Virus record (IMG/VR): IMGVR_UViG_3300007770_000001
Origin: a virus
Lineage: Duplodnaviria > Caudoviricetes
Reading direction: 5' to 3' (one strand)
Length of the DNA stretch: 64,000 nt
The position numbers were made by a program, and so were the translations under genes. Positions 1-64,000 of this stretch are shown here, one piece after another (position 1 is the first letter of the stretch; the number at the start of each line of letters is the position of its first letter). Under the pieces are notes generated by a model that saw only the letters and a program-made list of their open reading frames with translations, had not been told where the DNA came from and did no database searches.

Positions 1-98
1 CCCCCCCCCCCCCCCCCCACGATCCTGAGCTACTGAAGTCTCTGGAGGAAGCGAAGACCCTCATGGACGGGCTCTCGAGGGCTCGAGCCGGACGCTAA
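1..98 (+). CDS. 3' end of a gene starting before the window (partial)
   Basis: Open frame ...HDPELLKSLEEAKTLMDGLSRARAGR* ending TAA at 96-98; preceded by an 18-nt C run at the window edge. Confidence 0.4.
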   Translation, partial: PPPPPHDPELLKSLEEAKTLMDGLSRARAGR

Positions 99-139
99 CC
101 TCTCTTGCACACGGTATCTCTACTCCTCGGAGGGGATAC

Positions 140-2506
140 GTGCGGAAACGTGGAATCTACAGTGGGACCGTAGTCGCTCTGGTCTACGAGTCGGAGGACT
201 TCCGGATAGTCAAGCTCCGCCTGGACACGGGCGGGATGTCCGTCACGGCCAAGGGTGACTTCTACGCCCAGACCGTCCGCATCGGGTCCTGGGTCTCGTT
301 CGAAGGCCGCTGGGAAGAACACTCCCAGTACGGACGCCAGCTACAGGTTCTGCGCAGTCCCATCTGCCTCCCCCATTGGACGGATGAGTCGGTCCTCGCG
401 GCGCTCACCGCCCACGGCGTTGGGCCCACACTTCGGATGAAGCTCCGCGTCCATGCGATCGAGACCGACCTCTCCCTGAAGGAACTCCTCGACTCAGGGA
501 ACCTGTCGGGCTCTGATCTGGATCCCGACCACCAGGATCACATCCTCTCCCGCTGGAGGGCCCTCCGGACCTACATGGACGCAACCATGTTCCTGGAGGA
601 GGTGGGCATCCCGCCGAAGGCGGTCGGTCCTCTCATGAAGAGGTTCGGGAACGAGCTCTCCCAACGCTTGACCGAAGATCCCTGGATCCTGGTGCGTCTG
701 GCCGGCCTCACCTTCGAGCAAGCTGACGGGGTCGCCCTCCGTCTGGGTGTCTCTCTGGATTCGCCCAAGCGGATGGAAGGGGCTGTCCTCTCCATCCTAC
801 AGGATCTCACCCGACAAGGCCATGTCTTCGGCACGGTCGGCCAGCTCAAGTACGAGACCCTGAAGTTGTTCCCCGATACGTTCACTGCGGAGAAGCTTGC
901 CAACGCTATCCGCGCCCTGGCGGGGGACAATCAGGTCATCGTGGACAGCAAAACCCGTCCGGGGATCTTCGCCATCTATCTGCCGTGGTTCCATGAGATG
1001 GAGCAGACGTGCGTAGAGGAGATCCAGGACCGGATGTCCAACCCCCCGCGCGCCGAGGAGCTCGTCCAAGCCCTGTCCATCTTCCTCTACGAGGGGCCTC
1101 CTCAGCTTACTGACCATGAGAACGAGCCGGATTTCACTCCTGAGTTCCTGGCCCGCCTCGCTTTGCAGTCATGGGCTCGGGGGAACTCCCTTGCCCTGTC
1201 CGATTCCCAGATGCAGGCAGCGGTCCTCTCGATCATATCCCCGATCTTCATCCTCACCGGCCTGCCCGGGACCGGTAAAACGACCACGCTCCGTGCTGTC
1301 GTCACCGTCCTCAAAGAGGCTGGTGTCCGGTTCACCCTCGTGGCCCCCACAGGCATCGCTGCCAAGCGGATGTCCTCCCTCGCCGGACACCCCGCCTACA
1401 CGGTCCATCGAGCCTTCGGGGCGGCTGGCCATCGGAAGGACGACGATCGGGAGGCTGGATACACGGGAGTCAAGGGGGCTCGCCGTCCTGCCGACCCTCG
1501 GATGAAGAAGGGAGGCAAGGACTGGGAGTTTGGGCCGGATAACCTACACCCGTCCCAGGTCATCATCGTCGATGAGACCTCGATGCTTGACCTACACCTC
1601 CTGTACCGGATCCTCTCCGGTACGCGGTCGGACTGTCGAATCGTGTTCGTCGGCGACCCCTTCCAGCTTCCGAGCGTGGGGGCTGGGGATGTCCTTCGGG
1701 ACATGGCCAAGTCCGACGTATTCCCCCATGTCCACCTGGATGAGATATTCCGGCAGGACGAGGCGTCTGGGATTGTCCTTGCGGCGCATAGCATCAACGC
1801 AGGGAAGACTCCCGCCAAGAATCTCCCCGACTTCAACATGATCCGGGAAGCTCGGGAGAAGCACGCTGCCGAACGGATCGTTGAGATCGCTGAGCATCTG
1901 TATGCGGCGCGGATCAACTTCCAGGTCCTCTCCCCGCGCCACGGTGGGGATGTAGGGGTCACTGCCCTGAATGAGGCCCTCCGTCGTCGGCTCAACCCGG
2001 CGCTCCCGGGTCTCGTGGATATCCGCCTTGGTGGGGATGTCGTTCGGGAGGATGACCGAGTCATGGTCACTCGCAACGACTACCAGAGGGAGGTGTACAA
2101 CGGAGACGTAGGGAAGATCAGCATGATTGACCGCCGGGCGCGGGAGGTCTCTGTCAAGGTCTTCGAGCCTCCGGGAGTCCCCGACCGAATCGTCCGCTTC
2201 CCCTTCTCAGGTCCGGATGGAGCCTCTCGGACTCTCCGGCTGGCCTATGCCCAAACGGTCCACAAGTCCCAGGGGCAGGAGTACGATGTCATCGTTGTGC
2301 CTGTCCTCCGAAGCTTCGGTCGTCAGCTCCAGAGGAACCTGTTCTACACGGCGATCACTCGTGCCCGCAAGAAGGTGTTCCTGGTGGGCACCTGGGACGC
2401 TTTCTCCCGTGCTGTGCAGAACAACACAGCGGAGGAGCGGAACTCCCTACTCCGAGACCACCTATCCAAGATCGTCACGGTTTCCGGGCTCATCTCGGAG
2501 GCGTAA
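140..2506 (+). CDS. recD2: RecD2/TraA-family SF1B helicase
   Basis: N-terminal OB-like and HhH region; Walker A GLPGTGKTT; LVAPTGIAAKR; IIVDETSM; VGDPFQLPSVGAG; FRQ; LAYAQTVHKSQGQE; RNLFYTAITRA. GTG start after GGAGGGG. Confidence 0.95.
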   Translation: MRKRGIYSGTVVALVYESEDFRIVKLRLDTGGMSVTAKGDFYAQTVRIGSWVSFEGRWEEHSQYGRQLQVLRSPICLPHWTDESVLAALTAHGVGPTLRMKLRVHAIETDLSLKELLDSGNLSGSDLDPDHQDHILSRWRALRTYMDATMFLEEVGIPPKAVGPLMKRFGNELSQRLTEDPWILVRLAGLTFEQADGVALRLGVSLDSPKRMEGAVLSILQDLTRQGHVFGTVGQLKYETLKLFPDTFTAEKLANAIRALAGDNQVIVDSKTRPGIFAIYLPWFHEMEQTCVEEIQDRMSNPPRAEELVQALSIFLYEGPPQLTDHENEPDFTPEFLARLALQSWARGNSLALSDSQMQAAVLSIISPIFILTGLPGTGKTTTLRAVVTVLKEAGVRFTLVAPTGIAAKRMSSLAGHPAYTVHRAFGAAGHRKDDDREAGYTGVKGARRPADPRMKKGGKDWEFGPDNLHPSQVIIVDETSMLDLHLLYRILSGTRSDCRIVFVGDPFQLPSVGAGDVLRDMAKSDVFPHVHLDEIFRQDEASGIVLAAHSINAGKTPAKNLPDFNMIREAREKHAAERIVEIAEHLYAARINFQVLSPRHGGDVGVTALNEALRRRLNPALPGLVDIRLGGDVVREDDRVMVTRNDYQREVYNGDVGKISMIDRRAREVSVKVFEPPGVPDRIVRFPFSGPDGASRTLRLAYAQTVHKSQGQEYDVIVVPVLRSFGRQLQRNLFYTAITRARKKVFLVGTWDAFSRAVQNNTAEERNSLLRDHLSKIVTVSGLISEA

Positions 2507-2533
2507 CGGTGGGGAACCCGAACCGAGGATCCC

Positions 2534-2749
2534 ATGGCCCCTTCCCTGACCGACTCCGATCTCCAGACCTGTACGGATACCTGGTGGGCCCTCCAGGATC
2601 CCTGTGAGGACTCCGACTGCCAGAACAGTCGCTTCGGATGCGACTGCAAATCCAGCAGGCCGGTTGTTCTCTCCTTTGGATACGCGGACGTCCACCAGGA
2701 CGGCTCCGTCACCGTTTACGGGGGTGTCATCGCCAACGTCGGTGCGTGA
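2534..2749 (+). CDS. small Cys-rich hypothetical protein
   Basis: 71-aa ORF filling the gap between genes; GAGG upstream; five Cys (CTD...PCEDSDC...GCDCK). Confidence 0.55.
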   Translation: MAPSLTDSDLQTCTDTWWALQDPCEDSDCQNSRFGCDCKSSRPVVLSFGYADVHQDGSVTVYGGVIANVGA

Positions 2750-2767
2750 ACTGTCCCGTTTGGGTAG

Positions 2768-2774
2768 CGGTAAC
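2768..2774 (+). promoter_or_regulatory. CGGTAAC upstream motif (putative early/middle element)
   Basis: Intergenic, 32 nt before ATG 2806. Confidence 0.45.
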
Positions 2775-2805
2775 GGTAGGAGCGCCTGTTCAATGCAGGT
2801 GATGT

Positions 2806-3504
2806 ATGCCCGATGCTGCTCCCCGTGACGGGGACTCGATCGTCTTCTTTGACATCGAGACCGTCCAAGTTCCGCAGAATGACCCTCTCTGGCTTCGCCT
2901 CAGCGCCCGGATACAGCGGCTGCCTGGCGAATCCGAGGAGGACTTCGAAGAGCGCCTGGGGAACATCCACCGCAAGACGACCCTGAACCCGGCTCTCGGT
3001 CGGGTCTGGATGATCGGCTATGCGGTCAACAAGGGAGAGCCCAAGGTGCTCCTCGGGGATGGCTCCCTTGGAGAAGAGAAGCGGATCGTATCTGAGTTCC
3101 TGGGATTCCTCAAGGACACCCCGCGCTTCTGGCTGGCTGGACACAACATCTTGGGGTTTGACATCCCGTTCCTCCAGGTCAGAGCCCTCCATCACGGGCT
3201 GGGGAGGGAGGCTGCTGTCCTCGGCCGCGTCACGGAGAAGCCTTGGGAGCGTCGAGCAATCGACACCATGAAGCTCTGGCCGCGGACCTCCAATGACCGC
3301 TCTGCCTGGCGGGAAGGGCTGTCTGGCCTGGGGAAGCTCAGCACCATCTGCCATGTCCTTGGCATCCCTCTCCAGGAGGGAGTCATGGGCGAGACCATCT
3401 ACGATGCGTTCAAGGCGGGAGACACTGGGGGCGCGGTAAAACACGTTCGGGAAGATATTGAGCAGATTCGTGAGGTGTTCCGTCGCCTCTGGCCTCTTCG
3501 GTAG
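2806..3504 (+). CDS. DEDD 3'-5' exonuclease (PolB/DnaQ-like proofreading domain, stand-alone)
   Basis: ExoI FFDIET, ExoII GHNILGFDIPFL, ExoIII HVREDI. Confidence 0.85.
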   Translation: MPDAAPRDGDSIVFFDIETVQVPQNDPLWLRLSARIQRLPGESEEDFEERLGNIHRKTTLNPALGRVWMIGYAVNKGEPKVLLGDGSLGEEKRIVSEFLGFLKDTPRFWLAGHNILGFDIPFLQVRALHHGLGREAAVLGRVTEKPWERRAIDTMKLWPRTSNDRSAWREGLSGLGKLSTICHVLGIPLQEGVMGETIYDAFKAGDTGGAVKHVREDIEQIREVFRRLWPLR

Positions 3505-3510
3505 GTGTCC

Positions 3511-4074
3511 ATGACCCAGGTTCAGGTCCATCCCTTCCTCCTGGCGGAGGATATCCAGAAGTGCGTGGTCCAGGTGGGCCGGGATATCCGCGCACACTAC
3601 GGAGAGGGGACCGTCATCGACTGTGTGGTGGTCCTCACTGGGGCCTTCACGTTTGCCTCAGATCTGGTCCGCCAGATTGGCTCTCCTCTCCGTCTACATT
3701 TCGTCCGGGCGGCCTCCTATCAGGGCACCACCAGCACTGGGAACGTTCGGGTCTCGACACCACCTCGCCTCTCGGAATGTCATGTCCTCCTGATCGAGGA
3801 CATCGTGGACACAGGCCAGACCCTGGACAACCTTCTTCGGGAGTTCCGGAACGTCCTTCCCAAGAGCCTCCGTGCAGTTTCTCTGTTGGACAAGCCCTCA
3901 CGCCGACTCCCAAACAAGCCAGGCCCTGACTTCTCCGGGTTCGTCATCTCCGACTCTTTCGTGGTGGGCTACGGGATGGACTGGAACGAGAGGTATCGGG
4001 AGCTCCCCTACATCGGCATCATAGGACCCTCCGAGAAGCGGTCTGCTCTCATACCTCCAGAGGACTCTACGTGA
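3511..4074 (+). CDS. hpt: hypoxanthine(-guanine) phosphoribosyltransferase
   Basis: VVLTGAFTFASDL, ASYQGTTSTG, PRPP-binding loop VLLIEDIVDTGQT, LLDKP, FVVGYGMDWNERYRELPYI. Confidence 0.93.
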   Translation: MTQVQVHPFLLAEDIQKCVVQVGRDIRAHYGEGTVIDCVVVLTGAFTFASDLVRQIGSPLRLHFVRAASYQGTTSTGNVRVSTPPRLSECHVLLIEDIVDTGQTLDNLLREFRNVLPKSLRAVSLLDKPSRRLPNKPGPDFSGFVISDSFVVGYGMDWNERYRELPYIGIIGPSEKRSALIPPEDST

Positions 4075-4928
4075 CCACAGCGCAGCTTCCGGTCGTCAGC
4101 CAGGATTCCGTCAATCGCATCTTCTCCCGTCTCTCCCAGATGGAAGTGCAGCTGGACGCGGATCCTCTCATCTATGGGCCCAAGCGCCTCAACGGCAAGG
4201 TCGCTCAAGCTCGGCGCCTGCTTTCCGAAGCGGAACTCCTGTTCCAACGGATTTCCCACTGGCAGCAGCAGTACCGAGTCGCCCATCGTACTGTCAACGC
4301 GACTCTCGATCTGGAGGTCAAGGATCTCCTGGCGAATGATCCCGAGGTGCGCGCCGGGCGCAACCTGAACACATCCGTGGCGATCGCTCACATGAAGAAG
4401 CGGCCTCTGGTGGAAGAGGTCCAGCGCCTGGAGGGAGTTCTCCAGGACCTCGAGGCCATCCAGACGGTCGTCAAGGCCAAGCGGTCGGATCTCAAGGACA
4501 CCCAGGCTCGCATCCGAGACCAGATCAAGCTCTGTCACGAGGAGCTTGGGCTCGGTGGTCACTGGGGCTCCGCCCGCGCCCCGCAGGACGATTCCTCCCG
4601 GCCGCGAACCGGTCACACTCTCCGAGACCTGCTGGACATCTGGCAGCGGGGGGAAGACCCCTCCCAGACCCCTGTGCGGGGAACTCCCGCCCCAACTCCT
4701 GCCCCCGCCCCTACGCCTGCTGTAGAGGCTCCCACAGAGGAGTCTCCTTCAACGGAGACCAAGGCAGGGTTCCGTGACCTCACGGTTCTGGATGGGGGGA
4801 AGGACGGAGAGGAGCCTCTCAAGGATCTCCTGGGAGATGAGGAGCCCGGGGCCAAGCACTTCCCCAGAGATGGCCGGGTAGGCTCCCAACAGGAGATCGA
4901 TGACCTCCTGCGGGGGCTTGATATCTGA
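4071..4928 (+). CDS. coiled-coil protein with Pro/Thr/Ala linker and acidic tail; possibly UvsY-like recombination mediator
   Basis: Long helical N-terminal half, PAPTPAPAPTP linker, C-terminus EIDDLLRGLDI; lies next to the SSB-like, RuvC and RecA genes. The UvsY link is inference only. Confidence 0.55.
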   Translation: MTTAQLPVVSQDSVNRIFSRLSQMEVQLDADPLIYGPKRLNGKVAQARRLLSEAELLFQRISHWQQQYRVAHRTVNATLDLEVKDLLANDPEVRAGRNLNTSVAIAHMKKRPLVEEVQRLEGVLQDLEAIQTVVKAKRSDLKDTQARIRDQIKLCHEELGLGGHWGSARAPQDDSSRPRTGHTLRDLLDIWQRGEDPSQTPVRGTPAPTPAPAPTPAVEAPTEESPSTETKAGFRDLTVLDGGKDGEEPLKDLLGDEEPGAKHFPRDGRVGSQQEIDDLLRGLDI

Positions 4929-4952
4929 AACGCTGTCAGATCAGTCCCGACC

Positions 4953-4959
4953 CGGTAAC
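4953..4959 (+). promoter_or_regulatory. CGGTAAC upstream motif
   Basis: Intergenic, before the SSB-like gene. Confidence 0.45.
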
Positions 4960-5032
4960 CACATGCATGGTGCAAAACTCGCCCCAAGGGCACACCAACC
5001 AGCGCCATTACAACAAGTGAGGATGAGAAACT

Positions 5033-5803
5033 ATGTCTGACGGATTCATGGACTTCAGCACCAATCTGGGCGACGACGACGTTCGCTCCAAGGGCGGACG
5101 CTTCAAGGCCAAGGACGAGACCACCTACCGCGCCAGCATGGGCTGGCTCTCCGTACCCACCATCAAGGACGGCAAGGTCGTCGCCTGGGATGACGAGGCG
5201 GCCTTCCCCGCCGAGGGTGGGATCCACCCGGACGCGAAGATCCGCTACACGGGCTGCGATCGCGTCTACATCAAGGGCTGCGGCTACGTGATGTATGCCG
5301 GCCCCGCCTACGCCAAGTTCCTGGGCGGCAAGAAGCCTCGTACCACGGTCGCCACGATCATCGTCCTCTGGCCGACCGACTCCGAGGGTGATCTCGACGA
5401 GGCGAAGTTCAAGGCGGGCAAGGGCTGGGATGTCAAGTCCTTCGTCTTCGACCTGGGCAAGTACAACGACATCAAGGCCAAGGACAAGCGATTCGCTCTG
5501 ACCAGCCACGACATCTCCATGGCCTGCCCCGAGAACGGTTCGGAGTTCCAGAAGCTCCAGTTCACTCCCGAGGGTGAGAGCCTGCTTCGCATGGTCCTGG
5601 AGTCGGAGAACCCCCACTTCCAGGAGGTCGCTCGCCGCATCCGCGCCGACATCGCTGGCGTGGCTCTGACCATCCGTGACGACGTCGCCCGCTTGATGAC
5701 CGTGTCCGAGATCGAAGACAAGCTGTCCGGGAAGGAGAACTCCCCCGCCAAGTCGAAGTCCCTCACCTCGGGTGACGTGAAGAGCCTCCTGGGCGGTCTC
5801 TGA
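5033..5803 (+). CDS. putative single-stranded DNA-binding protein (phage OB-fold type)
   Basis: Strong C/G-ending codon bias and A/C-rich leader suggest high expression; alternating beta pattern; flexible C-terminal tail; position in the recombination cluster. Confidence 0.6.
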   Translation: MSDGFMDFSTNLGDDDVRSKGGRFKAKDETTYRASMGWLSVPTIKDGKVVAWDDEAAFPAEGGIHPDAKIRYTGCDRVYIKGCGYVMYAGPAYAKFLGGKKPRTTVATIIVLWPTDSEGDLDEAKFKAGKGWDVKSFVFDLGKYNDIKAKDKRFALTSHDISMACPENGSEFQKLQFTPEGESLLRMVLESENPHFQEVARRIRADIAGVALTIRDDVARLMTVSEIEDKLSGKENSPAKSKSLTSGDVKSLLGGL

Positions 5804-5809
5804 GCCCAG

Positions 5810-6511
5810 GTGCTGATTCTCGGGGTAGATCCCAGTCTGACCGGATACGGCTGGGCTCTCCACGATACGGAGGCCCCCGTTGGGACGGCAGCGCGCTGTC
5901 CTGATCGGGGGCGCTTCTCTACGTCGGCGCGGATGGAGTTCATCGATCGCTACGTCTTCCTTCGGGAGAGTCTCGATCAGGTACTCCGCCGCGCCCCCCA
6001 TGATCGAGTAGGTCTGGAGCAACCTGTCTTCGGGAACCTCTACTCGGAAGGGATGTATGGGCTGTTCCTCTTCACCTGTGAGGCCCTGAAGAGGAACAAC
6101 TGCGATGTGGTCCTATGGACCCCGCTCCAAATCAAGGCCCACGCTCGGGACTCCATAGATCGCCCTCCGAAGTGGAAGATGGAGAAGCCCGATATGGTGG
6201 AAGCCGCCCGGAATGAGACCGGTGGCGGCAAGTGGAACCACAACGAGGCCGACGCGTACCTATGTGCGGTGCTGGCTGGCCGGTTCTGGAAGCTCCACGC
6301 AGGGGAGATCTCAGTAGATGATCTGACCCCTACCGAGAAGAGATACTTCACCCGAGTGTGGAACCCCAAACGTGGGAAGCATGCCGGGAAGACGATCAAG
6401 ACGGGAACCCTCCACCGAGAGGATGACCGATTCTTTCTATGGTCCAGAGGGAGGGAACCATCACATGGCAAAGAACAGCAGGGCTCTCAGGGGCTCCAAG
6501 AGCCCACTTGA
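5810..6511 (+). CDS. ruvC: Holliday junction resolvase, RuvC family
   Basis: ILGVDPSLTGYGW, VGLEQP and HNEADAY supply the four RuvC acidic residues. Confidence 0.88.
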   Translation: MLILGVDPSLTGYGWALHDTEAPVGTAARCPDRGRFSTSARMEFIDRYVFLRESLDQVLRRAPHDRVGLEQPVFGNLYSEGMYGLFLFTCEALKRNNCDVVLWTPLQIKAHARDSIDRPPKWKMEKPDMVEAARNETGGGKWNHNEADAYLCAVLAGRFWKLHAGEISVDDLTPTEKRYFTRVWNPKRGKHAGKTIKTGTLHREDDRFFLWSRGREPSHGKEQQGSQGLQEPT

Positions 6512-7691
6512 CGCGGCTCGCGCCTATCTACACTCGAAGCAGAAGAAGGTCTACGAGAACGCCCGCGTTCGGCTGAGCGACGAGGACCTCAAGGAGTCCT
6601 TTCCGCATCTCCCCTCTGGCTGTGATGTCATCGACTTCCTCATCGGGGGAGACAAGAACGAGTTCGGGGTGGCGCCCTGTCCGGGGTTCCCTCGGGGTCG
6701 GGTGGCTCAGATTTGGGGTCACGAGTCCGCAGGGAAGACGACCGTGGCTCTCACGTGCTGTGCATCGGCCTGTGAGTTCATCCACCACAATGGGCGTCCA
6801 GGCAGCGCTCTCTACATCGACTGGGAGAACGACATCGTTCCCTGGTACGCGCGGGCCCTCGGGGTCCCTACCTCCGATGAGTCTCGGTTCGAGCTCCTCC
6901 AGCCGGAGACCCTCGAGGACGGCATCAAGTTCGCCATGACCTATGCAGCGGCGGGTGTCGATCTCATCGTCTTCGACTCGGTCGGCGCTGCTGTCCCTCG
7001 TCGTCTCGCCGAGCGGGATGCTCTGGATACTGCGGAGCAGGGCAAGATGATGGAGCTCCAGGCTATCTGGTCCCAGGAGCTCCCCAACCTCAAGAGGGTC
7101 ATTGCCCAGACCGGAACGGCGGTCATCGGCATCTCCCAGACTCGCGCCTCCATGGCCAAAGTGGGGAAGCAGACCAAGCCTCAGGGTGGCAACGCCTGGA
7201 AGTTCTACTCCTCGGTGCGGATGGAGCTCCGCCGGGTCCAGAACGAGAAGTCCAAGAGGTTCAACGCGCTGAAGCACACCGCCGAAGAGCGGGTGGTCGG
7301 CGGCGTCATCAAGGCCCAGCTGGTCAAGTGCAAGATGTCCCCCAACCAGGGCCGCGAAGAGGTCTTCTACATTCGGTGGGGGGAGGGGATCGACAACGTT
7401 CGTACCACCCTCGAGGTCGCCCGGTGCCACGGCATCATCAAGAAGAGCGGCAGCTGGCTCGCCTGGGAGGACTGCCCTGGCGGCAAGTTCTCCACCCAGG
7501 GAACCGAGAAGTTCCGGCAGCACCTCATCGACAACCCGGACAAGTACGACATCCTCCACGCACGGGTCCAGCCTCTCCTGGGACAGGGCCTCGCGGACGA
7601 GTTCGAGGACGAGGAGGTCTTCGACCTGGATGACGTCGACGGGATCGGCGCGATCCTGGCCGGAGCCGCCAAGGAAGAGGGCGGCGAGTAG
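6465..7691 (+). CDS. recA: RecA recombinase
   Basis: GFPRGRVAQIWGHESAGKTT, LYIDWEN, IVFDSVGA, VIGISQTR, GGNAWKFYSSVRMELRR. ATG 6465 after GAGGG chosen over the longer ORF start. Confidence 0.95.
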   Translation: MAKNSRALRGSKSPLDAARAYLHSKQKKVYENARVRLSDEDLKESFPHLPSGCDVIDFLIGGDKNEFGVAPCPGFPRGRVAQIWGHESAGKTTVALTCCASACEFIHHNGRPGSALYIDWENDIVPWYARALGVPTSDESRFELLQPETLEDGIKFAMTYAAAGVDLIVFDSVGAAVPRRLAERDALDTAEQGKMMELQAIWSQELPNLKRVIAQTGTAVIGISQTRASMAKVGKQTKPQGGNAWKFYSSVRMELRRVQNEKSKRFNALKHTAEERVVGGVIKAQLVKCKMSPNQGREEVFYIRWGEGIDNVRTTLEVARCHGIIKKSGSWLAWEDCPGGKFSTQGTEKFRQHLIDNPDKYDILHARVQPLLGQGLADEFEDEEVFDLDDVDGIGAILAGAAKEEGGE

Positions 7692-7701
7692 AGTCTCCTC
7701 C

Positions 7702-7708
7702 CGGTAAC
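7702..7708 (+). promoter_or_regulatory. CGGTAAC upstream motif
   Basis: Intergenic, 12 nt before ATG 7720. Confidence 0.45.
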
Positions 7709-7719
7709 TCGAGGGATAG

Positions 7720-8949
7720 ATGCCTGTCCGCGTCCGGATCAAGAACTTCCAGTCCATCGCAGACGCGGATCTGCAGATATCGGGGTTCGTTATCATTACA
7801 GGCCCCAACAACTCGGGGAAGACGGCGGTCCTCCGCGCAATCCGGGGTGTGTTCACGAACCCGCCTGCAGGACCTCTCCTCCGGTCTGGTGCCTGCTACC
7901 TCTCGGTCCATCTCACCTTCGATGACGGCACAGATATCATCTGGGAGAAGGGCTGGGAGAAACCCTTCCAGAAGGGGCCTGGCGTCAACCGCTACATCCT
8001 GAATGGACAGACCCTCAGTTCCGTGGGTCGCAAGGTCCCTCCTGAGATAGAGGATTTGGGGGTCCGGAGTATCCAAGCCGCTTCCCACTGCATCTGGCCG
8101 CAGGTGGCATCCCAGTTCACAGGCCAGTTGTTCTTGGTCAACCGGCCTGGCTCTGCCATCGCAGAGGCCCTATCCGATGTCTCCCGGGTCGGGCAGCTGA
8201 CCGCAGCCATGCGTCTCTCCGAAAGTGAGCGGAGGACTGCTGATAATGAGCTCCGGGTTCGGCGCAAGGATGTCAAGGCCCTCACCTCCGAGGTGGCCAA
8301 GTACGACGGCCTTGAGGGGGTCCGGGCCCTCGCGGACGCAGCCAAGCAGGGCCGCGAGGCATCCGCACAGGCTGCTGAGAGCCTCGAGACCACCCGTTCC
8401 CTACAGCGTAGGTTCAAGGACTCAGCAGCCTCTGTACAGGCGTTTTCGGGCTTCGACCCAGGCGTCCTTCCTCCTGCTGACACACCCCGGACGATACGGG
8501 ATCTCCAGGCTCGGATACACCAGTATCGAAGTCTGTCCAGTCGTCTGTCCCGAGCCCTGGCAGAGGACGATCTCTACAGTAGCTTCTGGGTCCAACTACC
8601 AGATGCTTCCCGGGCTTCCCGGATCGGGAAGGGCCTGCGTCGCGTCCGGGGATTCCACTCCCGGCATCAGGCTCTACAGAGGGAAGCGCAGGTATTCTCC
8701 GATACCCCCATGCCGGCACTTCCTGATGAGACCGCATCCCGAGAGGTAGGCGCGCGGCTCTACGAGACTCGGCGACTTGCCCGGTTCTATGGGCGGGCCG
8801 GGTCCGAGGTATCGGGCTGGGAGTCCGATCTGAGCAGAGCACGAACCCAACACCAAGAGGCGGTGTCCCTGGTGCAGAATCTCCTCGGTAAAAGAGGCCT
8901 CTGTCCTACCTGCGGGACGGTTTGCCAAGAACACCCAGGGAGTCTATGA
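7720..8949 (+). CDS. sbcC: SbcC/Rad50-like ATPase, N-terminal half (Walker A, coiled coil, zinc hook)
   Basis: RIKNFQSI, ITGPNNSGKTAVLRAI, Q-loop region ASQFTGQLF, coiled coil ending in CPTCG; no Walker B. Confidence 0.85.
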   Translation: MPVRVRIKNFQSIADADLQISGFVIITGPNNSGKTAVLRAIRGVFTNPPAGPLLRSGACYLSVHLTFDDGTDIIWEKGWEKPFQKGPGVNRYILNGQTLSSVGRKVPPEIEDLGVRSIQAASHCIWPQVASQFTGQLFLVNRPGSAIAEALSDVSRVGQLTAAMRLSESERRTADNELRVRRKDVKALTSEVAKYDGLEGVRALADAAKQGREASAQAAESLETTRSLQRRFKDSAASVQAFSGFDPGVLPPADTPRTIRDLQARIHQYRSLSSRLSRALAEDDLYSSFWVQLPDASRASRIGKGLRRVRGFHSRHQALQREAQVFSDTPMPALPDETASREVGARLYETRRLARFYGRAGSEVSGWESDLSRARTQHQEAVSLVQNLLGKRGLCPTCGTVCQEHPGSL

Positions 8950-9275
8950 TGAACCGCGCCGACGCGATGAGATTGATCAAGGATGTCATTGCCAAGGAAC
9001 TCGGGATCAACATCCCCGTGGTTGGGGACGTCCTGGATATCCAAGGCACCGAGTGGGTCATGGCGGGCTTCAACGACGCCTTGCCGGGTTGGATCCAGGT
9101 CCTCCGGAAGGAGGTGTACGAGGAGGTCCGGCAAGGAGACGAGGCTGTCATCATCGACGGCACGTGGGCCTTCTATCCGCCGCTTGCGCGGATTGCCCAA
9201 GAGATGAACACGCTCAGGACTGAGAACCCGGAACGCCTGCGTGCCATCTTCCAGAAGATGGGCCTGTCTGTATGA
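8946..9275 (+). CDS. hypothetical protein
   Basis: ATGA overlaps with both neighbours. Confidence 0.75.
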   Translation: MMNRADAMRLIKDVIAKELGINIPVVGDVLDIQGTEWVMAGFNDALPGWIQVLRKEVYEEVRQGDEAVIIDGTWAFYPPLARIAQEMNTLRTENPERLRAIFQKMGLSV

Positions 9276-10288
9276 TCAGCTTCGTCTGGCGCACAGACGT
9301 TCACATCTCCGACCGGGCTCCTTCTTCCCGGACGGACGATTGGACCGAGACTGTCCTGGGGAAGCTGGGCCAGGTACGGGACGTCGCGCGCCGCGAGAAG
9401 GCGGCTGCTATCCTGGACGGCGGAGACTTCTTCCACTTCAAGTCTCCGAGCAAGAACTCCCATCGGCTGGTGCAGAAGATCGCTGTGCACCACGCCAACT
9501 ATCCCTGCCCGGTCTACTGCACCCCAGGCAACCATGACTCGGTCTACGGGGACTACAGCTTCCTCCACCAACAGCCCCTGGGTTCCCTGTATGCCGCCGG
9601 AGTCTTCAAACGGCTCTACGATGCCCATGAGGCTGAGTTCGTAGAGAACACGGACCTCGGCCACCTGGGCCACTTCCGCAACATCAAGGTTCGGGTGGTC
9701 GGCATCCCCTACCATGGCCCACGCTACGAGATGGAGAGGTTCACCGGGATCACTCGCGGGGATGAGGATATCCTCATCTGCGTGGCGCATGTCCTTGCCT
9801 CGTCTACGGGGGGCAAGATGTTCGAGGGCGAGGACATCATCCGCTACTCGGACCTCATGGGGACCGCTCCTGACGTGTTCTGCTTCGGCCACTGGCACAT
9901 GGACCAGGGAGTCACCCGGATCAAAGGTAAGACGTTCATCAACGTAGGGTCCCTCACCCGAGGTTCCCTGTCCCAAGATAACGTCCAGCGCCAGCCTGCC
10001 TGTGTGGTAATCCGATGTATCGAGGGACACGGAGGGAACAAGGCCCGTGTCGGAACTGAGGTCGTTCGGCTCAAGGTAGGCTCCGCCGAGGAGGTGTTCG
10101 ACGTGGAGGCCCGACAACGTCAGGTCCAGCGCCAGGTTCAGATGGATACCTTCGTCGAGAGCATCCGTTCCTCTCTGGCGCCTCGGAACCCGGGGGATAC
10201 GGTGGAGGATGCTCTCCGCGCCGTAGAGAACGTGCCGGATGATGTTCGGGAGCGCGCTCTTGGGTTCCTGGAGCGCGCTGCTCGGTAG
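9272..10288 (+). CDS. sbcD: SbcD/Mre11-like metallophosphoesterase nuclease
   Basis: TDVHI, GGDFFH, PGNHD, AH and FGHWH calcineurin-like motifs. Confidence 0.9.
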   Translation: MISFVWRTDVHISDRAPSSRTDDWTETVLGKLGQVRDVARREKAAAILDGGDFFHFKSPSKNSHRLVQKIAVHHANYPCPVYCTPGNHDSVYGDYSFLHQQPLGSLYAAGVFKRLYDAHEAEFVENTDLGHLGHFRNIKVRVVGIPYHGPRYEMERFTGITRGDEDILICVAHVLASSTGGKMFEGEDIIRYSDLMGTAPDVFCFGHWHMDQGVTRIKGKTFINVGSLTRGSLSQDNVQRQPACVVIRCIEGHGGNKARVGTEVVRLKVGSAEEVFDVEARQRQVQRQVQMDTFVESIRSSLAPRNPGDTVEDALRAVENVPDDVRERALGFLERAAR

Positions 10289-10314
10289 AGTGTGGGGGTT
10301 CCCCAGGAGCCCCC

Positions 10315-11244
10315 GTGGATCGAGACTCAGCGTGGTATTGGAGCCATATCTCCAAGTATGAGGCCTGCCCCCGCCAGTTACTCTGGCACAAAGGGTGGGA
10401 GGGCATAGATCTTGGACGTGGCGAAGGGAAGGGGAGACCTTTCCCTGATGTGCGGAGGTCTGAGCACCACCCCTTGATGGGGAAGGTGATCCAGAAAGTT
10501 GTAGAGCGTCTCTACAACGAACAGCACTACATGGACCCTGCGCGTCTCCGGATCCGCCTGGAGGCCATGGTAGAGCGAGAGTTCGAGCGAATCCTTCGCA
10601 AGACCTATCTGGACACCCGGATGCCCAAGTCCGAGATGAAGAAGGTCTGTCACGACGGGGTCCAGGGCTACCTCCGAACGATGAAAGCCCACAAGCTCCT
10701 CGGGACCTATGCCCGTGCTGAGGTCCACCTACTGGGGTGGATCAAGAAGTGGACCAAGGTGGGCGGCTACGCGGACATGATCATCCGTCGGGAGGACAAC
10801 GGTGTCACTATCCTTGACGGCAAGAACACCAAGAACAAGGACAGCGCGAACCCTGATCAGCTGAGGTTCTACGCATTGCTGTTCTGGCTCTCCTACCGAG
10901 AGCTCCCCGACCGGCTCGGGTTCGTCTGGTACAGGTATCCTCACGGGACGGAGACCCCCAACGAGGACGGCTCAACCACTCTTGAAGAAGGGGTTACGTG
11001 GGTTCCCTTCACCCGAGAGGACTTGCTCGGCCTGGCTGACCGAGCAGTGGCTGCGAGGAACGGTATGCGCAAGCACCACTTCGAAGCTACTCCGGAACCC
11101 TCCAAGTGTCGCTACTGCGATTTTCAGCCGGTCTGTCCCGAACGCCAGGAGCAGATCAAGGCCAACGCCAAGAACCGGACAGGCCCGGAGAAGCCTCCCG
11201 AGCTCGAAGGATCGAGCGGGGGATTCATAGACTTCTCCATGTGA
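10315..11244 (+). CDS. PD-(D/E)XK nuclease (RecB/AddB/Cas4-like with Cys staple)
   Basis: N-terminal CPRQ, GYADMI, ILDGKNTK, QLRFYAL, C-terminal CRYCDFQPVC. Confidence 0.85.
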   Translation: MDRDSAWYWSHISKYEACPRQLLWHKGWEGIDLGRGEGKGRPFPDVRRSEHHPLMGKVIQKVVERLYNEQHYMDPARLRIRLEAMVEREFERILRKTYLDTRMPKSEMKKVCHDGVQGYLRTMKAHKLLGTYARAEVHLLGWIKKWTKVGGYADMIIRREDNGVTILDGKNTKNKDSANPDQLRFYALLFWLSYRELPDRLGFVWYRYPHGTETPNEDGSTTLEEGVTWVPFTREDLLGLADRAVAARNGMRKHHFEATPEPSKCRYCDFQPVCPERQEQIKANAKNRTGPEKPPELEGSSGGFIDFSM

Positions 11245-11253
11245 GTGCAGAAC

Positions 11254-11260
11254 CGGTAAC
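11254..11260 (+). promoter_or_regulatory. CGGTAAC upstream motif
   Basis: Intergenic, 26 nt before GTG 11286. Confidence 0.45.
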
Positions 11261-11285
11261 CCATCCTCTCCCCATTGGAGGACGT

Positions 11286-11555
11286 GTGTCCCTCGACGAT
11301 AGACTGGCTGCAGCCATCAGAGACCGAGATCAACTGGCTGCGGAGGTCCAACGGATCGAGGGTCGGAAGCAGGCGGCGGAAGAAAACCTCGCCACCGTCC
11401 GTCAAGAGATCCAGGAAGCGGGTCTCGACCCAGACCGCCTGGACGCTACCATCTCCCAGCTCGAACAGGCGTACGACAAGAGCGTCACCGAGTTCGAAAC
11501 CCAACTGAGGGCCGCCCAAGAAGCCCTCGAACCCTACAAGGATGCCACCAGATGA
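11286..11555 (+). CDS. 89-aa coiled-coil protein
   Basis: GTG after GGAGGA; entirely helical heptad-like sequence; ATGA overlap with the clamp gene. Confidence 0.75.
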   Translation: MSLDDRLAAAIRDRDQLAAEVQRIEGRKQAAEENLATVRQEIQEAGLDPDRLDATISQLEQAYDKSVTEFETQLRAAQEALEPYKDATR

Positions 11556-12736
11556 AGATCACTGTTGCGAAGCCGGACCTGGAAGCTGCCCTCTCTGTCG
11601 CCCGTCTCACCACCGGCTCGAGCACGGACCTCTCCGCCCACTACCTGTTCCGGGTCAAGGAGGGCCGCGCTGAGGTCCTGTCCTTCGATCTCCGGACCTT
11701 CTCCTGCGCTTCCTTCGTCGCCAACGCGGATGAGGACGGTCAGTTCACCGTGGAGGCTTGGCGCCTCGACAAGTGGGTAGCTTCGGTCTCCAACGGCGTG
11801 CTGGAGTTCAGCACCGCCAAGAAGGGTGAGGTCGTCGCGAAGGGCGGCCGGAGCCGTGTTCGGTTCCGTTCCTTGGACGCCAATCGATTCCCCTTCTGGG
11901 ATGAGCTCATTCCGAACTCCACTTCCCATGGGAAGGTCCGGGCCAACAACCTGGTCCGCGCCTTCTCGGCCTGCCGCCCCTACATCTCTGATGACGACAC
12001 CGTCAAGCCGGAGATGTGTCAGATCGAGGGCATCTCCGGGACCCTCTACGCCACCGACCGCACCGGTCTCATCATGGTGGACCTCCGGGCCCTCCCCGAC
12101 ATCAACCTCCGGATCCCGGGCAAGGATCTCCCCTCGGTGGTCAAGTTCCTTTCCTCCAAGGATGTGCGGAACGACGAGGTCGAGGTGAAGACCTTCGAGC
12201 GGAGTTCCGACGGACGTGGGGGGCGCAGCATCCTGTTCATCAGGGGCGACGGGGCCTATGTGGGCGTGGCCGAGCCCTTCATCCCGCTCAACAAGATCAA
12301 GATGGACCGCGATGCTCCGGCAACGGCGGTCCTCAACCTGAACTGGGAGGAGTTCTCCGCTGGAATGGCAGTCCTCCTGGCGGGAGCCCCCAAGAGCTGG
12401 AGCGCGGTCACGTTCATCTACGATCACGAGAAGGAGCAGGTCTCCCTCCGTCTGCCCTGCGAGGCCGGGGGCTTCTCCGAGTATCCCCTCCAGTCAGCGT
12501 CCGTTGAGGATGACCAGAACCTCAAGGACCCGATCTGTATCCGGACTCGGTACCTGCAGGGCATCCAGTCTCTGGCAGGATCCAACGACCTGCGTCTGCG
12601 CATCTACGTCTTCCCCCAGGGCGGCTACTTCTCATTCCAGTGCGAGGATGAGCCCCCAGACGGTATTCCCGTCGAGGAGAGCACCTCCAACGTGTACTTC
12701 GTCGTGATCATCTGGCAGGACGAGGATGAGATTTGA
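11552..12736 (+). CDS. dnaN: DNA polymerase III beta sliding clamp
   Basis: 394 aa, three-domain size; MKITVAKPDLEAAL start, LDANRFP, TLYATDRTGL resemble DnaN motifs. Confidence 0.8.
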   Translation: MKITVAKPDLEAALSVARLTTGSSTDLSAHYLFRVKEGRAEVLSFDLRTFSCASFVANADEDGQFTVEAWRLDKWVASVSNGVLEFSTAKKGEVVAKGGRSRVRFRSLDANRFPFWDELIPNSTSHGKVRANNLVRAFSACRPYISDDDTVKPEMCQIEGISGTLYATDRTGLIMVDLRALPDINLRIPGKDLPSVVKFLSSKDVRNDEVEVKTFERSSDGRGGRSILFIRGDGAYVGVAEPFIPLNKIKMDRDAPATAVLNLNWEEFSAGMAVLLAGAPKSWSAVTFIYDHEKEQVSLRLPCEAGGFSEYPLQSASVEDDQNLKDPICIRTRYLQGIQSLAGSNDLRLRIYVFPQGGYFSFQCEDEPPDGIPVEESTSNVYFVVIIWQDEDEI

Positions 12737-13368
12737 GCGCGGAGCTCGATTCCCTTCTGGAAGAGACCCTTCGACTTGAGACCCTCCGGGACTCGGCCAA
12801 GCAACGGCTGCGCCAGCACCGGATACAGGTCCTTCGTCTCGAAGGAGAGTCCGAGACCCTGTCTCGAGTGGCGGACTTGTTCCGCTACCTGGTAGACAGG
12901 GAGGTCATCGATAGCGCCAAGACAGCGGAGGGTCTCCTCACAGAGGGTCTCCGTGCGATCTTCAATGATATGGACCTGAAGGCCAAGGCGGTCGTGGACA
13001 TACAGAGAGGGAAGGTCTCCGTAGACTTCCTCACCATCCAGAGGCACGCGGACGGCTCCGAAACCGAGGGCTCAAGCGTGGAGGCCTACGGAGGGTCGGT
13101 GGCTGCGGTGCAGTCGGTTCTCCTTCGGCTGGTGGTTATCACTCGCAGGGACCTCCGCCCCCTCCTTCTCCTGGACGAGAGCTTGGGGGCTGTTGCTGAA
13201 GACTATGTTCCTCGGGTGGGGGAGTTCTTGTCGGTCTTAGCCCAGAGACTTGGAATGGATGTGCTCTCCGTGAGCCACAACCCGGTATTGGTGGACTCGG
13301 CCACCAGTGCGTATCGGATAAAGAACGTTCGGGGGGCTGCGACCTTCTCCCGAGTGCGTTCCCGGTGA
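12733..13368 (+). CDS. sbcC: SbcC/Rad50-like ATPase, C-terminal half (signature, Walker B, H-loop)
   Basis: Short coiled coil, then YGGSVAAV (signature-like), LLLLDESLGAV (Walker B/D-loop), VSHN; no Walker A. Confidence 0.85.
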   Translation: MSAELDSLLEETLRLETLRDSAKQRLRQHRIQVLRLEGESETLSRVADLFRYLVDREVIDSAKTAEGLLTEGLRAIFNDMDLKAKAVVDIQRGKVSVDFLTIQRHADGSETEGSSVEAYGGSVAAVQSVLLRLVVITRRDLRPLLLLDESLGAVAEDYVPRVGEFLSVLAQRLGMDVLSVSHNPVLVDSATSAYRIKNVRGAATFSRVRSR

Positions 13369-14171
13369 AGACCCCAGGTCAAATAGCGCAGAAGCTCAAG
13401 CAGATCCGGTTCCGCCGGACCAAGCGTGAGCTCTCCAGGCTCCTCAAGGAATCCGGAGCCAACTGTGCTCACAACTTTGAGGCATCCGCTCGGAATGTGT
13501 CCCTCCGGGTCTGCCGGTTGGACGAGAAAGCCTGTGACTCTCGTTTCCGTGACCGCTCCAAAGAGTGCGGGAAGTTCCAGCAGAGACACACGGCGGAGGA
13601 TCTCAAGAATAGTCTCCGAGATTTCTTCGCAGAGGCTTCCCTGGAGGACCTATCCATCCGGTTCCCTGTGGTGGCTATCCTCCAGTGGGTTCTCGAGGGG
13701 GAAGATGTCCCGGGAGCCCCCAATCAGAATCCGTTCCCCTCCGCTGAGATTGAGGGCCGGATGGTATGGGCCGAGACCGAGGAAGACCTTCAAACCGTCG
13801 CTCAGGCTCTCAAGGACGAGGAGGACCGGGCGGACGATCTCCACCAGCGGATCATGGAGATGAACAAGGAGATCTCCATCAGCCCCTCGGACTCCCTTCA
13901 GCAGTTCAGGACCGCCGTCATACAGTTACGGCAAGACGTGCGGACTGCCGAGTACCGGGCTCGTACGGGGATGGGGCTCGCCCAGGCGTTGGCCAAAGCT
14001 CTCGATGAGGACTACGATCCCCTATCTTCAGAGGATCCCGACAAGGCGCTCCAGGAGCTCACCACGACTCTCCTCAATAAGGCAGAGGAACTGATGCGTC
14101 CGCCACCGAGCCCCCCGGCTCCCCAGGCCTCCTTCCAGTGGTGGAACCCTCTCACCTGGGTTACTCGATGA
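13365..14171 (+). CDS. hypothetical protein with N-terminal Cys cluster and C-terminal coiled coil
   Basis: CAHN..CRLD..CDSR..CGKF; GTGA and ATGA overlaps with neighbours. Confidence 0.7.
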   Translation: MKTPGQIAQKLKQIRFRRTKRELSRLLKESGANCAHNFEASARNVSLRVCRLDEKACDSRFRDRSKECGKFQQRHTAEDLKNSLRDFFAEASLEDLSIRFPVVAILQWVLEGEDVPGAPNQNPFPSAEIEGRMVWAETEEDLQTVAQALKDEEDRADDLHQRIMEMNKEISISPSDSLQQFRTAVIQLRQDVRTAEYRARTGMGLAQALAKALDEDYDPLSSEDPDKALQELTTTLLNKAEELMRPPPSPPAPQASFQWWNPLTWVTR

Positions 14172-14764
14172 ATGTCCTGACGCAATACGTCGCCTCCAAG
14201 AAGGGAGAGAAGACCCCTTTCATGATCGAGATCCCCGTGGCTGCGGAACTCGAGGGACCGTTCCTGGTATCCGCTGCAGGCAAGAAGCGCGACCTGATGT
14301 GGGTGGAGAACAAGTTCCCCAACAGCAGCATCCGGGCAGGAGTCCGCAAAGCTGCGACGGCGTTCCTGTTCCGCCAGGCCCTCGAGCACGTCTCCGAGAT
14401 GTCTCAAGAGTGTGGTTGGGGCAGTGTCCACCCAGATACGGCAGAGGGCCTGTCCTCCGCTCTCCAACACCTACAAGACTACGACCTCGATGAAGTCATC
14501 GTTCTCTACGGAGACGGTTACGACAAGTCCCATATTCCAGAGGATGTTCCCTGCCACAAGGAGCTCTGGGTCCCCAAGGGATGGGCGGTGGTGGTGCCTC
14601 GGGACCGCTCCTATGTTGGGACTACTGTGGTGTTCGATGGGGGGTGGGTAGGGATGGTGGTCCACAACGCTGCTCGCGGTATCGGATTCTCCATTCCTGA
14701 GTCCAGCGGTAACTCTGCTGAGGCGGGGGAGTCGGGTGAGGGAATGGCTGGGGGGGATGATTGA
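14168..14764 (+). CDS. hypothetical protein; possible truncated HK97-fold capsid paralogue
   Basis: ATGA overlap start. Ordered resemblance to the C-terminal two thirds of the MCP at 55905 (see findings). The CDS is well supported; the function call is weak. Confidence 0.6.
   Translation: MNVLTQYVASKKGEKTPFMIEIPVAAELEGPFLVSAAGKKRDLMWVENKFPNSSIRAGVRKAATAFLFRQALEHVSEMSQECGWGSVHPDTAEGLSSALQHLQDYDLDEVIVLYGDGYDKSHIPEDVPCHKELWVPKGWAVVVPRDRSYVGTTVVFDGGWVGMVVHNAARGIGFSIPESSGNSAEAGESGEGMAGGDD
14707..14713 (+). promoter_or_regulatory. CGGTAAC upstream motif
   Basis: Inside the 3' end of 14168..14764, 23 nt before the primase GTG. Confidence 0.4.
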
Positions 14765-15464
14765 GTCAGGAGCCCGGGACCTACCCGAAGAGCTCTATGG
14801 CCACGTCCTTGGTAGGGGTCTCCCGCTACCGCTGATGAGGGAGATGCGGGTCGGGATAGTTCGGCCAGAGAACACCCCTGCCCCGGACCCTGTGTATCGC
14901 AAGAGGAATGGCCCCTGCGGTGAGTATCGCGCCGGCTGGCTGGCTATTCCGTTCTGGTCTCCCACGGGGGAGATCCTCGGGGTTGAGTACCGGACCTGGG
15001 GGGACCAAGAGAAGCTGGTCAAAGAACACCGTCTCGACGAGGCTCAGTTCTCCCCTGTCTTCATTGGTCTGGTCCCCTCGACTCTCCAACGAATCTGGGA
15101 TGGCGGGGATGTCTGGCTGGTCGAAGGGGCCTTCGACATTGCGCTCCAGCACGCTCTTCCAGAGAAAGATGTGGTCCTGGCATGTGGGACCGCTCGGGTA
15201 TCCCGGCGCCAGGTGGACTTCATCTCCCGGATCCTCTCCCCCTACGCGACAGTCTATGTGGCGTTCGACATGGACTCCACGGGCCAGACGCAGATGGAGG
15301 GGTTTATCGAAGAGAAGTCCGGTCGCAGGATCCCCGGGGTAATAGAGCGTCTGAGCCGGGCGGGCGCACATGTGATCCCTGTCAGGTATCTCGGAGGGAA
15401 GGATCCGGGAGCAATCTGGGAGCGTGGGGGGAAAGAAGCCCTCTGCCAAGCATTCAATCTGTAG
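14736..15464 (+). CDS. dnaG: DnaG-type primase catalytic (TOPRIM) core lacking a zinc-binding domain
   Basis: WLAIPFWSPTGEILG, WLVEGAFD, VAFDMDSTG, GKDPG. Confidence 0.85.
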   Translation: MREWLGGMIESGARDLPEELYGHVLGRGLPLPLMREMRVGIVRPENTPAPDPVYRKRNGPCGEYRAGWLAIPFWSPTGEILGVEYRTWGDQEKLVKEHRLDEAQFSPVFIGLVPSTLQRIWDGGDVWLVEGAFDIALQHALPEKDVVLACGTARVSRRQVDFISRILSPYATVYVAFDMDSTGQTQMEGFIEEKSGRRIPGVIERLSRAGAHVIPVRYLGGKDPGAIWERGGKEALCQAFNL

Positions 15465-15478
15465 GAGGAAGCCCTCGA

Positions 15479-15976
15479 ATGGGTATCTACAAGGCAAACA
15501 CGGAAATCCACGACATCATGAAGCGCCTGGTCCGGGCCAACCACCCCGACCTGGTCGACCACCTCGAAGAGATCGTGGTCGCCTTCAAGGACAAGGCGGG
15601 CAAGAGCGGAGGCCAGGTCATCTACGGCCAGCGCTCCAAGGTCAGCGACGTGGTCAACGCTCTGGCAGGGGAGGATTTCAAGTTCATGCTCCTGATCGGT
15701 GCGGACAAGTGGTCGGAGGCGCTCACCTCCCGCCAGCAGGAAGCCCTCCTCGACCATCTCCTCTGCGGCTGTGGATCCGAGTTCGACGAGAAGTCGGGAG
15801 ACTACAAGCTGCGTCTGTACGCTCCGGACATCGTCGCCTACCGCGAGAACGTCGAGCGGTACGGGATGTGGTTCCCTCGAGAGGAAGAGGAGTCGGACCA
15901 GCCTCCCATCGATCCCGTGGCTGCCTCTGTCACGGGGGATGATGCGGATGGCGATGAGGGCGGGGACGACGAATGA
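15479..15976 (+). CDS. putative phage metallopeptidase-family protein with degenerate HExxH
   Basis: FMLLIGADKW...QQEALLDHLLCGC resembles the family motif LLDHELxH but lacks E and the second H; acidic tail; AGGAGG upstream. Confidence 0.6.
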   Translation: MGIYKANTEIHDIMKRLVRANHPDLVDHLEEIVVAFKDKAGKSGGQVIYGQRSKVSDVVNALAGEDFKFMLLIGADKWSEALTSRQQEALLDHLLCGCGSEFDEKSGDYKLRLYAPDIVAYRENVERYGMWFPREEEESDQPPIDPVAASVTGDDADGDEGGDDE

Positions 15977-16173
15977 CCTCCCCATGGAGCTCCCGTGCGG
16001 CCTGGCGGAAGGATGAGGAGTTCGTCTCATGGCTCCGTGACCGGGGGTATCTCGACCCGAACACTGTCGTGGACGCTTCGGTCATCCAGGAGTTGTTCTC
16101 TGCCTGGAAAGCAGGGAAGGCTGCAGCTGCCAAGACGGTAGTAGTAGGCTCCGTGGATACGATCAACATGTAG
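15973..16173 (+). CDS. hypothetical protein
   Basis: 66 aa, ATGA overlap, fills the gap before dnaX. Confidence 0.65.
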   Translation: MTSPWSSRAAWRKDEEFVSWLRDRGYLDPNTVVDASVIQELFSAWKAGKAAAAKTVVVGSVDTINM

Positions 16174-16182
16174 GGTCGCTCT

Positions 16183-17595
16183 GTGAGCTTCGACACCACC
16201 TATCGCCCCTACAAGTACTGCGATGTCCTCGGCCAAGAGGCGACTACTGCTGTCCTTCAACAGTACGTCGCGGAGGGTAGGGGATACCACCAGTCCTATG
16301 TGTTCTGTGGCCAGCATGGCTCGGGGAAGACCACCCTGTGTCGGATCTTGGCCCGCGCGCTCCTATGTCCCAGTGCTCGAGGGAACGGAGGGAAGCCCTG
16401 TGACGGGTGTGAGTCCTGTCTCACCATGATCGCAGGAGAGCCACACGAGGGATTCGAGGAACTGGACGCCGCGTCCAAGTCTGGGAAAGCTGATCTCGCT
16501 CGAGTAGTGGAGGACGTCAAGTACGCGACCTTCTCTGGGCAGCGGCGCATCTACCTGTTCGACGAGAGCCATCGGCTCTCCAAGGCAGCCCTGGATATCC
16601 TCCTGAAGCCTATGGAGGACTGTGTCCCCGGCACTCAGGAGAAGAAGCTCGTCTGCCTGTTCTCCACTACTGAGCCTGAGAAGATGCGGTCTACGGTCTT
16701 CTCCCGCTGTGCCCCCGCGTTCGTCATTCGCCCGGTGGGTCCTGAGGCTATCGCGGAGCGACTCGCCTACGTCTGCGAACAGGAGCTCCTTGAGTACGAC
16801 AGCGATGCCTTGGTCACTCTCGCTGAGTCCTGTGACTCCCACATCCGGGATGCCCTCAAGCTCCTCGAAGGCGTCTCCATGCTGGGCGGGGTCTCCGCAG
16901 CGAGCGTCTCCAAGTATCTCCGCCTCGATGCGAACCAGATGGCAGTGGCGCTCCTGCAGGCCCTCGGTACGGACCTCCCAGGGGCTGTTGAACGAGTCCT
17001 GGAGATCTCACGGGAGGTATCCCCTTCCGTCGCCTACCGGCGTATTGCAGAGGCCTCTATGGTCGCCTACCGGCATCACCTCGGTGTCGGAAAGATCCCG
17101 ACTCGGTGGGGGTCCGAGGATGTCAAGAGGGTGGCGGAGATGGGTTCTGCTCTCCTCATGATCTCCTCTCGCTTTGCTGCCCCTCCGCACCGCCCCTCGG
17201 ACCACACCCTGGTCTTGGACGTAGGGTCCGTGTTCCATGCGCTGAAGGGACAACCCGTCTTCTCGGTTCCCTCGGATACCTCGATCACGGTTGCTGCAGT
17301 CCCAGCAACCGCTTCTCCTTCCCCCACACCTTCCCCAGTCTCGACCCCCACCCCGGAAAAATCTGCTCCCTCTGCTCCCTCGGCTCTCCCCTCTGCGGGT
17401 AATGGTACAGAACCGAGTGTTGCAAGAACCACTGGTGGGGTGTGGATTGATCCACGTGCTATTGGGAATGGGCCGGGACGAGAGGCTGCCCAATCAGGGG
17501 AAATCTCTGATTCCCTGTCTCTCTCCCCGGAGACTTTCCGTGAGCTGGTGCAGAACCACTTGCGGAGGTTGATGCGTGGGGGACGGACGGGATGA
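16183..17595 (+). CDS. dnaX: DNA polymerase III gamma/tau clamp-loader subunit
   Basis: YRPYKYCDVLGQ, GQHGSGKTT, C4 zinc module (LCP...PCDGCESC), ELDAAS, DESHRLS, LLKPMED, SRC; Pro/Ser linker near the C-terminus. Confidence 0.92.
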   Translation: MSFDTTYRPYKYCDVLGQEATTAVLQQYVAEGRGYHQSYVFCGQHGSGKTTLCRILARALLCPSARGNGGKPCDGCESCLTMIAGEPHEGFEELDAASKSGKADLARVVEDVKYATFSGQRRIYLFDESHRLSKAALDILLKPMEDCVPGTQEKKLVCLFSTTEPEKMRSTVFSRCAPAFVIRPVGPEAIAERLAYVCEQELLEYDSDALVTLAESCDSHIRDALKLLEGVSMLGGVSAASVSKYLRLDANQMAVALLQALGTDLPGAVERVLEISREVSPSVAYRRIAEASMVAYRHHLGVGKIPTRWGSEDVKRVAEMGSALLMISSRFAAPPHRPSDHTLVLDVGSVFHALKGQPVFSVPSDTSITVAAVPATASPSPTPSPVSTPTPEKSAPSAPSALPSAGNGTEPSVARTTGGVWIDPRAIGNGPGREAAQSGEISDSLSLSPETFRELVQNHLRRLMRGGRTG

Positions 17596-18118
17596 GCGGA
17601 CCTGGGTTGTATTTGAGCTGACGTCCTCTGGTGATAAAGCGGCCTCTGCGGGCTTGCTGGAAGCACATCTCCGACTGCAGTTCAAGTCCGATCTCGAGGT
17701 CTTCATCCCGTATATCTCCTTCACCTATGGAGGGCGCACGACGCTCTTCAACGTGATGGAGGGATACGCTTTCGTAGAATCCGGCTACCCTGAACGGGCG
17801 TACCTGGAGTTCGCGGCCGAATCTCCATTCCTGAAGCAGGTGCTCCACACTACAGGGAGCTCCTTCTTCCCTGCTCTGATGACAGTTCCCCACAGGAAGG
17901 TCCTACAACTACAGGACCAACTTGGGAATATGATCGCCGTCGAGATAGAGACGGGGATGGACGTCGTTGTTCGACAGGGGATCTGTACAGGATTAGCAGG
18001 GCGGGTCTTGGGGGTTGACGATAACAACGCCCAGGTTCTCTTCACCATGAGGACGCTCAAAACAATCCGTTCCATCCCCCGGCAAGCCCTCTTGCCAAAG
18101 GAGATCGACGATGAGTAG
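17576..18118 (+). CDS. nusG: NusG-family transcription elongation/antitermination factor (NGN + KOW)
   Basis: WVVFELTSSGDK, EVFIP, EGYAFVE in the NGN domain; KOW GMDVVVRQGICTGLAGRVLGVD. Confidence 0.8.
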   Translation: MGDGRDERTWVVFELTSSGDKAASAGLLEAHLRLQFKSDLEVFIPYISFTYGGRTTLFNVMEGYAFVESGYPERAYLEFAAESPFLKQVLHTTGSSFFPALMTVPHRKVLQLQDQLGNMIAVEIETGMDVVVRQGICTGLAGRVLGVDDNNAQVLFTMRTLKTIRSIPRQALLPKEIDDE

Positions 18119-18719
18119 CTACTGGGGAGGACAGCTCCTCAACGATCCCCACGATATGGAGAAGTTCTTCTCCACCGACCAAACCCTCGGCAGCCTCCCC
18201 ACGGTGCGGGAAGAACTCCAGGGAGAACGCATCGGGCAGATGGAGGTAGTTCGCGCTCTCCTTCATCGTATCCCACCGAGGGAGGCGGATTTCATTGAGC
18301 TCTACTACTTCAATCGTCTCCGTCAGACCTCGATCGCCCACTTGTTCTGTGTGAGCCAACCGACGGTGTGCTACCGGCTCCAGAGGGGGGCTGCTCGGTT
18401 GAAGTTCCTCATCTCTCTTCCCGAATACACCAAACAGGAGCTCGAGGATGCGCTTCTCGGTTCCGTCTCCTGTCCTACCGACCGGAGGATCATGGTGCGG
18501 ATGGTCAAGACGACCTGCCAAAGCGAAGTCGCCCGTGAGCTCGGCGTTACGCAGGGCTTCGTCCGGCACCGGTTCCTTCGGACTATCGAGCGTTTGAAGT
18601 TGGTCCGTGGGATGGAGAAGTTCGTGGATCTCTTCTCCAAGGTCGCTGCGAATCCCAACATCCTCAAGAACACCTCTCGGTCCGCGTGGCCGGAAGAGGT
18701 CATTCACAGCATCTACTGA
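18111..18719 (+). CDS. tandem sigma-70 region-4-like HTH transcription regulator
   Basis: IPPREADFIELYYFNRLRQTSIAHLFCVSQPTVCYRLQRG and a second unit CQSEVARELGVTQGFVRHRF; no recognisable region 2. Confidence 0.75.
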   Translation: MSSYWGGQLLNDPHDMEKFFSTDQTLGSLPTVREELQGERIGQMEVVRALLHRIPPREADFIELYYFNRLRQTSIAHLFCVSQPTVCYRLQRGAARLKFLISLPEYTKQELEDALLGSVSCPTDRRIMVRMVKTTCQSEVARELGVTQGFVRHRFLRTIERLKLVRGMEKFVDLFSKVAANPNILKNTSRSAWPEEVIHSIY

Positions 18720-18725
18720 CGTCTC

Positions 18726-18740
18726 CAATATCCGAGCTAT
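18726..18740 (+). promoter_or_regulatory. putative late promoter (CAATA-N6-CTAT variant)
   Basis: CAATA tccgag CTAT, about 26 nt before the 18767 start. Confidence 0.55.
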
Positions 18741-18766
18741 GGGAAGGGCCACGGCAGGAGTTGCGC

Positions 18767-19081
18767 GTGGCGAAACATGTCCCATCTGTTGTTCGGGTTG
18801 CCCTGGCGAAAAGGGTCGCAGAGCGGTGGGTCCGGGAAAACTCCCGTGCGGAGTACCGACTCTCTGTTTTCGGGATGGGCGGTGGGATTCGCAACCTCCC
18901 GTCTCTCATGAGGTCGTTTCGGGACGGGTGTAGCAAGCTCGGCTCCTTGGAGTCTGTGTCAGACTTGGGCATCTTTGTCCGAGGAGACCGGATGGACCTC
19001 CGAAGCGCGGACCGGGAGAAGCTCGCCGCGCTTGACAAGTGGCTCACCAAGAAGGGGTGTGAAACCTCTGGGGTCTGGTAG
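18767..19081 (+). CDS. hypothetical virion-region protein with KRVAERW motif
   Basis: GTG after AGGAG (TTG at 18761 is an alternative start); downstream of a late-type motif; abuts the next gene. Confidence 0.65.
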   Translation: MAKHVPSVVRVALAKRVAERWVRENSRAEYRLSVFGMGGGIRNLPSLMRSFRDGCSKLGSLESVSDLGIFVRGDRMDLRSADREKLAALDKWLTKKGCETSGVW

Positions 19082-19504
19082 ATGCAGCTGGCCCAAGCAG
19101 AGTTCACGTACACCTCGGTCGCCGGGTCCGACACATACACATTCACAATTGTACAGAATTCGGCAGGGAAGATCCTGGTCCGGGACATCCAGGACCCCTA
19201 CGGCATGGTCGTCTCTCCGTATACCCAGATCCCCCAATCGGTCACGGATGACATCGCCTCGGCGATGACCCAGGTGGAGGATATCTTGGCTGTCTCCAGT
19301 TCCATCAACGGCACCCTCACGTTTGCTGCGGAGACCTCCAAGAGCGTCACGTTCTCAGAGGCCCTCTCGGGAACGGACTACCGAGTGCATCTCTCCTCTG
19401 ATCTCTTCACGGCCCTTCGGATTACCAGCAAGACGGTCTCTGGGTTCACAGTTGAGGCTGCTGCTGTGGTGACGGGATCCGTCGGGTACGACGTCCTCCT
19501 GTAA
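19082..19504 (+). CDS. small structural protein; C-terminal beta domain shared with the 37239 protein
   Basis: GTLTF..TSKSVTF....TDYRVHL...ITSKTVSGFTVEAAAVVTGSVGY aligns by eye with the 37239 C-terminus. Confidence 0.7.
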   Translation: MQLAQAEFTYTSVAGSDTYTFTIVQNSAGKILVRDIQDPYGMVVSPYTQIPQSVTDDIASAMTQVEDILAVSSSINGTLTFAAETSKSVTFSEALSGTDYRVHLSSDLFTALRITSKTVSGFTVEAAAVVTGSVGYDVLL

Positions 19505-19505
19505 C

Positions 19506-19520
19506 CGGTAGCCTCACTAT
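19506..19520 (+). promoter_or_regulatory. putative late promoter CGGTA-N6-CTAT
   Basis: CGGTA gcctca CTAT, 30 nt before ATG 19550. Confidence 0.7.
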
Positions 19521-19549
19521 CCTCTACGGACCCCAGAATTGGAGCCCTC

Positions 19550-20248
19550 ATGTCCAGCCATCTCCTCCCCTTCGAAGTTCGCCAGATCCAGGCGTCCCTC
19601 ACCACTCATCGTGCTCGCTTCAAGGAAGGTCCTGAGGGCAAGAAGGAGTTCAAGAAGTGGCTGTCCGAGCAGTCCAAGGACTTCCAGGACACCTGGAAGG
19701 AGATGAAGGACAAGTATGGCGACCAGATCAAGGCCGCCTCTGATGAGCCGGCGGGGGACAAGGTGGCCTCCCTGGACGACCAGATCCGCCTCCGCATCGC
19801 CAACCGTCTCAAGGCGCGCTCTACGGAGATCCGCCGGCAGGCAGAGCTCATTCAGGAGCGCGCTGTACTGATCGCTGCCTCGGTGGACGGCACTGTCTCC
19901 GACAAGACAGCGGGGGAGGTCTCCTCCCACATCTGGCAGCTCGAGCAGGGGCTGGAGAACTGGCTGTACAAGAACCTGCGCTGGACGGAGCTTCGCCACC
20001 TGGACAGGGCCATCGGCCAGTTCATCCAGGCAGTCGAGGCTGCAGAGCAGCGCGCCTACACGGACCAGCTCAACCGCAACGCGTCTGAGGTCCAGGACAC
20101 CATCGGGGAGACCAAGTCTGGTCCTCTGACCCTTCCGGACAACAAGGAGGGGCTGGAAGGCCAGTTCACCCAGAAGGACCTCTCCGAGCTCCTCGGAGAG
20201 GTCGGTGGCGCCAAGAAGGCTGCCGAGTCCATCACTTGGATCGACTGA
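19550..20248 (+). CDS. putative internal head protein, helical
   Basis: Late motif upstream; KAAS and KVAS motifs; strong codon bias. Confidence 0.7.
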   Translation: MSSHLLPFEVRQIQASLTTHRARFKEGPEGKKEFKKWLSEQSKDFQDTWKEMKDKYGDQIKAASDEPAGDKVASLDDQIRLRIANRLKARSTEIRRQAELIQERAVLIAASVDGTVSDKTAGEVSSHIWQLEQGLENWLYKNLRWTELRHLDRAIGQFIQAVEAAEQRAYTDQLNRNASEVQDTIGETKSGPLTLPDNKEGLEGQFTQKDLSELLGEVGGAKKAAESITWID

Positions 20249-20332
20249 AGAACTGATGTGCTTGACTTTGACCCGCTCCAGGGATTCCGTCCCGTCCGGA
20301 TCGCCGGTCTGGTCCTCCCCCAAGTGTCTGTG

Positions 20333-21157
20333 ATGACCTCCAAGACGGCGTATCGGAACCTACATCCGGACGCCCAAGTAGGGCTGTTCAAGACTCTGTC
20401 CCGGGTCCTCGCGGTGCTTCGGGCCCAGAGCATGTCCTACCAGACCAGCCATTGGCAGGTCTCAGGCCCCAACTTCTACGGAGATCATCTCCTGTTCGAT
20501 CGGCTCTACGGTTCGGTCACCGTGCAGATCGATCAACTCGCCGAGAAGCTCGTCGGGTTCCTTGGCTCTCAGTCTGTCTCTCTGGCTCCTCAGCTCGAAC
20601 TGATCCAAGGTCTCTGCGATCACTGGGGAACGATCTCCAACCATGCCGAGCGGGGGCTCCTCTCAGAGTCCGAGCTCCAGGCGTCAATCAAGGCTGCCCA
20701 CGACTTCATCACGGAGACTGGCGCCGGAACCCTTGGACTGGATGACTGGCTCATGTCGACCGCCAACGCTCACGAAGAGAACTCGTACCTCCTCCAGCAG
20801 ACCATCGCTCGGGTAGCTGCGGCTGCAAAGGGGAAGGAGGCCGTAGCGGCTCCCGCTCCTGTGGCTCCCTCTGCCGAGGATCTGTTCTTCGACAACCCGG
20901 AGCGACGTGAGGTTCGGGAGTTCAGTGAGGCCAAGGCTCTGACAAACGACCCAGAGGTTGCGGCTCCTGCGGGAGCCCAGGATGGGATTGATACCTCTCC
21001 TGCTCAGGCGGTATCGGATGCGAACGCAGCTCCTCCGACCGTGAGCGAGATTCTTGAGAGCCAAGATGATGAGGGCCTCTCTACTCTCATCCGATACAAG
21101 ACCTCGGAAGGTCCCCTCACGCTGGAGACCTGGGCCGCCGAGCTCTCGGAGGAATGA
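20333..21157 (+). CDS. Dps/ferritin-like four-helix-bundle protein with acidic C-terminal extension
   Basis: HWQVSGPNFYGDHLLFDRLY...IDQLAEKLVG matches the Dps HWxVxGPNFxxLHxxF...DxxAER pattern; HEENSYLL. ATG 20333 (MTSKTA) preferred; the ORF is open from 20258. Confidence 0.8.
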   Translation: MTSKTAYRNLHPDAQVGLFKTLSRVLAVLRAQSMSYQTSHWQVSGPNFYGDHLLFDRLYGSVTVQIDQLAEKLVGFLGSQSVSLAPQLELIQGLCDHWGTISNHAERGLLSESELQASIKAAHDFITETGAGTLGLDDWLMSTANAHEENSYLLQQTIARVAAAAKGKEAVAAPAPVAPSAEDLFFDNPERREVREFSEAKALTNDPEVAAPAGAQDGIDTSPAQAVSDANAAPPTVSEILESQDDEGLSTLIRYKTSEGPLTLETWAAELSEE

Positions 21158-22047
21158 TGTCCATTCGCGCCGCGATCACACGTCTCTCCCATGTCTATCC
21201 GAAGGGGTCTCCGGAAAGGCAAGCCCTCCTTCGGTATGCGCGGAGCATCCATGAGGAGCAGGTCAACAGAGCTCTCCGCTTGGATCAGGTCGACCCGGTG
21301 TTGGCCAAGATCATCTCCCAGTCAGGGGACGGGAACAAGGACAAGGTCAATGTCTCCCGGAACTCCTGGTCTGCTTCCTCTCTGAAGCCCTCCCAGACCT
21401 CCATGGTCCTTCCCAAGGCAGTTGGGATGGCCCTCGGGATGCTGGCCTCTGGCAAGGTCGGGGGAGATCTTGGGGCCATCGTATCCGCTGATCGACACAT
21501 CATGGACGGCCACCATCGGTGGGCGGCGACCATCCTCGCCTCTGGGTCCAAGGGCAAGGTCGGCGGTTGGGGTGCTGCTCTCGAAGGGAAGGAGCTTCTG
21601 CGTCTTCTCAACATCCTGACCAAGGGTCTGTTCGGTGTTCGCAACGGGAAGCCGGGCAAGGGCAACCTGGATGACTTCACCCCAGCCAAGGTCAGCGCCC
21701 TCCTCCAGAAGTTCTCTGCCGAAGGCATCGGGGGCTCGTTCCCGATCTCGGCAGAGAAGGTCCAGGGAATCCTGATCGACAACTTCGGGAGTGTGGGGGC
21801 CGGGATCGAGCAGATGGGGAAGAACGCCAGCCTCATCTCCAAATCGGTTCCCTCATGGGCTCCTCCGCGGAAGCAGATGCCGGTCATCGACCCCCAGAAC
21901 GTTCCCAAGGCGGTCCGCGAGCTGAACCAGGGCAAGGTGGACTGGACACCCCCGTTCAAGCAGGCGTTGGACAAGGCTGCTTCTCTGCCCGTAGGATCTT
22001 CGGAACGACGAGAGATCCTACAGCGATTGGCGGGCGCTCGGGGCTGA
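21154..22047 (+). CDS. ParB/Srx-like nuclease-fold protein with repeated short helical motifs at both ends
   Basis: LKPSQ...AIVSADRHIMDGHHRWAA. Confidence 0.75.
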   Translation: MMSIRAAITRLSHVYPKGSPERQALLRYARSIHEEQVNRALRLDQVDPVLAKIISQSGDGNKDKVNVSRNSWSASSLKPSQTSMVLPKAVGMALGMLASGKVGGDLGAIVSADRHIMDGHHRWAATILASGSKGKVGGWGAALEGKELLRLLNILTKGLFGVRNGKPGKGNLDDFTPAKVSALLQKFSAEGIGGSFPISAEKVQGILIDNFGSVGAGIEQMGKNASLISKSVPSWAPPRKQMPVIDPQNVPKAVRELNQGKVDWTPPFKQALDKAASLPVGSSERREILQRLAGARG

Positions 22048-22067
22048 CTGTGCGGTAGGGTCGGCGT

Positions 22068-22532
22068 ATGCCGATCTATGAATACCAGTGCGACTCCTGT
22101 GGGTTCCGTGTGGAGAAGCTTTGGAAGCGTGCTGCGCTCTCCGAAGGGAAGCTCCTGGAATGTAACTGTGGTGAGATCATGCGGAAGCTGGTCTCCGCCG
22201 CGAACCATACGTTCGTGCACCCACCCTCACAGTTGAGAGGTATCGCCCCGCCCAACACGGGAACCTCAGATGACTGGAACATGGACAAGGCTATTGGCCG
22301 GGACTCCGCTCGTCGGTGGAAGGGGATAGAAGGTCGGGGATCGGTCAAGGACTCCGTAATCCGAGATGAGAGGAAAGCGGGGCGTGTCGTGACTCGAGAC
22401 CAGTTGGTTCCCACGATGGACGGAACCGGATATCGGGTCATCACCGAGAAGGAACGCGTCAAGGCCAACTCCAATCGTCAAGCCGCGTTTCAGATCGCCC
22501 AAGCAGCCAAAGAGGCTTCTGCTGAGGAATAG
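22068..22532 (+). CDS. FmdB-family zinc-ribbon protein
   Basis: MPIYEYQCDSCG...LECNCGEIMRKLVS. Confidence 0.85.
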   Translation: MPIYEYQCDSCGFRVEKLWKRAALSEGKLLECNCGEIMRKLVSAANHTFVHPPSQLRGIAPPNTGTSDDWNMDKAIGRDSARRWKGIEGRGSVKDSVIRDERKAGRVVTRDQLVPTMDGTGYRVITEKERVKANSNRQAAFQIAQAAKEASAEE

Positions 22533-22534
22533 GC

Positions 22535-22549
22535 CGGTTCTCCGTTTAT
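22535..22549 (+). promoter_or_regulatory. putative late promoter CGGTT-N6-TTAT
   Basis: CGGTT ctccgt TTAT upstream of the sheath gene. Confidence 0.65.
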
Positions 22550-22618
22550 AGAGCTCCACTAAGTCCCAGGCTATGCCCTGCGGTCAGATTACTGAGCTCG
22601 TGAGTTTCGGAGTCCCTA

Positions 22619-25600
22619 ATGAGCTTTCCCGGCGACACATACGCTCCTCCGGGCGTATACACCCAGACCTTCTTCGACAATCCCCTCCAGGGAATCTCGG
22701 CCAGTCTCCGGATCCCCCTGCTCCTGGGGACGGGGTCGGAGTCGCTCTTCCAGGACGCCCTTGAGGTGGTCCGGGGTTCGAGCTCTTCCTCCGACCAGCG
22801 GGTCGTGGATGAGGATCTCTCTGGTCGGGCGGTCGTATCCGTCTCCGAGTCTGGGGAGGTCACCCTCGGTGCCTTCAACGGAAGCCTGAAGCGCGTCCAG
22901 GTCAAGAACTTCCCCATCGTCAACGGCAACGGCACGGGGACGACGGCTACCAACTCCTCCAAGATCCGCGTCACCATCGCAGGGAACCCTGTGGTGGTCC
23001 TCGCGATCGATGGAGCCAAGGGCATTCTGACTCTCTCGACGGCCCCCAAGCTGGGCGAAGAGACTCTGGCCACCTACTTCTTCAACCGCACCGATACGCT
23101 GGTCACGGATACCCTGTCCGACCAGGTCACCTCGGATGCTCCCGAGATCTACGGGACGGCGGACCAGAACTACGACATCACCACGGACGTGAACGACACC
23201 CTTGAGTTCACAGTGGACTCCGAGGATGCGGTCACGGTCACCCTGTCCGAGTCTCCCACTGGTGGCTGGACGGCGGCCCAGATCGCCGCGTTCATCAACA
23301 GCGACGCCTCGGGAACCTCTCTGTCCGCGACGACGGCTGAGGATTCCCAGGGTCGGACGGTCCTGTACCTGACGGCGGACCGGGACATCGTGGTGGGCTC
23401 CGGCTCGGCGAACACGACCCTGGGTCTGACCACGGGCACCGATACCGCCCGCAACAAGACCTTCTTCACCTTCCAAGGACCCATCGTCGACGGAACCAAC
23501 GGGGGCATCACCTCCACCGATCCGGCCGATGTGACAGTGAAGGTGGACGGGACGCAGGTCATCCCCGAGTCCCTGGACGGAGCCTCTCGCACCTTCACTC
23601 TCGGGTTCGCCCCGGAGCCCGGCGCGGTCGTCACCTGTCAGTACTACTTCAACAGCTGGCAGGATACTTTCGACCACCTGCAGCACCGGAACATCACGGC
23701 GATCACCCAGGCGGGTCTGACTCCCGACCGGAAGGACTACACCAGCGGAACCGACTTCATCCTCAAGGACGACAAGATCCTCTGGGGGACTGCCTCCCTG
23801 GTTGAGTCTGGGGTTCACACCTCTGGGGCGACGTACTTCAACGACACCCAGGTGTCCACGACACTGGTGGATGCACGCCAGTACCTGGCCGAGTGCGCGG
23901 CCTACGTCGACACCTCGGTCAACCCGCCCCTCGAGGATCGGAAGACCTTCACCCTGCCTCTGGTCGCGACGACGGGGAATGGGCGCAACTCCCTGATTGA
24001 CTCCGACACCTTCACCGACGTGGCCAATGGTCGGGTGGGTCTCCCCACCAACCGACCTGATCTCGTCCTGGTCTACTGGGGCTACAGCCTCAGCGATGCG
24101 GTGGAGCGAGGGGCCGTCGAGGTCACCAAGGTCGACTCCGACAACTCTCGGGTGACTCTGGCCAGCGCTGTCCCGGTCGGCGCCTCTGTCTACGCCACCT
24201 TCTACTACAACACCATCCAGGACCAGGAGTACACCCTCACCGTCGATACCGAGGGTGGTTCGGGTGTCGGTGTCTACAGCGTGGCCAACGAGGACGGGGA
24301 CTCCCTGTACACGGCTCTCTTCTCCTCCAAGAGCGCGGGTCTGGCCACCATCCAGATCCAGTTCCCGAGCGGCGCGGAGAGCACGGCGGATACTCGCTTC
24401 GAGACTCCGTTCGATGCGACCAGCTACGTCGGTCCTGTCGAGGAGGACGTCACCGTCACGTTCGCGACCCAGAACGCGACCTTGGGGTCCTACACCGTCC
24501 CCGGTGCCGGACCCTACTACATCGCACCGGGCGCCAGTGACAACTTCGACATCATCGTCGATGGAGCCACCCTGACCGGGGGCCATGTCGATCTCTCCGA
24601 CCCGATCGGTTCTGGGTCGGGATTCTTCGCTCAGATGGTGGGCAACGAGATCGAGTACTCCGCCGCATCCGGCGGAACCTCCTTCGTGGTGGACTCTACC
24701 AACAACACCATCGACCTGATGGTGGACGGGGTCCTGCTCAACGCGATCGCTCTGGATGACTCCACCAGCATCACCGCGAGCTTCACCAACGTGATCAACC
24801 AGGTGGCCTTCGGGGTCTACGGAGCCACGGCTTCCTCCGGCGGGGCGGCGACCATCGTCATCCCGAACGGTTCCTACGCCTCCGGAACCGATGACTACTA
24901 CATCGGCTGGGAAGTGGTTGTCACTGGAGGGCTCGGGGCTGCTGCAACCATCCGGACTGTCACCGACTACGTGGCGTCGACCAAGACCCTGACCCTGGAC
25001 GGAGGCACCTACGACGGAACCTCGGTCTTCTCTCTGTACAACCCGGACAACGCCCCCTACATGACGGGAGCCACTCGGTTCCTCTCTGCGGTCACGATCA
25101 CGGCAGGGGAGTACGATGAGCTCCAGATCAGCGTCACGGGATCAACGACGGGCCAGACCACTCTCGACTGCGCTGGTGGCGATGCGATCGTAGCCGGAAC
25201 CTACACGACTGCCACGGCTCTGGCTGCTGCGGTCCAGACTGCAATCGACGCGGCGATCTCAACAGCTGCTGCTGCGTGTGTCATCACCGTTGGAGTAGAT
25301 ACCAGCGGACGTCTGACGTTCTCCCTGATCCCGGACCCGACCGATACGGAAGGTGCGTACCTGGAGTTCGTGGCTCAGACGGCGGGCGAGGACTTCGCTC
25401 TCCTCGCAGGGCTGGACACCGACGCTGCGGCCCAGTCCGGACAGGCCAAGCTGTTCGCGGGCCCCATCGCGCGGGTCTACTCTCTGGGCGCCTCCCCCTA
25501 CCTGACCGACCGTATCATCCTCCGCAACCGGCTCATCCCTGGCCAGACCGGCTCGATGGATGGGGAGTTCATCAAGGGCTTCTGTCAGCTGGAGGTTCTG

Positions 25601-27805
25601 GGTGGGACCGGCGCAGAGCAGGCCGGCTTGGTAGCCAAGGACACTGCCGATGCAGGGATCCGCGGGACCATGATGGAGCCGACCATCTTCGGTGAGGTTG
25701 GTATCTCCGGAGGTCAGGTCCCGACGACCACATATGGCGATGCTCGGGACGGTCAGCCGGTCGTGACCTTCTACGCGGATGGTGGGACCACTCCCCAGAA
25801 CAACGTCTTCAAGATGACGTTTGAGGGAACCCCCATCACGGTGGAGTTCACGGACGCCTCCGGAGTCGCGATCGCCTCGGGAAGCTCCGCTGACGTGCCT
25901 CTGGGCCCTGTGGGTTCGGCCAACACGGTCCTGGGCCAGATCAGCGCTGCCATGACGGCAGCGGGTCTCTCCGCCGCTCCGGTCCAGGAAGGGGCTGGTA
26001 TCCGTCTCCGTGGTGATCTGACCACGGCGGCCACCAGCATCGTCCTCGGGACTGGCTCGGCCAACGAGATCCTCGGGTTCACCGACGGTGACTCTGTCGA
26101 GCGTGAGACCCTCTCGGTGGATACCCTGGTCTCCGCCCTGATGGCTCACACCAACACGACCCTGTCGGACTCGATCTTCACCTGGGCCGGGGCCTCCGGA
26201 TACTTCGCCTTCGCCGCTCTCGCGAAGCGGGTCACGGACTCGGCCAACGCTCAGTACCTGTACCTGCAGAGCCAGGGCAACGCGGGCGCTGGCACGACCT
26301 CAAGCATCGCCATCGACGAGGCCGCCACCGACTCCACTACCCTTCCGGGCACGGGCCTGGGGATCTCCGACGGCGACGGCGGCTCGGGTGAGGATGCCGT
26401 CGACGGCTTCTACGTCACCTCCTCCGATACCGTGAACGGATCCGGGTCCGCAGGAACCTCGGTGTTCAACTCCGGAACGGGCCAGGACGGATACGTCGGC
26501 CAGACCTACCGTGACTCGGTGACGGGCCTCACCTTCTCGGTTCTCGCTCGAGAGGGGGGCTCTTCCTACCCGGCGGGCCAGACCTTCACCATCACCTGTC
26601 GGTCTCTGGCGACCACGGACTCCAACCTCCCGACCAACGTGATTCCTGGGGTGGAGCTCATCGTCTCCAACACCTCTGGAATCACGGCGGGCGACACAGC
26701 GGTTGTGTCCACCTTCGACAGTTCCGGAAACTCTCCGGATGTGGGCGACCTCTACTATGTCTCCTACAACTACAGCAAGGCGGACTTCTCCACTTCCCTG
26801 TACACCAAGATGGCGGCCATCGAGGCAGCTTTCGGTGGTCTCTCTCCGGAGAACCCCGCGACTCTCGCCTCGTATCTGGCTCTCCTGAACGGTGCGGTCA
26901 TCCTGGCCATCCGCCAGGTCCAGGCCGATACGGACTCCGACAGCGATGGCGTCAATGACGAGGCCAGCGTCGCTGCGTTCATGTCGGCTATCGACTCGGT
27001 GGCGGGGGCTCTCCCCGGCGGTGCGTATCCGGACACTCTGATCGCTCTCAAGGGCGGGAGTGACACTCTGAACCAGTACCTGGCGCAGCAGGCCGACATC
27101 CAGTCCAGCCTTCGCTATCGTGCGGAGCGCACCGTCATCGCTGGTTGCTCGGCGGGAACGGAGCCTCGCGCGGCAGGGGACCAGGCCGAGGCCGTCGCCC
27201 GTTATCGCTTCCGCCTCGTCTACCCGGACATGTACAACATCACCCTGAGCACAGCGACTGCGGAGAACGAGGAGTTCCTGGTCGACGGGACCTTCATGGC
27301 TGCCGCTCTGGCTGGGAACCGGGCCTCTCCTCGGGTCGATGTCGCGACTCCCTGGACGGGCGCGCGGATCCTCGGTATCGATTCGGTCGCTCGGGTCCTC
27401 GATGCGGTTCAGGAGAACCAGGTTGCGGTTCGCGGTGTCACGGTGATCACTCAGGAGCGCTCCGTCATCAAGGTCCGCCAGGGCTTCACGACGGATATGG
27501 CGAACAACCTCACCAAGCTCCCGACGATCATCACGATCGCGGACGAGGTTCAGCGTCAGTCCCGGTCCACCTTGGACCGGTTCAGCGGGATCAAGAACCT
27601 GGACGGCGTCACCGGCCAGATCGAGACTCAGCTGAACTCGACGCTCCGTCAGCTGAACAAGGCCCAGATCATTGCGGCGTACACCCCGTCCACGGCGCAG
27701 TCCTCTCCGGACAACCCGACGACGGCAGAGGTGGAGTCCAGCTACGCTCCGGTGTTCCCGCTCCTGTACCTGCTCCTGACGTTCCAGATGCGTTCAAGTT
27801 TGTGA
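22619..27805 (+). CDS. giant contractile tail sheath protein (1728 aa)
   Basis: N-terminal YAPPGVYTQT; C-terminal sheath domain (GVTVITQERSVIKVRQGFTTD...ITIADEVQRQSR...VESSYAPVFPLLYLLLTF); long Thr/Ser/Gly-rich beta inserts. Confidence 0.9.
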   Translation: MSFPGDTYAPPGVYTQTFFDNPLQGISASLRIPLLLGTGSESLFQDALEVVRGSSSSSDQRVVDEDLSGRAVVSVSESGEVTLGAFNGSLKRVQVKNFPIVNGNGTGTTATNSSKIRVTIAGNPVVVLAIDGAKGILTLSTAPKLGEETLATYFFNRTDTLVTDTLSDQVTSDAPEIYGTADQNYDITTDVNDTLEFTVDSEDAVTVTLSESPTGGWTAAQIAAFINSDASGTSLSATTAEDSQGRTVLYLTADRDIVVGSGSANTTLGLTTGTDTARNKTFFTFQGPIVDGTNGGITSTDPADVTVKVDGTQVIPESLDGASRTFTLGFAPEPGAVVTCQYYFNSWQDTFDHLQHRNITAITQAGLTPDRKDYTSGTDFILKDDKILWGTASLVESGVHTSGATYFNDTQVSTTLVDARQYLAECAAYVDTSVNPPLEDRKTFTLPLVATTGNGRNSLIDSDTFTDVANGRVGLPTNRPDLVLVYWGYSLSDAVERGAVEVTKVDSDNSRVTLASAVPVGASVYATFYYNTIQDQEYTLTVDTEGGSGVGVYSVANEDGDSLYTALFSSKSAGLATIQIQFPSGAESTADTRFETPFDATSYVGPVEEDVTVTFATQNATLGSYTVPGAGPYYIAPGASDNFDIIVDGATLTGGHVDLSDPIGSGSGFFAQMVGNEIEYSAASGGTSFVVDSTNNTIDLMVDGVLLNAIALDDSTSITASFTNVINQVAFGVYGATASSGGAATIVIPNGSYASGTDDYYIGWEVVVTGGLGAAATIRTVTDYVASTKTLTLDGGTYDGTSVFSLYNPDNAPYMTGATRFLSAVTITAGEYDELQISVTGSTTGQTTLDCAGGDAIVAGTYTTATALAAAVQTAIDAAISTAAAACVITVGVDTSGRLTFSLIPDPTDTEGAYLEFVAQTAGEDFALLAGLDTDAAAQSGQAKLFAGPIARVYSLGASPYLTDRIILRNRLIPGQTGSMDGEFIKGFCQLEVLGGTGAEQAGLVAKDTADAGIRGTMMEPTIFGEVGISGGQVPTTTYGDARDGQPVVTFYADGGTTPQNNVFKMTFEGTPITVEFTDASGVAIASGSSADVPLGPVGSANTVLGQISAAMTAAGLSAAPVQEGAGIRLRGDLTTAATSIVLGTGSANEILGFTDGDSVERETLSVDTLVSALMAHTNTTLSDSIFTWAGASGYFAFAALAKRVTDSANAQYLYLQSQGNAGAGTTSSIAIDEAATDSTTLPGTGLGISDGDGGSGEDAVDGFYVTSSDTVNGSGSAGTSVFNSGTGQDGYVGQTYRDSVTGLTFSVLAREGGSSYPAGQTFTITCRSLATTDSNLPTNVIPGVELIVSNTSGITAGDTAVVSTFDSSGNSPDVGDLYYVSYNYSKADFSTSLYTKMAAIEAAFGGLSPENPATLASYLALLNGAVILAIRQVQADTDSDSDGVNDEASVAAFMSAIDSVAGALPGGAYPDTLIALKGGSDTLNQYLAQQADIQSSLRYRAERTVIAGCSAGTEPRAAGDQAEAVARYRFRLVYPDMYNITLSTATAENEEFLVDGTFMAAALAGNRASPRVDVATPWTGARILGIDSVARVLDAVQENQVAVRGVTVITQERSVIKVRQGFTTDMANNLTKLPTIITIADEVQRQSRSTLDRFSGIKNLDGVTGQIETQLNSTLRQLNKAQIIAAYTPSTAQSSPDNPTTAEVESSYAPVFPLLYLLLTFQMRSSL

Positions 27806-27845
27806 GCCCCGCCAGCTTATAGCGACTCCACTTTAGATACGGTAA

Positions 27846-27869
27846 GGTTATCCTGAACGAAGGATAACC
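27846..27869 (+). promoter_or_regulatory. RBS-occluding hairpin before the endonuclease gene
   Basis: GGTTATCCT gaacga AGGATAACC: perfect 9-bp stem containing the AAGGA SD, ending 1 nt before ATG 27871. Confidence 0.7.
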
Positions 27870-27870
27870 C

Positions 27871-29790
27871 ATGTCGCAACGTGTCTCGAACCCCAACCGC
27901 AGGGTTCCGCACCGCTCTCCCAAGAAGAACCCCACGCCTCCTGATTCTGTTCTAAGGGAAGCGTGGGGTAGGGATCTCCCTCTCAAGAGGACGGCCCAAG
28001 ACTTGGGCATTCCTCATGTTCGTCTGAGAAAGAACTGGGTCCGTCTCTTTGGCCTCGATGTTTACAAGGCGAGAGGGAAGAGACTCCAGGCAGAGTCAGC
28101 GGCTCGTGTCTGCAGGGAGAACGCGAAGACCCGGACCTATCGAACCGTTCAGGTTCCTTGCTCGAAGTGCGCTGTCTCCCAGGACCTACGTGCAAACCAG
28201 GCAGCGCACCTGGACCGGAGCAAGTTCGTCTGTGATGATTGTCGGTACGATCGAGCCTGTCCAGTTTGTCAGAAGAGAGTCTCCGGGGCTGTGGGCTTGT
28301 CCGCCCATCTCTCCCGCTCGAAGGACGAGGCTCACCGAGCCTACCAGGACCAGCAGCGGGCATCCAAGTGGGAGGGGAAGACCGAGCCTCGGGACTTCGT
28401 GACCTGTCGGGAGTGTGGGTTCCGAGGGGAGACTCTCGCCAATCACATCCAGAAGCACGGTCTCACTGCTGCCACCTATCGGGAGAAGTACGGAGAATCC
28501 ACCCCTATCCGTTCGGACGCGTGTCGTGAGAACCGGAGTGCGGCTATCAAGAAGGCTCTGTCCATTCAGGACAGGACGGGAACGAAGGAGACCACTTGCC
28601 CTGACTGCGGATGTCCCCATCAGGTGAACAAGCACTACGGTCCTCGTCATGACCACCGCTGTGGAGAGTGTCGAGCCTGGGCAGAGGCTTTGCGGTGGGA
28701 GAATCTTCGGGAACCGTTCGACTACGTGGAGTGTGTAGAGTGTGGCTACCGGGCTGAGAACCTGACCTCTCATATCACGAACGCCCACCCCACCTATCGA
28801 GAGGACTACCCTGAGGTAGTGATCGTTGCTCTGAACTCACCTATCCGAGACAAGTCCGAACTCCGAGGAAGAGTCCTCTCGGAGGAGACCCGACGCCGGA
28901 TGTCAGTGAACGCGGGTCGGTGGAACAAGGGGCTCACGAAGGACACCCACCCTTCCCTACAGGCTATCTCCGAGAAGATGGTAGGACGCGTTCCTTGGAA
29001 CAGAGGGCTCACCCGAGAAACAGATCCCCGAGTCCAGGCCGCAGCAGCCAAGATTCGTCTCTACGTGGGAGAGAACCGGCCGTGGGACAACGGTCTCCGT
29101 ATAGATCTCTCCTCTGAGGACATGGCTCCTGTCCTCGACTCCAAGGGCCGGGTGGATTGGAAGAAGGTTTCGGAGCAGGGTCTTCCCGGAACAGCTGTTC
29201 GCAGATACATGGACGAGCACGACCTCAAGGTCTCTCCTGACAACAGGAGAGCAGCCTCGGACGCTCAGATCATCCGTTTGGACAAGGAAGTGTTCGAGCC
29301 CTTCAAGCTCAAGAACGGCAAAGTTGATCGGCGGAGAGCGGCTGAGGGAATTGGTCATGGAGTTGGAGTCATCACCCGAGAAGCTCTCCGCCATGGTATA
29401 GAAATCGCACATCGGAGGGTTGCCCAACCAAAATGCCTCCAGGCCATCTCCAAGGCCCTTGGAGATTCTACATTCACCGAGGAGTGGAAGGACTGGAGGT
29501 TCGTCTCCTTGAAGGGCTTCCGCTATCGATACGACGGTTTCTTCCCAGCCCACAACCTTGTTGTGGAGTTCCAGGGCTATCAGCACTACACCTGGCCCAA
29601 CCGATACCACAAGAGCTACTCTCAGTTCCTCGCAGGGCGTCAGCGGGACCGGCTCAAGCGGGGGCTCGTCGAGGCTGTCCCGGACTTGGTGTTCCTGGAG
29701 GTTCGGGAGGATGAACCCTACGATGATGTCTCCTACCTCCAGGGCCGTTTAGTTCAGTTGGGAGTTTCCCCTTGCCTCCGCGAGACGTAA
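27871..29790 (+). mobile_element. putative free-standing homing endonuclease: multiple Zn fingers, WNKGLT repeats, C-terminal Vsr/DUF559-like PD-(D/E)XK domain
   Basis: Several CxxC units, CRECG...NHIQKHGLTAATYREKYG, WNKGLTKDTHP and WNRGLTRETDP, C-terminal YRYDGFFPAHNLVVEFQGYQHY...RDRLK; codon usage weaker than the sheath. Confidence 0.7.
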
Positions 29791-29806
29791 CTCAAACGGA
29801 GGTAAT

Positions 29807-30061
29807 ATGGGATACGATCGATCAGTTTGGGACAGTGTGTCGGCTTCGGCTCGTCAGTTGATCCAGGAGCACTTCGGAACTTCTCCGAAGCAGGTGCCCT
29901 ACTTCACGACCTGGGACAAGCCGGACTTCGTGGAGACGGACATCCCCCACATCGAGTCGGAGGGTGTGTTCACCACCGGAGAGACCAACGGGGAGAAGGC
30001 CGTGCGGTGGGAGCACAGCAACCAGGCAGGGCACTCCTTCTTTCTGCCTCCGTTGCCATGA
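29807..30061 (+). CDS. hypothetical protein
   Basis: 84 aa, GGAGG RBS. Confidence 0.75.
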   Translation: MGYDRSVWDSVSASARQLIQEHFGTSPKQVPYFTTWDKPDFVETDIPHIESEGVFTTGETNGEKAVRWEHSNQAGHSFFLPPLP

Positions 30062-30318
30062 ACTGCGAGCACCGGTGCAACGAGGTGGGTGGTCCTTGGA
30101 TCGCCGAGAACCCTGCCTGTCCTGTGCATGGGGCGGAGGCGGTTCTCGAGAGGGCCATCCATGAGCGAGAGAAGAAGGATCTCACGGCGCAGGTACAGAT
30201 TCTCACCCAATGTATGCGCTCTATCACACTCACTCCCTGCTGCTGTCGCGAAAGGATATTCTGTCCCTCGTGTGAGGCGAACAAGGCGCTGACTCTCGCG
30301 GAACATGCCGCCCGGTAA
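30058..30318 (+). CDS. small Cys-rich hypothetical protein
   Basis: ATGA overlap; MNCEHRC...CPVHG...CCC...CPSC. Confidence 0.65.
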   Translation: MNCEHRCNEVGGPWIAENPACPVHGAEAVLERAIHEREKKDLTAQVQILTQCMRSITLTPCCCRERIFCPSCEANKALTLAEHAAR

Positions 30319-30326
30319 TCCTGGGT

Positions 30327-30692
30327 ATGTCCGAAGTCAACCTCCGACCTCTCCTCCGAACTATCGGCCGTGTTGCTCGGTTCTATCCAAGCGGACAAGA
30401 CCGAGGGAGTTGGTCCTATTCGAAGGCGTTCATTCGCCGGAACATGTCTTGGGTGTTCGAGGAAGGCATCGACCTCGGGGAGCTCTTCAACGCGACCCCT
30501 GAAGTACTTCAGAAGTACAGCCTCTCCGCTTGGGGTGGCCTGACTGCTCCCCGAAGAGCAGAGGCCGAGATAGCTCTACAGCTGTTGGAGGCAGACCAGC
30601 CGGTTTCCAAGCAGGAACTCGAGCGTCTCAAACCCGCGCGGAAAGACCACCGACGCAGAAGTTCCCGGAGCAGGAGGCGTCGTCGACGGTAG
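30327..30692 (+). CDS. hypothetical protein with Arg-rich C-terminus
   Basis: 121 aa ending HRRRSSRSRRRRRR; CGGTAAT just upstream. Confidence 0.65.
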   Translation: MSEVNLRPLLRTIGRVARFYPSGQDRGSWSYSKAFIRRNMSWVFEEGIDLGELFNATPEVLQKYSLSAWGGLTAPRRAEAEIALQLLEADQPVSKQELERLKPARKDHRRRSSRSRRRRRR

Positions 30693-30701
30693 GATCGCTA
30701 T
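30687..30701 (+). promoter_or_regulatory. putative late promoter CGGTA-N6-CTAT
   Basis: CGGTA ggatcg CTAT overlapping the CGG TAG end of the previous gene. Confidence 0.7.
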
Positions 30702-30716
30702 CCATGGCATCCTATC

Positions 30717-31367
30717 ATGGAAGATCTCAGATCCATTTCCGTCCGTGTCGCTCGGAGCCACCGCCAAGCTCGAGCCCCAGTGGCTCTCCTGCGGCAGCGA
30801 ACTCAGTTCTCCTGTATGGCGACGTCTATGACGATGTGCCTCCGCGCGTTGGGGCATCAGTCCAATGAGGACGAGGTCAACAAGGTGATGGGAGCTACTC
30901 CTGCACGAGGCGCTTCCTGGGAGCAGGCCCTCGCCACCGCCCAGCACTATGGTTGCCGAGCAACCCTGACCACCCCCTCTACGGTCATGCAGCTACAGGG
31001 GTGGACGGACGCAGAGAAGCCGGTGATGATCGCGTGGAACCCTGAGGGGCGAGACTGGTCCCACGCTTCCTGTGTGTTCGACGTGGCGCCGGGTCTTCCA
31101 GACCCCATCCCTCCGGAGGCGGTTGTCCAGGGCTCGGGAGAGGGACTCTACATCTGGGTAGCGGATCCGAATATTCCCCACCCTGAGAAGCTCATCCGCA
31201 TCGTCCATGAGGACGTGTTCTATTCGAAGTGGTACGAGAAGTGGCCTCGCTATCTGGTGCGCCGGCCTGCCCTCATGTTGGAGAGGGAGATCACCTCTGG
31301 AGGCCGTCAGGTGATGGCATCTTCCGAGTCCCATCCGGAAAGGGCAGCTCGCCTGAACGGGCGGTAG
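30717..31367 (+). CDS. papain-like peptidase (C39-like)
   Basis: RQRTQFSCMATS (Q and catalytic C), WSHASCVFDV (catalytic H, downstream D); N-terminal VRVARSH. Confidence 0.75.
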   Translation: MEDLRSISVRVARSHRQARAPVALLRQRTQFSCMATSMTMCLRALGHQSNEDEVNKVMGATPARGASWEQALATAQHYGCRATLTTPSTVMQLQGWTDAEKPVMIAWNPEGRDWSHASCVFDVAPGLPDPIPPEAVVQGSGEGLYIWVADPNIPHPEKLIRIVHEDVFYSKWYEKWPRYLVRRPALMLEREITSGGRQVMASSESHPERAARLNGR

Positions 31368-31376
31368 ATCCGCTAT
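31362..31376 (+). promoter_or_regulatory. putative late promoter CGGTA-N6-CTAT
   Basis: CGGTA gatccg CTAT, 25 nt before ATG 31401. Confidence 0.7.
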
Positions 31377-31402
31377 TGGACCTCTCTCACGGGAGGTCCA
31401 AT
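31375..31402 (+). promoter_or_regulatory. RBS/start-occluding hairpin overlapping the late promoter
   Basis: ATTGGACCTC tctcacgg GAGGTCCAAT: perfect 10-bp stem; the 3' arm holds GAGG of the SD and the AT of ATG 31401. Confidence 0.7.
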
Positions 31403-31973
31403 GTCTCGAAGGCTCATCGGAGGGCAGAAGCCGTTCACGGTTCTGGTCGCTCATTTCACCGGCCAGACGGACTCTCGGGGCAACCCGGTCAAGTCCCGTT
31501 CTGCCATGACCATGCAGCATTTCCCCGAAGTGGCTCGGGCCAACGGGGTGGAATCTCTCCCCCATCAGGGAAGGACCCCGGGCCTCCGGACCCGTGTGGG
31601 GCATGCCAGCTTCACCACTGACGGTGTTCCGGTCTCAGCCACGGGGACCATTACCGTCACGGACACCGCTCTCGTACACCCCACCCGGGTGCACTTGGGC
31701 TCCTTCGTCCTGACGGCCGGCGAGGATTTCGCCCTCACGGGAACGACAACGGATGTCGCTCTGGCCCTCTCCAACGCGATCGACAACCTTCCGGGATACA
31801 GCGGGACTCCAGTTGCGAACGTGATCACCGTGTCCGGACCCACCGGTCCTATCGGAAACGAGGCTCTGTTCAAGGCAACGGGGTCCTCTGCGTATCTCCT
31901 CACCTTCTCCCCGACCAACGGAGCCCTGTCCGGGGCGGAACCTGCCATTGGCCCCATCACGAGCGTCTCGTAG
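31401..31973 (+). CDS. structural protein with a sheath-insert-like beta domain
   Basis: ATGTITV...VLTAGEDF...TTTDVALALSNAI...VANVITVSG resembles the middle domain of the 37239 protein. Confidence 0.7.
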   Translation: MSRRLIGGQKPFTVLVAHFTGQTDSRGNPVKSRSAMTMQHFPEVARANGVESLPHQGRTPGLRTRVGHASFTTDGVPVSATGTITVTDTALVHPTRVHLGSFVLTAGEDFALTGTTTDVALALSNAIDNLPGYSGTPVANVITVSGPTGPIGNEALFKATGSSAYLLTFSPTNGALSGAEPAIGPITSVS

Positions 31974-31986
31974 GAGAATGGAATAG

Positions 31987-32700
31987 ATGTCTACAGCAGC
32001 CACACCCTATGAGAGTCAGACCAAGAGAGACCGCAAGCGTCTCCTCAACAACCTTCCTGTGGGAACCCGCCGAGTCCGGATTCTCAATGCACAGGGGAAG
32101 CAGCAGTACAAGCGGCCTGAGGACGTCGACGTCGATCGGGATATCATCCCTCTGAACAAGAACGGTGTCCCCATTGTGATGCGGAAGAAGCCGGGGGCTC
32201 CGGTCAAGACCCGCTCCCAACTCAATCCCCTGTCGTCCCAGATCGGTCAGGTCATGGACGCTCGGGACGAGTGGATCTCCACCAACGATCTCCTGTCCCA
32301 GGCTATGGATGACGCCTCGGGAGATCCCTTCCTTGACCTTGTGCTGGTCAACATGATCGCGGAGGCCGTCAACATCGAGTTCGAGCGGGTGGAGCTCCAG
32401 CGCCATGGCCAGGGTTCCGATGCTGCGGATCTCTCGACCAAGCGTGCTCGTGTCCTCAAGGCGATCGCTGACCTGGTCCTCAACCGTCGGAAGATCGCGG
32501 ACGGGGCTCTGATCGACCTCGACTCTCCGGTCTTCAAGGCGCTGTTCACTCTCCTGCTGGAGACCTTCCGTGAGGCCATGGCCACCGGAGGCTGTCGCTC
32601 CGAGCAGATCGAGCAGACCTTCACCCATATGGTGTCCTCCCTGGATGGTGACTCCTGGAAGGGTGAGGCGCGTGCCCGGATGAAGGATGCCTTGAAGTGA
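31987..32700 (+). CDS. putative terminase small subunit
   Basis: Helical 237-aa protein overlapping the start of the terminase large subunit (GTGA); positional inference. Confidence 0.55.
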   Translation: MSTAATPYESQTKRDRKRLLNNLPVGTRRVRILNAQGKQQYKRPEDVDVDRDIIPLNKNGVPIVMRKKPGAPVKTRSQLNPLSSQIGQVMDARDEWISTNDLLSQAMDDASGDPFLDLVLVNMIAEAVNIEFERVELQRHGQGSDAADLSTKRARVLKAIADLVLNRRKIADGALIDLDSPVFKALFTLLLETFREAMATGGCRSEQIEQTFTHMVSSLDGDSWKGEARARMKDALK

Positions 32701-34640
32701 GCCTCGCTGACCTGGCTGCCGCGGTCGGTAGAAGGTCCTCCGATCAAGAGGTCACCAAGGTCGCGGATATCATCACCTTCGTTGAGTCCCCCTGGGGACT
32801 GGGGCTCCGCCTGTATCCTGTCCAGAGGGTCATCCTCAAGGCCCACTATGGGATCGCCCTGGATGACAATCCTCACAACTTCCCTCTCGATGTCCCCATC
32901 CCCAAGGACCACCCCGCCTATGACGAGGAGTTGGTCGACGTAGACGGGTTCTACAAGTTCCGCATCCCGATTACGGATTGGCGCCGGGAGAACGAGAAGT
33001 TCTTCACTGAAGCGGGATACCTGGCCTGGCTGTTCAAGCAGGGCCGCTGCAACATCGAGAAGGTGGTTCCGGGCCAGCAGCGCCGAGAGATGGTCCTCTC
33101 GATTGGACGCCGGTCGGGCAAAACCCTCATCACCTCTTGCATCGTCGCATACGAGACCTACAAGCTCCTGCTCAAGCCCAGCGCTCAGGAGTTCTACGGG
33201 GTCTCCCCCTCCAACATCATCCAGCTGATCTCTGTCGCCACGGACAAGGACCAGGCAGGTCTCCTGTACCAGGAAGCCTCCGGCCACTTCCAGAAGTGCA
33301 AGTTCTTCGCCGCCTATGCGGCCAACGCCACCCAGAGCTTCGCTACCTTCCAGACTCCTCATGACATCGACAGGTACGGCACCTACAAGGACAACAACAA
33401 GGCTCGGTTCTCCATCAAGGTCACCTTCAAGTCCTGTGTTGCGAAGGGCCTTCGGGGTGGGAACAATATCCTGGTCGCTCTTGATGAGGCGGCCCACTTC
33501 GGGGAGAAGGGACAGGCTTCGGCAGATGAGGTCTACCAGGCCGTGGAGCCCTCCACCCGAACCTTCTCCCCGAAGACCAAGAGGGACAAGACTCGCGTGG
33601 TCCGGGACCCGAAGACAGGGAAGCCGATGCCCAACGAGGGGCGGATCATCATGATCTCTTCCCCCCTCGGGAAACAGGGTCTCTTCTACAAGTCCTATCG
33701 TGTGGGATTCGGAGACAACCTGGCGGCGCAGAACATGCTCTGTGTCCGAGCACCTACCTGGGAGGTCAATCCCACGGTCCCCGGAGAGACTTTCGTCGGA
33801 TCGTACCTCAAGGACCCGGCTGTCTTCGCAACAGAGTTCGGGGCTGAGTTCACTGATCGAACCCGGGGTTGGGTCGAGAACGCCAAGGATCTGTTGGACT
33901 GTGTGGATCCGGATCTCCGCCCCCGCCGCCGCGCGCCGGCTCGAGTCCCCAACTTCATGGGAATCGATGTCGCGCTTGTCGGTGACTGGTGCTCGTTGGT
34001 AATCGGACACAACACCCCAGACAAGCGCGTCGCGGTGGATTTCTACGAGAGGATCCGCGCTGGAGAGGGGGACTACGTCGGGCTGGATCGCTTGGAGTTC
34101 GAGGACGTCGCTGACTGGATCGCCTACTGGGCAAAGAGGTTCTACATCTACGAGGGGATCTTCGATCAGTGGGCCGGAATCCCCCTGGAACAAGCCCTGA
34201 AGCGCCGGGGGCTGAACCAGCTTCTCTCCGTGACGCACAACCGGAAGCTGTCCAGCCAGATGTACCAGAACCTCAAGAACATGATGCTGGATCGCCGGCT
34301 GGTCCTGTATGACTGGCCCCTCCCTCCCGAGGGCAAGGGACACAGCCCTCTGATCCAAGAGCTCCTGGAGCTCCAGGCAGAGAGGATCTCCAAGTACGTC
34401 ATCAAGGTGTCCGCTCCTAACGAGGATGGGAAGCACGACGATATCTCTGATGCCCTCTCTCGTATGGTTTGGTCCGCAGTCAAGAACGGGGGTCGGGTCA
34501 ATCGGGTGACTGGCGTATCTCGGAACACGAACCCCGGCTCGGGGGTTCGTTTCGGGAGGGCTCCTCGGATGGCTCGAAGAGGGGGCTCCCATGTATCCCG
34601 TCAGCCTCGGATGGCGAAGCTGGGGTACAGGAGGAAGTAA
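32697..34640 (+). CDS. terL: terminase large subunit
   Basis: LYPVQRVIL, Walker A SIGRRSGKT, Walker B LVALDEAAHF, ISSPLG, nuclease MGIDVALVGD and HDDISDAL. Confidence 0.93.
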   Translation: MSLADLAAAVGRRSSDQEVTKVADIITFVESPWGLGLRLYPVQRVILKAHYGIALDDNPHNFPLDVPIPKDHPAYDEELVDVDGFYKFRIPITDWRRENEKFFTEAGYLAWLFKQGRCNIEKVVPGQQRREMVLSIGRRSGKTLITSCIVAYETYKLLLKPSAQEFYGVSPSNIIQLISVATDKDQAGLLYQEASGHFQKCKFFAAYAANATQSFATFQTPHDIDRYGTYKDNNKARFSIKVTFKSCVAKGLRGGNNILVALDEAAHFGEKGQASADEVYQAVEPSTRTFSPKTKRDKTRVVRDPKTGKPMPNEGRIIMISSPLGKQGLFYKSYRVGFGDNLAAQNMLCVRAPTWEVNPTVPGETFVGSYLKDPAVFATEFGAEFTDRTRGWVENAKDLLDCVDPDLRPRRRAPARVPNFMGIDVALVGDWCSLVIGHNTPDKRVAVDFYERIRAGEGDYVGLDRLEFEDVADWIAYWAKRFYIYEGIFDQWAGIPLEQALKRRGLNQLLSVTHNRKLSSQMYQNLKNMMLDRRLVLYDWPLPPEGKGHSPLIQELLELQAERISKYVIKVSAPNEDGKHDDISDALSRMVWSAVKNGGRVNRVTGVSRNTNPGSGVRFGRAPRMARRGGSHVSRQPRMAKLGYRRK

Positions 34641-34643
34641 TCC

Positions 34644-35174
34644 ATGGGCCAGCATTCCAACATAGACGACACCGGAGATGTGGATATCCTGGTCCGTGGG
34701 GATTCCTTCCCTGTGTACGCAGGGCCAAGTCTCCGAGACTCGGGTTGGCGTGGAGGTCTGTGGGTCCAGTATGTGGACGGAGACCAAGAGTTCACCGTAG
34801 AGGTTAGCGACGGGAACTCCGTGGCCGGCTTCCTTCTGGCTCCTTCCGAGACTCGAGTCCCTCCAGGCTCCGTCCAGAACTGGACGTCTATCCAGCTGCG
34901 AAGGCTTCCCGGAGTTACGACTCTATCGAGCGAAGGCCCTCGAGGCTACTTCAAAATGTTCGAGACTGTGGCTCTCTCAGGAGGCACGCGCTCTGGTTCC
35001 GCCATTACATACACCAGGGGGGAGAGCCTCAAGGTCAGCGAGAACGGCCTCCTCTGCAATGACTCGGATAGCGAGCTTGCCCTTGCGGGAGTTACGGCTC
35101 CTCATGTAGTGGGTATCGTATCCTCGCCCCCGACGCGGAATCAGTCCCGTCTGGGTGCGGACATCAAGTACTGA
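34644..35174 (+). CDS. putative head decoration/cement paralogue
   Basis: KMFETVA...ITYTRGESLKVSENGLL aligns with QLFETQA...LTYTAGMGLMASRNGYL of the 55236 protein. Confidence 0.65.
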   Translation: MGQHSNIDDTGDVDILVRGDSFPVYAGPSLRDSGWRGGLWVQYVDGDQEFTVEVSDGNSVAGFLLAPSETRVPPGSVQNWTSIQLRRLPGVTTLSSEGPRGYFKMFETVALSGGTRSGSAITYTRGESLKVSENGLLCNDSDSELALAGVTAPHVVGIVSSPPTRNQSRLGADIKY

Positions 35175-35181
35175 GGGTGTC

Positions 35182-35502
35182 GTGGAAAGGAAGGCCCTAC
35201 AGGATCGGGATGCGCGCGTGGGTTCCCATGTGTTCACCGCTCTTCAAGAGATAGAGTCTGCCATCCGCATCTCTCGCGACCACACCCAAACCCGACAAGC
35301 GCGGAAGGCGCACCGGGATCTTCTTCATATCCGGGACGGCCTGAAGAGAATCTCCTCCGCATCCCCCAACTGGTCCGATCCGGACACTATTCCTGAAGAG
35401 GAATGGTCTCGGAGGGCTCGGGAGAAAAGAGAGCAACGACGGAAAGAGCTCATGGAGAAGAAGCTGAAGCAGGCGACCCAGGCGGAGGCCTCTGATGAGT
35501 AA
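35182..35502 (+). CDS. hypothetical helical protein
   Basis: GTG after GAGGG; overlaps the portal start. Confidence 0.65.
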   Translation: MERKALQDRDARVGSHVFTALQEIESAIRISRDHTQTRQARKAHRDLLHIRDGLKRISSASPNWSDPDTIPEEEWSRRAREKREQRRKELMEKKLKQATQAEASDE

Positions 35503-37195
35503 AGACAAACAGGAGGGAGTCCCTGTAGGGAAGGTGAGTAGCGGCGACGGGAAGAAGCGCGCCAAGACAGGGAAGCCTCGGAAGATCATCGTCGGGAGCA
35601 TGCGTTCTCGGTACGCAGCAGTCGGATCCATGGCCAACACGGTCCAGGGATACGGGGGCAACTTCTACAGTCCTGAGCTCTCCACGGACTTCCTCGAGCT
35701 TCCCCAGAGCCTCCACGAGAAGTGGGCCTATTACCGGTTCTTCTATGAGAATGAGCCGTTCGTAGGGCAGGCGCTCAATCTTCATGTTGAGCTCCCCATC
35801 TCCAAGATCCGGATTGGGATCCCCAAGGCCAAGAACCGAGAGATCGCTCTGGCGGCCACCCGGTTCTGCACCAAGTGGGCCCGTCGGGTTCGTCTCGTAG
35901 AGCGCCTCATGTCGATGGTCCACGAGAGGAATCTGATCGGAGAGGCGTTCGTCTGGTTCGAGGATGAGAACCCCGAGATGCCTCAGGAGGTTCGCCATGA
36001 AGCGCGGAGGACCCTGACTACAGAAGGGGAGGCTGTAGAGGAATGGGTCCTCCGTGAGGATGCCGACCAGCGCGCTTCCAAGTGGCTCCGGAAGAACTAC
36101 AAGGGATGGACGGACGTCCGGTGTCTCCCTCCGGAGCAGATCCGCTTCGAGTCCTTCAACTTCACAAGCGAGATGCTGTTCGAGGTCATCCCGGATTCGA
36201 AGACCAAGCGCATCGTGGATCGCGCAAAGCAGGGAGATCCCCAGGCCCAGCGGGTCGTCAAGACGATGTCCGCCGATGTGGTCCGTGCCTGTGTAGAGGG
36301 GCGCAATGTCCCCCTGAACACCGACCCTGATGCTGGCTCCTTCATCTACTATCTGGCCAACAAGCGGTCGGACTACCAGGCGCGCGGGACTTCCATTCTC
36401 CAGCGCTGTATCCGTGCTCTTGTCTACCGGGACAAGCTCCGCCAAGCCCAGACCAGCATCGCCTCTCGCCATATGACCCCCATCCGGATTGTCTGGGGGG
36501 AAGACATGAGCGAGGGGGATGTCGAAGATCTGCGCGAACAGGTCGACATGGCGCTGATGGATCCGGACTACTCCATCATCACCAACTTCCAGGTCAACTG
36601 GGAAGAGATGGGGGCGGACCAGCGTCTGCTGGATCTCAACGGAGAATACGACCTCACCGATCGGCAGCTGTACGCAGGACTCTCGGTTACCGAGGGTCTT
36701 CTCTCGGGGGAGTCCTCCTACTCTGGGGACCGGGCCAACCTCGAGGTCATCAACACTCGGTACATGTTGCTCCGAGAGCAACTCCAAGCCTTCGTTGAGG
36801 ACTTCGTGTTCCGGCCGATGTGTGCTCGGATGGGGTTCATCGAGAAGGACGAAGATGGCGAGGATGTGGTGGTAGTTCCCTCCCTGACCTTCACTCGTCT
36901 GGCTCTCCGCGACAACCGCGACACCTTCGATGCTCTGTACAACCTGTACACCAAGGGCAGCTTGGACGTCGAGACCATCCTTGAGCTCCTGAACCTTGAT
37001 CCTGTCCTGGTCCGCGAGCGGATCGAACGGGATCTCTGGACTGTCAACGATCCGACCTTCAACGAGGTCCTGCGGGGCATCTACGGAGATGCGGGTCGTG
37101 AGCTCGTTGGATCTACGAACATCCTTGAGGTCTTGGCCAAGGCCCTCAAGCTCGAGTACAACCCGCCCTCTGATGACGGCGACGGCCGGTTCTGA
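35495..37195 (+). CDS. portal protein
   Basis: 566 aa downstream of terL; FYENEPFVGQALNLHVELP, GTSILQRCIRALVYRDKLRQAQ and LYAGLSVTEGLLSGE are portal-like segments. Confidence 0.85.
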   Translation: MSKDKQEGVPVGKVSSGDGKKRAKTGKPRKIIVGSMRSRYAAVGSMANTVQGYGGNFYSPELSTDFLELPQSLHEKWAYYRFFYENEPFVGQALNLHVELPISKIRIGIPKAKNREIALAATRFCTKWARRVRLVERLMSMVHERNLIGEAFVWFEDENPEMPQEVRHEARRTLTTEGEAVEEWVLREDADQRASKWLRKNYKGWTDVRCLPPEQIRFESFNFTSEMLFEVIPDSKTKRIVDRAKQGDPQAQRVVKTMSADVVRACVEGRNVPLNTDPDAGSFIYYLANKRSDYQARGTSILQRCIRALVYRDKLRQAQTSIASRHMTPIRIVWGEDMSEGDVEDLREQVDMALMDPDYSIITNFQVNWEEMGADQRLLDLNGEYDLTDRQLYAGLSVTEGLLSGESSYSGDRANLEVINTRYMLLREQLQAFVEDFVFRPMCARMGFIEKDEDGEDVVVVPSLTFTRLALRDNRDTFDALYNLYTKGSLDVETILELLNLDPVLVRERIERDLWTVNDPTFNEVLRGIYGDAGRELVGSTNILEVLAKALKLEYNPPSDDGDGRF

Positions 37196-37210
37196 CGGTA
37201 CGCTGCCTAT
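37196..37210 (+). promoter_or_regulatory. putative late promoter CGGTA-N6-CTAT
   Basis: CGGTA cgctgc CTAT, 29 nt before ATG 37239. Confidence 0.7.
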
Positions 37211-37221
37211 GCCATAGGCAG
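37203..37221. promoter_or_regulatory. 19-bp near-perfect palindrome (operator-like)
   Basis: CTGCCTATG c CATAGGCAG overlapping the late motif at 37196. Confidence 0.55.
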
Positions 37222-37238
37222 GGACGGAGGCCTATCTG

Positions 37239-38795
37239 ATGGCACAGTCCCCTCTTCTGGTTGACGCTGTACAGATTGAGCCCGGAGCTTCCGGGACTCG
37301 GCTCATCGAACGGGACACCGCTACAGGGGGTCTGGCGTTCTCTGACGCGGAGATCACCACTGCAGTTCTCCTGTCCCAGCTGGTTGGCTTCCGGGCGATC
37401 ACCGGAGTGTTCGTCGTGGGGCGCGCGGGCTCGGGGGCCCAGTACACTGCGATCCAAGATGCCCTCGACGCAGTGCCGGATTCTTCGAGTGCGGCCGCTC
37501 CTTCTCTGGTTCTGATCACCGCAGGTGTCTACACGGAGAACGTAGTCATCCAGAAGGATGGTGTGGTTCTCCATGGGCTGGGGGGCGCCAAGATCTCCAA
37601 CTCTGGAGATGACGAAACCGTCACGGTATCTGCCTCCCTCGACACCACCCCCCTCAGCGTCGTTCTCCGGGGACTGGAGATCGAGAACGACCAGGATGGC
37701 CGGTCCTGCGTCCGTATCCTGGGGGCAGACACCTTTGCCAGCGGAACCGTCACCTGCAACACAGCACCGCTTGCTGCGGGCGACACTCTGACGATCAACG
37801 GGAATGTCCTCACCGGGATCGCTGGGACTCGCAACTCAGGTTCGAACAACTTCTCCGTTCTCGGGTCAACCACCACCGCTATCGCAGCGGAGATTGCAGC
37901 GGCCATCAACGATACGGCGAACTCCTTCTCCGGAGATGTGTCCGCGAGCGTCGCTTCGAACATCATCACCCTCCAGGCGGTGACTGCTGGATCGGGTGGG
38001 AATGCCATCACTCTGGCGGACTCTACAACGCCCTCTGGCGGCTTCTCCCTCTCCGGCGCTACCCTTTCCGGGGGTTCCTCCGATGGGAGTGTGGTAGTGT
38101 CCCAGGGACTCCTGGTAGAGTCCTGCACGCTGGTGTCCTCGGGGAACTCCGGCTACCAGATCAACGCGGATACTGCCAATCATATCCTGGTCCGCCAAGG
38201 CACCTGGAGAGGCTCTGCTTCGACATCCTCTTGTCGCGCTGCGGACTGCGCTTCCCTCCGGGTGTTCGGTGTCGAGTGGGCGAATGACTTCGCTCTCTCC
38301 TTCGACACGGGGAACGACAACCCGAGCGAGACCCCAACCACCTACGAGGTCCAGACCTGCGGGCGCGTCGGGGATATCGTAGCAACTCTCACCTCTGCAG
38401 GGGCTCTGGACCTGCGGGAGAACCCAGTCGTTGGGAACCTGACTGTTGGGGGCACTCAGGCTGTCTCCGCTGTCTCCTGTGGGTTCGGGGATCTGGACTT
38501 CTCCGATACGGTGGTCGCCACGCTATCTCGGTGTGCCCGGGGTTCTGCTGTCTCATCCAGCGGGTCCCCGACTCTCGATGAGTCTCGGATCCTTGGGTCT
38601 GTCAGCTTCACTTCCTCTACTCAAGAGTCCGTTGTCTTCGACGTAGAGAACTCCGACGCCGACTACACCGTTGTTCTGGAGAGCCCCAGTACTGTCGCTT
38701 TCGGGGTATCCTCCAAGGCGGCAACTGGCTTCGATATCGACGCAGCCTCCGCGATCACAGGAACCGTCAGCTACGTTGTTCAAAGGGATACCTAA
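37239..38795 (+). CDS. virion fibre/appendage protein with beta-helix N-cap
   Basis: QYTAIQDALDAV...LITAGVYTENV (pectinesterase-like cap), sheath-insert-like domain, C-terminal beta sandwich. Confidence 0.75.
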   Translation: MAQSPLLVDAVQIEPGASGTRLIERDTATGGLAFSDAEITTAVLLSQLVGFRAITGVFVVGRAGSGAQYTAIQDALDAVPDSSSAAAPSLVLITAGVYTENVVIQKDGVVLHGLGGAKISNSGDDETVTVSASLDTTPLSVVLRGLEIENDQDGRSCVRILGADTFASGTVTCNTAPLAAGDTLTINGNVLTGIAGTRNSGSNNFSVLGSTTTAIAAEIAAAINDTANSFSGDVSASVASNIITLQAVTAGSGGNAITLADSTTPSGGFSLSGATLSGGSSDGSVVVSQGLLVESCTLVSSGNSGYQINADTANHILVRQGTWRGSASTSSCRAADCASLRVFGVEWANDFALSFDTGNDNPSETPTTYEVQTCGRVGDIVATLTSAGALDLRENPVVGNLTVGGTQAVSAVSCGFGDLDFSDTVVATLSRCARGSAVSSSGSPTLDESRILGSVSFTSSTQESVVFDVENSDADYTVVLESPSTVAFGVSSKAATGFDIDAASAITGTVSYVVQRDT

Positions 38796-39250
38796 TGCCA
38801 CGCTTGCGCAAGATTCTCGCTTCTGAGGGGCTGGAGAGAGCCGCTTCTGATCTCCCCAGCGTGTCCTTGGTCAAATCTCAACTGAAGAGCGCTCTCACGG
38901 GGAAGCGTGTCGGGAAGTTCTACGACACGTTCGTAGTGGATGTGCAGGTGATCTCCGACTACGCTGTGGATGTGGTCATTGGCTTCCGGTGGCGGAACTC
39001 GGATCGGGTGGTAGACTCATCCACTGCCATTTTTGATCTTGTGTCTCCAATCAAGAAGCTGTTTCTCGACTTCGTGGCCTCTCACGACTGGGCAGAAGGG
39101 TTGGGTACTCAAACTTCTCGTGATGGTGTGTACGTCTCGACGCACCGAGATTCCAGAGCCCCCATCTCCCAACCTGAGTATGCTGTCCTGCGGGCTCGGA
39201 TCTTCACTCCTGTCGTCATGAGTCGGACCTTCCCGCATCTTCTCCGGTGA
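38795..39250 (+). CDS. hypothetical protein with N-terminal RKILASEG motif
   Basis: TAATG overlap; motif shared with the 41804 protein. Confidence 0.65.
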   Translation: MPRLRKILASEGLERAASDLPSVSLVKSQLKSALTGKRVGKFYDTFVVDVQVISDYAVDVVIGFRWRNSDRVVDSSTAIFDLVSPIKKLFLDFVASHDWAEGLGTQTSRDGVYVSTHRDSRAPISQPEYAVLRARIFTPVVMSRTFPHLLR

Positions 39251-39256
39251 GCCTCT

Positions 39257-40492
39257 GTGCACTACGAGCTCTCCGATTCCATCAAGCGTCGGATCATCCT
39301 GGAGCTCCGGGAGTTCTGGGCGCAAGACCCCAAGTACAGGGATTCCCTGGTCGGGAACATCCAGGGCCGACACTCATTTGATGAGAGGCCTCAACAGGCG
39401 CTGGTAGTCAAGGGAGCCTCGGCTCTCCCTATCCGATTCTCCGCGGACAACTTCCAGGGGACGGTGGTCTCCTATTGCTCTCTGTTCAAGACGGCGGCCC
39501 AGCCCGGCACCTCTGTGGAATGGGTTCGGGAGGATGTCCGGGCGATCCAGAAGAACGGGGGTGTGTTCCCATCGGAAGCAGGGATCTACTACATAGAGGT
39601 GCGGCGTGAGGAGTACGCCTGGCAAGGAGTGCCGCGCCAGTACCTGGTCTTCTATGTAGACCCCCTCTTGTCGGTCCTGGACGAATCTCCCTCCAAGAGC
39701 GCGGTGGATCCCCGGATCTACACAGTGTCTGCAGGGTCCTTTCATCCAGGATCTCTGGCAGTCTATGAGATGCCTGGGAACCTTCCCCTCACGGATGGGA
39801 TCAACTTCTCCTCGGACCCCATTACAGGGGAAATCACTCTCGTCCGCCCTCTCCCGACCCAGTCCAGCCTGTCCGTCGACTACAGGTATGCTGGGACCAG
39901 CACAGGCCCCTTCCCTGTAGAGGAGAACGGAGCTAACAACTCAGCGATCCCCGGAGTGATCCTGGCCTTCGGCCGACGCGCTCAAGAAGGGGATGTGATG
40001 GCCGTGCGGGTCTCCAACCTCCGGGAACCTTCGGCGCGGGAGTACGGGGGTCGGTTCGAGGTCTCCCTTGATATCGATGTCCTTGCTCGGGATGTCCATG
40101 CCCAGGCAGAGATAGCGGACCGTACCTTCATGTACCTCCAGGCGGAGCTCAGGGACCGCCTCTCCTTCGAGGGCATCGAGATCGATCAGGTCTCCAATTC
40201 AGGAGAGGCGGAGGAATCCTACGACGAGAACGAGGACTCCCTCTACTACACCGCTTCCTTGTCTTTGACCATCATGACCAATTGGTCAATCCGTCTCCCG
40301 CTGGGCCCCGCGTTCACTCGAATCATCGCCAACACAGTGGAGGCTGAGCAAATCGCTTCGGCTCTCGATGACGACCAGCTCATAGACATGGGATCCTCGA
40401 CCGGGTTGGTCATGGCAGAGCAGCTGGGTCTCCAGCCCCTGCAGGATCCTTGGTTCCGGAACCGTTCCCGGAACTACGAGATGATTCGGTAG
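39257..40492 (+). CDS. putative neck/tail-completion protein
   Basis: C-terminal SLDIDVLARD...EIADRTFMYL...YYTASLSLTIMTNW resembles tail terminator folds; central beta insert. The function is inference. Confidence 0.55.
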   Translation: MHYELSDSIKRRIILELREFWAQDPKYRDSLVGNIQGRHSFDERPQQALVVKGASALPIRFSADNFQGTVVSYCSLFKTAAQPGTSVEWVREDVRAIQKNGGVFPSEAGIYYIEVRREEYAWQGVPRQYLVFYVDPLLSVLDESPSKSAVDPRIYTVSAGSFHPGSLAVYEMPGNLPLTDGINFSSDPITGEITLVRPLPTQSSLSVDYRYAGTSTGPFPVEENGANNSAIPGVILAFGRRAQEGDVMAVRVSNLREPSAREYGGRFEVSLDIDVLARDVHAQAEIADRTFMYLQAELRDRLSFEGIEIDQVSNSGEAEESYDENEDSLYYTASLSLTIMTNWSIRLPLGPAFTRIIANTVEAEQIASALDDDQLIDMGSSTGLVMAEQLGLQPLQDPWFRNRSRNYEMIR

Positions 40493-40501
40493 ATGAACTA
40501 T
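40487..40501 (+). promoter_or_regulatory. putative late promoter CGGTA-N6-CTAT
   Basis: CGGTA gatgaa CTAT, 29 nt before ATG 40530. Confidence 0.7.
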
Positions 40502-40529
40502 CCTCCAGGACCTGTCGCAAGGAGCCAAG

Positions 40530-41081
40530 ATGTCTGACCTGTGGGAAAACCTCCTCGCCGGGCACACCGCGTCCAATCATGAGACGACAGTGGATGCCCA
40601 CCTGTCTCGGTCTCAGCTCACCGCTGCGTCCCTGGTAGATCTCACGGAGCGGGGTCGGGCCTCCAATGCTCTCAAGCTCCCGGTCTCGGAGGGCACTCGA
40701 GTCGCCTTCAAGGGAACCTTGGGTGCAGTGCTCTCGATGACGGATCCTCCGGCACGAGGGGACACGGGAGAGGTGGTGGCGGTCCGCTCAGGGAAGACTT
40801 ACATCACCAGTCACGATGGCATGGTCTTCGTGAAGTGGTCCGATGGCAGGTTCCGGCCGACCCACGCTGAGTTCCTCATGATGGCTCCCCAGGGCCGCAC
40901 CGGCTCTCATCGGCTCCGGGTGGCATCCCTGGGCGACCTTTCCGGGTTCCTCAAGACCTCCAGTGGCCGGTTGGTCCAGAAGAGCACTCGAGACCTCTGG
41001 TCTATCCACAAAGATGGGGATGGCGGGGGCTTCGTGGTCGAGCGACTCTTCTCCGGCGATGGCAAGCCCCTCAAGGGATAG
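40530..41081 (+). CDS. putative head-associated protein
   Basis: AGGAG RBS, late motif upstream, RVASLGDL motif. Confidence 0.7.
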   Translation: MSDLWENLLAGHTASNHETTVDAHLSRSQLTAASLVDLTERGRASNALKLPVSEGTRVAFKGTLGAVLSMTDPPARGDTGEVVAVRSGKTYITSHDGMVFVKWSDGRFRPTHAEFLMMAPQGRTGSHRLRVASLGDLSGFLKTSSGRLVQKSTRDLWSIHKDGDGGGFVVERLFSGDGKPLKG

Positions 41082-41093
41082 GGATAGAAGAAC

Positions 41094-41795
41094 ATGAAGC
41101 GCATCTCCAGAGAGCAGCTTCCAGGCCTCCTCCAGAAGGCTGCGTCGCTCCCCGCAGGGAACCCCGAACGCCGGGCCATCTTGGCTCGGATCATGCTCGG
41201 CGGTCCCATCGTGTTCCAACGCAAGGACATGCAGCGCATCCTCAAGATGCTTGACAAGTCCCGGGACGAGACGCATCTCCTGGCGTAGGCCCGCCAGATG
41301 GCTCGATCGATCAAGGACTGGAAGAAGGCCCAGCGTTGAGGTCTCGCGGCGGAGAATGAGAATCTCCATGGCGTCGCGAAGATCTTCTTCGACCGAGCAA
41401 AGGAACTCAACCCAGGGGAAGCGGAATCTCCGGTGGTCCCTCTTCGGAATACCCGATACCAGGAAGTACACGTCCTTCCGATGGGCGTCGTGGATCTCAA
41501 GACGGGCAACAACAAGGTCTTCAACTACGTCCGGGAGTGGGGTGGCGAGCCCTCTCAGATGACCGTCGCCGAGAACCTGGACAACAACCGTCGGGTCCTG
41601 ATCAACGGTTGGGGATCTCCTTCTGAGCTGTTGCCTCGGGGGACTCATTTCTTCATGTACCATGACCAGACCCGGAGGGAGATTGGAAGGTTCATCTCCG
41701 TCAGTGTGGTCACCGGGGATATGTCTCTCGATCTCCTGGCGCAGACTGCCCGGAAGGCAGGCAAGAACCGGATGTACGGGTACGTCCTCAAGTAG
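41094..41795 (+). pseudogene. single reading frame interrupted by in-frame TAG (41286) and TGA (41337)
   Basis: The listed ORFs 41094..41288 and 41433..41795 are in the same frame; the gap reads as plausible protein HLLA*ARQMARSIKDWKKAQR*GLAAENENLHGVAKIFFDRAKEL. Confidence 0.6.
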
Positions 41796-41803
41796 GAAGG
41801 ATC

Positions 41804-42136
41804 ATGGATCTCAAGAAGTTCCTCAAGAAGCACGTCGGTCGCAAACGGATCAAGACCAAGAATCTGCTGGGCAAGGACTACCACTCGGTCAAGGGGAACT
41901 TCTCCTATGAGCTGAAACGGGCCCTCGAGAAGGAGGGGTTCAAGGTGTTCGACTCCCACTTCAGCAGCTCGACCATCTACCGGATGACCGACGGTACGTT
42001 CCACATAGAGCTCTCGTACAGCCCCAGCAACCAGACCACCTCCATCGGCGAGTCCGGGTTGCTTCCTCCGCGGAACCGCGCGGCTCGTCTGAAGCTCATC
42101 CTGGCCTCTGAGGGCTTCGACCTCCCGAAGCGGTAG
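41804..42136 (+). CDS. hypothetical protein with C-terminal ILASEG motif
   Basis: AGGAAGGA RBS; ends RAARLKLILASEGFDLPKR. Confidence 0.75.
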   Translation: MDLKKFLKKHVGRKRIKTKNLLGKDYHSVKGNFSYELKRALEKEGFKVFDSHFSSSTIYRMTDGTFHIELSYSPSNQTTSIGESGLLPPRNRAARLKLILASEGFDLPKR

Positions 42137-42145
42137 ACCACCTAT
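42131..42145 (+). promoter_or_regulatory. putative late promoter CGGTA-N6-CTAT
   Basis: CGGTA gaccac CTAT, 27 nt before ATG 42172. Confidence 0.7.
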
Positions 42146-42171
42146 CAGGACGCAGATGGACAGGAGTCTCC

Positions 42172-42810
42172 ATGCGTCCTGACCCAAAGAAGGTTGCTGC
42201 TGCTTTCCTCGCGCAGAAGTCCGGTATGTCTCGGACGGCGGGTGAGGTTCGGTTCGTCAAGGATCGTGGGGGTGACAAGTCCGAGTGGGGTTGGAACACC
42301 CCCGGCCCGTCTGAGAGAGATATCTCGGACAACTTCGTGTTCAACGCGGAGAACCTGAAGCCGTTGGCTTTGGTGATGCGGTCGGTCCTGATGGGATTGG
42401 GCCACGCCACTTCGGCGCACACTCGGATGGTGAAGATCAAGAGCCGGAACGTTAGCCCTGATGGGGCTCTCGGAGGCAAGGGGTACATTCAGAAGATCCC
42501 GGACCTGCGGCGCCAGCTCATGAACTGTGTCGAGGTTCTCTCTGCGATTTCCGATACCCTGTACGATGAGATCAAGGCCCCTCACTGGGATCCCTCCGAG
42601 GACAAGATGACTCCACGGGACCGCGACGAGGTTCGTGAGATCGTAGAGGACGCTGAGGAGATCAAGGAAGATCCTGAGGCCTGGGCGGATGAGCAGGAAG
42701 AAGAGCTCGATGAGGAACACGACACCCTCGCTGTCCACAAGCAAGCAAGCCAGAAGGTGAGCTTGCACCGGGTGATCCGGAACTTCCAGAGGAGCACCGA
42801 TGTCGGATAG
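42172..42810 (+). CDS. putative internal head protein
   Basis: Starts MRPDPKKVAAAFL; RTAG and KQAS motifs; acidic C-terminal part; late motif upstream. Confidence 0.7.
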   Translation: MRPDPKKVAAAFLAQKSGMSRTAGEVRFVKDRGGDKSEWGWNTPGPSERDISDNFVFNAENLKPLALVMRSVLMGLGHATSAHTRMVKIKSRNVSPDGALGGKGYIQKIPDLRRQLMNCVEVLSAISDTLYDEIKAPHWDPSEDKMTPRDRDEVREIVEDAEEIKEDPEAWADEQEEELDEEHDTLAVHKQASQKVSLHRVIRNFQRSTDVG

Positions 42811-45208
42811 CACGATCCACCAGCTGGGCAATGCGGAGCTCCCCGCTGACCTGTTCACGGAGACCCTGGCGAACGGCTTTGGGCTCGGTGAGTACCCTGA
42901 CATGCAATACGGAATGGGGTCTCAGTCAGCCGTTGTCCTGCAGGACGGCCCCACGACTGCACCTGCTGTTCCTGACGGTCTGGCGAAGGGGTCCGCAGAG
43001 GATCTCGATCTCCGTTCTCTGATCGCCGAGACCGTCCCCGATCTCGATTGGCTCGACGCCAGCCTCCTGGAGCAGGATCCCGCGCGCCTTCCGAAGAACC
43101 CAACGGACGTGATCCCGGAGCTCGTTGACGCTTGGAGCTCCGACGGCCCTTCTCTCACAGCACAGACTCGAGACCTTTCCCGCGTTCGGTACGAGGAATC
43201 TCTCAAGGAGGGCTCCGGGACTTCCCAGAAGGCTTCCGTCAAGCAGATGCGAGAAGTGGCTTCCAAGGCGATGCGTCGGTCTGTGATGGGTCACGATATC
43301 GCGACCATCATCCGCGAGGCTCAGGAGTGTATGGGGGAAGAGGCGGCCCGGTTGGAGCCTCTCCTCAAGATGGTCCTCGCTGAGCATGGCCTGGCGGGGA
43401 ATGTGTTCATTCGAGCTGCTGCCTATCCCAAGTACGGGTCGGGCCAGTGGGGAGCCCACCTCCGGAGATATGCACGGGACGCCCGGTATGTGGTGGTCTC
43501 TGAGCGGGATCTCAAGAACGCAACCTGGATCCAGAACGGTCGGTGCTCTCTCACCGGCAAGTTCGCCGTCACGAAGGTCCCCTGGGAAGAGGCAGTCACC
43601 CACTACAAGTCTCGGCTGGCTGGCCGCTCTCCTTCTCGCACTGGTCTGCGTTCTGCGTTCCTCCAGAGGGAGGGTCTCTCCAAGAAGGCCAACAGCTGGC
43701 TTCCACACCACACGGCTGCTGCTGATCGGGTCTCCACTGAGGAGGCGTGGAAGGCGTTCGCGTCGTACAAGCCCGAGGTTCCTCAGCTTCGGGATCCGAA
43801 GGCCGTGCGGCTGGCTTCGGACAAGCGGGCGGCAGAGGAGAAGATCAACTCCCTCGTCGCTCAGGGAGTTCTCCCTGAGGTGGACCGGGATCGTATCCTG
43901 GCCTCTGGCGCTTCTCCCTCTGACCAGTTGAAGGCGGCAGCTCAGATCGCTGCTCTCCCCAAGGTCTCTGCGTACCAGGGAGTGCAGAACAAGGCCAACG
44001 AGGTCAATCGAGATCTGTATCTGGCGCGGCTCGAGATGAGCCACCTGGCTGCTCAGGAGCGTGTCTCCCGCCTCCGTGTCGAGGCTTCGCGCCGCTCTCA
44101 GGCAGCCATTCAGGACCTGGTGGATCGAAAGATCCTCAAGGCCTCCGAAGCGAAGGCGATGCTGGAGTCCGGCAAGTCGGTCCACGCAATCCTCCGCGCA
44201 GCAGCCAAGATCTCCCTCATCCGACAGGGTGAGTTCAGCGGCCAGAACAACAACGCAGCTGAGGCGGGAGTCCAGAGGGTTGTCTCCGGAGCAGAGAAGA
44301 ACCAGGCTCGTATCCGCACTGCCCAGACCAACATCGACCGTCGTGTCCGGAGGGAAGCAGCGGAGAGTACCCTCGAGGCCCGCGCCGCCCAGGATCGCGT
44401 CACCCGGCTCAAGGCAGGGTATCGGGAGGTCCGCCGGGCGATCGAGGCTGGCGCCCGTGGTCAGGTCCTCAAGAACATCATCGCCAAGACGTTCCATGGG
44501 AACGATGCCGAGATTGGCCGTCGTATGCTCGCTGGCCTCCTGGAGCGCACAGGAGCCCTGAAGGAGCCCACCAAGGCCAACTATGAAGGGAAGTCCTTCA
44601 AGATCCATCAGGCAGAGGCTCGGAAGGCTCGGTTCTCTGGGACCGAAGCCCGGAAGGTCCTGTCTTGGCTCGGCCGGACCCTCTCTGAGGGCTTCGCAGG
44701 GAAGCCCTTGGATGAGCTCATCCAGCGTCGGTTCACTGCTCGGACACGGGAGGCTCTCAAGAGCGAGATCTTCGTAGCTCGGACCTCCCACGAGGGTGGT
44801 GCAGGGTTCGTCTATGTGGACGCCTCTGCGTATGCAACCCTCAAGGGGGTCAAGGGGTGCGAGACCGGGGCCCTCAAGCACCGGGCGAATCAGATCCCCT
44901 CCGTCCTGGAGATGAGCCGGTGCGCTTCTTGCTCCCTGGTCTCGACTCGGGAGAACGGCGAGCGGGTTTGCTCCCTGTACAACAAGGTCCTGCTCGCCGA
45001 CGCTCGGGGTCCCGAGATGGACCGCATCCGTTCGGCCAACGTCCAGGTAGCCAACATGAGCCGCGCGGAGCAGACCCAGTCTCTGTTCGCCGGTGTCTAC
45101 GATCCAGCGGAGTTCGATCTCCAGAACACCAATCTGGAGGGGATCTCTCCCGGGATGCCTGAGACGGACAAGTTGGCTGAGATCTTCTTCGAGACGCGAC
45201 TGCAGTGA
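42800..45208 (+). CDS. large internally duplicated putative internal head protein
   Basis: 802 aa; paired helical repeats and two related alpha/beta units; C-terminal Cys cluster (GC...RCASC...VCSL). Confidence 0.75.
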   Translation: MSDSTIHQLGNAELPADLFTETLANGFGLGEYPDMQYGMGSQSAVVLQDGPTTAPAVPDGLAKGSAEDLDLRSLIAETVPDLDWLDASLLEQDPARLPKNPTDVIPELVDAWSSDGPSLTAQTRDLSRVRYEESLKEGSGTSQKASVKQMREVASKAMRRSVMGHDIATIIREAQECMGEEAARLEPLLKMVLAEHGLAGNVFIRAAAYPKYGSGQWGAHLRRYARDARYVVVSERDLKNATWIQNGRCSLTGKFAVTKVPWEEAVTHYKSRLAGRSPSRTGLRSAFLQREGLSKKANSWLPHHTAAADRVSTEEAWKAFASYKPEVPQLRDPKAVRLASDKRAAEEKINSLVAQGVLPEVDRDRILASGASPSDQLKAAAQIAALPKVSAYQGVQNKANEVNRDLYLARLEMSHLAAQERVSRLRVEASRRSQAAIQDLVDRKILKASEAKAMLESGKSVHAILRAAAKISLIRQGEFSGQNNNAAEAGVQRVVSGAEKNQARIRTAQTNIDRRVRREAAESTLEARAAQDRVTRLKAGYREVRRAIEAGARGQVLKNIIAKTFHGNDAEIGRRMLAGLLERTGALKEPTKANYEGKSFKIHQAEARKARFSGTEARKVLSWLGRTLSEGFAGKPLDELIQRRFTARTREALKSEIFVARTSHEGGAGFVYVDASAYATLKGVKGCETGALKHRANQIPSVLEMSRCASCSLVSTRENGERVCSLYNKVLLADARGPEMDRIRSANVQVANMSRAEQTQSLFAGVYDPAEFDLQNTNLEGISPGMPETDKLAEIFFETRLQ

Positions 45209-48174
45209 AGCCGAACCCAGCCCGCGTGGCTGTGCGTTGGGCCGTATCCCAGCAGCAAGCAGCCCCGAAGCCCATGGCGCCCGTTGGGAAGCCAGGGGTT
45301 CATGTGGGTCTGTTCTTCCCCGTCCCCGAGGATATCGCTGATCAGTTCCCGGAGAAGGAGCAGGACAAGTCCAACCCCCACGTGACCTTCCTGTATGTGG
45401 GAGAGGTGGAAACCTCTCGGGAACAGGAGCTCGTAGAACTGGTCTCCGACTTCTTCCTGGAGCTGCCGGCTATCCGGGCCTCTCTGGGCCCTATGGACTA
45501 CTTCCTGACGCCAACCCAAAAGGTGGTGTTCAGCTCGGTCCGTTTCTCCCATGACATCTCGAGTATCCGAGACCAGATCCGGGAAGCTCTCCTGAAAGCG
45601 GGCTTCCGTGTCAAAGATGCCTCCCCTATCCGATGGCATCCCCACGTAACCATCGCGTATGTCAGCCCGGAGGAGAACCTCAAGCTGGCGCCGCCCAAGG
45701 GGTCCTGGGATATCGAGACTGTGCGGGTCTGGGGCTTCTCCAAGGAGCACACGATCCTGTTCGGAGGTGCGGGCCGCCGTCCTACCTTCAAGAGCATGTC
45801 CCATCGGGTCGCTGCCAAGTACAAGTCCAAGAAGGATGTCAAGGGTCCCGACGGCAAGACCCACACGATCTACGAGTACTCGGACCAGCACAACGCGAAC
45901 AAGGACAAGGACAAATCCAAGAGGGTCGAGAAGCTCCGCCAGAGCCTCTCGAAGCTCCGGAGCAAGTACCGTAAAGGGCTGTCAGCAGAGGACGCTCGAG
46001 AGCGTCTCACGGCCCTCGCCGTTGCTCTGGTAGACTGCACCTACGAGCGCGTCGGGAATGACGGCTCCGCCAAGGAAGGACACTTCGGTGTCACCGGCTG
46101 GCAGAAGAAGCATGTCACCATCTCTGGGAATACAGCCACCTTCAAGTACACCGGGAAGTCGGGGATCGACCACGAGAAAAAGGTCACCAACTCCAAGGTG
46201 GTCGGGGCTCTCAAGAAGGCACTCGAAGGGAAGAAGCCCGGGGACAAGATCCTTTGCGATGGCGATGAGTGTGTGATCTCAGCCACCCAGGTCAATCAGT
46301 ACCTGTCGGAGTTCGGAGTCACCGCCAAGGATATCCGAGGCCTCCACGCCAACGAGGAGATGAAGAAGAGTCTCTCGGCCATCCGCAAGAAGGGACCCAA
46401 GCTTCCCTCCGACAAGAAGGAGCGGGAGAAACTCCTCAAGGATGAGTTCAAGCAGGCCCTCGAGTCCGCAGCCGAGGCAGTCGGCCACACCACCTCCATT
46501 CTGCGCTCCAGCTATCTGGTTCCGGGTCTGGAGGACAAGTTCATGCAGGACGGAACGGTGATCAACAAGCTGAACAAGGCTGGCCGTACAAAGACGGCTG
46601 CCTTTGACATCCTGCGGCACTGCCCCCACTGTCTGGGGATTGTGTCTGACCTGGCCAAGTTCTGGGATACCTGTACGGACTGTGGCTACGAGGTCAATCT
46701 GGGAGGCTTCTATAATGGGCGTGGTGATGCTCCTCACGGAGGAAAGCCTGTCGAGAGGATGGCCCGCGAAGACGCGTGGCAGCCGATTCCTGAGACGGAT
46801 CCTCGCCTGATCAAGCAGGCCCTGGATACCTTCTCCCAGTACTCCCGAGGTCCAATGATGTGGATCGGGGAGGAAACACGCCTGGCCACACTTGAAGAGC
46901 TCGCCCAGTACCTGGAACGTGTCGGAGCTCCCATCCCTGCCGTTCCCCATACCAAGACTGCTGCGGGGAACCAAGAGGTCATCGAGGCTCCTCACAACTT
47001 CCATCGAGTCAAGGTAGAGCCCCCACGAGCCAAGCGGAAGGTGTACCCGTTCGAGGGCTACATCGACTTCCAGGGCATCCAGATCGATGTAGAGAACAAG
47101 AAGGGGTCCTCTCGCTCCGGGGCGGATCCCGACGGGAACAAGTGGTCTATCAAGATGCACGCCCACTACGGGGAGATCCGTGGGACCGAGGGCACCGACG
47201 GGGATAAGCTTGACGTCTACGTGGGGGAGAACCACGATTCCTCGGTGGTGGTCGTAGTTCACCAACAGGACCCCAGCACTGGCAAGTTCGACGAGGACAA
47301 GGTCCTGTTGGGATTCGACTCTCCTGAGGAGGCCATCGGTCTCTACAAGAAGCAGTACGACAAGCCAGGCTTCTTCAAGGAGGGCGAGTTCCTGACCATG
47401 CCCATTGGCCAGTTCTGGCGCTGGGTCAACGATCGGAAGAACAAGGGGAAGAAGGTGAAGGCTCGGTACTGGAGACCTCTCTCCGATGCTGTCGGGCTCA
47501 AGACTGCCAAGAAGGGCTCCTGGCAGGAGAGGTACTGGAAGACTGCCATTATCCACCTCTGGAACGCAACAGACGGAGAGGGTGATCTCCGGGGGAATCC
47601 CGGTCTTCAGTCGAGCCTGACTCTGTACGAGCGCGCGCTGATACAGGAGCTCTTGATTCATGAGCAGCCCATTCTCCGGACGGGCGAGCACTACCACGTC
47701 CGGGACCACCGACTGGATCCCGAGGCGGTTGGGGAGCTCATCGGCGCAGGATATCTCGAGGAACTGGAGGACGGTTCGGTTGTCGTTTCTCCGATGTACC
47801 ACGCCAAGGCACGCCTGTATGGTGGGGGTCTGACTCTGAAGGAGCAGATCATGGCCTACGAGCTCGGGTACGACCACACCAAGTCTGCTGCGCGTCACGG
47901 TCCTCCGACTCAGGTTGGTCTCTCCTCTGTTCTGAAGCGGAAAGGTCTGGAGCCGGTCGATATCTGGTTCGGACAGGTTCGTCCCCACCGCCGGCCGACG
48001 GTGACCAAGCTCGAGGCTCTGCGCACACGCGCCGGAGATATCGTCTACTTTGCCGGGATGGATGGCAAGGGCGAGCCTGTCGTTGGCCGCACTGAGCGGG
48101 AAGCAAAGGAGCTCGCCAACGAGATCGTTAAGCTCCGCCTTCGCCACCAAACCCCAACGATCCACAGCACCTGA
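45205..48174 (+). CDS. polyvalent protein: 2H phosphoesterase, topoisomerase IB, Zn ribbon, inorganic-pyrophosphatase-like domain and two unknown domains
   Basis: HVTFLY/HVTIAY (2H); Topo IB pentad ERVG, GKSG, KDIR, GHT, SYL; CPHC..CTDC; YGEIRGTEGTDGDKLDVYVG...FDEDKVLLGF (PPase-like). Confidence 0.88.
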   Translation: MKPNPARVAVRWAVSQQQAAPKPMAPVGKPGVHVGLFFPVPEDIADQFPEKEQDKSNPHVTFLYVGEVETSREQELVELVSDFFLELPAIRASLGPMDYFLTPTQKVVFSSVRFSHDISSIRDQIREALLKAGFRVKDASPIRWHPHVTIAYVSPEENLKLAPPKGSWDIETVRVWGFSKEHTILFGGAGRRPTFKSMSHRVAAKYKSKKDVKGPDGKTHTIYEYSDQHNANKDKDKSKRVEKLRQSLSKLRSKYRKGLSAEDARERLTALAVALVDCTYERVGNDGSAKEGHFGVTGWQKKHVTISGNTATFKYTGKSGIDHEKKVTNSKVVGALKKALEGKKPGDKILCDGDECVISATQVNQYLSEFGVTAKDIRGLHANEEMKKSLSAIRKKGPKLPSDKKEREKLLKDEFKQALESAAEAVGHTTSILRSSYLVPGLEDKFMQDGTVINKLNKAGRTKTAAFDILRHCPHCLGIVSDLAKFWDTCTDCGYEVNLGGFYNGRGDAPHGGKPVERMAREDAWQPIPETDPRLIKQALDTFSQYSRGPMMWIGEETRLATLEELAQYLERVGAPIPAVPHTKTAAGNQEVIEAPHNFHRVKVEPPRAKRKVYPFEGYIDFQGIQIDVENKKGSSRSGADPDGNKWSIKMHAHYGEIRGTEGTDGDKLDVYVGENHDSSVVVVVHQQDPSTGKFDEDKVLLGFDSPEEAIGLYKKQYDKPGFFKEGEFLTMPIGQFWRWVNDRKNKGKKVKARYWRPLSDAVGLKTAKKGSWQERYWKTAIIHLWNATDGEGDLRGNPGLQSSLTLYERALIQELLIHEQPILRTGEHYHVRDHRLDPEAVGELIGAGYLEELEDGSVVVSPMYHAKARLYGGGLTLKEQIMAYELGYDHTKSAARHGPPTQVGLSSVLKRKGLEPVDIWFGQVRPHRRPTVTKLEALRTRAGDIVYFAGMDGKGEPVVGRTEREAKELANEIVKLRLRHQTPTIHST

Positions 48175-50027
48175 TGATTGTCTCCCCCGAGCGTGTGGCC
48201 CGTCTGTTCTTGGCGACCAAGACACGTTCGGAGAAGGAAGAGGCTGAGGCGGAGCGGCTGATCAGGCCCTCTCCGAAGAAGAAGCCTCCTCGTCGGGATC
48301 TGGAACGAGGTCGGGTCAACGATAGCGAGGACGACCCGGACGAGAAGCAGGACAAGAAGGACCGGTCCCACAACTACAAGGACTCAAGCTTCGACCTGGT
48401 AGCTTGGTGGTTCAAGAACGCTCGGGACACCAGTACGGTCAGGATGCGCAAGGTGGATACCGGGCGCGTCGTCGACGTCTCTCCGGACACTGTCTCTGAG
48501 AACCCAGGCGCGTACGAGGAAGTCACTGGGGACGATGCAACAGATACGGACGACGCTGATCCTGATGCAACCGAGGACACCCCTTCCGACACTCCCAGTT
48601 CTGATCCAAAAGGGGATGCCCCTCCCAAGCCTGACCCCTCCTCTCTCCCAGGGCCTACGGACCTCCCGGACAAGGACGCGTACGAGAAGTTCCGCTCCGA
48701 TGCCATGGCTCGCTACACAGCCTTGGGGATAGCTGAAGACGAGGTTACTGAGATCTTGGACATGGTCTCGAACCAAGGGGACGCTGAGGAATCAGTGGTC
48801 CTGTTGGATGAGCTCGCGGATACGGCTGCTGCGGAAAAGGCGGACCGAGAGAAGGCCGAGAAGGCCGAGGCCGAAGCTCTCCAGAAGGAGCAGACCGAGG
48901 CTGAAGAGGCTCGGAAGAAGGAGGAGCGGGACAAGCTCACCAAGGATCTCACTCAGGGTCTGCCGAGGGACCAGGAGTCTGCTCTTGAGAGGTCCCTCGG
49001 GAAGCTCTCTCCCGAGCAGTTCCAGGCGTTCTCGGAAACTCTGCAGAACCGGGTGTCTGACCTCAACGCGAGTCGTCCGGACATCAAAGAGTTCATGGAG
49101 GACCTCTCCGCGCGGAAGAAGGATCTCCGGGAAAGCACTGACCCGGCCCGGTTGGGAGAAGCCCTCGCGGCCGTGACCTACTTCAACACGGTGGTAGACA
49201 ACCCTGCTGTGGATCTGGATAACCCTCTTCCGGAGAAGGGAGGGGACGAGCTGGAAGGGGATGCTCTGACTGAGGCCCGGAAGAAGTCGGTCGAGAGGTC
49301 CTCACGTGCAGTAGAGAAGTATCGTGCGATGTCCTCCGAAGATCGGAAACGTCACCTCAAGCGGCTGGACCAAGAGCTCCTGGATCTCCCAGACGGATCG
49401 CCCCGCCGAGTAGAGCTTGAGGCGATTGAGAAGGGGTTGGGAATCGCTGCTGTCCTCGAAGAGGGAGACTCGGTTCGAGGAGCCGGCTCTGCAGTAGCCG
49501 GAGTCATCCGTGCTGCCGATACAGCTGGGGATCTTGACAAGATCCTATCTCTCTCTGTGTTGGAGAGCACCGATGCCCTGGGTTCGGATGACCAGCATAT
49601 CATCCGTGGTGTCTACAACAACCTGGGCTCTATGGATTTCGTAGATGTGGTCGCCAAGGACCACCCCGCCCGTCCCCTCGCTGAACTCCTTGCGGACCCG
49701 GCGGGGAGCAAGAACATGTCCCGGGCGGACAGGGCGTTCATGAAAGAACTCCTGGTGGATGCCCTAGTCGCGGACACTGCCTTCCTGGATCCCCTCGTTT
49801 CAGGGGAGAGCGAAGGCCTCACGGTCAAGGAACACCGCAAGAAGTCTCTGAAGAAGCGGAAGAAGTTCACCCCATCGACCAAGATCCCAACGGACGTCAA
49901 GGGCGCTCGTGGTTGGTTCGAAGAGTTCCTCGAGAACCTCTCCGCACCGTTCCGAAAGAAGTCCTCCTCCCACATTCCTTGGGATTTCACCCCCTGGAAC
50001 CCCGAAACCATCACCTTCCAGACCTAA
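48174..50027 (+). CDS. large acidic helical protein, putative internal head/ejection protein
   Basis: Starts MIVSPERVARLFL; low-complexity D/T/P linker; coiled coil. Confidence 0.7.
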   Translation: MIVSPERVARLFLATKTRSEKEEAEAERLIRPSPKKKPPRRDLERGRVNDSEDDPDEKQDKKDRSHNYKDSSFDLVAWWFKNARDTSTVRMRKVDTGRVVDVSPDTVSENPGAYEEVTGDDATDTDDADPDATEDTPSDTPSSDPKGDAPPKPDPSSLPGPTDLPDKDAYEKFRSDAMARYTALGIAEDEVTEILDMVSNQGDAEESVVLLDELADTAAAEKADREKAEKAEAEALQKEQTEAEEARKKEERDKLTKDLTQGLPRDQESALERSLGKLSPEQFQAFSETLQNRVSDLNASRPDIKEFMEDLSARKKDLRESTDPARLGEALAAVTYFNTVVDNPAVDLDNPLPEKGGDELEGDALTEARKKSVERSSRAVEKYRAMSSEDRKRHLKRLDQELLDLPDGSPRRVELEAIEKGLGIAAVLEEGDSVRGAGSAVAGVIRAADTAGDLDKILSLSVLESTDALGSDDQHIIRGVYNNLGSMDFVDVVAKDHPARPLAELLADPAGSKNMSRADRAFMKELLVDALVADTAFLDPLVSGESEGLTVKEHRKKSLKKRKKFTPSTKIPTDVKGARGWFEEFLENLSAPFRKKSSSHIPWDFTPWNPETITFQT

Positions 50028-50053
50028 AACTACTCTGCTGTTCCCGATTCTTG

Positions 50054-50068
50054 CGGTACCAGTTTTAT
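50054..50068 (+). promoter_or_regulatory. putative late promoter CGGTA-N6-TTAT
   Basis: CGGTA ccagtt TTAT in the gap before 50127. Confidence 0.7.
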
Positions 50069-50126
50069 ATGGCTTCCGCTAAAGGTGAGTCGGCTCAGCC
50101 GTCCCTATCTCTGTGGAGACTGTGAA

Positions 50127-51065
50127 ATGACCAACAAGCTGACCCGGCTCGGTGCTCGGAACCTGACTTCGGCGATGGACAACGTCGCCGATACGATCCA
50201 GACCCACTTCGCTCTGCTGGGCATCGACCCGAAGATCGCCGGGGACTATGCCCTGCGGACCGATCTTCTCTCCGATGTCATCGAGCGGCGTGCCTCTGAG
50301 AACTTCCCCAAGAACGCGGACATGGATCTCTCCGTCATCGGAGAGACCACCACCGCTTCCTCTGTCCCCGGCTACGCAGGGTTCACCGCTCAGATCCGTG
50401 AGCTGGAGGGCCTCGCGACCCAGGCTGCTGAGATCTCCGCCCAGGTGGAGGAGGCCGTCGGCCCTCTCCTGCGGGAAGGCTCGGTTCTGGACGCCGGCCA
50501 GAAGAAGATCCACAAGGCCATCGTCGACGGGTACAAGCAGCACCTGGGGCAGATCGGAGACATCATCATCGAGCGCAAGACAGCTCTGGTGGGCGCTCGT
50601 GCCCGCCTCAAGGTCACCCAGGTCCGCCGGACTCCCAACCAGGTTCAGGGGGAGCTCCTCACGGCCGTTACTGAGCGCTACGGCGCTGAGGTCGCTGACT
50701 TCATCGCCACCACCCAGTCGGCCCTCCGGGATGCCGAGAAGAACCTGCGGATCGCCTTCAAGGGCTTCGAGCTCGAGCAGCGTGCTCTCACCGCCTCCGG
50801 CAAGACGGCGGGCCTCGCCGATCTTCTGGCCCGGTTCCAGGAGACCCTGTCCAAGACCTGGCAGCGTATCGTTCAGGTGGTCCAGAACGCCGTCGGTCTG
50901 GTCTCCGGGGCGGCCAAGCGCGTCACCACGGCCCATGACGACTTCATGGAGGCCTTCTCCGCAGCACAGTCCAAGGCTGCCTCTGATGACGAGGATGCTG
51001 AGGACACCGACAAGGAAGCCTCCCAGACCGACAAGGTCGCGGGCCCCTTCAACCTCTTTGCGTAG
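50127..51065 (+). CDS. putative internal head protein, helical
   Basis: ATG after GGAG; strong codon bias; RRAS, GKTA, KAAS, KEAS and KVAG motifs. Confidence 0.75.
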   Translation: MTNKLTRLGARNLTSAMDNVADTIQTHFALLGIDPKIAGDYALRTDLLSDVIERRASENFPKNADMDLSVIGETTTASSVPGYAGFTAQIRELEGLATQAAEISAQVEEAVGPLLREGSVLDAGQKKIHKAIVDGYKQHLGQIGDIIIERKTALVGARARLKVTQVRRTPNQVQGELLTAVTERYGAEVADFIATTQSALRDAEKNLRIAFKGFELEQRALTASGKTAGLADLLARFQETLSKTWQRIVQVVQNAVGLVSGAAKRVTTAHDDFMEAFSAAQSKAASDDEDAEDTDKEASQTDKVAGPFNLFA

Positions 51066-51079
51066 GTCGATCTGATCGG

Positions 51080-51559
51080 ATGACTCGCTCCGCTTCCAAC
51101 TTCGTCGACTTCCAGTCTCGGGCTCGTGAGTTCTCCGAAGGGGACCTCGCTGCCCCCTTCGGATATTCCGTGGACCAGGCAGGACGGGTCACCAATGTGT
51201 GGCCTGCCGTCGGGATGGTGGATGTGGAGTTCGCGACGGGGAACCGTCGTCTTCCGGCAGAGGATCTCCAGAAGTTCACTCCTGATGGAGATCCTGACCC
51301 CCCGAAGACCAACTCGGTCACCGGACCGAGTTCTACCAAGGTGGCACTCTACTGGGCTCAGCGGGATCGCAAGTATCGGATGTCTCGTCCTGAGATCATC
51401 GATGGTTGTCCCTGCTGCCCTCGCTGCCCGGACAAGCCCAAGCTCAGCCGCGCCATCTACAAAAGGTTGGACGGCGCCAGCGAGCGGCTCCTCGGTTGCA
51501 AGTCCTGTCTCTTCCTGATCAAAAGTTCTGATATCGTCAATATGGGGGGTGGGGGATGA
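51080..51559 (+). CDS. structural-region protein with SH3-like and Zn-ribbon parts
   Basis: GRVTNVWPAVGMVDVEF, KVALYWAQ, CPCCPRC...CKSC. Confidence 0.7.
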   Translation: MTRSASNFVDFQSRAREFSEGDLAAPFGYSVDQAGRVTNVWPAVGMVDVEFATGNRRLPAEDLQKFTPDGDPDPPKTNSVTGPSSTKVALYWAQRDRKYRMSRPEIIDGCPCCPRCPDKPKLSRAIYKRLDGASERLLGCKSCLFLIKSSDIVNMGGGG

Positions 51560-52371
51560 CTCCGGGCATTTATTCCATCCTCAACACCCAGAATGGGAAG
51601 AGGTACGTCGGGAGATCCAAGAATATGGAGGCCCGGTGGCGAGGCCATGAACGTTCGCTGGTGGCGGGGTCTCATTGCAACAACCATCTCCAGAGGTCCT
51701 GGAACCTTTACGGATCCTCCACCTTTCAGTTTGAGATTCTTGAGGTAGTCCCGGATGCGATGACGCGGGCCCACAGGGAAGCGTTCTGGTGTGGCCACTT
51801 CGATACCCACAACCGAGACAAGGGCTACAATATCGGGGATGTCCGGACAGATGAAGGGTCGGTTTACGTTTCAGACGAAGTTCGTTTGAAACGTTCTGCA
51901 GCGCGGCTTGGGAAGACTATGTCGGCAGAGACGCGAAGGAAGATTTCGATCGCCAACAAGGGGCGAAAGAGGACATCTGAGGTTTGCGAGAGGATTCGGC
52001 AAGCACGTACCGGGACCAAGGCTTCCGAAGAAACCCGGAAGAAGATGTCCGTGTCTCGTAGGAAATGGAACCACAGCCCGGAGACAGTGGCGAAGATAGC
52101 TGACTCCAACCGAGGACAGAAGAGATCCCCTGCCATTTGCCAGGCTATGTCAGAAGCCCGAAAGGGGAGGCCTGGACGCCCTCACACCGCTGAGACCAAA
52201 GCCAAGATCTCAGAGAAACTCCAGGGGCAGAAGCGCACGCCGGAGCAGTGTGCGCGGATTTCCGTCTCGAAGCAGGGGCCTCGGAAACCGCATTCTGAGG
52301 AAACCCGGAACAAGATAGCGGCTTCTCTCAGAGCCTATTGGGCTCGGCGGAAGAGTTCCGACATCGTCAAC
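51521..52371 (+). repeat. 21-bp synonymously recoded direct repeat (KSSDIVN) flanking the GIY-YIG gene
   Basis: aaa agt tct gat atc gtc aat at 51521 versus aag agt tcc gac atc gtc aac at 52351. Confidence 0.85.
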
Positions 52372-52389
52372 AACCCAAGCTGCGCATAG
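51556..52389 (+). mobile_element. free-standing GIY-YIG homing endonuclease with NUMOD3 repeats
   Basis: GIYSILNTQNGKRYVGRS...RW..H, FEILE, GYN; repeated S.ETRRKIS/HSPETVAKI/HTAETKAKIS/HSEETRNKI units. Confidence 0.92.
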
Positions 52390-52390
52390 A

Positions 52391-53848
52391 ATGGCTCACT
52401 CCAAGAAAGCATATGCGATGCTCACCCATCCCCGGATCACCGGGCGTGGTTGGGGCAAAATGCGTCGGAAGGCGACGTCCGGGGCTTCCTCGGCCAACCT
52501 GTCGGATCAGGCTCGTCTGATCCTCGGCGGGCCTCTGGATCCCGACAAGTACCTCTTCTCGCACTGCACCATCGTGGCGTCGGTGGATATCGATCCCGTC
52601 CCGGGTGTCCGTATGGGCACTGTCAAGGTAGGGAACTCGACCATTGACCGTCGCTATGGCGACTACTACATCAGGCCCACCAGTTCCCAGTATGTGAACA
52701 ACAACGGGGACTCTTGGTCTCGCCCAGTGCTGCTGGCCAGCTATCCGACCTTCGTCGGGGGCCACAACTTCCTCGAGCATGTCCAGGTTGCCTCCAAGTC
52801 CAAGGGCCGGATCATCGATGCGGTCGCTCGGGATGTTGGGGACTCGGTCTACATCGACATCCTGGTCGCGACCAATCGGAAGCATGCTTCCCTGATCTCG
52901 GACATCAAGTCCGGACGTCTCAACACCCTCTCGATGGGCTGTACCACCGACTTCACGATCTGCACCAAGTGCGGACACGTGGCGGTGGACGAGACCGACC
53001 TCTGCGACCACGTCAAGGTTGCCAAGCTCGACACCTTCCTCGACGAGCGGAACGAGCGTCGGATCATCGCCGAGCTCTGCGGCCACATCTCTCACAACGA
53101 GACGGGGGGTGTCAACTTCATCGAAGCCAGCTGGGTTGGGATCCCGGCTTTCACTGGCGCGGTGATGCGAAACATCCTGCAGATCGCCAACCTCGATGAG
53201 CGCGAGTCCGAGATTCGCCGGATCCTCGCCAGTCAAGGTCCCTCGTGGTCGGAGGCTGCCATGATGAAGGCAGCCAAGTTCGACCCCCAAAGGTTCCTGG
53301 TTGGACAAGGGGACGAGGACAACGAGGATCAAGAGCCAGAGCCAACCCCGGAGCCCGAGACCAAGGACACTCTCCAGAAGCTCGAAGATGACCTGGTTGA
53401 CCGAGTCAAGGACCGCGTGCAGGACCGCCTCCGCTCCGAGATGCGTTCCGATGAGGGTGACAAGACCCTTGGGGACTCCGACTGGCCCAATGACACTCTG
53501 AACAGGGAAGCCCGGACCCGGGTAGCCTCCAACACCCGCCGTCGCTACAAGATCGCGGTGGAAACGGCTCTCCGGCATGCGACCTCTCAGATCGCTCTCG
53601 TCGACTCGGTCGCTCGGATCAACATCGCCCACGATATCCGGATCCCCGTCTCCATCTATCGCGCCGCTCTCGAGGCTGGCTCCTCTTCTCGCTACGCTGG
53701 AACTCAGCAGTACGTGAATCGGATGCAGCACCTCCTGGGTCGCCGCATCAGTCCCGCCGAATTCCGGGTTGTTGTCCGGGTCGGCTCCCTGCTCTCCCAG
53801 TGGGAGCAATTCAACAACCCGCAGTCATCCTCCCCGAGGAGTTCCTAA
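52391..53848 (+). CDS. prohead (capsid maturation) protease with C-terminal extension
   Basis: GGHNFLEH, DAVARD, LNTLSMGC (Ser nucleophile), ICTKCGH..CDH zinc module, EASWV..PAF; upstream of scaffold, decoration and MCP genes. Confidence 0.8.
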   Translation: MAHSKKAYAMLTHPRITGRGWGKMRRKATSGASSANLSDQARLILGGPLDPDKYLFSHCTIVASVDIDPVPGVRMGTVKVGNSTIDRRYGDYYIRPTSSQYVNNNGDSWSRPVLLASYPTFVGGHNFLEHVQVASKSKGRIIDAVARDVGDSVYIDILVATNRKHASLISDIKSGRLNTLSMGCTTDFTICTKCGHVAVDETDLCDHVKVAKLDTFLDERNERRIIAELCGHISHNETGGVNFIEASWVGIPAFTGAVMRNILQIANLDERESEIRRILASQGPSWSEAAMMKAAKFDPQRFLVGQGDEDNEDQEPEPTPEPETKDTLQKLEDDLVDRVKDRVQDRLRSEMRSDEGDKTLGDSDWPNDTLNREARTRVASNTRRRYKIAVETALRHATSQIALVDSVARINIAHDIRIPVSIYRAALEAGSSSRYAGTQQYVNRMQHLLGRRISPAEFRVVVRVGSLLSQWEQFNNPQSSSPRSS

Positions 53849-55020
53849 TGGCACGTCAGCGCCTCTCATGGATCGAGGAAGCTCGTCGAGCTTCCGCCCA
53901 CCCCGCAACCCCCGACGAGGGTCCGGCCTCTCCCGCAGGCAACGGTGAGGACCCCACCGCCGACGCCTACGAGAACGGCGACACCTCCTCGTGGGCCTCT
54001 GACCCGCACCCGCACCCCGGCCCCTACCCGGACAGCGCCCACCCCGCCACGCCCGACGAGGGCTCGGACCACCCGGCCGGCAAGTCCGCCTCCGACGAGA
54101 TCTCTCCCGAGACGAACCGTCGCGCCTCCCAGTGCGTCCGCATCGCGACCGCCATGCTCGGCGAGCCCGACAGCCCCGCCAAGGTCGCCGCCATCGAGGC
54201 GCAGGCCATCGAGCTGATGCACCTCCCCGACGCTTCCATCACCGCCAGCCTCAAGCGGCTCGGTCTGGACGGCGACGGTGAGGACGACACCGACAAGGAA
54301 GCCTCTTCCAAGATCTCCAAGAACACCGACCGGATCGCCCGGCTCGAGCGCGTTCTGATCCGCCTCGCCGACGACGACCTGGACGAGGAGGCCGCCACCA
54401 AGAAGGCTTCGGCTGAGCTGGAGACCCGCGTGGCGCGGCTCGAGCGCATCCTCGTCAAGCTGGCTGAGGAAGACGAGGATGACGACGGCGACCGGATCGC
54501 CCGGCTCGAGCGCGTTCTGATCCGCCTCGCCGAGGAGGAGGAGGAAGAGGACCCCGCCCCGAAGGCTGCCGCCACGGACAAGAAGGCCGACGACCTGCTC
54601 CTCGAGGAGATGCTCCGCGAAGAGGGGATGCTGGACAAGAAGGCCGACGACCTGCTCCTCGAGGAGATGCTCCGCGAAGAGGGGATGCTGGACGAGCCCT
54701 GCGGCATGGGTGAGCCCTCCATGGACGAGCCCTCCGGCGACACCGAGCTCGAGATCGATCTCGCTGAGGAGGATCCCATGACCATCCTCGCCGACGACGA
54801 CCTGGACGAGGAGGCCGCCACCGTGCTCGCCTCCCTGTACAGCGAGACCCCCGGCGCGAACCGCGAGGCCGCCACCGAGCCCGAGCGCCGGCCGCAGCCC
54901 AAGAAGGCGAGCACCGGTGCCTCCAGCCTCGGCAACGTCCGGACGGCGTCCAACGACTCCGACGTGGCTCAGCTCGAGAACCTGTGGAAGTCGGCTCCCG
55001 ACGTCTCCGCGCTCATCTGA
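53848..55020 (+). CDS. capsid scaffolding protein
   Basis: Very acidic, repetitive, TAATG-coupled to the protease; many [KR]-x-AS motifs; C-terminal helix VAQLENLWKSAPDVSALI. Confidence 0.75.
   Translation: MARQRLSWIEEARRASAHPATPDEGPASPAGNGEDPTADAYENGDTSSWASDPHPHPGPYPDSAHPATPDEGSDHPAGKSASDEISPETNRRASQCVRIATAMLGEPDSPAKVAAIEAQAIELMHLPDASITASLKRLGLDGDGEDDTDKEASSKISKNTDRIARLERVLIRLADDDLDEEAATKKASAELETRVARLERILVKLAEEDEDDDGDRIARLERVLIRLAEEEEEEDPAPKAAATDKKADDLLLEEMLREEGMLDKKADDLLLEEMLREEGMLDEPCGMGEPSMDEPSGDTELEIDLAEEDPMTILADDDLDEEAATVLASLYSETPGANREAATEPERRPQPKKASTGASSLGNVRTASNDSDVAQLENLWKSAPDVSALI
54328..54822 (+). repeat. dispersed exact repeats in the scaffold
   Basis: 44-bp copy (DRIARLERVLIRLA) at 54328 and 54490; 36-bp copy (LADDDLDEEAAT) at 54364 and 54787. 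Confidence 0.9.
54577..54693 (+). repeat. exact 57-bp tandem duplication in the scaffold (DKKADDLLLEEMLREEGML x2)
   Basis: Identical copies start at 54577 and 54634. Confidence 0.95.
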
Positions 55021-55046
55021 TCGGATCAGGCCACAGAGCCTGATAG

Positions 55047-55088
55047 CTGGCCCGTGGAAGTCCAATCCACGGGCCAGTTCTGTTTTTT
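55047..55088 (+). terminator. rho-independent terminator after the scaffold gene
   Basis: CTGGCCCGTGGA agtccaa TCCACGGGCCAG (12-bp stem) followed by TTCTGTTTTTT; a second 7-bp hairpin ATCAGGC/GCCTGAT lies just upstream. Confidence 0.85.
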
Positions 55089-55122
55089 AGATGCTGGAGG
55101 ACTTCTTTTTCCTTCAGACTCC

Positions 55123-55137
55123 CAATACCGGATTTAT
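55123..55137 (+). promoter_or_regulatory. putative late promoter (CAATA-N6-TTAT variant) for the decoration and MCP genes
   Basis: CAATA ccggat TTAT between the scaffold terminator and 55236. Confidence 0.55.
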
Positions 55138-55235
55138 ATCCGTCCCTGAAGGTGGAGCTACTGGCTCTGGCGAAGGGTGGGTCCTCCCCCCAAGCCTCCT
55201 CAACCACTCTCTGTGAACAATGAGCAGGAGAACAA

Positions 55236-55892
55236 ATGCCTCTGCTTGGACAGGCGAGCGGTGGATGGACCGAGTCTTCCTCTGCCCTTCGGATTCTGCA
55301 CGTCGGCGTGCGGAACACGGTGGGTCAGCTGGCGGCCGATGCCTTCACCCAGACCAACCCTCCCAACCTGACCACCTCCAGCACCGTGTCGACCAACGTT
55401 GACACCGCCGTGCTGGGCGTCCTCTCCGGATCCGTGGCGTTCACCCGCCCCGACGAGGGCGACAACTACATCGGCGGCCCGTCCGAGGCCGGCTCCGCGC
55501 ACGACGCGTTCAACACGTCGCCGCTGGGCCTGTTCATCAACACCGCCGTCGGCAACAGCTTCGAGAACCAGCCGGGTGTGGCCTCCAACAAGGGCCCCTA
55601 CACCTCGGCGCAGGGAACCCACGCGTCCCAGCTGTTCGAGACGCAGGCTGCCGCTTCCACCGGTGCCTACACCATCGGTGACGACCTGACCTACACCGCC
55701 GGCATGGGCCTGATGGCCAGCCGCAACGGCTACCTCGTGCCGACGCACGACTCCGCCGTGGCTGCTCTCAACGCCACCGCCGCCTGGTCTTCCGAGGTCA
55801 CCAACGGTCGCACCACCGCCACCACCCTCGCTGTCCTCAAGATGCCCTCGGACTCTACGCAGGCCGAGATCGTCTTCGACCAGCGCGTCTGA
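55236..55892 (+). CDS. head decoration/cement protein
   Basis: Directly upstream of the MCP; AGGAGA RBS; extreme codon bias. Confidence 0.7.
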   Translation: MPLLGQASGGWTESSSALRILHVGVRNTVGQLAADAFTQTNPPNLTTSSTVSTNVDTAVLGVLSGSVAFTRPDEGDNYIGGPSEAGSAHDAFNTSPLGLFINTAVGNSFENQPGVASNKGPYTSAQGTHASQLFETQAAASTGAYTIGDDLTYTAGMGLMASRNGYLVPTHDSAVAALNATAAWSSEVTNGRTTATTLAVLKMPSDSTQAEIVFDQRV

Positions 55893-55904
55893 GGAGGGAC
55901 TACA

Positions 55905-56777
55905 ATGCCCGCAACCAACGCAGTCAAGGCTCGCCTCATCAGCGAGTTCATCGGCACCCAGGCTGGCCGTCACAAGCTCGCCGCGTCGATGACCCAGCCC
56001 CTCCGGCTCCGCCGGGACTACATGGCCGTCGGCCGGAAGACCTTCCTCGTGGAAGAGCTCCCGGATGGCGCGCTGCCCATCTACGACAAGGATCCGGACG
56101 TCACCGCGTACCTGGTCGGTGAGGAAGGCGAGAACATCGTCGCCGTCACCAAGCCCCGGCGCGTGTCCTTCCCGCTGTTCGAGATCGCCTCGAACCCGGA
56201 GATCCCGCTGACGCAGATCAAGGAGCGCCGCTTCGACCTCATCGAGCGCGCCCAGGACCTGGCCCGTGCCCAGATCCAGGCCGCCGAGGACGAGCGCGTC
56301 TTCGCGATCATGGACTCGATCGCCACCAACGGCTTCGACTCCATCGCCGGTGGTGAGAACCCCGACATCCCCGTCGTCGCCCCGATCTCCGGCGCTGTCC
56401 TCGCGGACGCCTTCGCCGCGGTCGAGCAGCACGACCTCCGGGTGGCCCGGGTGTTCATGAACGCCGTCGACTACGCGGACATCCGCAAGTTCGGCCGGGA
56501 CATCCTCGACGTCGAGACCCAGCGCGACCTCATCCAGACCGGCCTCATGGGTCGCCTCTGGGGTGCCAGCGTCATCGTCAGCCGCCTCGTGCCGGCCGGA
56601 TTCGTCTACATCTGCTGCGAGCCCGAGAACTTCGGTCGGATTCCGGTCCGTACCGAGCTCACGGTCCTCAGCGCCGACGACCCGCGCGCCCGCACCATTG
56701 GCTTCAGCGTTTTCGAAAACTTGGGCATCGGGGCCTTCAACCCCAAGGGCCTCTGCCGCCTGACGATCGCACGGTAG
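55905..56777 (+). CDS. major capsid protein (HK97 fold, 290 aa)
   Basis: Extreme codon bias, GAGGAGG RBS, canonical gene order; segments (KLAASMTQPLRLRRDY, FEIASNPEI, QIQAAEDERVF) recall the capsid family of mycobacteriophage Bxz1-like myoviruses, recalled from memory and not searched. Confidence 0.85.
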   Translation: MPATNAVKARLISEFIGTQAGRHKLAASMTQPLRLRRDYMAVGRKTFLVEELPDGALPIYDKDPDVTAYLVGEEGENIVAVTKPRRVSFPLFEIASNPEIPLTQIKERRFDLIERAQDLARAQIQAAEDERVFAIMDSIATNGFDSIAGGENPDIPVVAPISGAVLADAFAAVEQHDLRVARVFMNAVDYADIRKFGRDILDVETQRDLIQTGLMGRLWGASVIVSRLVPAGFVYICCEPENFGRIPVRTELTVLSADDPRARTIGFSVFENLGIGAFNPKGLCRLTIAR

Positions 56778-56801
56778 TCCAGGCTCTGCCTGGCCGCCGT
56801 C

Positions 56802-56829
56802 ATGGCCGCCCCCTCTCCGGGGCGGCCAT
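56802..56829 (+). terminator. GC-rich hairpin after the MCP gene (terminator or 3' stabiliser)
   Basis: ATGGCCGCCCC ctctcc GGGGCGGCCAT, 11-bp stem; no U tract. Confidence 0.6.
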
Positions 56830-56856
56830 AGCTGTGTTGGGCATTGTGGGATCAAG

Positions 56857-56863
56857 CGGTAAC
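56857..56863 (+). promoter_or_regulatory. CGGTAAC upstream motif
   Basis: After the MCP hairpin, 19 nt before ATG 56882. Confidence 0.45.
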
Positions 56864-56881
56864 TCCAACCCTGGAGCTACC

Positions 56882-57679
56882 ATGCCCACTACCCATTGCC
56901 TCCCTCCTGAGTTCCCTGCGGGGTTGGATCTCTTCATCGTCTTCACGGACGGGACGGAGATCCATACGCAGACCACGGGGAGGAAGTCTGGGATCCCTGG
57001 CTTCGCGACTACCCACTCTCTACGCCCGAAGACGTTCGACTATGGGGGGTCCTCCTGGGAGACGGGAGATCTGGTGATCCCTCTTGATCGGAGGGAGTTC
57101 TACCTCACCGTCTACGCTGGGAAGGAATCCAGAGTCCCCCAGCGTAGAGAGATCGCAGAGATGTGGGTCGACGGACGCCACGCCATCAGCCAGTACCCCG
57201 TCACAATCGAGGAGCGGGAGGGGGAATCCGGTCGGGAGTTCCGCATCATCTCCCTTCGACGAACCCTGGTGGGAGATTGGACACCTATCGACCAGATCGC
57301 CTTCTCCGGCGGGAAGCCTGAGTACTACGGGATCTCTCTGGGAGGGGCCCCTCCCATCCTCCTGCAGAAGGTCTCCGACACACGGGCGATCCCCGAGAGA
57401 TCCTCTGAAGAACTCCCGTTGGCGGTCCGGGTTCGGGTCCTCCCTATCGGCGCTATCGTCAATGTCAAGACCGAGGCCAAGACTGTGAGAGGCCAGATCG
57501 TCGATGGCTCCACTGACGCAGACGAGATCTACCTCTCTGTGGTGGTAGGGGGATTCCCTCGGGTGTTCTCTCTGGTGATCGACATCGAGGTAGTCCGACT
57601 CTCCTACAAAGCGGAGGACCTCGAAACCGTGATGGAGATCCAGCTCATCGAACTCCCTCCCGAGATGGAGGTCCAGTAG
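56882..57679 (+). CDS. hypothetical protein
   Basis: ATG after GGAG; CGGTAAC motif upstream. Confidence 0.7.
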   Translation: MPTTHCLPPEFPAGLDLFIVFTDGTEIHTQTTGRKSGIPGFATTHSLRPKTFDYGGSSWETGDLVIPLDRREFYLTVYAGKESRVPQRREIAEMWVDGRHAISQYPVTIEEREGESGREFRIISLRRTLVGDWTPIDQIAFSGGKPEYYGISLGGAPPILLQKVSDTRAIPERSSEELPLAVRVRVLPIGAIVNVKTEAKTVRGQIVDGSTDADEIYLSVVVGGFPRVFSLVIDIEVVRLSYKAEDLETVMEIQLIELPPEMEVQ

Positions 57680-58150
57680 ATGGCCATGCTCTGGTTGACC
57701 AAGCCTTCTCACGGGTTCGGCCGGATCACGTACCTCCGTCTGGGCTGGCGTGGGATTCTCGAGGTCTGTCACGACAAGCTGATCATAGAAGAACAGGAGT
57801 ACATGGAGCGGTGGTACTTCCGCACCTTCCTGTTCCAGATACGGCTCCACAAGATCCTGGCCTCAGACGACCCCAAGCGCCCCCTACACGATCATGCGGT
57901 GGGGATGGTATCCCTCATCCTCAAGGGATCCTACAGGGAGGAGACTCCCGAAGGGGACTCTTTCTTCAAGGCTCCTGCGATCAACGTGATTCCGGCGGCT
58001 CGTCCTCACCGGCTCACTCTCGGGCATACTCCGGTCTGGACTCTGGTCCTCACCGGCCGAGCAGTTCGGGAGTGGGGGTTCCTAACCCGCCAGGGCTGGA
58101 TGCATCACGAGCGGTTCTTCGAGAGCCTGGCGGACTCCGAACCTACATAG
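57680..58150 (+). CDS. cupin-fold protein
   Basis: RLHKIL.SD...LHDH...SLILKGSYREE...PHRLTL...WTLVLTG...WGF. Confidence 0.8.
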   Translation: MAMLWLTKPSHGFGRITYLRLGWRGILEVCHDKLIIEEQEYMERWYFRTFLFQIRLHKILASDDPKRPLHDHAVGMVSLILKGSYREETPEGDSFFKAPAINVIPAARPHRLTLGHTPVWTLVLTGRAVREWGFLTRQGWMHHERFFESLADSEPT

Positions 58151-58532
58151 GGTGTCCGTTCAAGTCTTCCTGATCCCAGGGCAGCCTCTTCAAGAGAGTG
58201 AACCCGTGCGCTTCTGCCATAGCACGGGCCTCGTTGAGAGCCTCCCTGCTGGTATCGAAGGGACCGATCTCTGTCTCGGCGGGGTCTTGGATGAACCACT
58301 TATCCCCGTCGGAGAACACCTCGAACTCGCTCAAGGCATTGGGGTTGGCGGGGGCCAAGCTTGACACGGACTCTCGGAAGGCGTAGAACTTCCATCCGTT
58401 GTCTACCTTGACCGGAGGGAGTAGGGGCTTGAAGACCTTCCCCCTGTCCCGGCGGAGGCTCTCCCTCTCCATGATTGCCCTGTTTGTGGGGTCGTCCAAC
58501 AGGGCTGCCATCATTTGGTATCTCTGTGACAT
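58143..58532 (-). CDS. hypothetical protein (only credible minus-strand gene)
   Basis: 129 aa filling an otherwise empty gap; converges on and overlaps the cupin gene end; normal amino-acid composition. Confidence 0.75.
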   Translation of the reverse strand: MSQRYQMMAALLDDPTNRAIMERESLRRDRGKVFKPLLPPVKVDNGWKFYAFRESVSSLAPANPNALSEFEVFSDGDKWFIQDPAETEIGPFDTSREALNEARAMAEAHGFTLLKRLPWDQEDLNGHPM

Positions 58533-58556
58533 GTAGTACTCTACCGAGAAGGGAAG

Positions 58557-58571
58557 CGGTTGCTGGCCTAT
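58557..58571 (+). promoter_or_regulatory. putative late promoter CGGTT-N6-CTAT
   Basis: CGGTT gctggc CTAT, 28 nt before GTG 58599. Confidence 0.65.
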
Positions 58572-58598
58572 TCAGGAGCCCTCCCAGAAGGGGTCATC

Positions 58599-61500
58599 GT
58601 GGCTGCGAGAATCCAAAGTCTCCGGAATGGTGGAAGTGCCGTAGATGAAGCCAGTCGGGATGACTTGGTCGCTACGGACGTTGTAGTTGTGTCCTCTCTG
58701 GACTCAGCCACGACCTACAACTGGACTCTCGTGTTCGTTCCAGAGGGCTCTGCCGCAACGTTCTCGGGAACCACCACTGCGGTAAGTCCCGGCTCGTTCA
58801 CGGTTGACATCCCCGGCCCGTACCTCGTGCGACTTGTCGTAGATTCGGGACTCCCAACTGAGGACACACAGTACGTCCGGCTCCGAGCACTCACCGAAGA
58901 GTTGGGCCTCACACTGGTCGCAGCTGGCGAGCGTCGTGACGGCACCGGCACCATCCCGGTAGATGTGGATCCTGAGGGTTGGGCGAACGAGCAGAACGCC
59001 AATCTGAAGGCTCTTGAGACTGCGGTCACCCTCGCCTCGAGCCCTGGAGTCCCTGAGTTCGTGTTCCGTCCCGGAGGCACCCAGACAGGGAACATCTTCA
59101 CGGACTTCGCTGACCTGTACGCTGCGCTGACCGCAGCGGAGGGGAAGAAGCGTCTCGTCTTCGACAACTCCATCTCCTCGCCTTGCACGATCCCTGCGGG
59201 GGCCTACGATTTCGCGGATACGACCTGGGTGGGCGTGGGCTTCGGCGTCCTCCTTCCGGCTTTTGAGGCCCAGCCGCGCGTCGAGTTCGCCAACGGGGTG
59301 GCGATCACGAACCTGACTCGGATCCAGCACCTTCTGATTGCGATGACTGCGGGAGTGTCTACTCCAATCACCTTCTCGGGGGTGGTACACATCCTGCAGA
59401 TCCGGCTGAGCAAGCTCCTGTCGGAGGCTGGCGCCAACCCGCTGTTCGTGTTCTCGGGTGCCGGAGCGCACCTGATGGATCTCACCCAGACGGTTCTGGG
59501 CGGGAGTAGTCAGGAGGTCATCGACCTACAAGGTACGGTGAGCCTGGGATTCAATCTTCAGGTCCGAAGCCTCATCCAGACTGACGCGATCTCCGGGGCG
59601 GCGGGGACGTCTCTGTCTAAGACACTGGACGCGTCATCCAGTGTCGCCACCTTGTCGGCTTTCTCCGGAACCGACGCGGGCGACACCTTCATGGACGAGG
59701 CCGAACGGGTTGGCTTCGACGACTCAGGTCTCCAGCACATCTCCGCAGACGATGTTCAGAAAGCGATCGAGGACATCGATGTCGCCATCGATGACCCGGC
59801 GGGTCTGATCACCGTAGCAACTGCAGGTGCAGACCACACCACCATCGAAGCGGCGCTGGCCGAAGCTGCGGGAGTGGCGTCCCCCAGCAATCGTATCCTG
59901 GTCGAGATCTACCCTGGCGACTACTCAGAGAACAACCCGCTCACGATCCCCGCCTACGTCAGTGTCAACTGTCCGGGCCGACACGCGGTCACTCGGCTCA
60001 TTTGCCAGAACTCGGGAGCGGGGCAGCACGGCTTGGTCCTGACCAACGACACCGATGTCGTTGGTATTCAGATCCAGGGAGCTTCCGGATCGGGTGCAGC
60101 GGGATTCCACTTTCCCGCCGCAGCGGCGGATATCGAGCTCCAGGACTGCAGGATTCAGGACTGCGACATCGGTTGGCTGAGCGAGGCTTCCGCGAACAGT
60201 CCGGGCATCAGCGTCAGGACCCCGTTTATCACTGCAGGGACGACTTCCAGCGCCTTCAAGTGCTCTGCAGGCGGCTTGATGAACGTGGAGGGGGCTCTGG
60301 TTCTGGCTGCCGCCACTGTAGGCAAGGTGTTCCACAGCGATGGGGCGAACTCTACCCTCCGAGCTTCGGGCTGTCGAACCAATGGGGACCTGACGACCCA
60401 CGCCTGCTACGTCGAGAACACCGGCGAAATGCAGCTCTTCGCGAACTACCACAATGGTGTGGCAACGGGTGTTGAGATCACCGCAACGGGGGGGACCCTG
60501 GAGTCTTCGGGCTGCACCTTCATCACAACCGGGAGCAGCATCGTACTGGCCGATACGGCGCTGGCTTCCCTGACTGTTCGGGGCGTGTCGCTGGACAGCT
60601 CCACTTTTAGTCTCGGGGCTGCCGCTACCTTCGCAGGGAGCTTCACGGACACGGGGTCCGTATTCCCTGGCTTCAACGCTATCGAGGAGCTCTGGGCCGG
60701 CGCCACGACCATCGAGCGCGTCCCTCTCGCCACCTACACCCGCGAGACTGCGGCGACTGCTTGGGTCGAGGGCGGGTTGGTTACCATCAACTCTGGATTC
60801 ACCCTGGACGTGGCGGCGGGGAAAGGGTTCGTCAACACGGGGACTGGAGTTGTCTACGTAGTATGGAGCGGGCAGCAGGTCATCGCTTCGGCGGATAGCG
60901 ACTTCTACGTCTATGTGGATTCAGCGGGGACTGCTTCCCTGGCTGGTACCACCCCGGACCTCGAGACCAACGTCCTTCTCGCGGCAGGGCGTACCGATGA
61001 CTCTGTCGTTGCCTTCCTGTCGCGTAACATCGTCCCCTCTCAGTTCCTCCGTTTGCGGCGTCATGAGTGGGTGGCGACAGCTGTGGGGTCTGTTTGGATC
61101 ACCGGGCTGGCCGTCACAGAGTACTCAGGACCCAGTCTGCAGTTCCAGGTAGGGGCGGGCAGGTTCTACCAAGGGGATGTCGAGTACACAGCTTCTGCTT
61201 CCGCCACTCCCTGCGTGTTCAACTACTGGTATCGGGACGGGGCGACTTGGGATGTCACGGTCGCCGCCACTGCTCTGGACGCTACCAACTACGATCCCGC
61301 CGGGTCCGGGCTCTCTCCGATCACTGCAGGTCAGTGGGTCAAGTGCGCGGTCTACGTCAATATCAACGAAGGCACGACCTATTGGCATGTCGTGTACGCG
61401 CAGGCGGAGTACGCCTCTCAAGTGGCGGCTGAAGGGGCTTCTCTGGCGGTCCCTCCGGAGATCTTCAACGCCAACGCTCTTCCTCTGGCAGCTTTCGTCT

Positions 61501-62582
61501 ACCAGCAGGGAACGACGGATATCGTTTCCATCCTCGACATCCGACCCTCTATTGTGGCGGAAGGTCCTGGATCAACAGCGGCTCCTGCCGAACATTCGGC
61601 GCTGGCAAACCTGCATCTCGACGACCACAACCAGTACATGTTGCTGGCGGGCAATGCCGCGCGGAACGCCCTCACGGGTGCGCTGGATGCTTCCGGAGGC
61701 ACGATCGTTGTTCCGACTTCCACGAGTCCGGTCCAGACGACCGAGGGCTCTGTAGTTTGGGATTCGGACGATGACGTCCTCACGGTGGGTGATGGGTCCT
61801 CTCGGAAGACCTTGGTGGACACGAACTCCACCCAGACCCTTTCCAACAAGACGATTGTCAATCCGACGATCACCGACCACAGCAACGCGACGCATGACCA
61901 TTCGAACGCAACCAATGGGGGCCTGGTCGTACAGGCGACGGAGACTCTCAGAGGCGCGGCGGAGGTCGCTACCCAGGCGGAGGTCGACACAGGGACGGAT
62001 GACGCTCGATTCGTGACTCCCGCAAAACTGGCTGCTGCAGCTACGGTGATCCAGTCGGGACAGGCGGCCGGTGGTGATCTGCAAGGCAGCTATCCGAACC
62101 CTACAGTGGTGCAGGCGTCCACCACCGTCGCCGGCAAGGTAGAGCTCGCGACGCAATCTGAGGTGGACTCAGGAACTGACACCACTCGGGCTGTGACTCC
62201 TGCAACTCTGGCGAGCGCGCCCCGAAGAGCGGATATCCACATCATAGAGACGGATACGTTGAGCAACATCAGCTCTCCAACCCCGTCCATCGTGACTGGG
62301 ATGTCCTGGACACCTCCTGCGGGAACTTGGCTGGTGGTGTTTGATGCGGAGATCGAGGGCCACGGCAACGCTGTGACAACAGTGCAGATCTACATGGATG
62401 CTGCAGCCCAGGGCTATCCTCGCAGAATCTCCATCACCACCAACGATTTCGACTCCATCATGGCACGCGCCCTTGTAACGACGACAGGCTCTGAAGTTGT
62501 GTCCCTGCAGGCGTCTGTGTCTGCCCATGACGTAGATTTCCGGGGACGCGCGTTGACGCTCATCCGGGTGGGCATCGTATGA
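58599..62582 (+). CDS. tail fibre/tailspike with N-terminal Ig-like adaptor, beta-helix region and fibre repeats
   Basis: PKD-like YNWTLVFVPEGS...PGPYLVRLVV; TTIEAAL...IYPGDYSE cap; two QA..T..G..E.ATQ.EVD.GTD..R.VTPA.LA repeats. GTG 58599 chosen because the late motif covers the longer ORF start. Confidence 0.8.
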   Translation: MAARIQSLRNGGSAVDEASRDDLVATDVVVVSSLDSATTYNWTLVFVPEGSAATFSGTTTAVSPGSFTVDIPGPYLVRLVVDSGLPTEDTQYVRLRALTEELGLTLVAAGERRDGTGTIPVDVDPEGWANEQNANLKALETAVTLASSPGVPEFVFRPGGTQTGNIFTDFADLYAALTAAEGKKRLVFDNSISSPCTIPAGAYDFADTTWVGVGFGVLLPAFEAQPRVEFANGVAITNLTRIQHLLIAMTAGVSTPITFSGVVHILQIRLSKLLSEAGANPLFVFSGAGAHLMDLTQTVLGGSSQEVIDLQGTVSLGFNLQVRSLIQTDAISGAAGTSLSKTLDASSSVATLSAFSGTDAGDTFMDEAERVGFDDSGLQHISADDVQKAIEDIDVAIDDPAGLITVATAGADHTTIEAALAEAAGVASPSNRILVEIYPGDYSENNPLTIPAYVSVNCPGRHAVTRLICQNSGAGQHGLVLTNDTDVVGIQIQGASGSGAAGFHFPAAAADIELQDCRIQDCDIGWLSEASANSPGISVRTPFITAGTTSSAFKCSAGGLMNVEGALVLAAATVGKVFHSDGANSTLRASGCRTNGDLTTHACYVENTGEMQLFANYHNGVATGVEITATGGTLESSGCTFITTGSSIVLADTALASLTVRGVSLDSSTFSLGAAATFAGSFTDTGSVFPGFNAIEELWAGATTIERVPLATYTRETAATAWVEGGLVTINSGFTLDVAAGKGFVNTGTGVVYVVWSGQQVIASADSDFYVYVDSAGTASLAGTTPDLETNVLLAAGRTDDSVVAFLSRNIVPSQFLRLRRHEWVATAVGSVWITGLAVTEYSGPSLQFQVGAGRFYQGDVEYTASASATPCVFNYWYRDGATWDVTVAATALDATNYDPAGSGLSPITAGQWVKCAVYVNINEGTTYWHVVYAQAEYASQVAAEGASLAVPPEIFNANALPLAAFVYQQGTTDIVSILDIRPSIVAEGPGSTAAPAEHSALANLHLDDHNQYMLLAGNAARNALTGALDASGGTIVVPTSTSPVQTTEGSVVWDSDDDVLTVGDGSSRKTLVDTNSTQTLSNKTIVNPTITDHSNATHDHSNATNGGLVVQATETLRGAAEVATQAEVDTGTDDARFVTPAKLAAAATVIQSGQAAGGDLQGSYPNPTVVQASTTVAGKVELATQSEVDSGTDTTRAVTPATLASAPRRADIHIIETDTLSNISSPTPSIVTGMSWTPPAGTWLVVFDAEIEGHGNAVTTVQIYMDAAAQGYPRRISITTNDFDSIMARALVTTTGSEVVSLQASVSAHDVDFRGRALTLIRVGIV

Positions 62583-62608
62583 TCCAGCATCTTGCAGGAG
62601 ACCTGTAG

Positions 62609-64000
62609 ATGGCTACTGCATCTATCGAGAGCTCTGTCACCGCACCGGTAGCGAAGCCGAGTGTCATCAATGCGTCTCGGGACGACCTTGAGATCAATGA
62701 TGTAGTCCTGCTGGACTCCGTCAACGCGGGAACCGTATACTCCTGGACGATTGCCTTCGCTCCCGAAGGCTCCACGGCATCCTTCTCGGGATCCGCTGTC
62801 GCCAAGAGCCCTGGTTCCTTCACCGTTGATGTCGAGGGGCCCTATCTCATCCGTCTGGTGTTTACAGACGGAACAGGAAGCACCGAACAGTTCGTGCGGC
62901 TCCGGGCGCTCACCTCCCTCGGGGACCTGAAGCTGGTTGCTGCGGGTGAGGGTGTCTATGCAGTCCCCGTTCCAGTAGACGGAACAGCAGCGGGGTGGGC
63001 GGACGACCAGAACGGGAACCTCCTTTCTCTCCTCTCTCTGATCACCAAGGCGGGGTCAGGAGGGCGGCTCCTCTATGTGGACCCCGCACAGGGAGACTAC
63101 CAGACGATCCAGGAGGCCCTCGACTACGCTCAGACACAGACCCCTACGGCGATTGCTCCGTGGGCTGTCTTGGTCCGTCCAGGCACCTACACAGAAGACC
63201 TCACCTTCTACTCGCATGTTCACGTCTTCGGGGCCCCTGGGGGTGGGGAGACCAAGGTGGTCCGTATCCAAAACGATACGGCAGCCCACTCCGTCTTCCT
63301 TGCGGGATCCTTGGACGAGGTCAACCTCACGAATCTGTACTTCGAGAATCCCGACACTTCAGCCAATGCTGTACTCAGCCTTTCCGGGGCAGGAACCCTC
63401 ACCCTGTCCCAGTGTGTAGTCTCGGCGGAAGGAGGGGCCTCTCCCCAAGGACCTGCTATCCTCACTGCAGGGACGAGCGCTCTTCGGGTTCGGGGTGGAA
63501 TCCTCTCCTCGAACTCAGGAGCCTCGGCAGACAGCTATGCGCTCATCGTAGGGGATGGGACAACAGCATCCCTCTGGAATGCGACCGTCGATATCCGGGG
63601 GATCCATGCCCGGGCAGGGTCGACCCTCGAGCTCCGGGACTGTTCCATTGCGTCGAGCGGCTCCTATGGGATCCGCTCCGAGGCCGACTTCCTCGATGTT
63701 GAGCTCACGAAGATCTCTGGTGCGGCTACCCAAGACATAGCCTTCAATCCTGGCGGGGGTGCCGTTACTGGGGATGTGGTGTCAGTCATCCGTTGGAGCC
63801 GCTTCGGCGCTCTTCTGTATGACACGGCAGGCATCTCAGGGACCACCTCTCTCACTATGGGGAGTGTTGACCACGGGGCTCTCTCGTTCCCCTCCGGGAA
63901 CCCTGGAGTCCTCGCAGCTACGGTTCTCTCAAGCACTCAGTTCTTCGACAACACCGCTACGGGACTGGCGGCAGAGAATGTACAGGCCGCTATCGATGAG
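62609..64000 (+). CDS. second tail fibre/tailspike, runs off the window end
   Basis: AGGAG RBS; MATASIESS...ASRDDL...YSWTIAFAPEGS...GPYLIRLV; YQTIQEALD...RPGTYTE; frame still open at GLAAENVQAAIDE at 64000. Absent from the ORF track because it has no stop. Confidence 0.85.
   Translation, partial: MATASIESSVTAPVAKPSVINASRDDLEINDVVLLDSVNAGTVYSWTIAFAPEGSTASFSGSAVAKSPGSFTVDVEGPYLIRLVFTDGTGSTEQFVRLRALTSLGDLKLVAAGEGVYAVPVPVDGTAAGWADDQNGNLLSLLSLITKAGSGGRLLYVDPAQGDYQTIQEALDYAQTQTPTAIAPWAVLVRPGTYTEDLTFYSHVHVFGAPGGGETKVVRIQNDTAAHSVFLAGSLDEVNLTNLYFENPDTSANAVLSLSGAGTLTLSQCVVSAEGGASPQGPAILTAGTSALRVRGGILSSNSGASADSYALIVGDGTTASLWNATVDIRGIHARAGSTLELRDCSIASSGSYGIRSEADFLDVELTKISGAATQDIAFNPGGGAVTGDVVSVIRWSRFGALLYDTAGISGTTSLTMGSVDHGALSFPSGNPGVLAATVLSSTQFFDNTATGLAAENVQAAIDE

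What the first reader, a model, noticed from the sequence alone, without database searches (positions are those of the whole stretch)
18726..58571. Compact bipartite late-promoter motif CRRTW-N6-YTAT, 11 copies
Nine CGGTW-N6-YTAT sites (19506, 22535, 30687, 31362, 37196, 40487, 42131, 50054, 58557) and two CAATA-N6-YTAT sites (18726, 55123) lie immediately upstream of virion-module genes. Most are 25-30 nt from the start codon, and I saw none in the replication module. Four upstream genes end in CGG TAG because the motif overlaps their stop. The 15-bp architecture fits neither sigma70 -35/-10 spacing nor the T4 late TATAAATA element.
Basis: seen in the sequence. Interest (0 to 1): 0.72.

Follow-up and report, generated by a model that had tools for sequence, protein, structure and literature searches.

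The report
Conserved late promoter of huge phages
A 15-base signal (CGGTAG, five free bases, CTAT) sits just upstream of the virion genes of this uncultured huge marine phage and of many distant relatives. It is most likely a new class of phage late promoter, read by the host RNA polymerase with a phage-encoded helper.

Summary
An unbiased scan of upstream regions puts CGGT-N7-CTAT first.

- **Consensus:** C-GGT-A-G-N5-(C/T)TAT. Nothing else is conserved from 30 nt upstream to 45 nt downstream.
- **Position:** the last T lies 24-34 nt before most start codons, so transcripts must start within about 13 nt of it.
- **Relatives:** a 288-kb relative has 35 copies against 4 for a reversed control. 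Four more distant huge phages have 10-28 against 0-3; a fifth has none.
- **Transcription-unit heads:** the motif heads units in short divergent intergenic regions, twice back to back. This favours a promoter over an RNA signal.
- **Missing enzymes:** I found no phage RNA polymerase, gp55-type sigma or sigma-54 gene.

The best candidate reader is a conserved gene pair just upstream of the first copy: a NusG paralogue and a sigma-region-4 plus second-HTH protein. The motif follows that gene in at least 43 of 67 distinct loci. This assignment is inferred, and no transcript data exist.

This scan had noted the motif in other windows of this genome, and the same gene pair in one other genome.

The parts
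18726..18740 (+). Motif copy, CAATA variant, 6 nt after the stop of the sigma4-HTH gene and 26 nt before the start at 18767
   Evidence: A motif copy sits at the orthologous spot in at least 43 of 67 relatives. The CAATA form itself recurs in L019 and L002.
19506..19520 (+). Motif copy CGGTAG-N5-CTAT, 29 nt before the ATG at 19550
22535..22549 (+). Motif copy, TTTAT form, with a 69-nt leader before the 1728-aa gene
   Evidence: The orthologous copy in G001 has TTTAT and a leader of about 100 nt.
30687..30701 (+). Motif copy CGGTAG-N5-CTAT. The TAG doubles as the stop of ORF 30327-30692.
   Evidence: It is not found at the orthologous place in G001, so this is the least certain copy.
31362..31376 (+). 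Motif copy, 24 nt before the ATG at 31401. The TAG is the stop of the upstream gene. A 13-bp leader hairpin follows.
   Evidence: The relative has a copy before the orthologue.
37196..37210 (+). Motif copy, 28 nt before the ATG at 37239, immediately after the portal gene
   Evidence: The orthologous copy is in L001 at 8338.
40487..40501 (+). Motif copy, 28 nt before the ATG at 40530. The TAG is the stop of gene 39257-40492.
   Evidence: The orthologous copy is in L001 at 11229.
42131..42145 (+). Motif copy, 26 nt before the ATG at 42172. The TAG is the stop of gene 41804-42136.
   Evidence: The orthologous copy is in L001 at 11904.
50054..50068 (+). Motif copy, TTTAT form, with a 58-nt leader. 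It heads the operon that holds the prohead protease and scaffold genes.
   Evidence: The orthologous TTTAT copy in G001 has a leader of about 67 nt.
55123..55137 (+). Motif copy, CAATA...TTTAT form, with a 98-nt leader. It heads the operon that holds the major capsid gene.
   Evidence: It is preceded by the terminator at 55045-55079. G001 has a CAATAC...TTTAT copy about 97 nt before the orthologue.
58557..58571 (+). Motif copy, 27 nt before a GTG at 58599 that opens the 1.3-kaa tail-fibre-like gene
   Evidence: The G001 orthologue has a copy 27 nt before its ATG.
17576..18118 (+). NusG paralogue (NGN plus KOW), candidate partner of the late factor
   Evidence: The model has mean pLDDT 81. Foldseek gives full-length matches to NusG and to ops-bound RfaH, E 5e-7 to 1e-5. 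Profile hits to KOW and NusG. It is adjacent to the HTH gene in 63 of 67 loci.
18111..18719 (+). Protein with a sigma-region-4 domain plus a second HTH domain, and no region 2. Leading candidate for the protein that reads the motif.
   Evidence: Pfam Sigma70_r4, 2.6e-9. In the model, residues 37-104 match SigR region 4 (Z 10.4) and a second helical DNA-binding-like domain covers 104-185. More than 1,200 relatives, all from uncultured sequences.
55045..55079 (+). Intrinsic terminator (14-bp stem plus a T run) that closes the scaffold operon just before motif copy 55123

Best explanation
The motif is the core promoter of the virion-gene (presumed late) transcription class of this huge phage and of a large clade of uncultured huge phages. 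The whole signal is 15 bp: C-GGT-A-G, five free bases, then (C/T)TAT. The two blocks lie one helical turn apart (11 bp centre to centre), with no -35 box and no further -10 box.

Transcription should begin within about 13 nt after the last T, because the Shine-Dalgarno sequences start 14-20 nt after it.

The phage appears to have no RNA polymerase of its own, so the host core enzyme must be redirected by a phage protein. The leading candidate is the 202-aa protein encoded at 18111-18719, a sigma region-4 domain followed by a second HTH domain. It may work with the NusG paralogue whose gene overlaps it by 8 nt. I infer that one HTH reads each block.

What is shown: the motif, its conservation, its position and orientation, its presence at the heads of transcription units, and the absence of recognisable phage polymerase, gp55 and sigma-54 genes. 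What is inferred: promoter activity itself, late timing, and which protein reads the motif.
For: 1. **Not chance.** 11 copies against 0.82 expected, all on the gene strand. It is the top dyad in an unbiased upstream scan.

2. **Position-locked.** 9 of 15 copies (P 7e-14) and 24 of 41 copies (P 4e-32) have a start 15-40 nt downstream in the 126-kb record and the 288-kb relative. Over 100 sites, only the 15 bp are conserved.

3. **Conserved across relatives.** G001 has 35 copies against 4 for the reversed control. Four more distant huge phages have 28/1, 10/0, 10/1 and 10/3; a fifth, G006, has 0 against 5. Orthologous genes keep their copy, including the TTTAT and CAATA variants and their long leaders. 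Across 67 loci the N6 spacing is specific: 320 copies against 176-228 at other spacings, and 34-44% are followed by SD plus an ORF against about 15% for controls.

4. **Sits where promoters must be.** It occupies many sides of divergent intergenic regions. Two pairs are back to back inside 84- and 90-bp gaps, and some sit back to back with the other promoter class. A strong terminator precedes copy 55123. Sigma-70-like promoters in the module are no more frequent than chance.

5. **No phage polymerase or alternative sigma found.** There were no hits for multisubunit or T7-type polymerase, gp55 (phrog_234) or the sigma-54 DNA-binding domain in up to six records, one of them rated 100% complete.

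6. **Candidate reader.** The motif starts 0-23 nt after the stop of the sigma4-HTH gene in at least 43 of 67 distinct loci, across 33-67% GC. The order clamp loader, NusG paralogue, sigma4-HTH is kept in 63 of 67 loci. The second HTH's recognition helix (QGxVRHRF) is near-invariant, as is YTAT. The sigma-4 helix varies between clades, as does the first block.
Against: - No transcript 5' end, expression timing or binding datum exists. No RNA holder of this sequence was listed.
- The sigma4-HTH protein has no region 2, so nothing recognisable would melt the DNA.
- If its sigma-4 domain sits on the beta flap as in normal holoenzymes, the motif would be expected near -35. That would put the start site too close to, or inside, the Shine-Dalgarno sequences.
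- Each relative also carries at least one region-2-like sigma ORF that could be the real reader.
- The link between helix variation and motif variation is confounded by phylogeny: there are only three clades, and a one-site-per-genome Fisher test gives P 0.016, uncorrected.
- In the most distant clades I could not recover a late motif de novo.
- The loci were chosen because they carry the HTH gene, so co-occurrence has no negative control.
- The motif also precedes a non-structural gene.
Confidence: 0.6

Rival explanations
1. This would be an ops-like loading site for the phage NusG paralogue, not a promoter. Polymerase arriving from upstream would pause here. The non-template strand CGGTAG would fold as in the RfaH-ops complex and recruit the NusG paralogue, which would then suppress termination through the long virion operons.
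For: The first block CGGTAG is identical to ops positions 3-8 of GGCGGTAGCGTG. In ops, C3:G8 closes a hairpin and T6 flips into RfaH (PMC5995543). Across the clade the invariant bases are C1, T4 and A/T5, which correspond to ops C3, T6 and A7. A true NusG/RfaH-fold protein is encoded just upstream. The motif lies on the non-template strand of every gene it precedes.
Against: - The ops flanks (GG before, CGTG pause after) are not conserved.
- YTAT, the most invariant part, has no counterpart in ops.
- Nothing is conserved upstream that could be the promoter.
- Back-to-back divergent copies inside 84-90-bp gaps leave no room for upstream promoters.
- Dozens of copies, some only 675 nt apart, are unnecessary for a factor that stays bound after one loading.
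- A fixed distance of about 28 nt to the start codon is not a property of ops.
- The G at position 3, which RfaH reads base-specifically, varies freely between clades.
Confidence: 0.12
2. It is a promoter, but it is read by something other than the sigma4-HTH protein. Candidates are the phage's region-2-containing sigma factor, a host alternative sigma, or an unrecognised phage RNA polymerase hidden among the large proteins without family hits.
For: G001 has a clear Sigma70_r2 ORF (E 1.8e-18), and four other relatives have weak region-2-like ORFs. Several 1,000-1,800-aa proteins have no family match, and very diverged phage polymerases escape Pfam. The sigma4-HTH protein lacks a melting domain.
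Against: - The second promoter class, GTTTCC-N16-CGTAAC, has the classic sigma2/sigma4 layout. It is the natural target of the region-2 sigma.
- A conserved motif across phages of 33-67% GC from many habitats argues against a host-specific sigma.
- The large proteins lack a DFDGD-type motif, and the ones that could be annotated look like virion proteins.
- The T7-type search had no positive control, so that absence is weak.
Confidence: 0.18
3. It is an RNA-level signal in polycistronic transcripts, such as a processing site, a 5' stabiliser or a translation element. GGUAG-N5-CUAUC can form a 5-bp hairpin with one G-U pair.
For: The motif is a quasi-palindrome: GGTAG ... CTAyC, with a perfect TAG-N5-CTA core. 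In 16 of 81 sites it is the best local hairpin. It is strand-specific and close to ribosome-binding sites.
Against: - There is no compensatory change. Position 3 varies G/T/A/C between phages while its would-be partner T15 never changes.
- The stem sequence is conserved and the loop is free, the opposite of known RNA hairpin signals.
- The closing C after CTAT is present in only 39% of sites.
- Copies at the heads of divergent units would not be transcribed at all unless they are themselves promoters.
Confidence: 0.05

Closest known systems
T4-type late promoters (TATAAATA) read by gp55 with gp33 and the gp45 sliding clamp (PMC2988020)
   Same: Both are one compact block close to the start site with no -35 box. 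Both are repeated in front of many virion genes at short, fixed distance, and both depend on phage proteins that re-programme the host core polymerase. Here the candidate factor genes also lie directly after a clamp-loader gene.
   Different: The sequence differs and is bipartite, with two blocks 11 bp apart. No gp55-family gene was found in five records. The candidate factor carries sigma region 4 rather than region 2. Clamp dependence is untested.
Sigma-54 promoters (-24 TGGCAC, N5, -12 TTGC)
   Same: The 15-bp layout is identical (six bases, five free, four bases), with GG at positions 2-3.
   Different: The -12 GC is replaced by TA. No sigma-54 DNA-binding domain was found in the phage records. 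No enhancer-binding ATPase was looked for. Only the layout is alike.
RfaH/ops (GGCGGTAGCGTG), PMC5995543
   Same: The CGGTAG core is identical, it lies on the non-template strand, and a NusG-family paralogue is encoded next to the first copy.
   Different: The ops flanks and pause signal are absent. The extra invariant YTAT block has no ops counterpart. The motif sits at the heads of transcription units and at a fixed distance from start codons, and there are many copies per genome.
Late promoters of the non-virion polymerases of AR9/phiKZ-type jumbo phages (PMC7598289)
   Same: These are very short promoters that hug the start site in jumbo phages.
   Different: They need phage multisubunit polymerases. 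No beta or beta-prime homologue was found here or in a complete relative.
Phage sigma factors with their own promoters (phiEco32 gp36, PMC12276001; SPO1 gp28 and gp33/34, from my own knowledge)
   Same: A phage-encoded, sigma-related protein switches host polymerase to a phage promoter class. This genome's other class, GTTTCC-N16-CGTAAC, is of exactly this kind.
   Different: Those promoters keep the -35/-10 layout with a spacer of about 17 bp, and their sigmas keep region 2. Neither holds for this motif or its candidate reader.
Lambda Q and its late promoter PR' (from my own knowledge)
   Same: The regulator gene is followed within a few bases by the first late promoter.
   Different: Q is an antiterminator acting at one sigma-70 promoter. 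Here there are dozens of promoters and no sigma-70 boxes.

Membership tests
Sigma-70-type promoter | -35 and -10 hexamers separated by 16-18 bp, with a conserved T at -7 | tested here: not met
   Only 15 contiguous bp are conserved over 100 sites. T is depleted three bases after TAT. Consensus scans of the module found no more than chance.
T4-type late system | TATAAATA element at -10 | tested here: not met
   The consensus is C-GGT-A-G-N5-YTAT.
T4-type late system | A gp55-family late sigma encoded by the phage | tested here: not met
   phrog_234, the family that T4 gp55 hits at 2.9e-69, gives no match at E<=1 in five records, one rated 100% complete. Very diverged homologues cannot be excluded.
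T4-type late system | Dependence on a loaded sliding clamp | not testable with these tools
   There is only synteny: clamp loader, NusG paralogue and sigma4-HTH lie in that order in 63 of 67 loci.
Sigma-54 promoter | GG at -24 and GC at -12, ten bases apart | tested here: not met
   The GG and the layout are present, but GC is replaced by an invariant TA.
Sigma-54 promoter | A sigma-54 protein available to the phage | tested here: inconclusive
   No Sigma54_DBD was found in five phage records. The unknown hosts may have one.
Promoters of phage-encoded RNA polymerases | A phage gene for a multisubunit or T7-type polymerase | tested here: not met
   PF00623, PF00562 and PF00940 gave no match in G000 and G001, and PF00623 gave none in four more records including a complete one. 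The PF00940 search had no positive control. There is no DFDGD motif.
RfaH/ops | The 12-nt ops element with its pause-inducing flanks | tested here: not met
   Only the core CGGTAG matches. The positions before C1 and after G6 carry no information (PMC5995543).
RfaH/ops | Location inside a transcribed leader, downstream of a separate promoter | tested here: not met
   Back-to-back divergent copies lie in 84-90-bp gaps, and nothing is conserved upstream.
RfaH/ops | A NusG paralogue encoded by the same genome | tested here: met
   Window 17576-18118 folds as NGN plus KOW and matches NusG and RfaH chains.
Sigma-70 family factor (for the protein at 18111-18719) | Region 2 (core binding and -10 melting) as well as region 4 | tested here: not met
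   Pfam finds only Sigma70_r4 and r4_2. The model shows a sigma-4 domain plus a second HTH-like domain. The structure searches matched region 4 only and no region-2 domain, though the part outside residues 37-104 was barely tested.

The most novel reading that the evidence does not exclude
At these promoters the host core polymerase would be programmed by a two-piece substitute for sigma. The phage NusG paralogue would sit on the beta-prime clamp helices, the site sigma region 2 normally occupies, and read the CGGTAG block much as RfaH reads ops. The sigma4-plus-HTH protein would hold the flap and read YTAT. A NusG/Spt5-family protein would then take part in promoter recognition and initiation, which is not known in bacteria or their viruses.
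Probability: 0.12. Interest if true: 0.9.

Novelty: new variant of a known kind. Interest (0 to 1): 0.62.

Why it matters
Huge phages without their own RNA polymerase are known only from metagenomes, and how they time their gene expression is unknown. This motif has three uses.

- It gives a sequence handle that marks the virion-gene transcription units in a large clade. The candidate factor family has more than 1,200 members and none is in a cultured phage. That should improve annotation of these genomes.
- It points to a conserved gene pair that can be made and tested in vitro without culturing the phage.
- If the sigma-4-only protein, with or without the NusG paralogue, really directs initiation from a 15-bp signal lacking -35 and -10 boxes, it would be a new way of re-programming bacterial RNA polymerase and a compact orthogonal promoter/factor pair.

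Tried and rejected
- **RNA evidence.** The look-up of sequencing runs listed no RNA holder of window 34000-43900, so no 5' ends could be laid.
- **Cultured relatives.** blastn and tblastn against 50,697 phage records found only one uncultured 485-kb megaphage, so no experimental literature applies. Paper searches on huge-phage sigma factors, late promoters and phage NusG found nothing on this motif.
- **Motif in the most distant clades.** De novo dyad discovery where the sigma-4 helix reads TQAA(V/I)SYRL gave only noise from shared orthologous sequence. How the motif looks there is open. Single sites after the HTH gene suggest CAGTAA/CACTAA-N5-TTTAT and a GTTTCTTYTTAT-like form.
- **Complex prediction.** NusG paralogue with the sigma4-HTH protein, each as an alignment: weak support. 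Score 0.53 against a best control of 0.00. The runs agree in at least 48% of contacts and partner pLDDT is at least 72. At 0.60 or under, the calibration had 7 of 80 solved complexes and both passing mismatches out of 110. I do not count this as evidence either way.
- **Whole-protein fold match for the sigma4-HTH protein.** Foldseek and VIA-align found only single-domain matches.
- **Type I restriction target.** This has the same bipartite format, but it was rejected because copies are concentrated in the few per cent of non-coding DNA and are gene-oriented.
- **Chance or codon artefact.** A looser GGT-N7-CTAT count (15 forward) is not above its reversed control (13 forward). Only with the flanking C and the positional test is the signal clear.
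- **A conserved GT 12-13 nt after YTAT.** This turned out to be the T/A before AGGAG Shine-Dalgarno sequences.

Full report
**What the window is.** The window is bases 8-64007 of a 126-kb IMG/VR virus record with 61% GC, rated about 28% complete. Notes of this scan describe the parent genome as a roughly 339-kb uncultured marine huge phage.
- Bases 1-18.7 kb hold replication genes: a RecD2-type helicase, a Toprim protein and a clamp loader.
- From 18.7 kb on there is a virion module, all on the + strand. It includes the portal gene (35495-37195), prohead protease (52391-53848), major capsid protein (55905-56777) and a tail-fibre-like protein (58665-62582).

None lies before 18726.
- The pattern was written after the fact, so I also ran an unbiased scan of every 4-mer/gap/4-mer dyad in the 80 nt upstream of 131 called genes. 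CGGT-N7-CTAT came first: 10 of its 13 genomic copies are upstream of starts, P 3.5e-10.
- The runner-up is a second, unrelated motif, GTTTCC-N16-(GA)CGTAAC. It has the classic two-box sigma layout and precedes mostly small non-structural genes.
- In the 126-kb record, 9 of 15 CGGT-N7-YTAT copies have a start codon 15-40 nt downstream, where chance gives 1.35% (P 7e-14).
- The four 'CGG TAG' stops are confirmed from ORF ends at 30692, 31367, 40492 and 42136.

**Anatomy.**
- Aligning 100 sites from this record, a 288-kb relative and ten close loci shows information only in C-GGT-A-G-N5-(C/T)TAT: C before GGT 85%, A 68%, G 60%, C over T 83:17. Nothing is conserved from 30 nt upstream to 45 nt downstream, apart from the purine-rich Shine-Dalgarno zone 14-20 nt after YTAT.
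- Start codons lie mostly 24-34 nt after YTAT. Any transcript that carries its Shine-Dalgarno sequence must therefore begin within about 13 nt of YTAT.
- The two blocks are 11 bp apart centre to centre, so they face the same side of the helix.
- The motif is also a quasi-palindrome, GGTAG ... CTAyC. The would-be pairing positions do not co-vary between phages, so I do not read it as a hairpin.
- A subclass with TTTAT and long leaders of 58-100 nt serves the 1728-aa gene, the protease/scaffold operon and the capsid operon. It keeps both features in the relative.

**Conservation.**
- The 288-kb relative G001, about 72% protein identity, has 35 CGGT-N7-CTAT copies against 4 for the reversed control.
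- Of 47 GGT-N7-CTAT copies there, 26 lie 18-40 nt before a called start, and each of these faces the gene that follows it. For the stricter CGGT-N7-YTAT form the count is 24 of 41, P 4e-32.
- Orthologues of the genes at 22619, 31401, 37239, 40530, 42172, 50127, 55236 and 58599 keep a copy. Only 30687 has none.
- Fetching 80 loci (67 distinct, 33-67% GC, contigs up to 536 kb) through the sigma4-HTH protein showed a copy of C-[G/A]-N-T-[A/T]-N6-YTAT starting 0-23 nt after that gene's stop in at least 43 of them. Several more have CGGTG.
- In these loci the N6 spacing stands out: 320 copies against 176-228 for N4, N5, N7 and N8. Between 34% and 44% of copies are followed by a Shine-Dalgarno sequence and an ORF, against about 15% for controls.
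- Whole-record counts of CGNTAG-N5-CTAT in five distant relatives were 28/1, 10/0, 10/1, 10/3 and 0/5 against the reversed control.
- YTAT is the constant part. The first block drifts by clade: CGGTAG, CGTTAG, CGATAG, CGCTAG, CACTAA, CAGTAA, CAATA.
- The two CAATA sites are therefore genuine variants. CAATA-N6-YTAT recurs at the orthologous place in L019, L002 and G001.

**Promoter or something else?** The strongest argument is position at the heads of transcription units.
- In G001, 24 divergent intergenic regions give 48 sides that each need a promoter. By my count from the table, about 17 sides carry this motif and about 13 carry the two-box motif.
- Two regions of 84 and 90 bp carry two copies back to back. 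In one of them the copies share a central CCGG.
- In this record the copy before the 1090-aa gene abuts the -35 box of a divergent two-box promoter.
- Copy 55123 follows a 14-bp-stem terminator.
- G001 also has a promoter triplicated in 19-bp tandem repeats.
- An RNA processing or translation signal, or an ops-like loading site, would need transcription to arrive from upstream. In these places there is nothing upstream to supply it, and no upstream sequence is conserved.

**What reads it?**
- I found no beta, beta-prime or T7-type polymerase in this record, in G001 or (beta-prime only) in four further relatives, one of them rated 100% complete.
- I found no gp55-family sigma and no sigma-54 DNA-binding domain.
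- The motif is shared by phages of very different GC content and habitat. That points to a phage-encoded reader acting on host core polymerase.
- G001 has one clear region-2 sigma. Its natural target is the two-box class.
- The remaining candidate is the overlapping gene pair at 17576-18719, which ends 6 nt before the first motif copy.
- The upstream gene is a true NusG/RfaH-fold protein. Its model has pLDDT 81, and Foldseek matches full-length NusG and ops-bound RfaH at E 5e-7 to 1e-5.
- The downstream gene has a sigma region-4 domain (Pfam 2.6e-9; Z 10.4 to SigR region 4) followed by a second HTH-like domain, and no region 2.
- Its family has more than 1,200 members at 50-64% identity, all from uncultured sequences.
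- The order clamp loader, NusG paralogue, sigma4-HTH is kept in 63 of 67 loci.
- The second HTH's recognition helix is nearly invariant, like YTAT. The sigma-4 helix changes between clades, like the first block. This parallel is suggestive but is not corrected for phylogeny.
- I therefore name this protein as the probable reader, at roughly even odds. How the DNA is opened remains unexplained.

**The ops coincidence.** CGGTAG equals ops positions 3-8, the hairpin that RfaH reads on the non-template strand (PMC5995543), and a NusG paralogue is encoded next door. As a pure elongation-phase loading site this fails on position, copy number, the missing flanks and the unexplained YTAT block. It does keep alive a more radical reading, in which the NusG paralogue helps recognise the promoter.

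**Comparison and novelty.**
- Functionally this is closest to T4 late promoters: a compact block with no -35 box, a phage factor, and many copies before virion genes.
- In layout it is closest to sigma-54 promoters (6 + N5 + 4).
- It meets the defining features of neither, nor those of sigma-70, phage-polymerase or ops elements (see the membership table).
- I found no description of it in the literature I could search.
- First readers of this scan had noted the same motif in two other windows of this genome, and the same gene pair next to a 'late motif' in one other genome.
- I rate it a new variant of a known kind, a phage late-promoter class with its own factor. It is well supported as a sequence feature, but its mechanism is only inferred.

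Noticed in passing
window 2482-2505 and 29766-29789; also nine more places in the 126-kb record: There is a second promoter-like class, GTTTCC-N16-(GA)CGTAAC, 17-41 nt before mostly small non-structural genes on both strands. It has the classic sigma2/sigma4 two-box layout. G001 has a clear Sigma70_r2 ORF at 181006-181203.
   Followed up: partly
window 16183-19504: A gene cassette is conserved in 63 of 67 distinct huge-phage loci: clamp loader, NusG paralogue, sigma4-HTH protein, motif, then two small unknown genes (104 and 140 aa). The closeness of the clamp loader to putative late-transcription genes recalls T4's clamp-dependent late transcription.
   Followed up: partly
window 31373-31403, 37202-37220; L034, L043 and L050 just after their HTH genes: Many leaders fold into a hairpin right after, or even including, the CTAT block, for example a 13-bp stem that covers the SD and start codon at 31401. 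In many relatives the first gene after the HTH gene has a leader hairpin with GTAG(A) in or near the loop.
   Followed up: partly
window 22535, 50054, 55123: A subclass of the motif has TTTAT instead of CTAT and long leaders of 58-100 nt. It serves the 1728-aa gene, the protease/scaffold operon and the capsid operon. Both features are kept at the orthologous sites of the 288-kb relative, which may point to separate regulation.
   Followed up: partly
G001 (L006) 51760-51812, minus strand: The motif with its flanks is triplicated as exact 19-bp tandem repeats, followed by a degenerate fourth unit, in front of one 148-aa gene.
   Followed up: no
window 22619-27805: A 1728-aa protein has no Pfam or PHROG hit, yet it is 58% identical over its full length to the copy in a 40%-GC relative (L002). 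That is unusually strong conservation for an unannotated protein.
   Followed up: no
window 45205-48174: One 989-aa protein combines a 2H phosphoesterase/LigT-like domain, a eukaryotic-type topoisomerase IB core and an inorganic-pyrophosphatase-like domain, in the middle of the virion module.
   Followed up: no
window 27871-29790: A 639-aa ORF carries a ROS/MucR zinc-finger DNA-binding domain (E 2.4e-11) and has a weak homing-endonuclease hit at its C-terminal end.
   Followed up: no
window 55045-55079: This is the only strong intrinsic terminator in 40 kb of the virion module (14-bp stem plus a T run). It lies between the scaffold gene and the capsid operon.
   Followed up: no

What the first reader, a model, noticed from the sequence alone, without database searches (positions are those of the whole stretch)
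45205..48174. Candidate protease-processed, capsid-delivered enzyme polyprotein (2H phosphoesterase, Topo IB, Zn ribbon, PPase-like)
Recognisable domains with intact catalytic residues are joined by near-identical linkers at the domain borders: HRVAAKY (45802, before Topo IB), TKTAA (46588), TKTAA (46951, before the PPase-like domain), LKTAK (47497) and TKSAA (47878). These match the [KR]-x-A motif abundant in the scaffold, so the prohead protease may cut one gene product into about six enzymes inside the head. Polyvalent phage proteins with 2H and PPase-like domains are known. Domain-by-domain release by the maturation protease is the new inference. Possible roles are degrading cyclic or 2'-5' nucleotide signals or repairing RNA (2H), relaxing the injected genome (Topo IB) and driving nucleotidyl transfer (PPase).
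Basis: partly seen in the sequence, partly recalled or inferred. Interest (0 to 1): 0.87.

Follow-up and report, generated by a model that had tools for sequence, protein, structure and literature searches.

The report
Motif-delimited phage head cargo polyprotein
A huge uncultured phage encodes, between its portal and head-protease genes, a 989-residue protein made of six modules (three are recognisable enzymes), each opened by a short Lys/Arg-x-Ala tag that also sits at the expected self-cutting spots of the phage's protease and scaffold, so the protein is probably cut into separate pieces inside the head, though no cutting has been shown.

Summary
ORF 45205-48174 encodes a 989-aa polyvalent protein with 2H, topoisomerase IB and InPase domains, a Zn ribbon and two unknown modules. 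All five listed motifs are at the stated coordinates, in low-confidence linkers between folded domains. There are three more sites: aa 7, 752 and 779.

In over 200 homologues, similarity starts exactly at the K/R of [KR]-x-A and the sequence upstream is unrelated. At least ten unrelated module families open with this tag. Relatives fuse or split the neighbouring genes at these points.

The tag is invariant just after the catalytic domain of the assemblin-fold protease (K 34/34, A 31/34). It occurs two to five times in the conserved scaffold C-terminus.

Reading it as a prohead-protease cut site is therefore well motivated but unproven (about 0.55).

RVAxx[YFW] is a separate, cargo-only motif, 50-fold enriched and absent from the protease. 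It may be an address signal instead.

Iyer et al. 2017 proposed processing of polyvalent proteins, mainly by embedded MPTase domains.

This scan has noted similar tag-delimited cargo polyproteins on other phage DNA (for example ISKRA tags).

Verdict: a new variant of a known kind. Interest 0.7.

The parts
45205..48174 (+). Gene for the 989-aa (110.7 kDa) polyvalent cargo protein. Its GTG start overlaps the upstream stop (GTGA) and its stop overlaps the next start (ATGA).
45223..45240 (+). N-terminal type A motif RVAVRW (aa 7-12), position-locked as M-x3-P-x-[KR]-V-A-x-x-[FW]. It supports the GTG start over the ATG at 45274.
   Evidence: same pattern at the N termini of p212 (42172) and p617 (48174) and of Topo-first homologues
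45292..45789 (+). 2H phosphoesterase module (about aa 30-195) with two HxT motifs.
   Evidence: homologue HSPs start at aa 31/34
45802..45822 (+). HRVAAKY (aa 200-206), a type A delimiter that opens the Topo IB module.
   Evidence: in 126 representatives pos0 R75/K13, pos2 A97, upstream positions unconserved
45814..46584 (+). Topoisomerase IB module (aa 204-460) with the R-K-R-H-Y pentad intact.
46588..46602 (+). TKTAA (aa 462-466), a type B delimiter that opens the Zn-ribbon module.
   Evidence: KTAAYD/RTAAYD..HCPxC in homologues
46600..46950 (+). Zn-ribbon module (CPHC..CTDC) plus a small alpha/beta part (aa 466-582), function unknown.
46951..46965 (+). TKTAA (aa 583-587), a type B delimiter that opens the InPase module.
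   Evidence: 23 of 28 homologues have [KR]-x-A exactly here
46963..47457 (+). InPase (polyvalent-protein type inorganic pyrophosphatase-like) module, aa 587-751.
47497..47550 (+). Double delimiter: LKTAK (aa 765-769) and WKTAI (aa 778-782). The second opens the next module.
   Evidence: HSP starts at aa 779
47548..47820 (+). 'NATDG' module (aa 782-872), fold unknown. Matches to winged-helix proteins are weak (TM 0.30-0.34).
47878..47892 (+). TKSAA (aa 892-896), a type B delimiter before the C-terminal module.
47890..48171 (+). C-terminal alpha/beta module (aa 896-989), function unknown.
52391..53848 (+). Prohead protease: assemblin-fold domain aa 49-264, disordered linker 249-325, helical C-domain 380-475. 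Conserved K293-A-A (nt 53267-53275) lies in the linker; a second conserved site is R395-H-A.
53800..55020 (+). Scaffold-like acidic coiled-coil protein. Its conserved C-terminal sites are REAA, KKAS (nt 54901-54912) and RTAS (nt 54940-54951), just before the conserved LW(E/K)SAPDVS tail.
48174..50027 (+). p617, whose N terminus (MIVSPE-RVARLF-LATKT...KKKPPRRDLER) is the module that follows Topo IB within single ORFs of relatives.
42172..42810 (+). p212, which starts MRPDPK-KVAAAF, the same position-locked type A motif.

Best explanation
P0001 is a phage-type polyvalent protein encoded in the head-morphogenesis module of a huge phage related to the Bacillus phage G / Tunturi_5 lineage.

It is built from six cassettes: 2H phosphoesterase, topoisomerase IB, a Zn-ribbon module, InPase, a 'NATDG' module and a C-terminal module. 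Each cassette carries a short tag at its own N-terminal edge with the core [KR]-x-A.

The proposed mechanism has three steps:
1. The precursor is loaded into the prohead.
2. The assemblin-fold prohead protease (52391-53848) cuts at or next to the Ala of the [KR]-[TSK]-A-[AST] tags. This is the same tag at which it is expected to release itself from its C-terminal domain and to detach and fragment the scaffold.
3. Products of about 22, 29, 13.5, 21, 13 and 10.5 kDa remain in the head and enter the cell with the DNA.

Because each cassette brings its own tag, cassettes can be fused, split into separate genes or swapped between phages without changing the mature products.

Shown here: the domains, the tags, their exact coincidence with module borders across hundreds of homologues, and their conservation in the protease and scaffold.

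Inferred: packaging, cleavage, the scissile bond and the roles of the enzymes. The suggested roles are 2H against cyclic or 2'-5' nucleotide signals or RNA ends, Topo IB relaxing the incoming genome as in poxvirus virions, and InPase removing PPi or acting on a nucleotide-like substrate.
For: 1. Borders. BLAST HSPs of 85 plus 132 homologues begin at aa 31/34, 201, 583/584 and 779. They end at 458-462, 751-760 and 872.

2. Column profiles change from unconserved to conserved exactly at the K/R. For Topo (126 representatives) the counts are R75/K13, V68, A97. For InPase they are K14/R9 and A23 of 28.

3. In an all-vs-all comparison of 276 proteins, 174 of 1222 internal HSP-start peaks fall exactly on the K/R of the motif; chance is about 0.8% per position. 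With Topo and InPase excluded, 106 of 1078 still do. These cover at least ten unrelated module families.

4. After the Topo end, a motif follows within 20 aa in 66% of cases against 14% in the null.

5. Fusion and fission. The modules of window genes p802, poly, p617, p326 and p159 occur fused in single ORFs of up to 2326 aa in relatives, and 2H occurs as a separate gene.

6. Canonical substrates. Among 34 distinct protease homologues, [IL]-[AS]-K-[AS]-A-S lies in an otherwise gapped linker, with K 34/34 and A 31/34. AF2 puts it in a disordered stretch after the assemblin domain. It is also present in phage G gp19 and Tunturi_5 gp331.

7. The scaffold C-terminal 75 aa carries 2-5 [KR]-x-A-[SAKT] sites in all 32 distinct homologues, at conserved columns.

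8. Motif observed/expected across related loci is 5.9x in scaffold, 4.4x in protease and 2.3x in cargo. In this genome only the polyprotein, the scaffold, the protease and a few small ORFs are enriched.

9. The protease fold matches herpesvirus assemblins and T4 gp21. Assemblins cut (V/L/I)-x-A|S, with P1 = Ala (own knowledge).

10. Context. The order portal, cargo ORFs, p159, protease, scaffold, decoration protein, MCP is conserved in 62 loci and in three independently chosen representatives.

11. PHROG families that share the InPase module are annotated as minor head or virion structural proteins.

12. P0001 has no peptidase domain of its own.
Against: There is no proteomic or biochemical evidence of cleavage or of virion presence for this phage or any relative. 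The phage G particle-proteomics paper reports no cleavage sites.

P1' is mostly Ser in the protease and scaffold sites, but is A/T/I/K at cargo borders.

In stand-alone genes the tag lies only 2-8 residues from the Met. Cutting there would remove only a tiny peptide.

The type A variant (RVAxx[YFW]) is absent from the protease and nearly absent from the scaffold. AF2 models it as a helix running into the first Topo strand, so it may be structural or an address.

The second conserved protease site lies in a confidently folded helical domain.

The enrichment statistics use related, non-independent sequences.

In the best-studied giant phages, the prohead protease removes N-terminal propeptides. 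It does not split multi-enzyme proteins.
Confidence: 0.55

Rival explanations
1. The tags are not cut. They are address or docking peptides (a capsid-targeting or scaffold/DNA-binding signal) carried by every cargo module, and the protein stays full length in the virion. One tag per module would raise avidity, or would simply be inherited with each cassette.
For: The type A motif is position-locked at residue 7 of three unrelated head-module proteins and of many Topo-first homologues. It is about 50-fold enriched in cargo proteins and absent from the protease, MCP and portal. The N4 virion RNAP, a polyvalent protein, is packaged unprocessed (PMC5512222).
Against: Type B tags are invariant in the protease's own inter-domain linker and in the scaffold C-terminus. 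A cargo address has no obvious role there, whereas cleavage is expected. An address would not need to sit at every module border. The two readings are not exclusive: the T4 capsid-targeting sequence is both address and cut site (own knowledge).
Confidence: 0.25
2. The tags are cut, but not by the prohead protease in the head. The cut would be made by a host protease or another phage protease, before packaging or after ejection into the cell.
For: Iyer et al. propose that polyvalent proteins are converted into active units once inside the host, or before packaging, mostly by embedded MPTase domains.
Against: No MPTase or other peptidase domain is present in P0001, nor in the precomputed Pfam domains of 85 homologues. 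No other protease was found among the head-module proteins scanned. The sharing of the tag with the protease and scaffold points to the head protease.
Confidence: 0.1
3. The tags are neutral scars of the recombination that shuffles modules, or N-terminal caps intrinsic to each fold. They would have no processing or targeting role.
For: HSP starts necessarily fall on conserved residues. The RVAAKY stretch is contiguous with the Topo fold in the AF2 model.
Against: The DNA of the tags is not conserved; the two TKTAA copies differ at synonymous sites. At least ten unrelated folds share the same three-residue core. The tag is also conserved in the non-shuffled protease and scaffold.
Confidence: 0.07

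Closest known systems
Polyvalent proteins of phages and conjugative elements (Iyer, Burroughs, Anand, de Souza, Aravind 2017, PMC5512222)
   Same: Several unrelated effector domains in one polypeptide. 2H and InPase are listed there as phage-type polyvalent domains. Late or virion gene context. The authors propose processing into functional units, and note assemblin-like peptidases at the C termini of some polyvalent proteins.
   Different: No embedded peptidase here. Topo IB is not described there as a polyvalent-protein domain: the word appears only in a reference title. No delimiter motif or cassette grammar is described there. Here the separate prohead protease is the candidate processing enzyme.
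T4 internal proteins IPI-III and Alt, with a capsid-targeting sequence cut by the gp21 prohead protease (own knowledge; reviewed in PMC9026906, which I did not read)
   Same: Head-packaged, injected proteins carry a short N-terminal peptide ending in the protease consensus. The scaffold core is fragmented at the same consensus. The protease has the same fold.
   Different: T4 cuts once per protein, after (L/I)-x-E, and removes only the leader. Here the consensus is [KR]-x-A and recurs at every internal module border of a multi-enzyme protein.
phiKZ / 201phi2-1 / SPN3US head proteins processed by gp175/gp245 at A/S/G-x-E (PMC10052503)
   Same: Giant phages with many internal or ejection proteins cut by one prohead protease at a short three-residue rule. 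The protease self-cleaves a C-terminal propeptide.
   Different: There, 13 of 14 mapped sites remove N-terminal propeptides, and the mature product is one fragment. Domain-by-domain release of separate enzymes is not reported.
Herpesvirus assemblin R- and M-sites, (V/L/I)-x-A|S (own knowledge; Welch et al. 1991, cited)
   Same: The best structural matches of the window's protease are assemblins (Z 6-8). One conserved site lies right after the protease domain and others lie near the scaffold C-terminus, with Ala followed by Ser, as in the R- and M-sites.
   Different: Basic P3 in place of hydrophobic P4/P3. The phage substrates include enzyme cargo.
Poxvirus virion-encapsidated topoisomerase IB (own knowledge)
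   Same: A small type IB topoisomerase carried in the virion for early events. The sequence aligns to vaccinia Topo structures 2H7F and 1A41.
   Different: Here it is part of a polyprotein in a tailed phage, and delivery is inferred only.

Membership tests
Phage-type polyvalent protein (Iyer et al. 2017) | Two or more unrelated effector or enzymatic domains in one polypeptide | tested here: met
   2H, Topo IB and InPase by Pfam, plus three further modules.
Phage-type polyvalent protein (Iyer et al. 2017) | Encoded among late or virion genes and packaged into the virion | tested here: inconclusive
   The context is met: the gene lies between the portal and the protease/scaffold/MCP. Packaging itself is not testable here.
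Phage-type polyvalent protein (Iyer et al. 2017) | Mosaic architectures: the same domains recombined in many contexts | tested here: met
   14,083 proteins match at E<=0.001. Topo and InPase modules lie at all positions in proteins of up to 3381 aa.
2H phosphoesterase superfamily | Two H-x-T/S motifs | tested here: met
   HVT at NPHVTF and at PHVTIA, aligned to the LigT-like structure 2FYH. Pfam PF13563 scores 48.9 bits against a cutoff of 27.
Type IB topoisomerase | Catalytic Arg-Lys-Arg-His/Asn-Tyr pentad | tested here: met
   The alignment to 2F4Q (E 4.9e-13) pairs RVGN/RVGS, GKSG/GKHG, DIRG/DFRT, GHT/GNT and SSY/GSY.
InPase (PF18823, polyvalent-protein pyrophosphatase-like OB domain) | Pfam model above the gathering score, with an acidic metal-binding cluster | tested here: met
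   140 bits against a cutoff of 26.8. The D-G-D-K-L-D signature is visible in the sequence. The individual acidic residues were not mapped on a structure.
Prohead-protease substrate (T4 IP/Alt-like capsid cargo) | Carries the protease's consensus, which is also present in the scaffold and at the protease's self-processing site | tested here: met
   [KR]-x-A-[SA] is conserved in the protease linker and the scaffold C-terminus of more than 30 distinct homologues, and lies at the cargo module borders. The consensus itself is inferred, not measured.
Prohead-protease substrate (T4 IP/Alt-like capsid cargo) | Demonstrated cleavage in proheads, with mature fragments in virions | not testable with these tools
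   The clade is uncultured. No cleavage data exist for phage G.
Assemblin / prohead protease fold (the 52391 gene) | Herpesvirus-protease-like beta-barrel fold | tested here: met
   VIA Z 8.1 (1vzv, rmsd 3.0, 113 aligned), Z 7.7 (4v08) and Z 7.0 (T4 gp21, 5jbl) over residues 49-264. T4 gp21 is the top Foldseek hit, with a weak E of 0.015. phrog_18299 E 6e-13.
Assemblin / prohead protease fold (the 52391 gene) | Catalytic Ser and His | tested here: inconclusive
   Invariant H125/H130 and S181 (SMGC) are candidates. Two relatives carry inteins inserted at QNF|C and SMG|C, which hints that these sites are functionally critical. No residue-level superposition was done.

The most novel reading that the evidence does not exclude
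Huge phages of this lineage use a true polyprotein strategy for capsid cargo, with a portable grammar. Every cargo cassette carries its own [KR]-x-A protease tag, and often an RVAxx[YFW] address. Enzymes can therefore be fused, split into genes or exchanged between phages at will, and are still delivered as the same separate mature proteins. The tag set co-evolves with the assemblin-fold protease, which uses the same tag to free itself and the scaffold. This would give a sequence rule for predicting the injected proteome of thousands of uncultured phages.
Probability: 0.45. Interest if true: 0.82.

Novelty: new variant of a known kind. Interest (0 to 1): 0.7.

Why it matters
If the tag is the cut site, it does three things:
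1. It gives a simple, testable rule for reading the mature, injected protein complement of a very large clade of uncultured huge phages. More than 14,000 related proteins were detected.
2. It explains how polyvalent proteins without their own peptidase are resolved into working enzymes.
3. It explains why module borders, gene borders and fusion points coincide.

It would also extend the herpesvirus-like 'Ala at P1' logic to a phage prohead protease. A virion-delivered topoisomerase IB would be added to phage biology, paralleling poxviruses.

If the tag is an address instead, it is still a new capsid-targeting signal that could be used to load foreign proteins into phage heads.

Tried and rejected
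- Complex prediction of the protease domain (aa 36-270) with the linker peptide aa 566-606 gave no verdict (score 0.00). It counts neither for nor against.
- Megablast of the gene against cultured phages found no match. tblastn found only single-module hits, none covering 80% or more of the query.
- phmmer of the protease against PDB sequences found nothing. Foldseek alone was weak (E 0.015), and the fold was recovered only with VIA.
- ESM Atlas searches for modules 463-583 and 766-989 gave only TM<0.4 rows and no usable family. Pfam at E<=1 gave nothing credible.
- The idea that the MCP N-terminus (NAVKARL) is a cut site was rejected. Relatives have VKQKII there, so the MCP is probably not processed.
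- The apparent fusion of the protease to cargo in L061 was rejected. The extra 620 residues are two inteins.
- A DNA-level junction repeat was rejected.
- A full-length MAFFT alignment of 74 mosaic homologues failed. A fragment alignment (A1) was used for AF2 instead, and it left the 2H and Zn-ribbon parts poorly modelled.
- The MCP and decoration-protein depletion of the motif (0.07x and 0.22x) is not counted as strong evidence. Those sequences are about 80% identical, and the expectation per sequence is below 0.5.
- A literature search for a phage protease with Ala at P1 returned nothing relevant.
Full report
**What is there.** The window is the first 64 kb of a 126-kb IMG/VR virus record that CheckV rates 28% complete, so it is a fragment of a huge phage.

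ORF 45205-48174 (+) encodes 989 residues. Pfam finds a 2H phosphoesterase (aa 50-158), a type IB topoisomerase (231-432) and the polyvalent-protein InPase domain PF18823 (617-741). No peptidase domain is found, even at permissive thresholds.

The catalytic residues are intact:
- Both HxT motifs of the 2H domain are present.
- The Arg-Lys-Arg-His-Tyr pentad of Topo IB aligns to Deinococcus TopIB 2F4Q at E 4.9e-13.

The gene sits in the head module, in this order:

| Coordinates | Gene |
|---|---|
| 32697-34640 | TerL |
| 35495-37195 | portal |
| — | several unknown genes |
| 42172-42810 | p212 |
| 42800-45208 | p802 |
| 45205-48174 | this gene |
| 48174-50027 | p617 |
| 50085-51065 | p326 |
| 51080-51559 | p159 |
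| 51556-52389 | GIY-YIG homing endonuclease |
| 52391-53848 | protease |
| 53800-55020 | acidic coiled-coil scaffold |
| 55236-55892 | decoration-like p218 |
| 55905-56777 | MCP |

p802, this gene and p617 are joined by GTGA and ATGA overlaps.

**The motifs.** I found three more: ARVAVRW (aa 6-12), VKARYW (751) and WKTAII (778).

- TK[TS]AA occurs three times here and nowhere else in the 90 ORFs of the record. The expectation from composition is about 0.003.
- The two TKTAA copies use different codons, so this is selection on the peptide and not a DNA repeat.
- An AF2 model (mean pLDDT 66) is confident for Topo IB (200-400), InPase (600-750), 805-880 and 935-980.
- Every motif falls in a low-confidence stretch between those domains.

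**Homologues shuffle exactly at the tag.**

A word-indexed search returned 85 relatives with many different architectures. An exhaustive HMMER search found 14,083 proteins at E<=0.001, including proteins of up to 3381 aa with the Topo module at any position.

BLAST HSPs against P0001 begin at aa 31/34, 201, 583/584 and 779. They end at 458-462, 751-760 and 872.

Column counts switch from noise to conservation exactly at the K/R:
- For 126 representative Topo modules: R75/K13, V68/A25, A97, A95, then [KR]-[YF]-K.
- For InPase: K14/R9, x, A23 of 28, then [KA]-[ST]-N-A-K-V-V-E-V-P.
- In both, the eight to twelve upstream positions are unconserved.

After the Topo end, the next [KR]-x-A follows within 20 residues in 66% of cases, against 14% for random positions.

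In an all-against-all comparison of 276 proteins, 174 of 1222 internal HSP-start peaks coincide exactly with the K/R of the motif. Chance is about 0.8% per position.

With Topo and InPase removed, 106 of 1078 peaks still coincide. They belong to at least ten unrelated module families:
- ATK[ST]xxEKEDE...KKKPPR
- NATDG
- VGTD..IYA
- YFxVGDxILYG
- the Zn ribbon
- WKKGY
- others

**Gene borders equal module borders.**

Sixty-two related loci were fetched through the protease. They keep the order portal, variable giant ORFs, p159, protease, scaffold, p218, MCP. MCP identity is about 80% and protease identity about 40%.

What this window encodes as p802, poly, p617, p326 and p159 appears in relatives as single ORFs of up to 2326 aa. 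Elsewhere 2H is a gene of its own.

The window's p617 starts MIVSPE-RVARLF-LATKT...KKKPPR. That is the module which follows Topo inside single ORFs of other phages. p159 starts MT-RSAS, and its relatives, whether free or fused, start M-x-[KR]-x-[AS]-T.

Three representatives chosen without regard to context (P0153, P0096, P0159) lie in the same portal-to-protease slot.

**Link to the protease.**

The 485-aa protein matches head-maturation-protease PHROGs. Residues 49-264 of its AF2 model superpose on herpesvirus assemblins (VZV Z 8.1, rmsd 3.0 over 113 residues; PRV Z 7.7) and on T4 gp21 (Z 7.0).

Right after this domain comes a gapped, disordered linker. In it, 34 distinct homologues keep [IL]-[AS]-K-[AS]-A-S, with K 34/34, A 31/34 and S 23/34. 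A second [VI]-[KR]-x-A-[SK]-[ST] lies about 100 residues later. Phage G gp19 and Tunturi_5 gp331 have K-V-A-S at the same place.

The last 75 residues of the scaffold carry two to five [KR]-x-A-[SAKT] sites in all 32 distinct homologues. They lie at conserved columns (K-[KS]-A-S-[YF]-x-R-P; [KR]-x-A-S-S), just before the most conserved tail, LWESAPDVS.

This layout mirrors the release and maturation sites of herpesvirus assemblin, which cuts after Ala and before Ser (own knowledge).

Across the related loci the strict motif is enriched 5.9-fold in scaffolds, 4.4-fold in proteases and 2.3-fold in cargo ORFs. In this genome only the polyprotein (6 against 1.2), the scaffold (6 against 0.64), the protease (3 against 0.6) and a few small ORFs stand out. 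The large tail proteins have 0-1.

**Two motif classes.**

- [KR]-[VI]-A-x-[KR]-[YFW] is about 50-fold enriched in cargo proteins: 29 against 0.6 expected, and 139 against 2.5 in representatives. It is absent from the protease, MCP and portal.
- [KR]-[TSK]-A-[STA] is shared by scaffold (9.8x), protease (4.6x) and cargo (1.9-2.5x).

The first class is position-locked at residue 7 of p212, the polyprotein and p617. Another first-reader note (e1-5366636) made the same point. It may act as an address like the T4 capsid-targeting sequence.

The second class, which includes TKTAA, LKTAK and TKSAA, is the better cut-site candidate.

**Interpretation and limits.**

The best reading (about 0.55) is that the prohead protease cuts the precursor at the tags inside the head. 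If it cuts after Ala, the products are about 22, 29, 13.5, 21, 13 and 10.5 kDa, plus two short peptides.

Nothing here shows packaging or cleavage. Other caveats:
- P1' differs between the canonical sites and the cargo sites.
- Tags next to the initiator Met would release only tiny peptides.
- The statistics rest on related sequences.

The main rival (about 0.25) is an uncut address or docking peptide. The two readings are compatible with each other.

**Compared with what is known.**

Iyer et al. 2017 defined polyvalent proteins and listed 2H and InPase as phage-type domains. They proposed processing mainly by embedded MPTase domains. They noted that assemblin-like peptidases occur at the C termini of some polyvalent proteins and probably process them during assembly. 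They describe no delimiter motif and no Topo IB module.

In SPN3US and its relatives, the prohead protease removes N-terminal propeptides at A/S/G-x-E. It does not split enzymes apart.

I found no paper describing the [KR]-x-A rule or Topo IB as capsid cargo in huge phages.

Within this scan, follow-up agents have reported similar tag-delimited cargo polyproteins on other phage DNA. Examples are I/L-S-K-R-A tags (e1-5358065, e1-5369586) and a 2H/CCA/Topo IB head protein with an address-like motif (e1-5362060). These are unchecked AI notes and were not used as evidence, but the ISKRA tag has the same form as the protease-linker consensus found here.

**Verdict.** This is a new variant of a known kind: polyvalent virion proteins and protease-processed head cargo.

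Noticed in passing
L061:8162-11476 and L068:16851-22118: The prohead protease genes of two relatives are interrupted by inteins. L061 has one with a homing-endonuclease domain after GGQNF|C and a mini-intein after SMG|C; the 1755-aa L068 ORF has Hint and LAGLIDADG hits. Both L061 insertion points are invariant motifs, which suggests that S181 (SMGC) and the H125-H130 region are catalytic.
   Followed up: partly
window 51556-52389: A GIY-YIG/NUMOD3 homing endonuclease gene sits between p159 and the protease. In the relatives whose gene maps were examined, p159 abuts the protease directly, so this looks like a recent insertion.
   Followed up: partly
window 48174-48300 (p617 N-terminus) and many homologues: The peptide ATK[TS]xxE[KR]EDEExxxLxxxxPKKKPPRxDLR is the most frequent cassette in these cargo proteins. 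It always follows a [KR]-x-A tag and is often placed right after Topo IB. Its function is unknown; it has an acidic half followed by a basic half.
   Followed up: partly
window 51080-51559 (p159): A small protein with a Cys-rich C-terminus (CPCCPRCP...C..C) is conserved immediately upstream of the protease in 53 of 62 loci. In some relatives it is in frame with the C-terminus of the giant cargo ORF, yet keeps an internal Met just before its [KR]-x-[AS]-T start.
   Followed up: partly
window 55905-56777 vs 52391-53848: The MCP is about 80% identical across the clade while the adjacent protease is about 40% and the scaffold 30-55%. The MCP (290 aa) has no delta domain, and its N-terminus is not conserved for the tag, so it is probably not processed. 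Its cultured relatives are Tunturi_5 (48%) and phage G gp27 (39%).
   Followed up: partly
window 20258-21157: A ferritin/Dps-like protein (Pfam Ferritin E 6e-7) has an internal MTSKTAY that may be the true start and carries the tag. The neighbouring ORF 19550-20248 has 3 strict tags against 0.35 expected. These are possible further cargo proteins outside the head module.
   Followed up: partly
window 52391-53848, aa 184-232: The protease domain carries an invariant Cys/His cluster (C184, C191, C194, C205, H207, C230, H232). It looks like a zinc-binding insertion, and I do not know of one in T4 gp21 or the herpesvirus proteases.
   Followed up: no
window 37239-38795: A 518-aa protein just after the portal gives a near-threshold Pectinesterase hit (26.6 bits, cutoff 27). 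The same weak hit recurs in L066.
   Followed up: no
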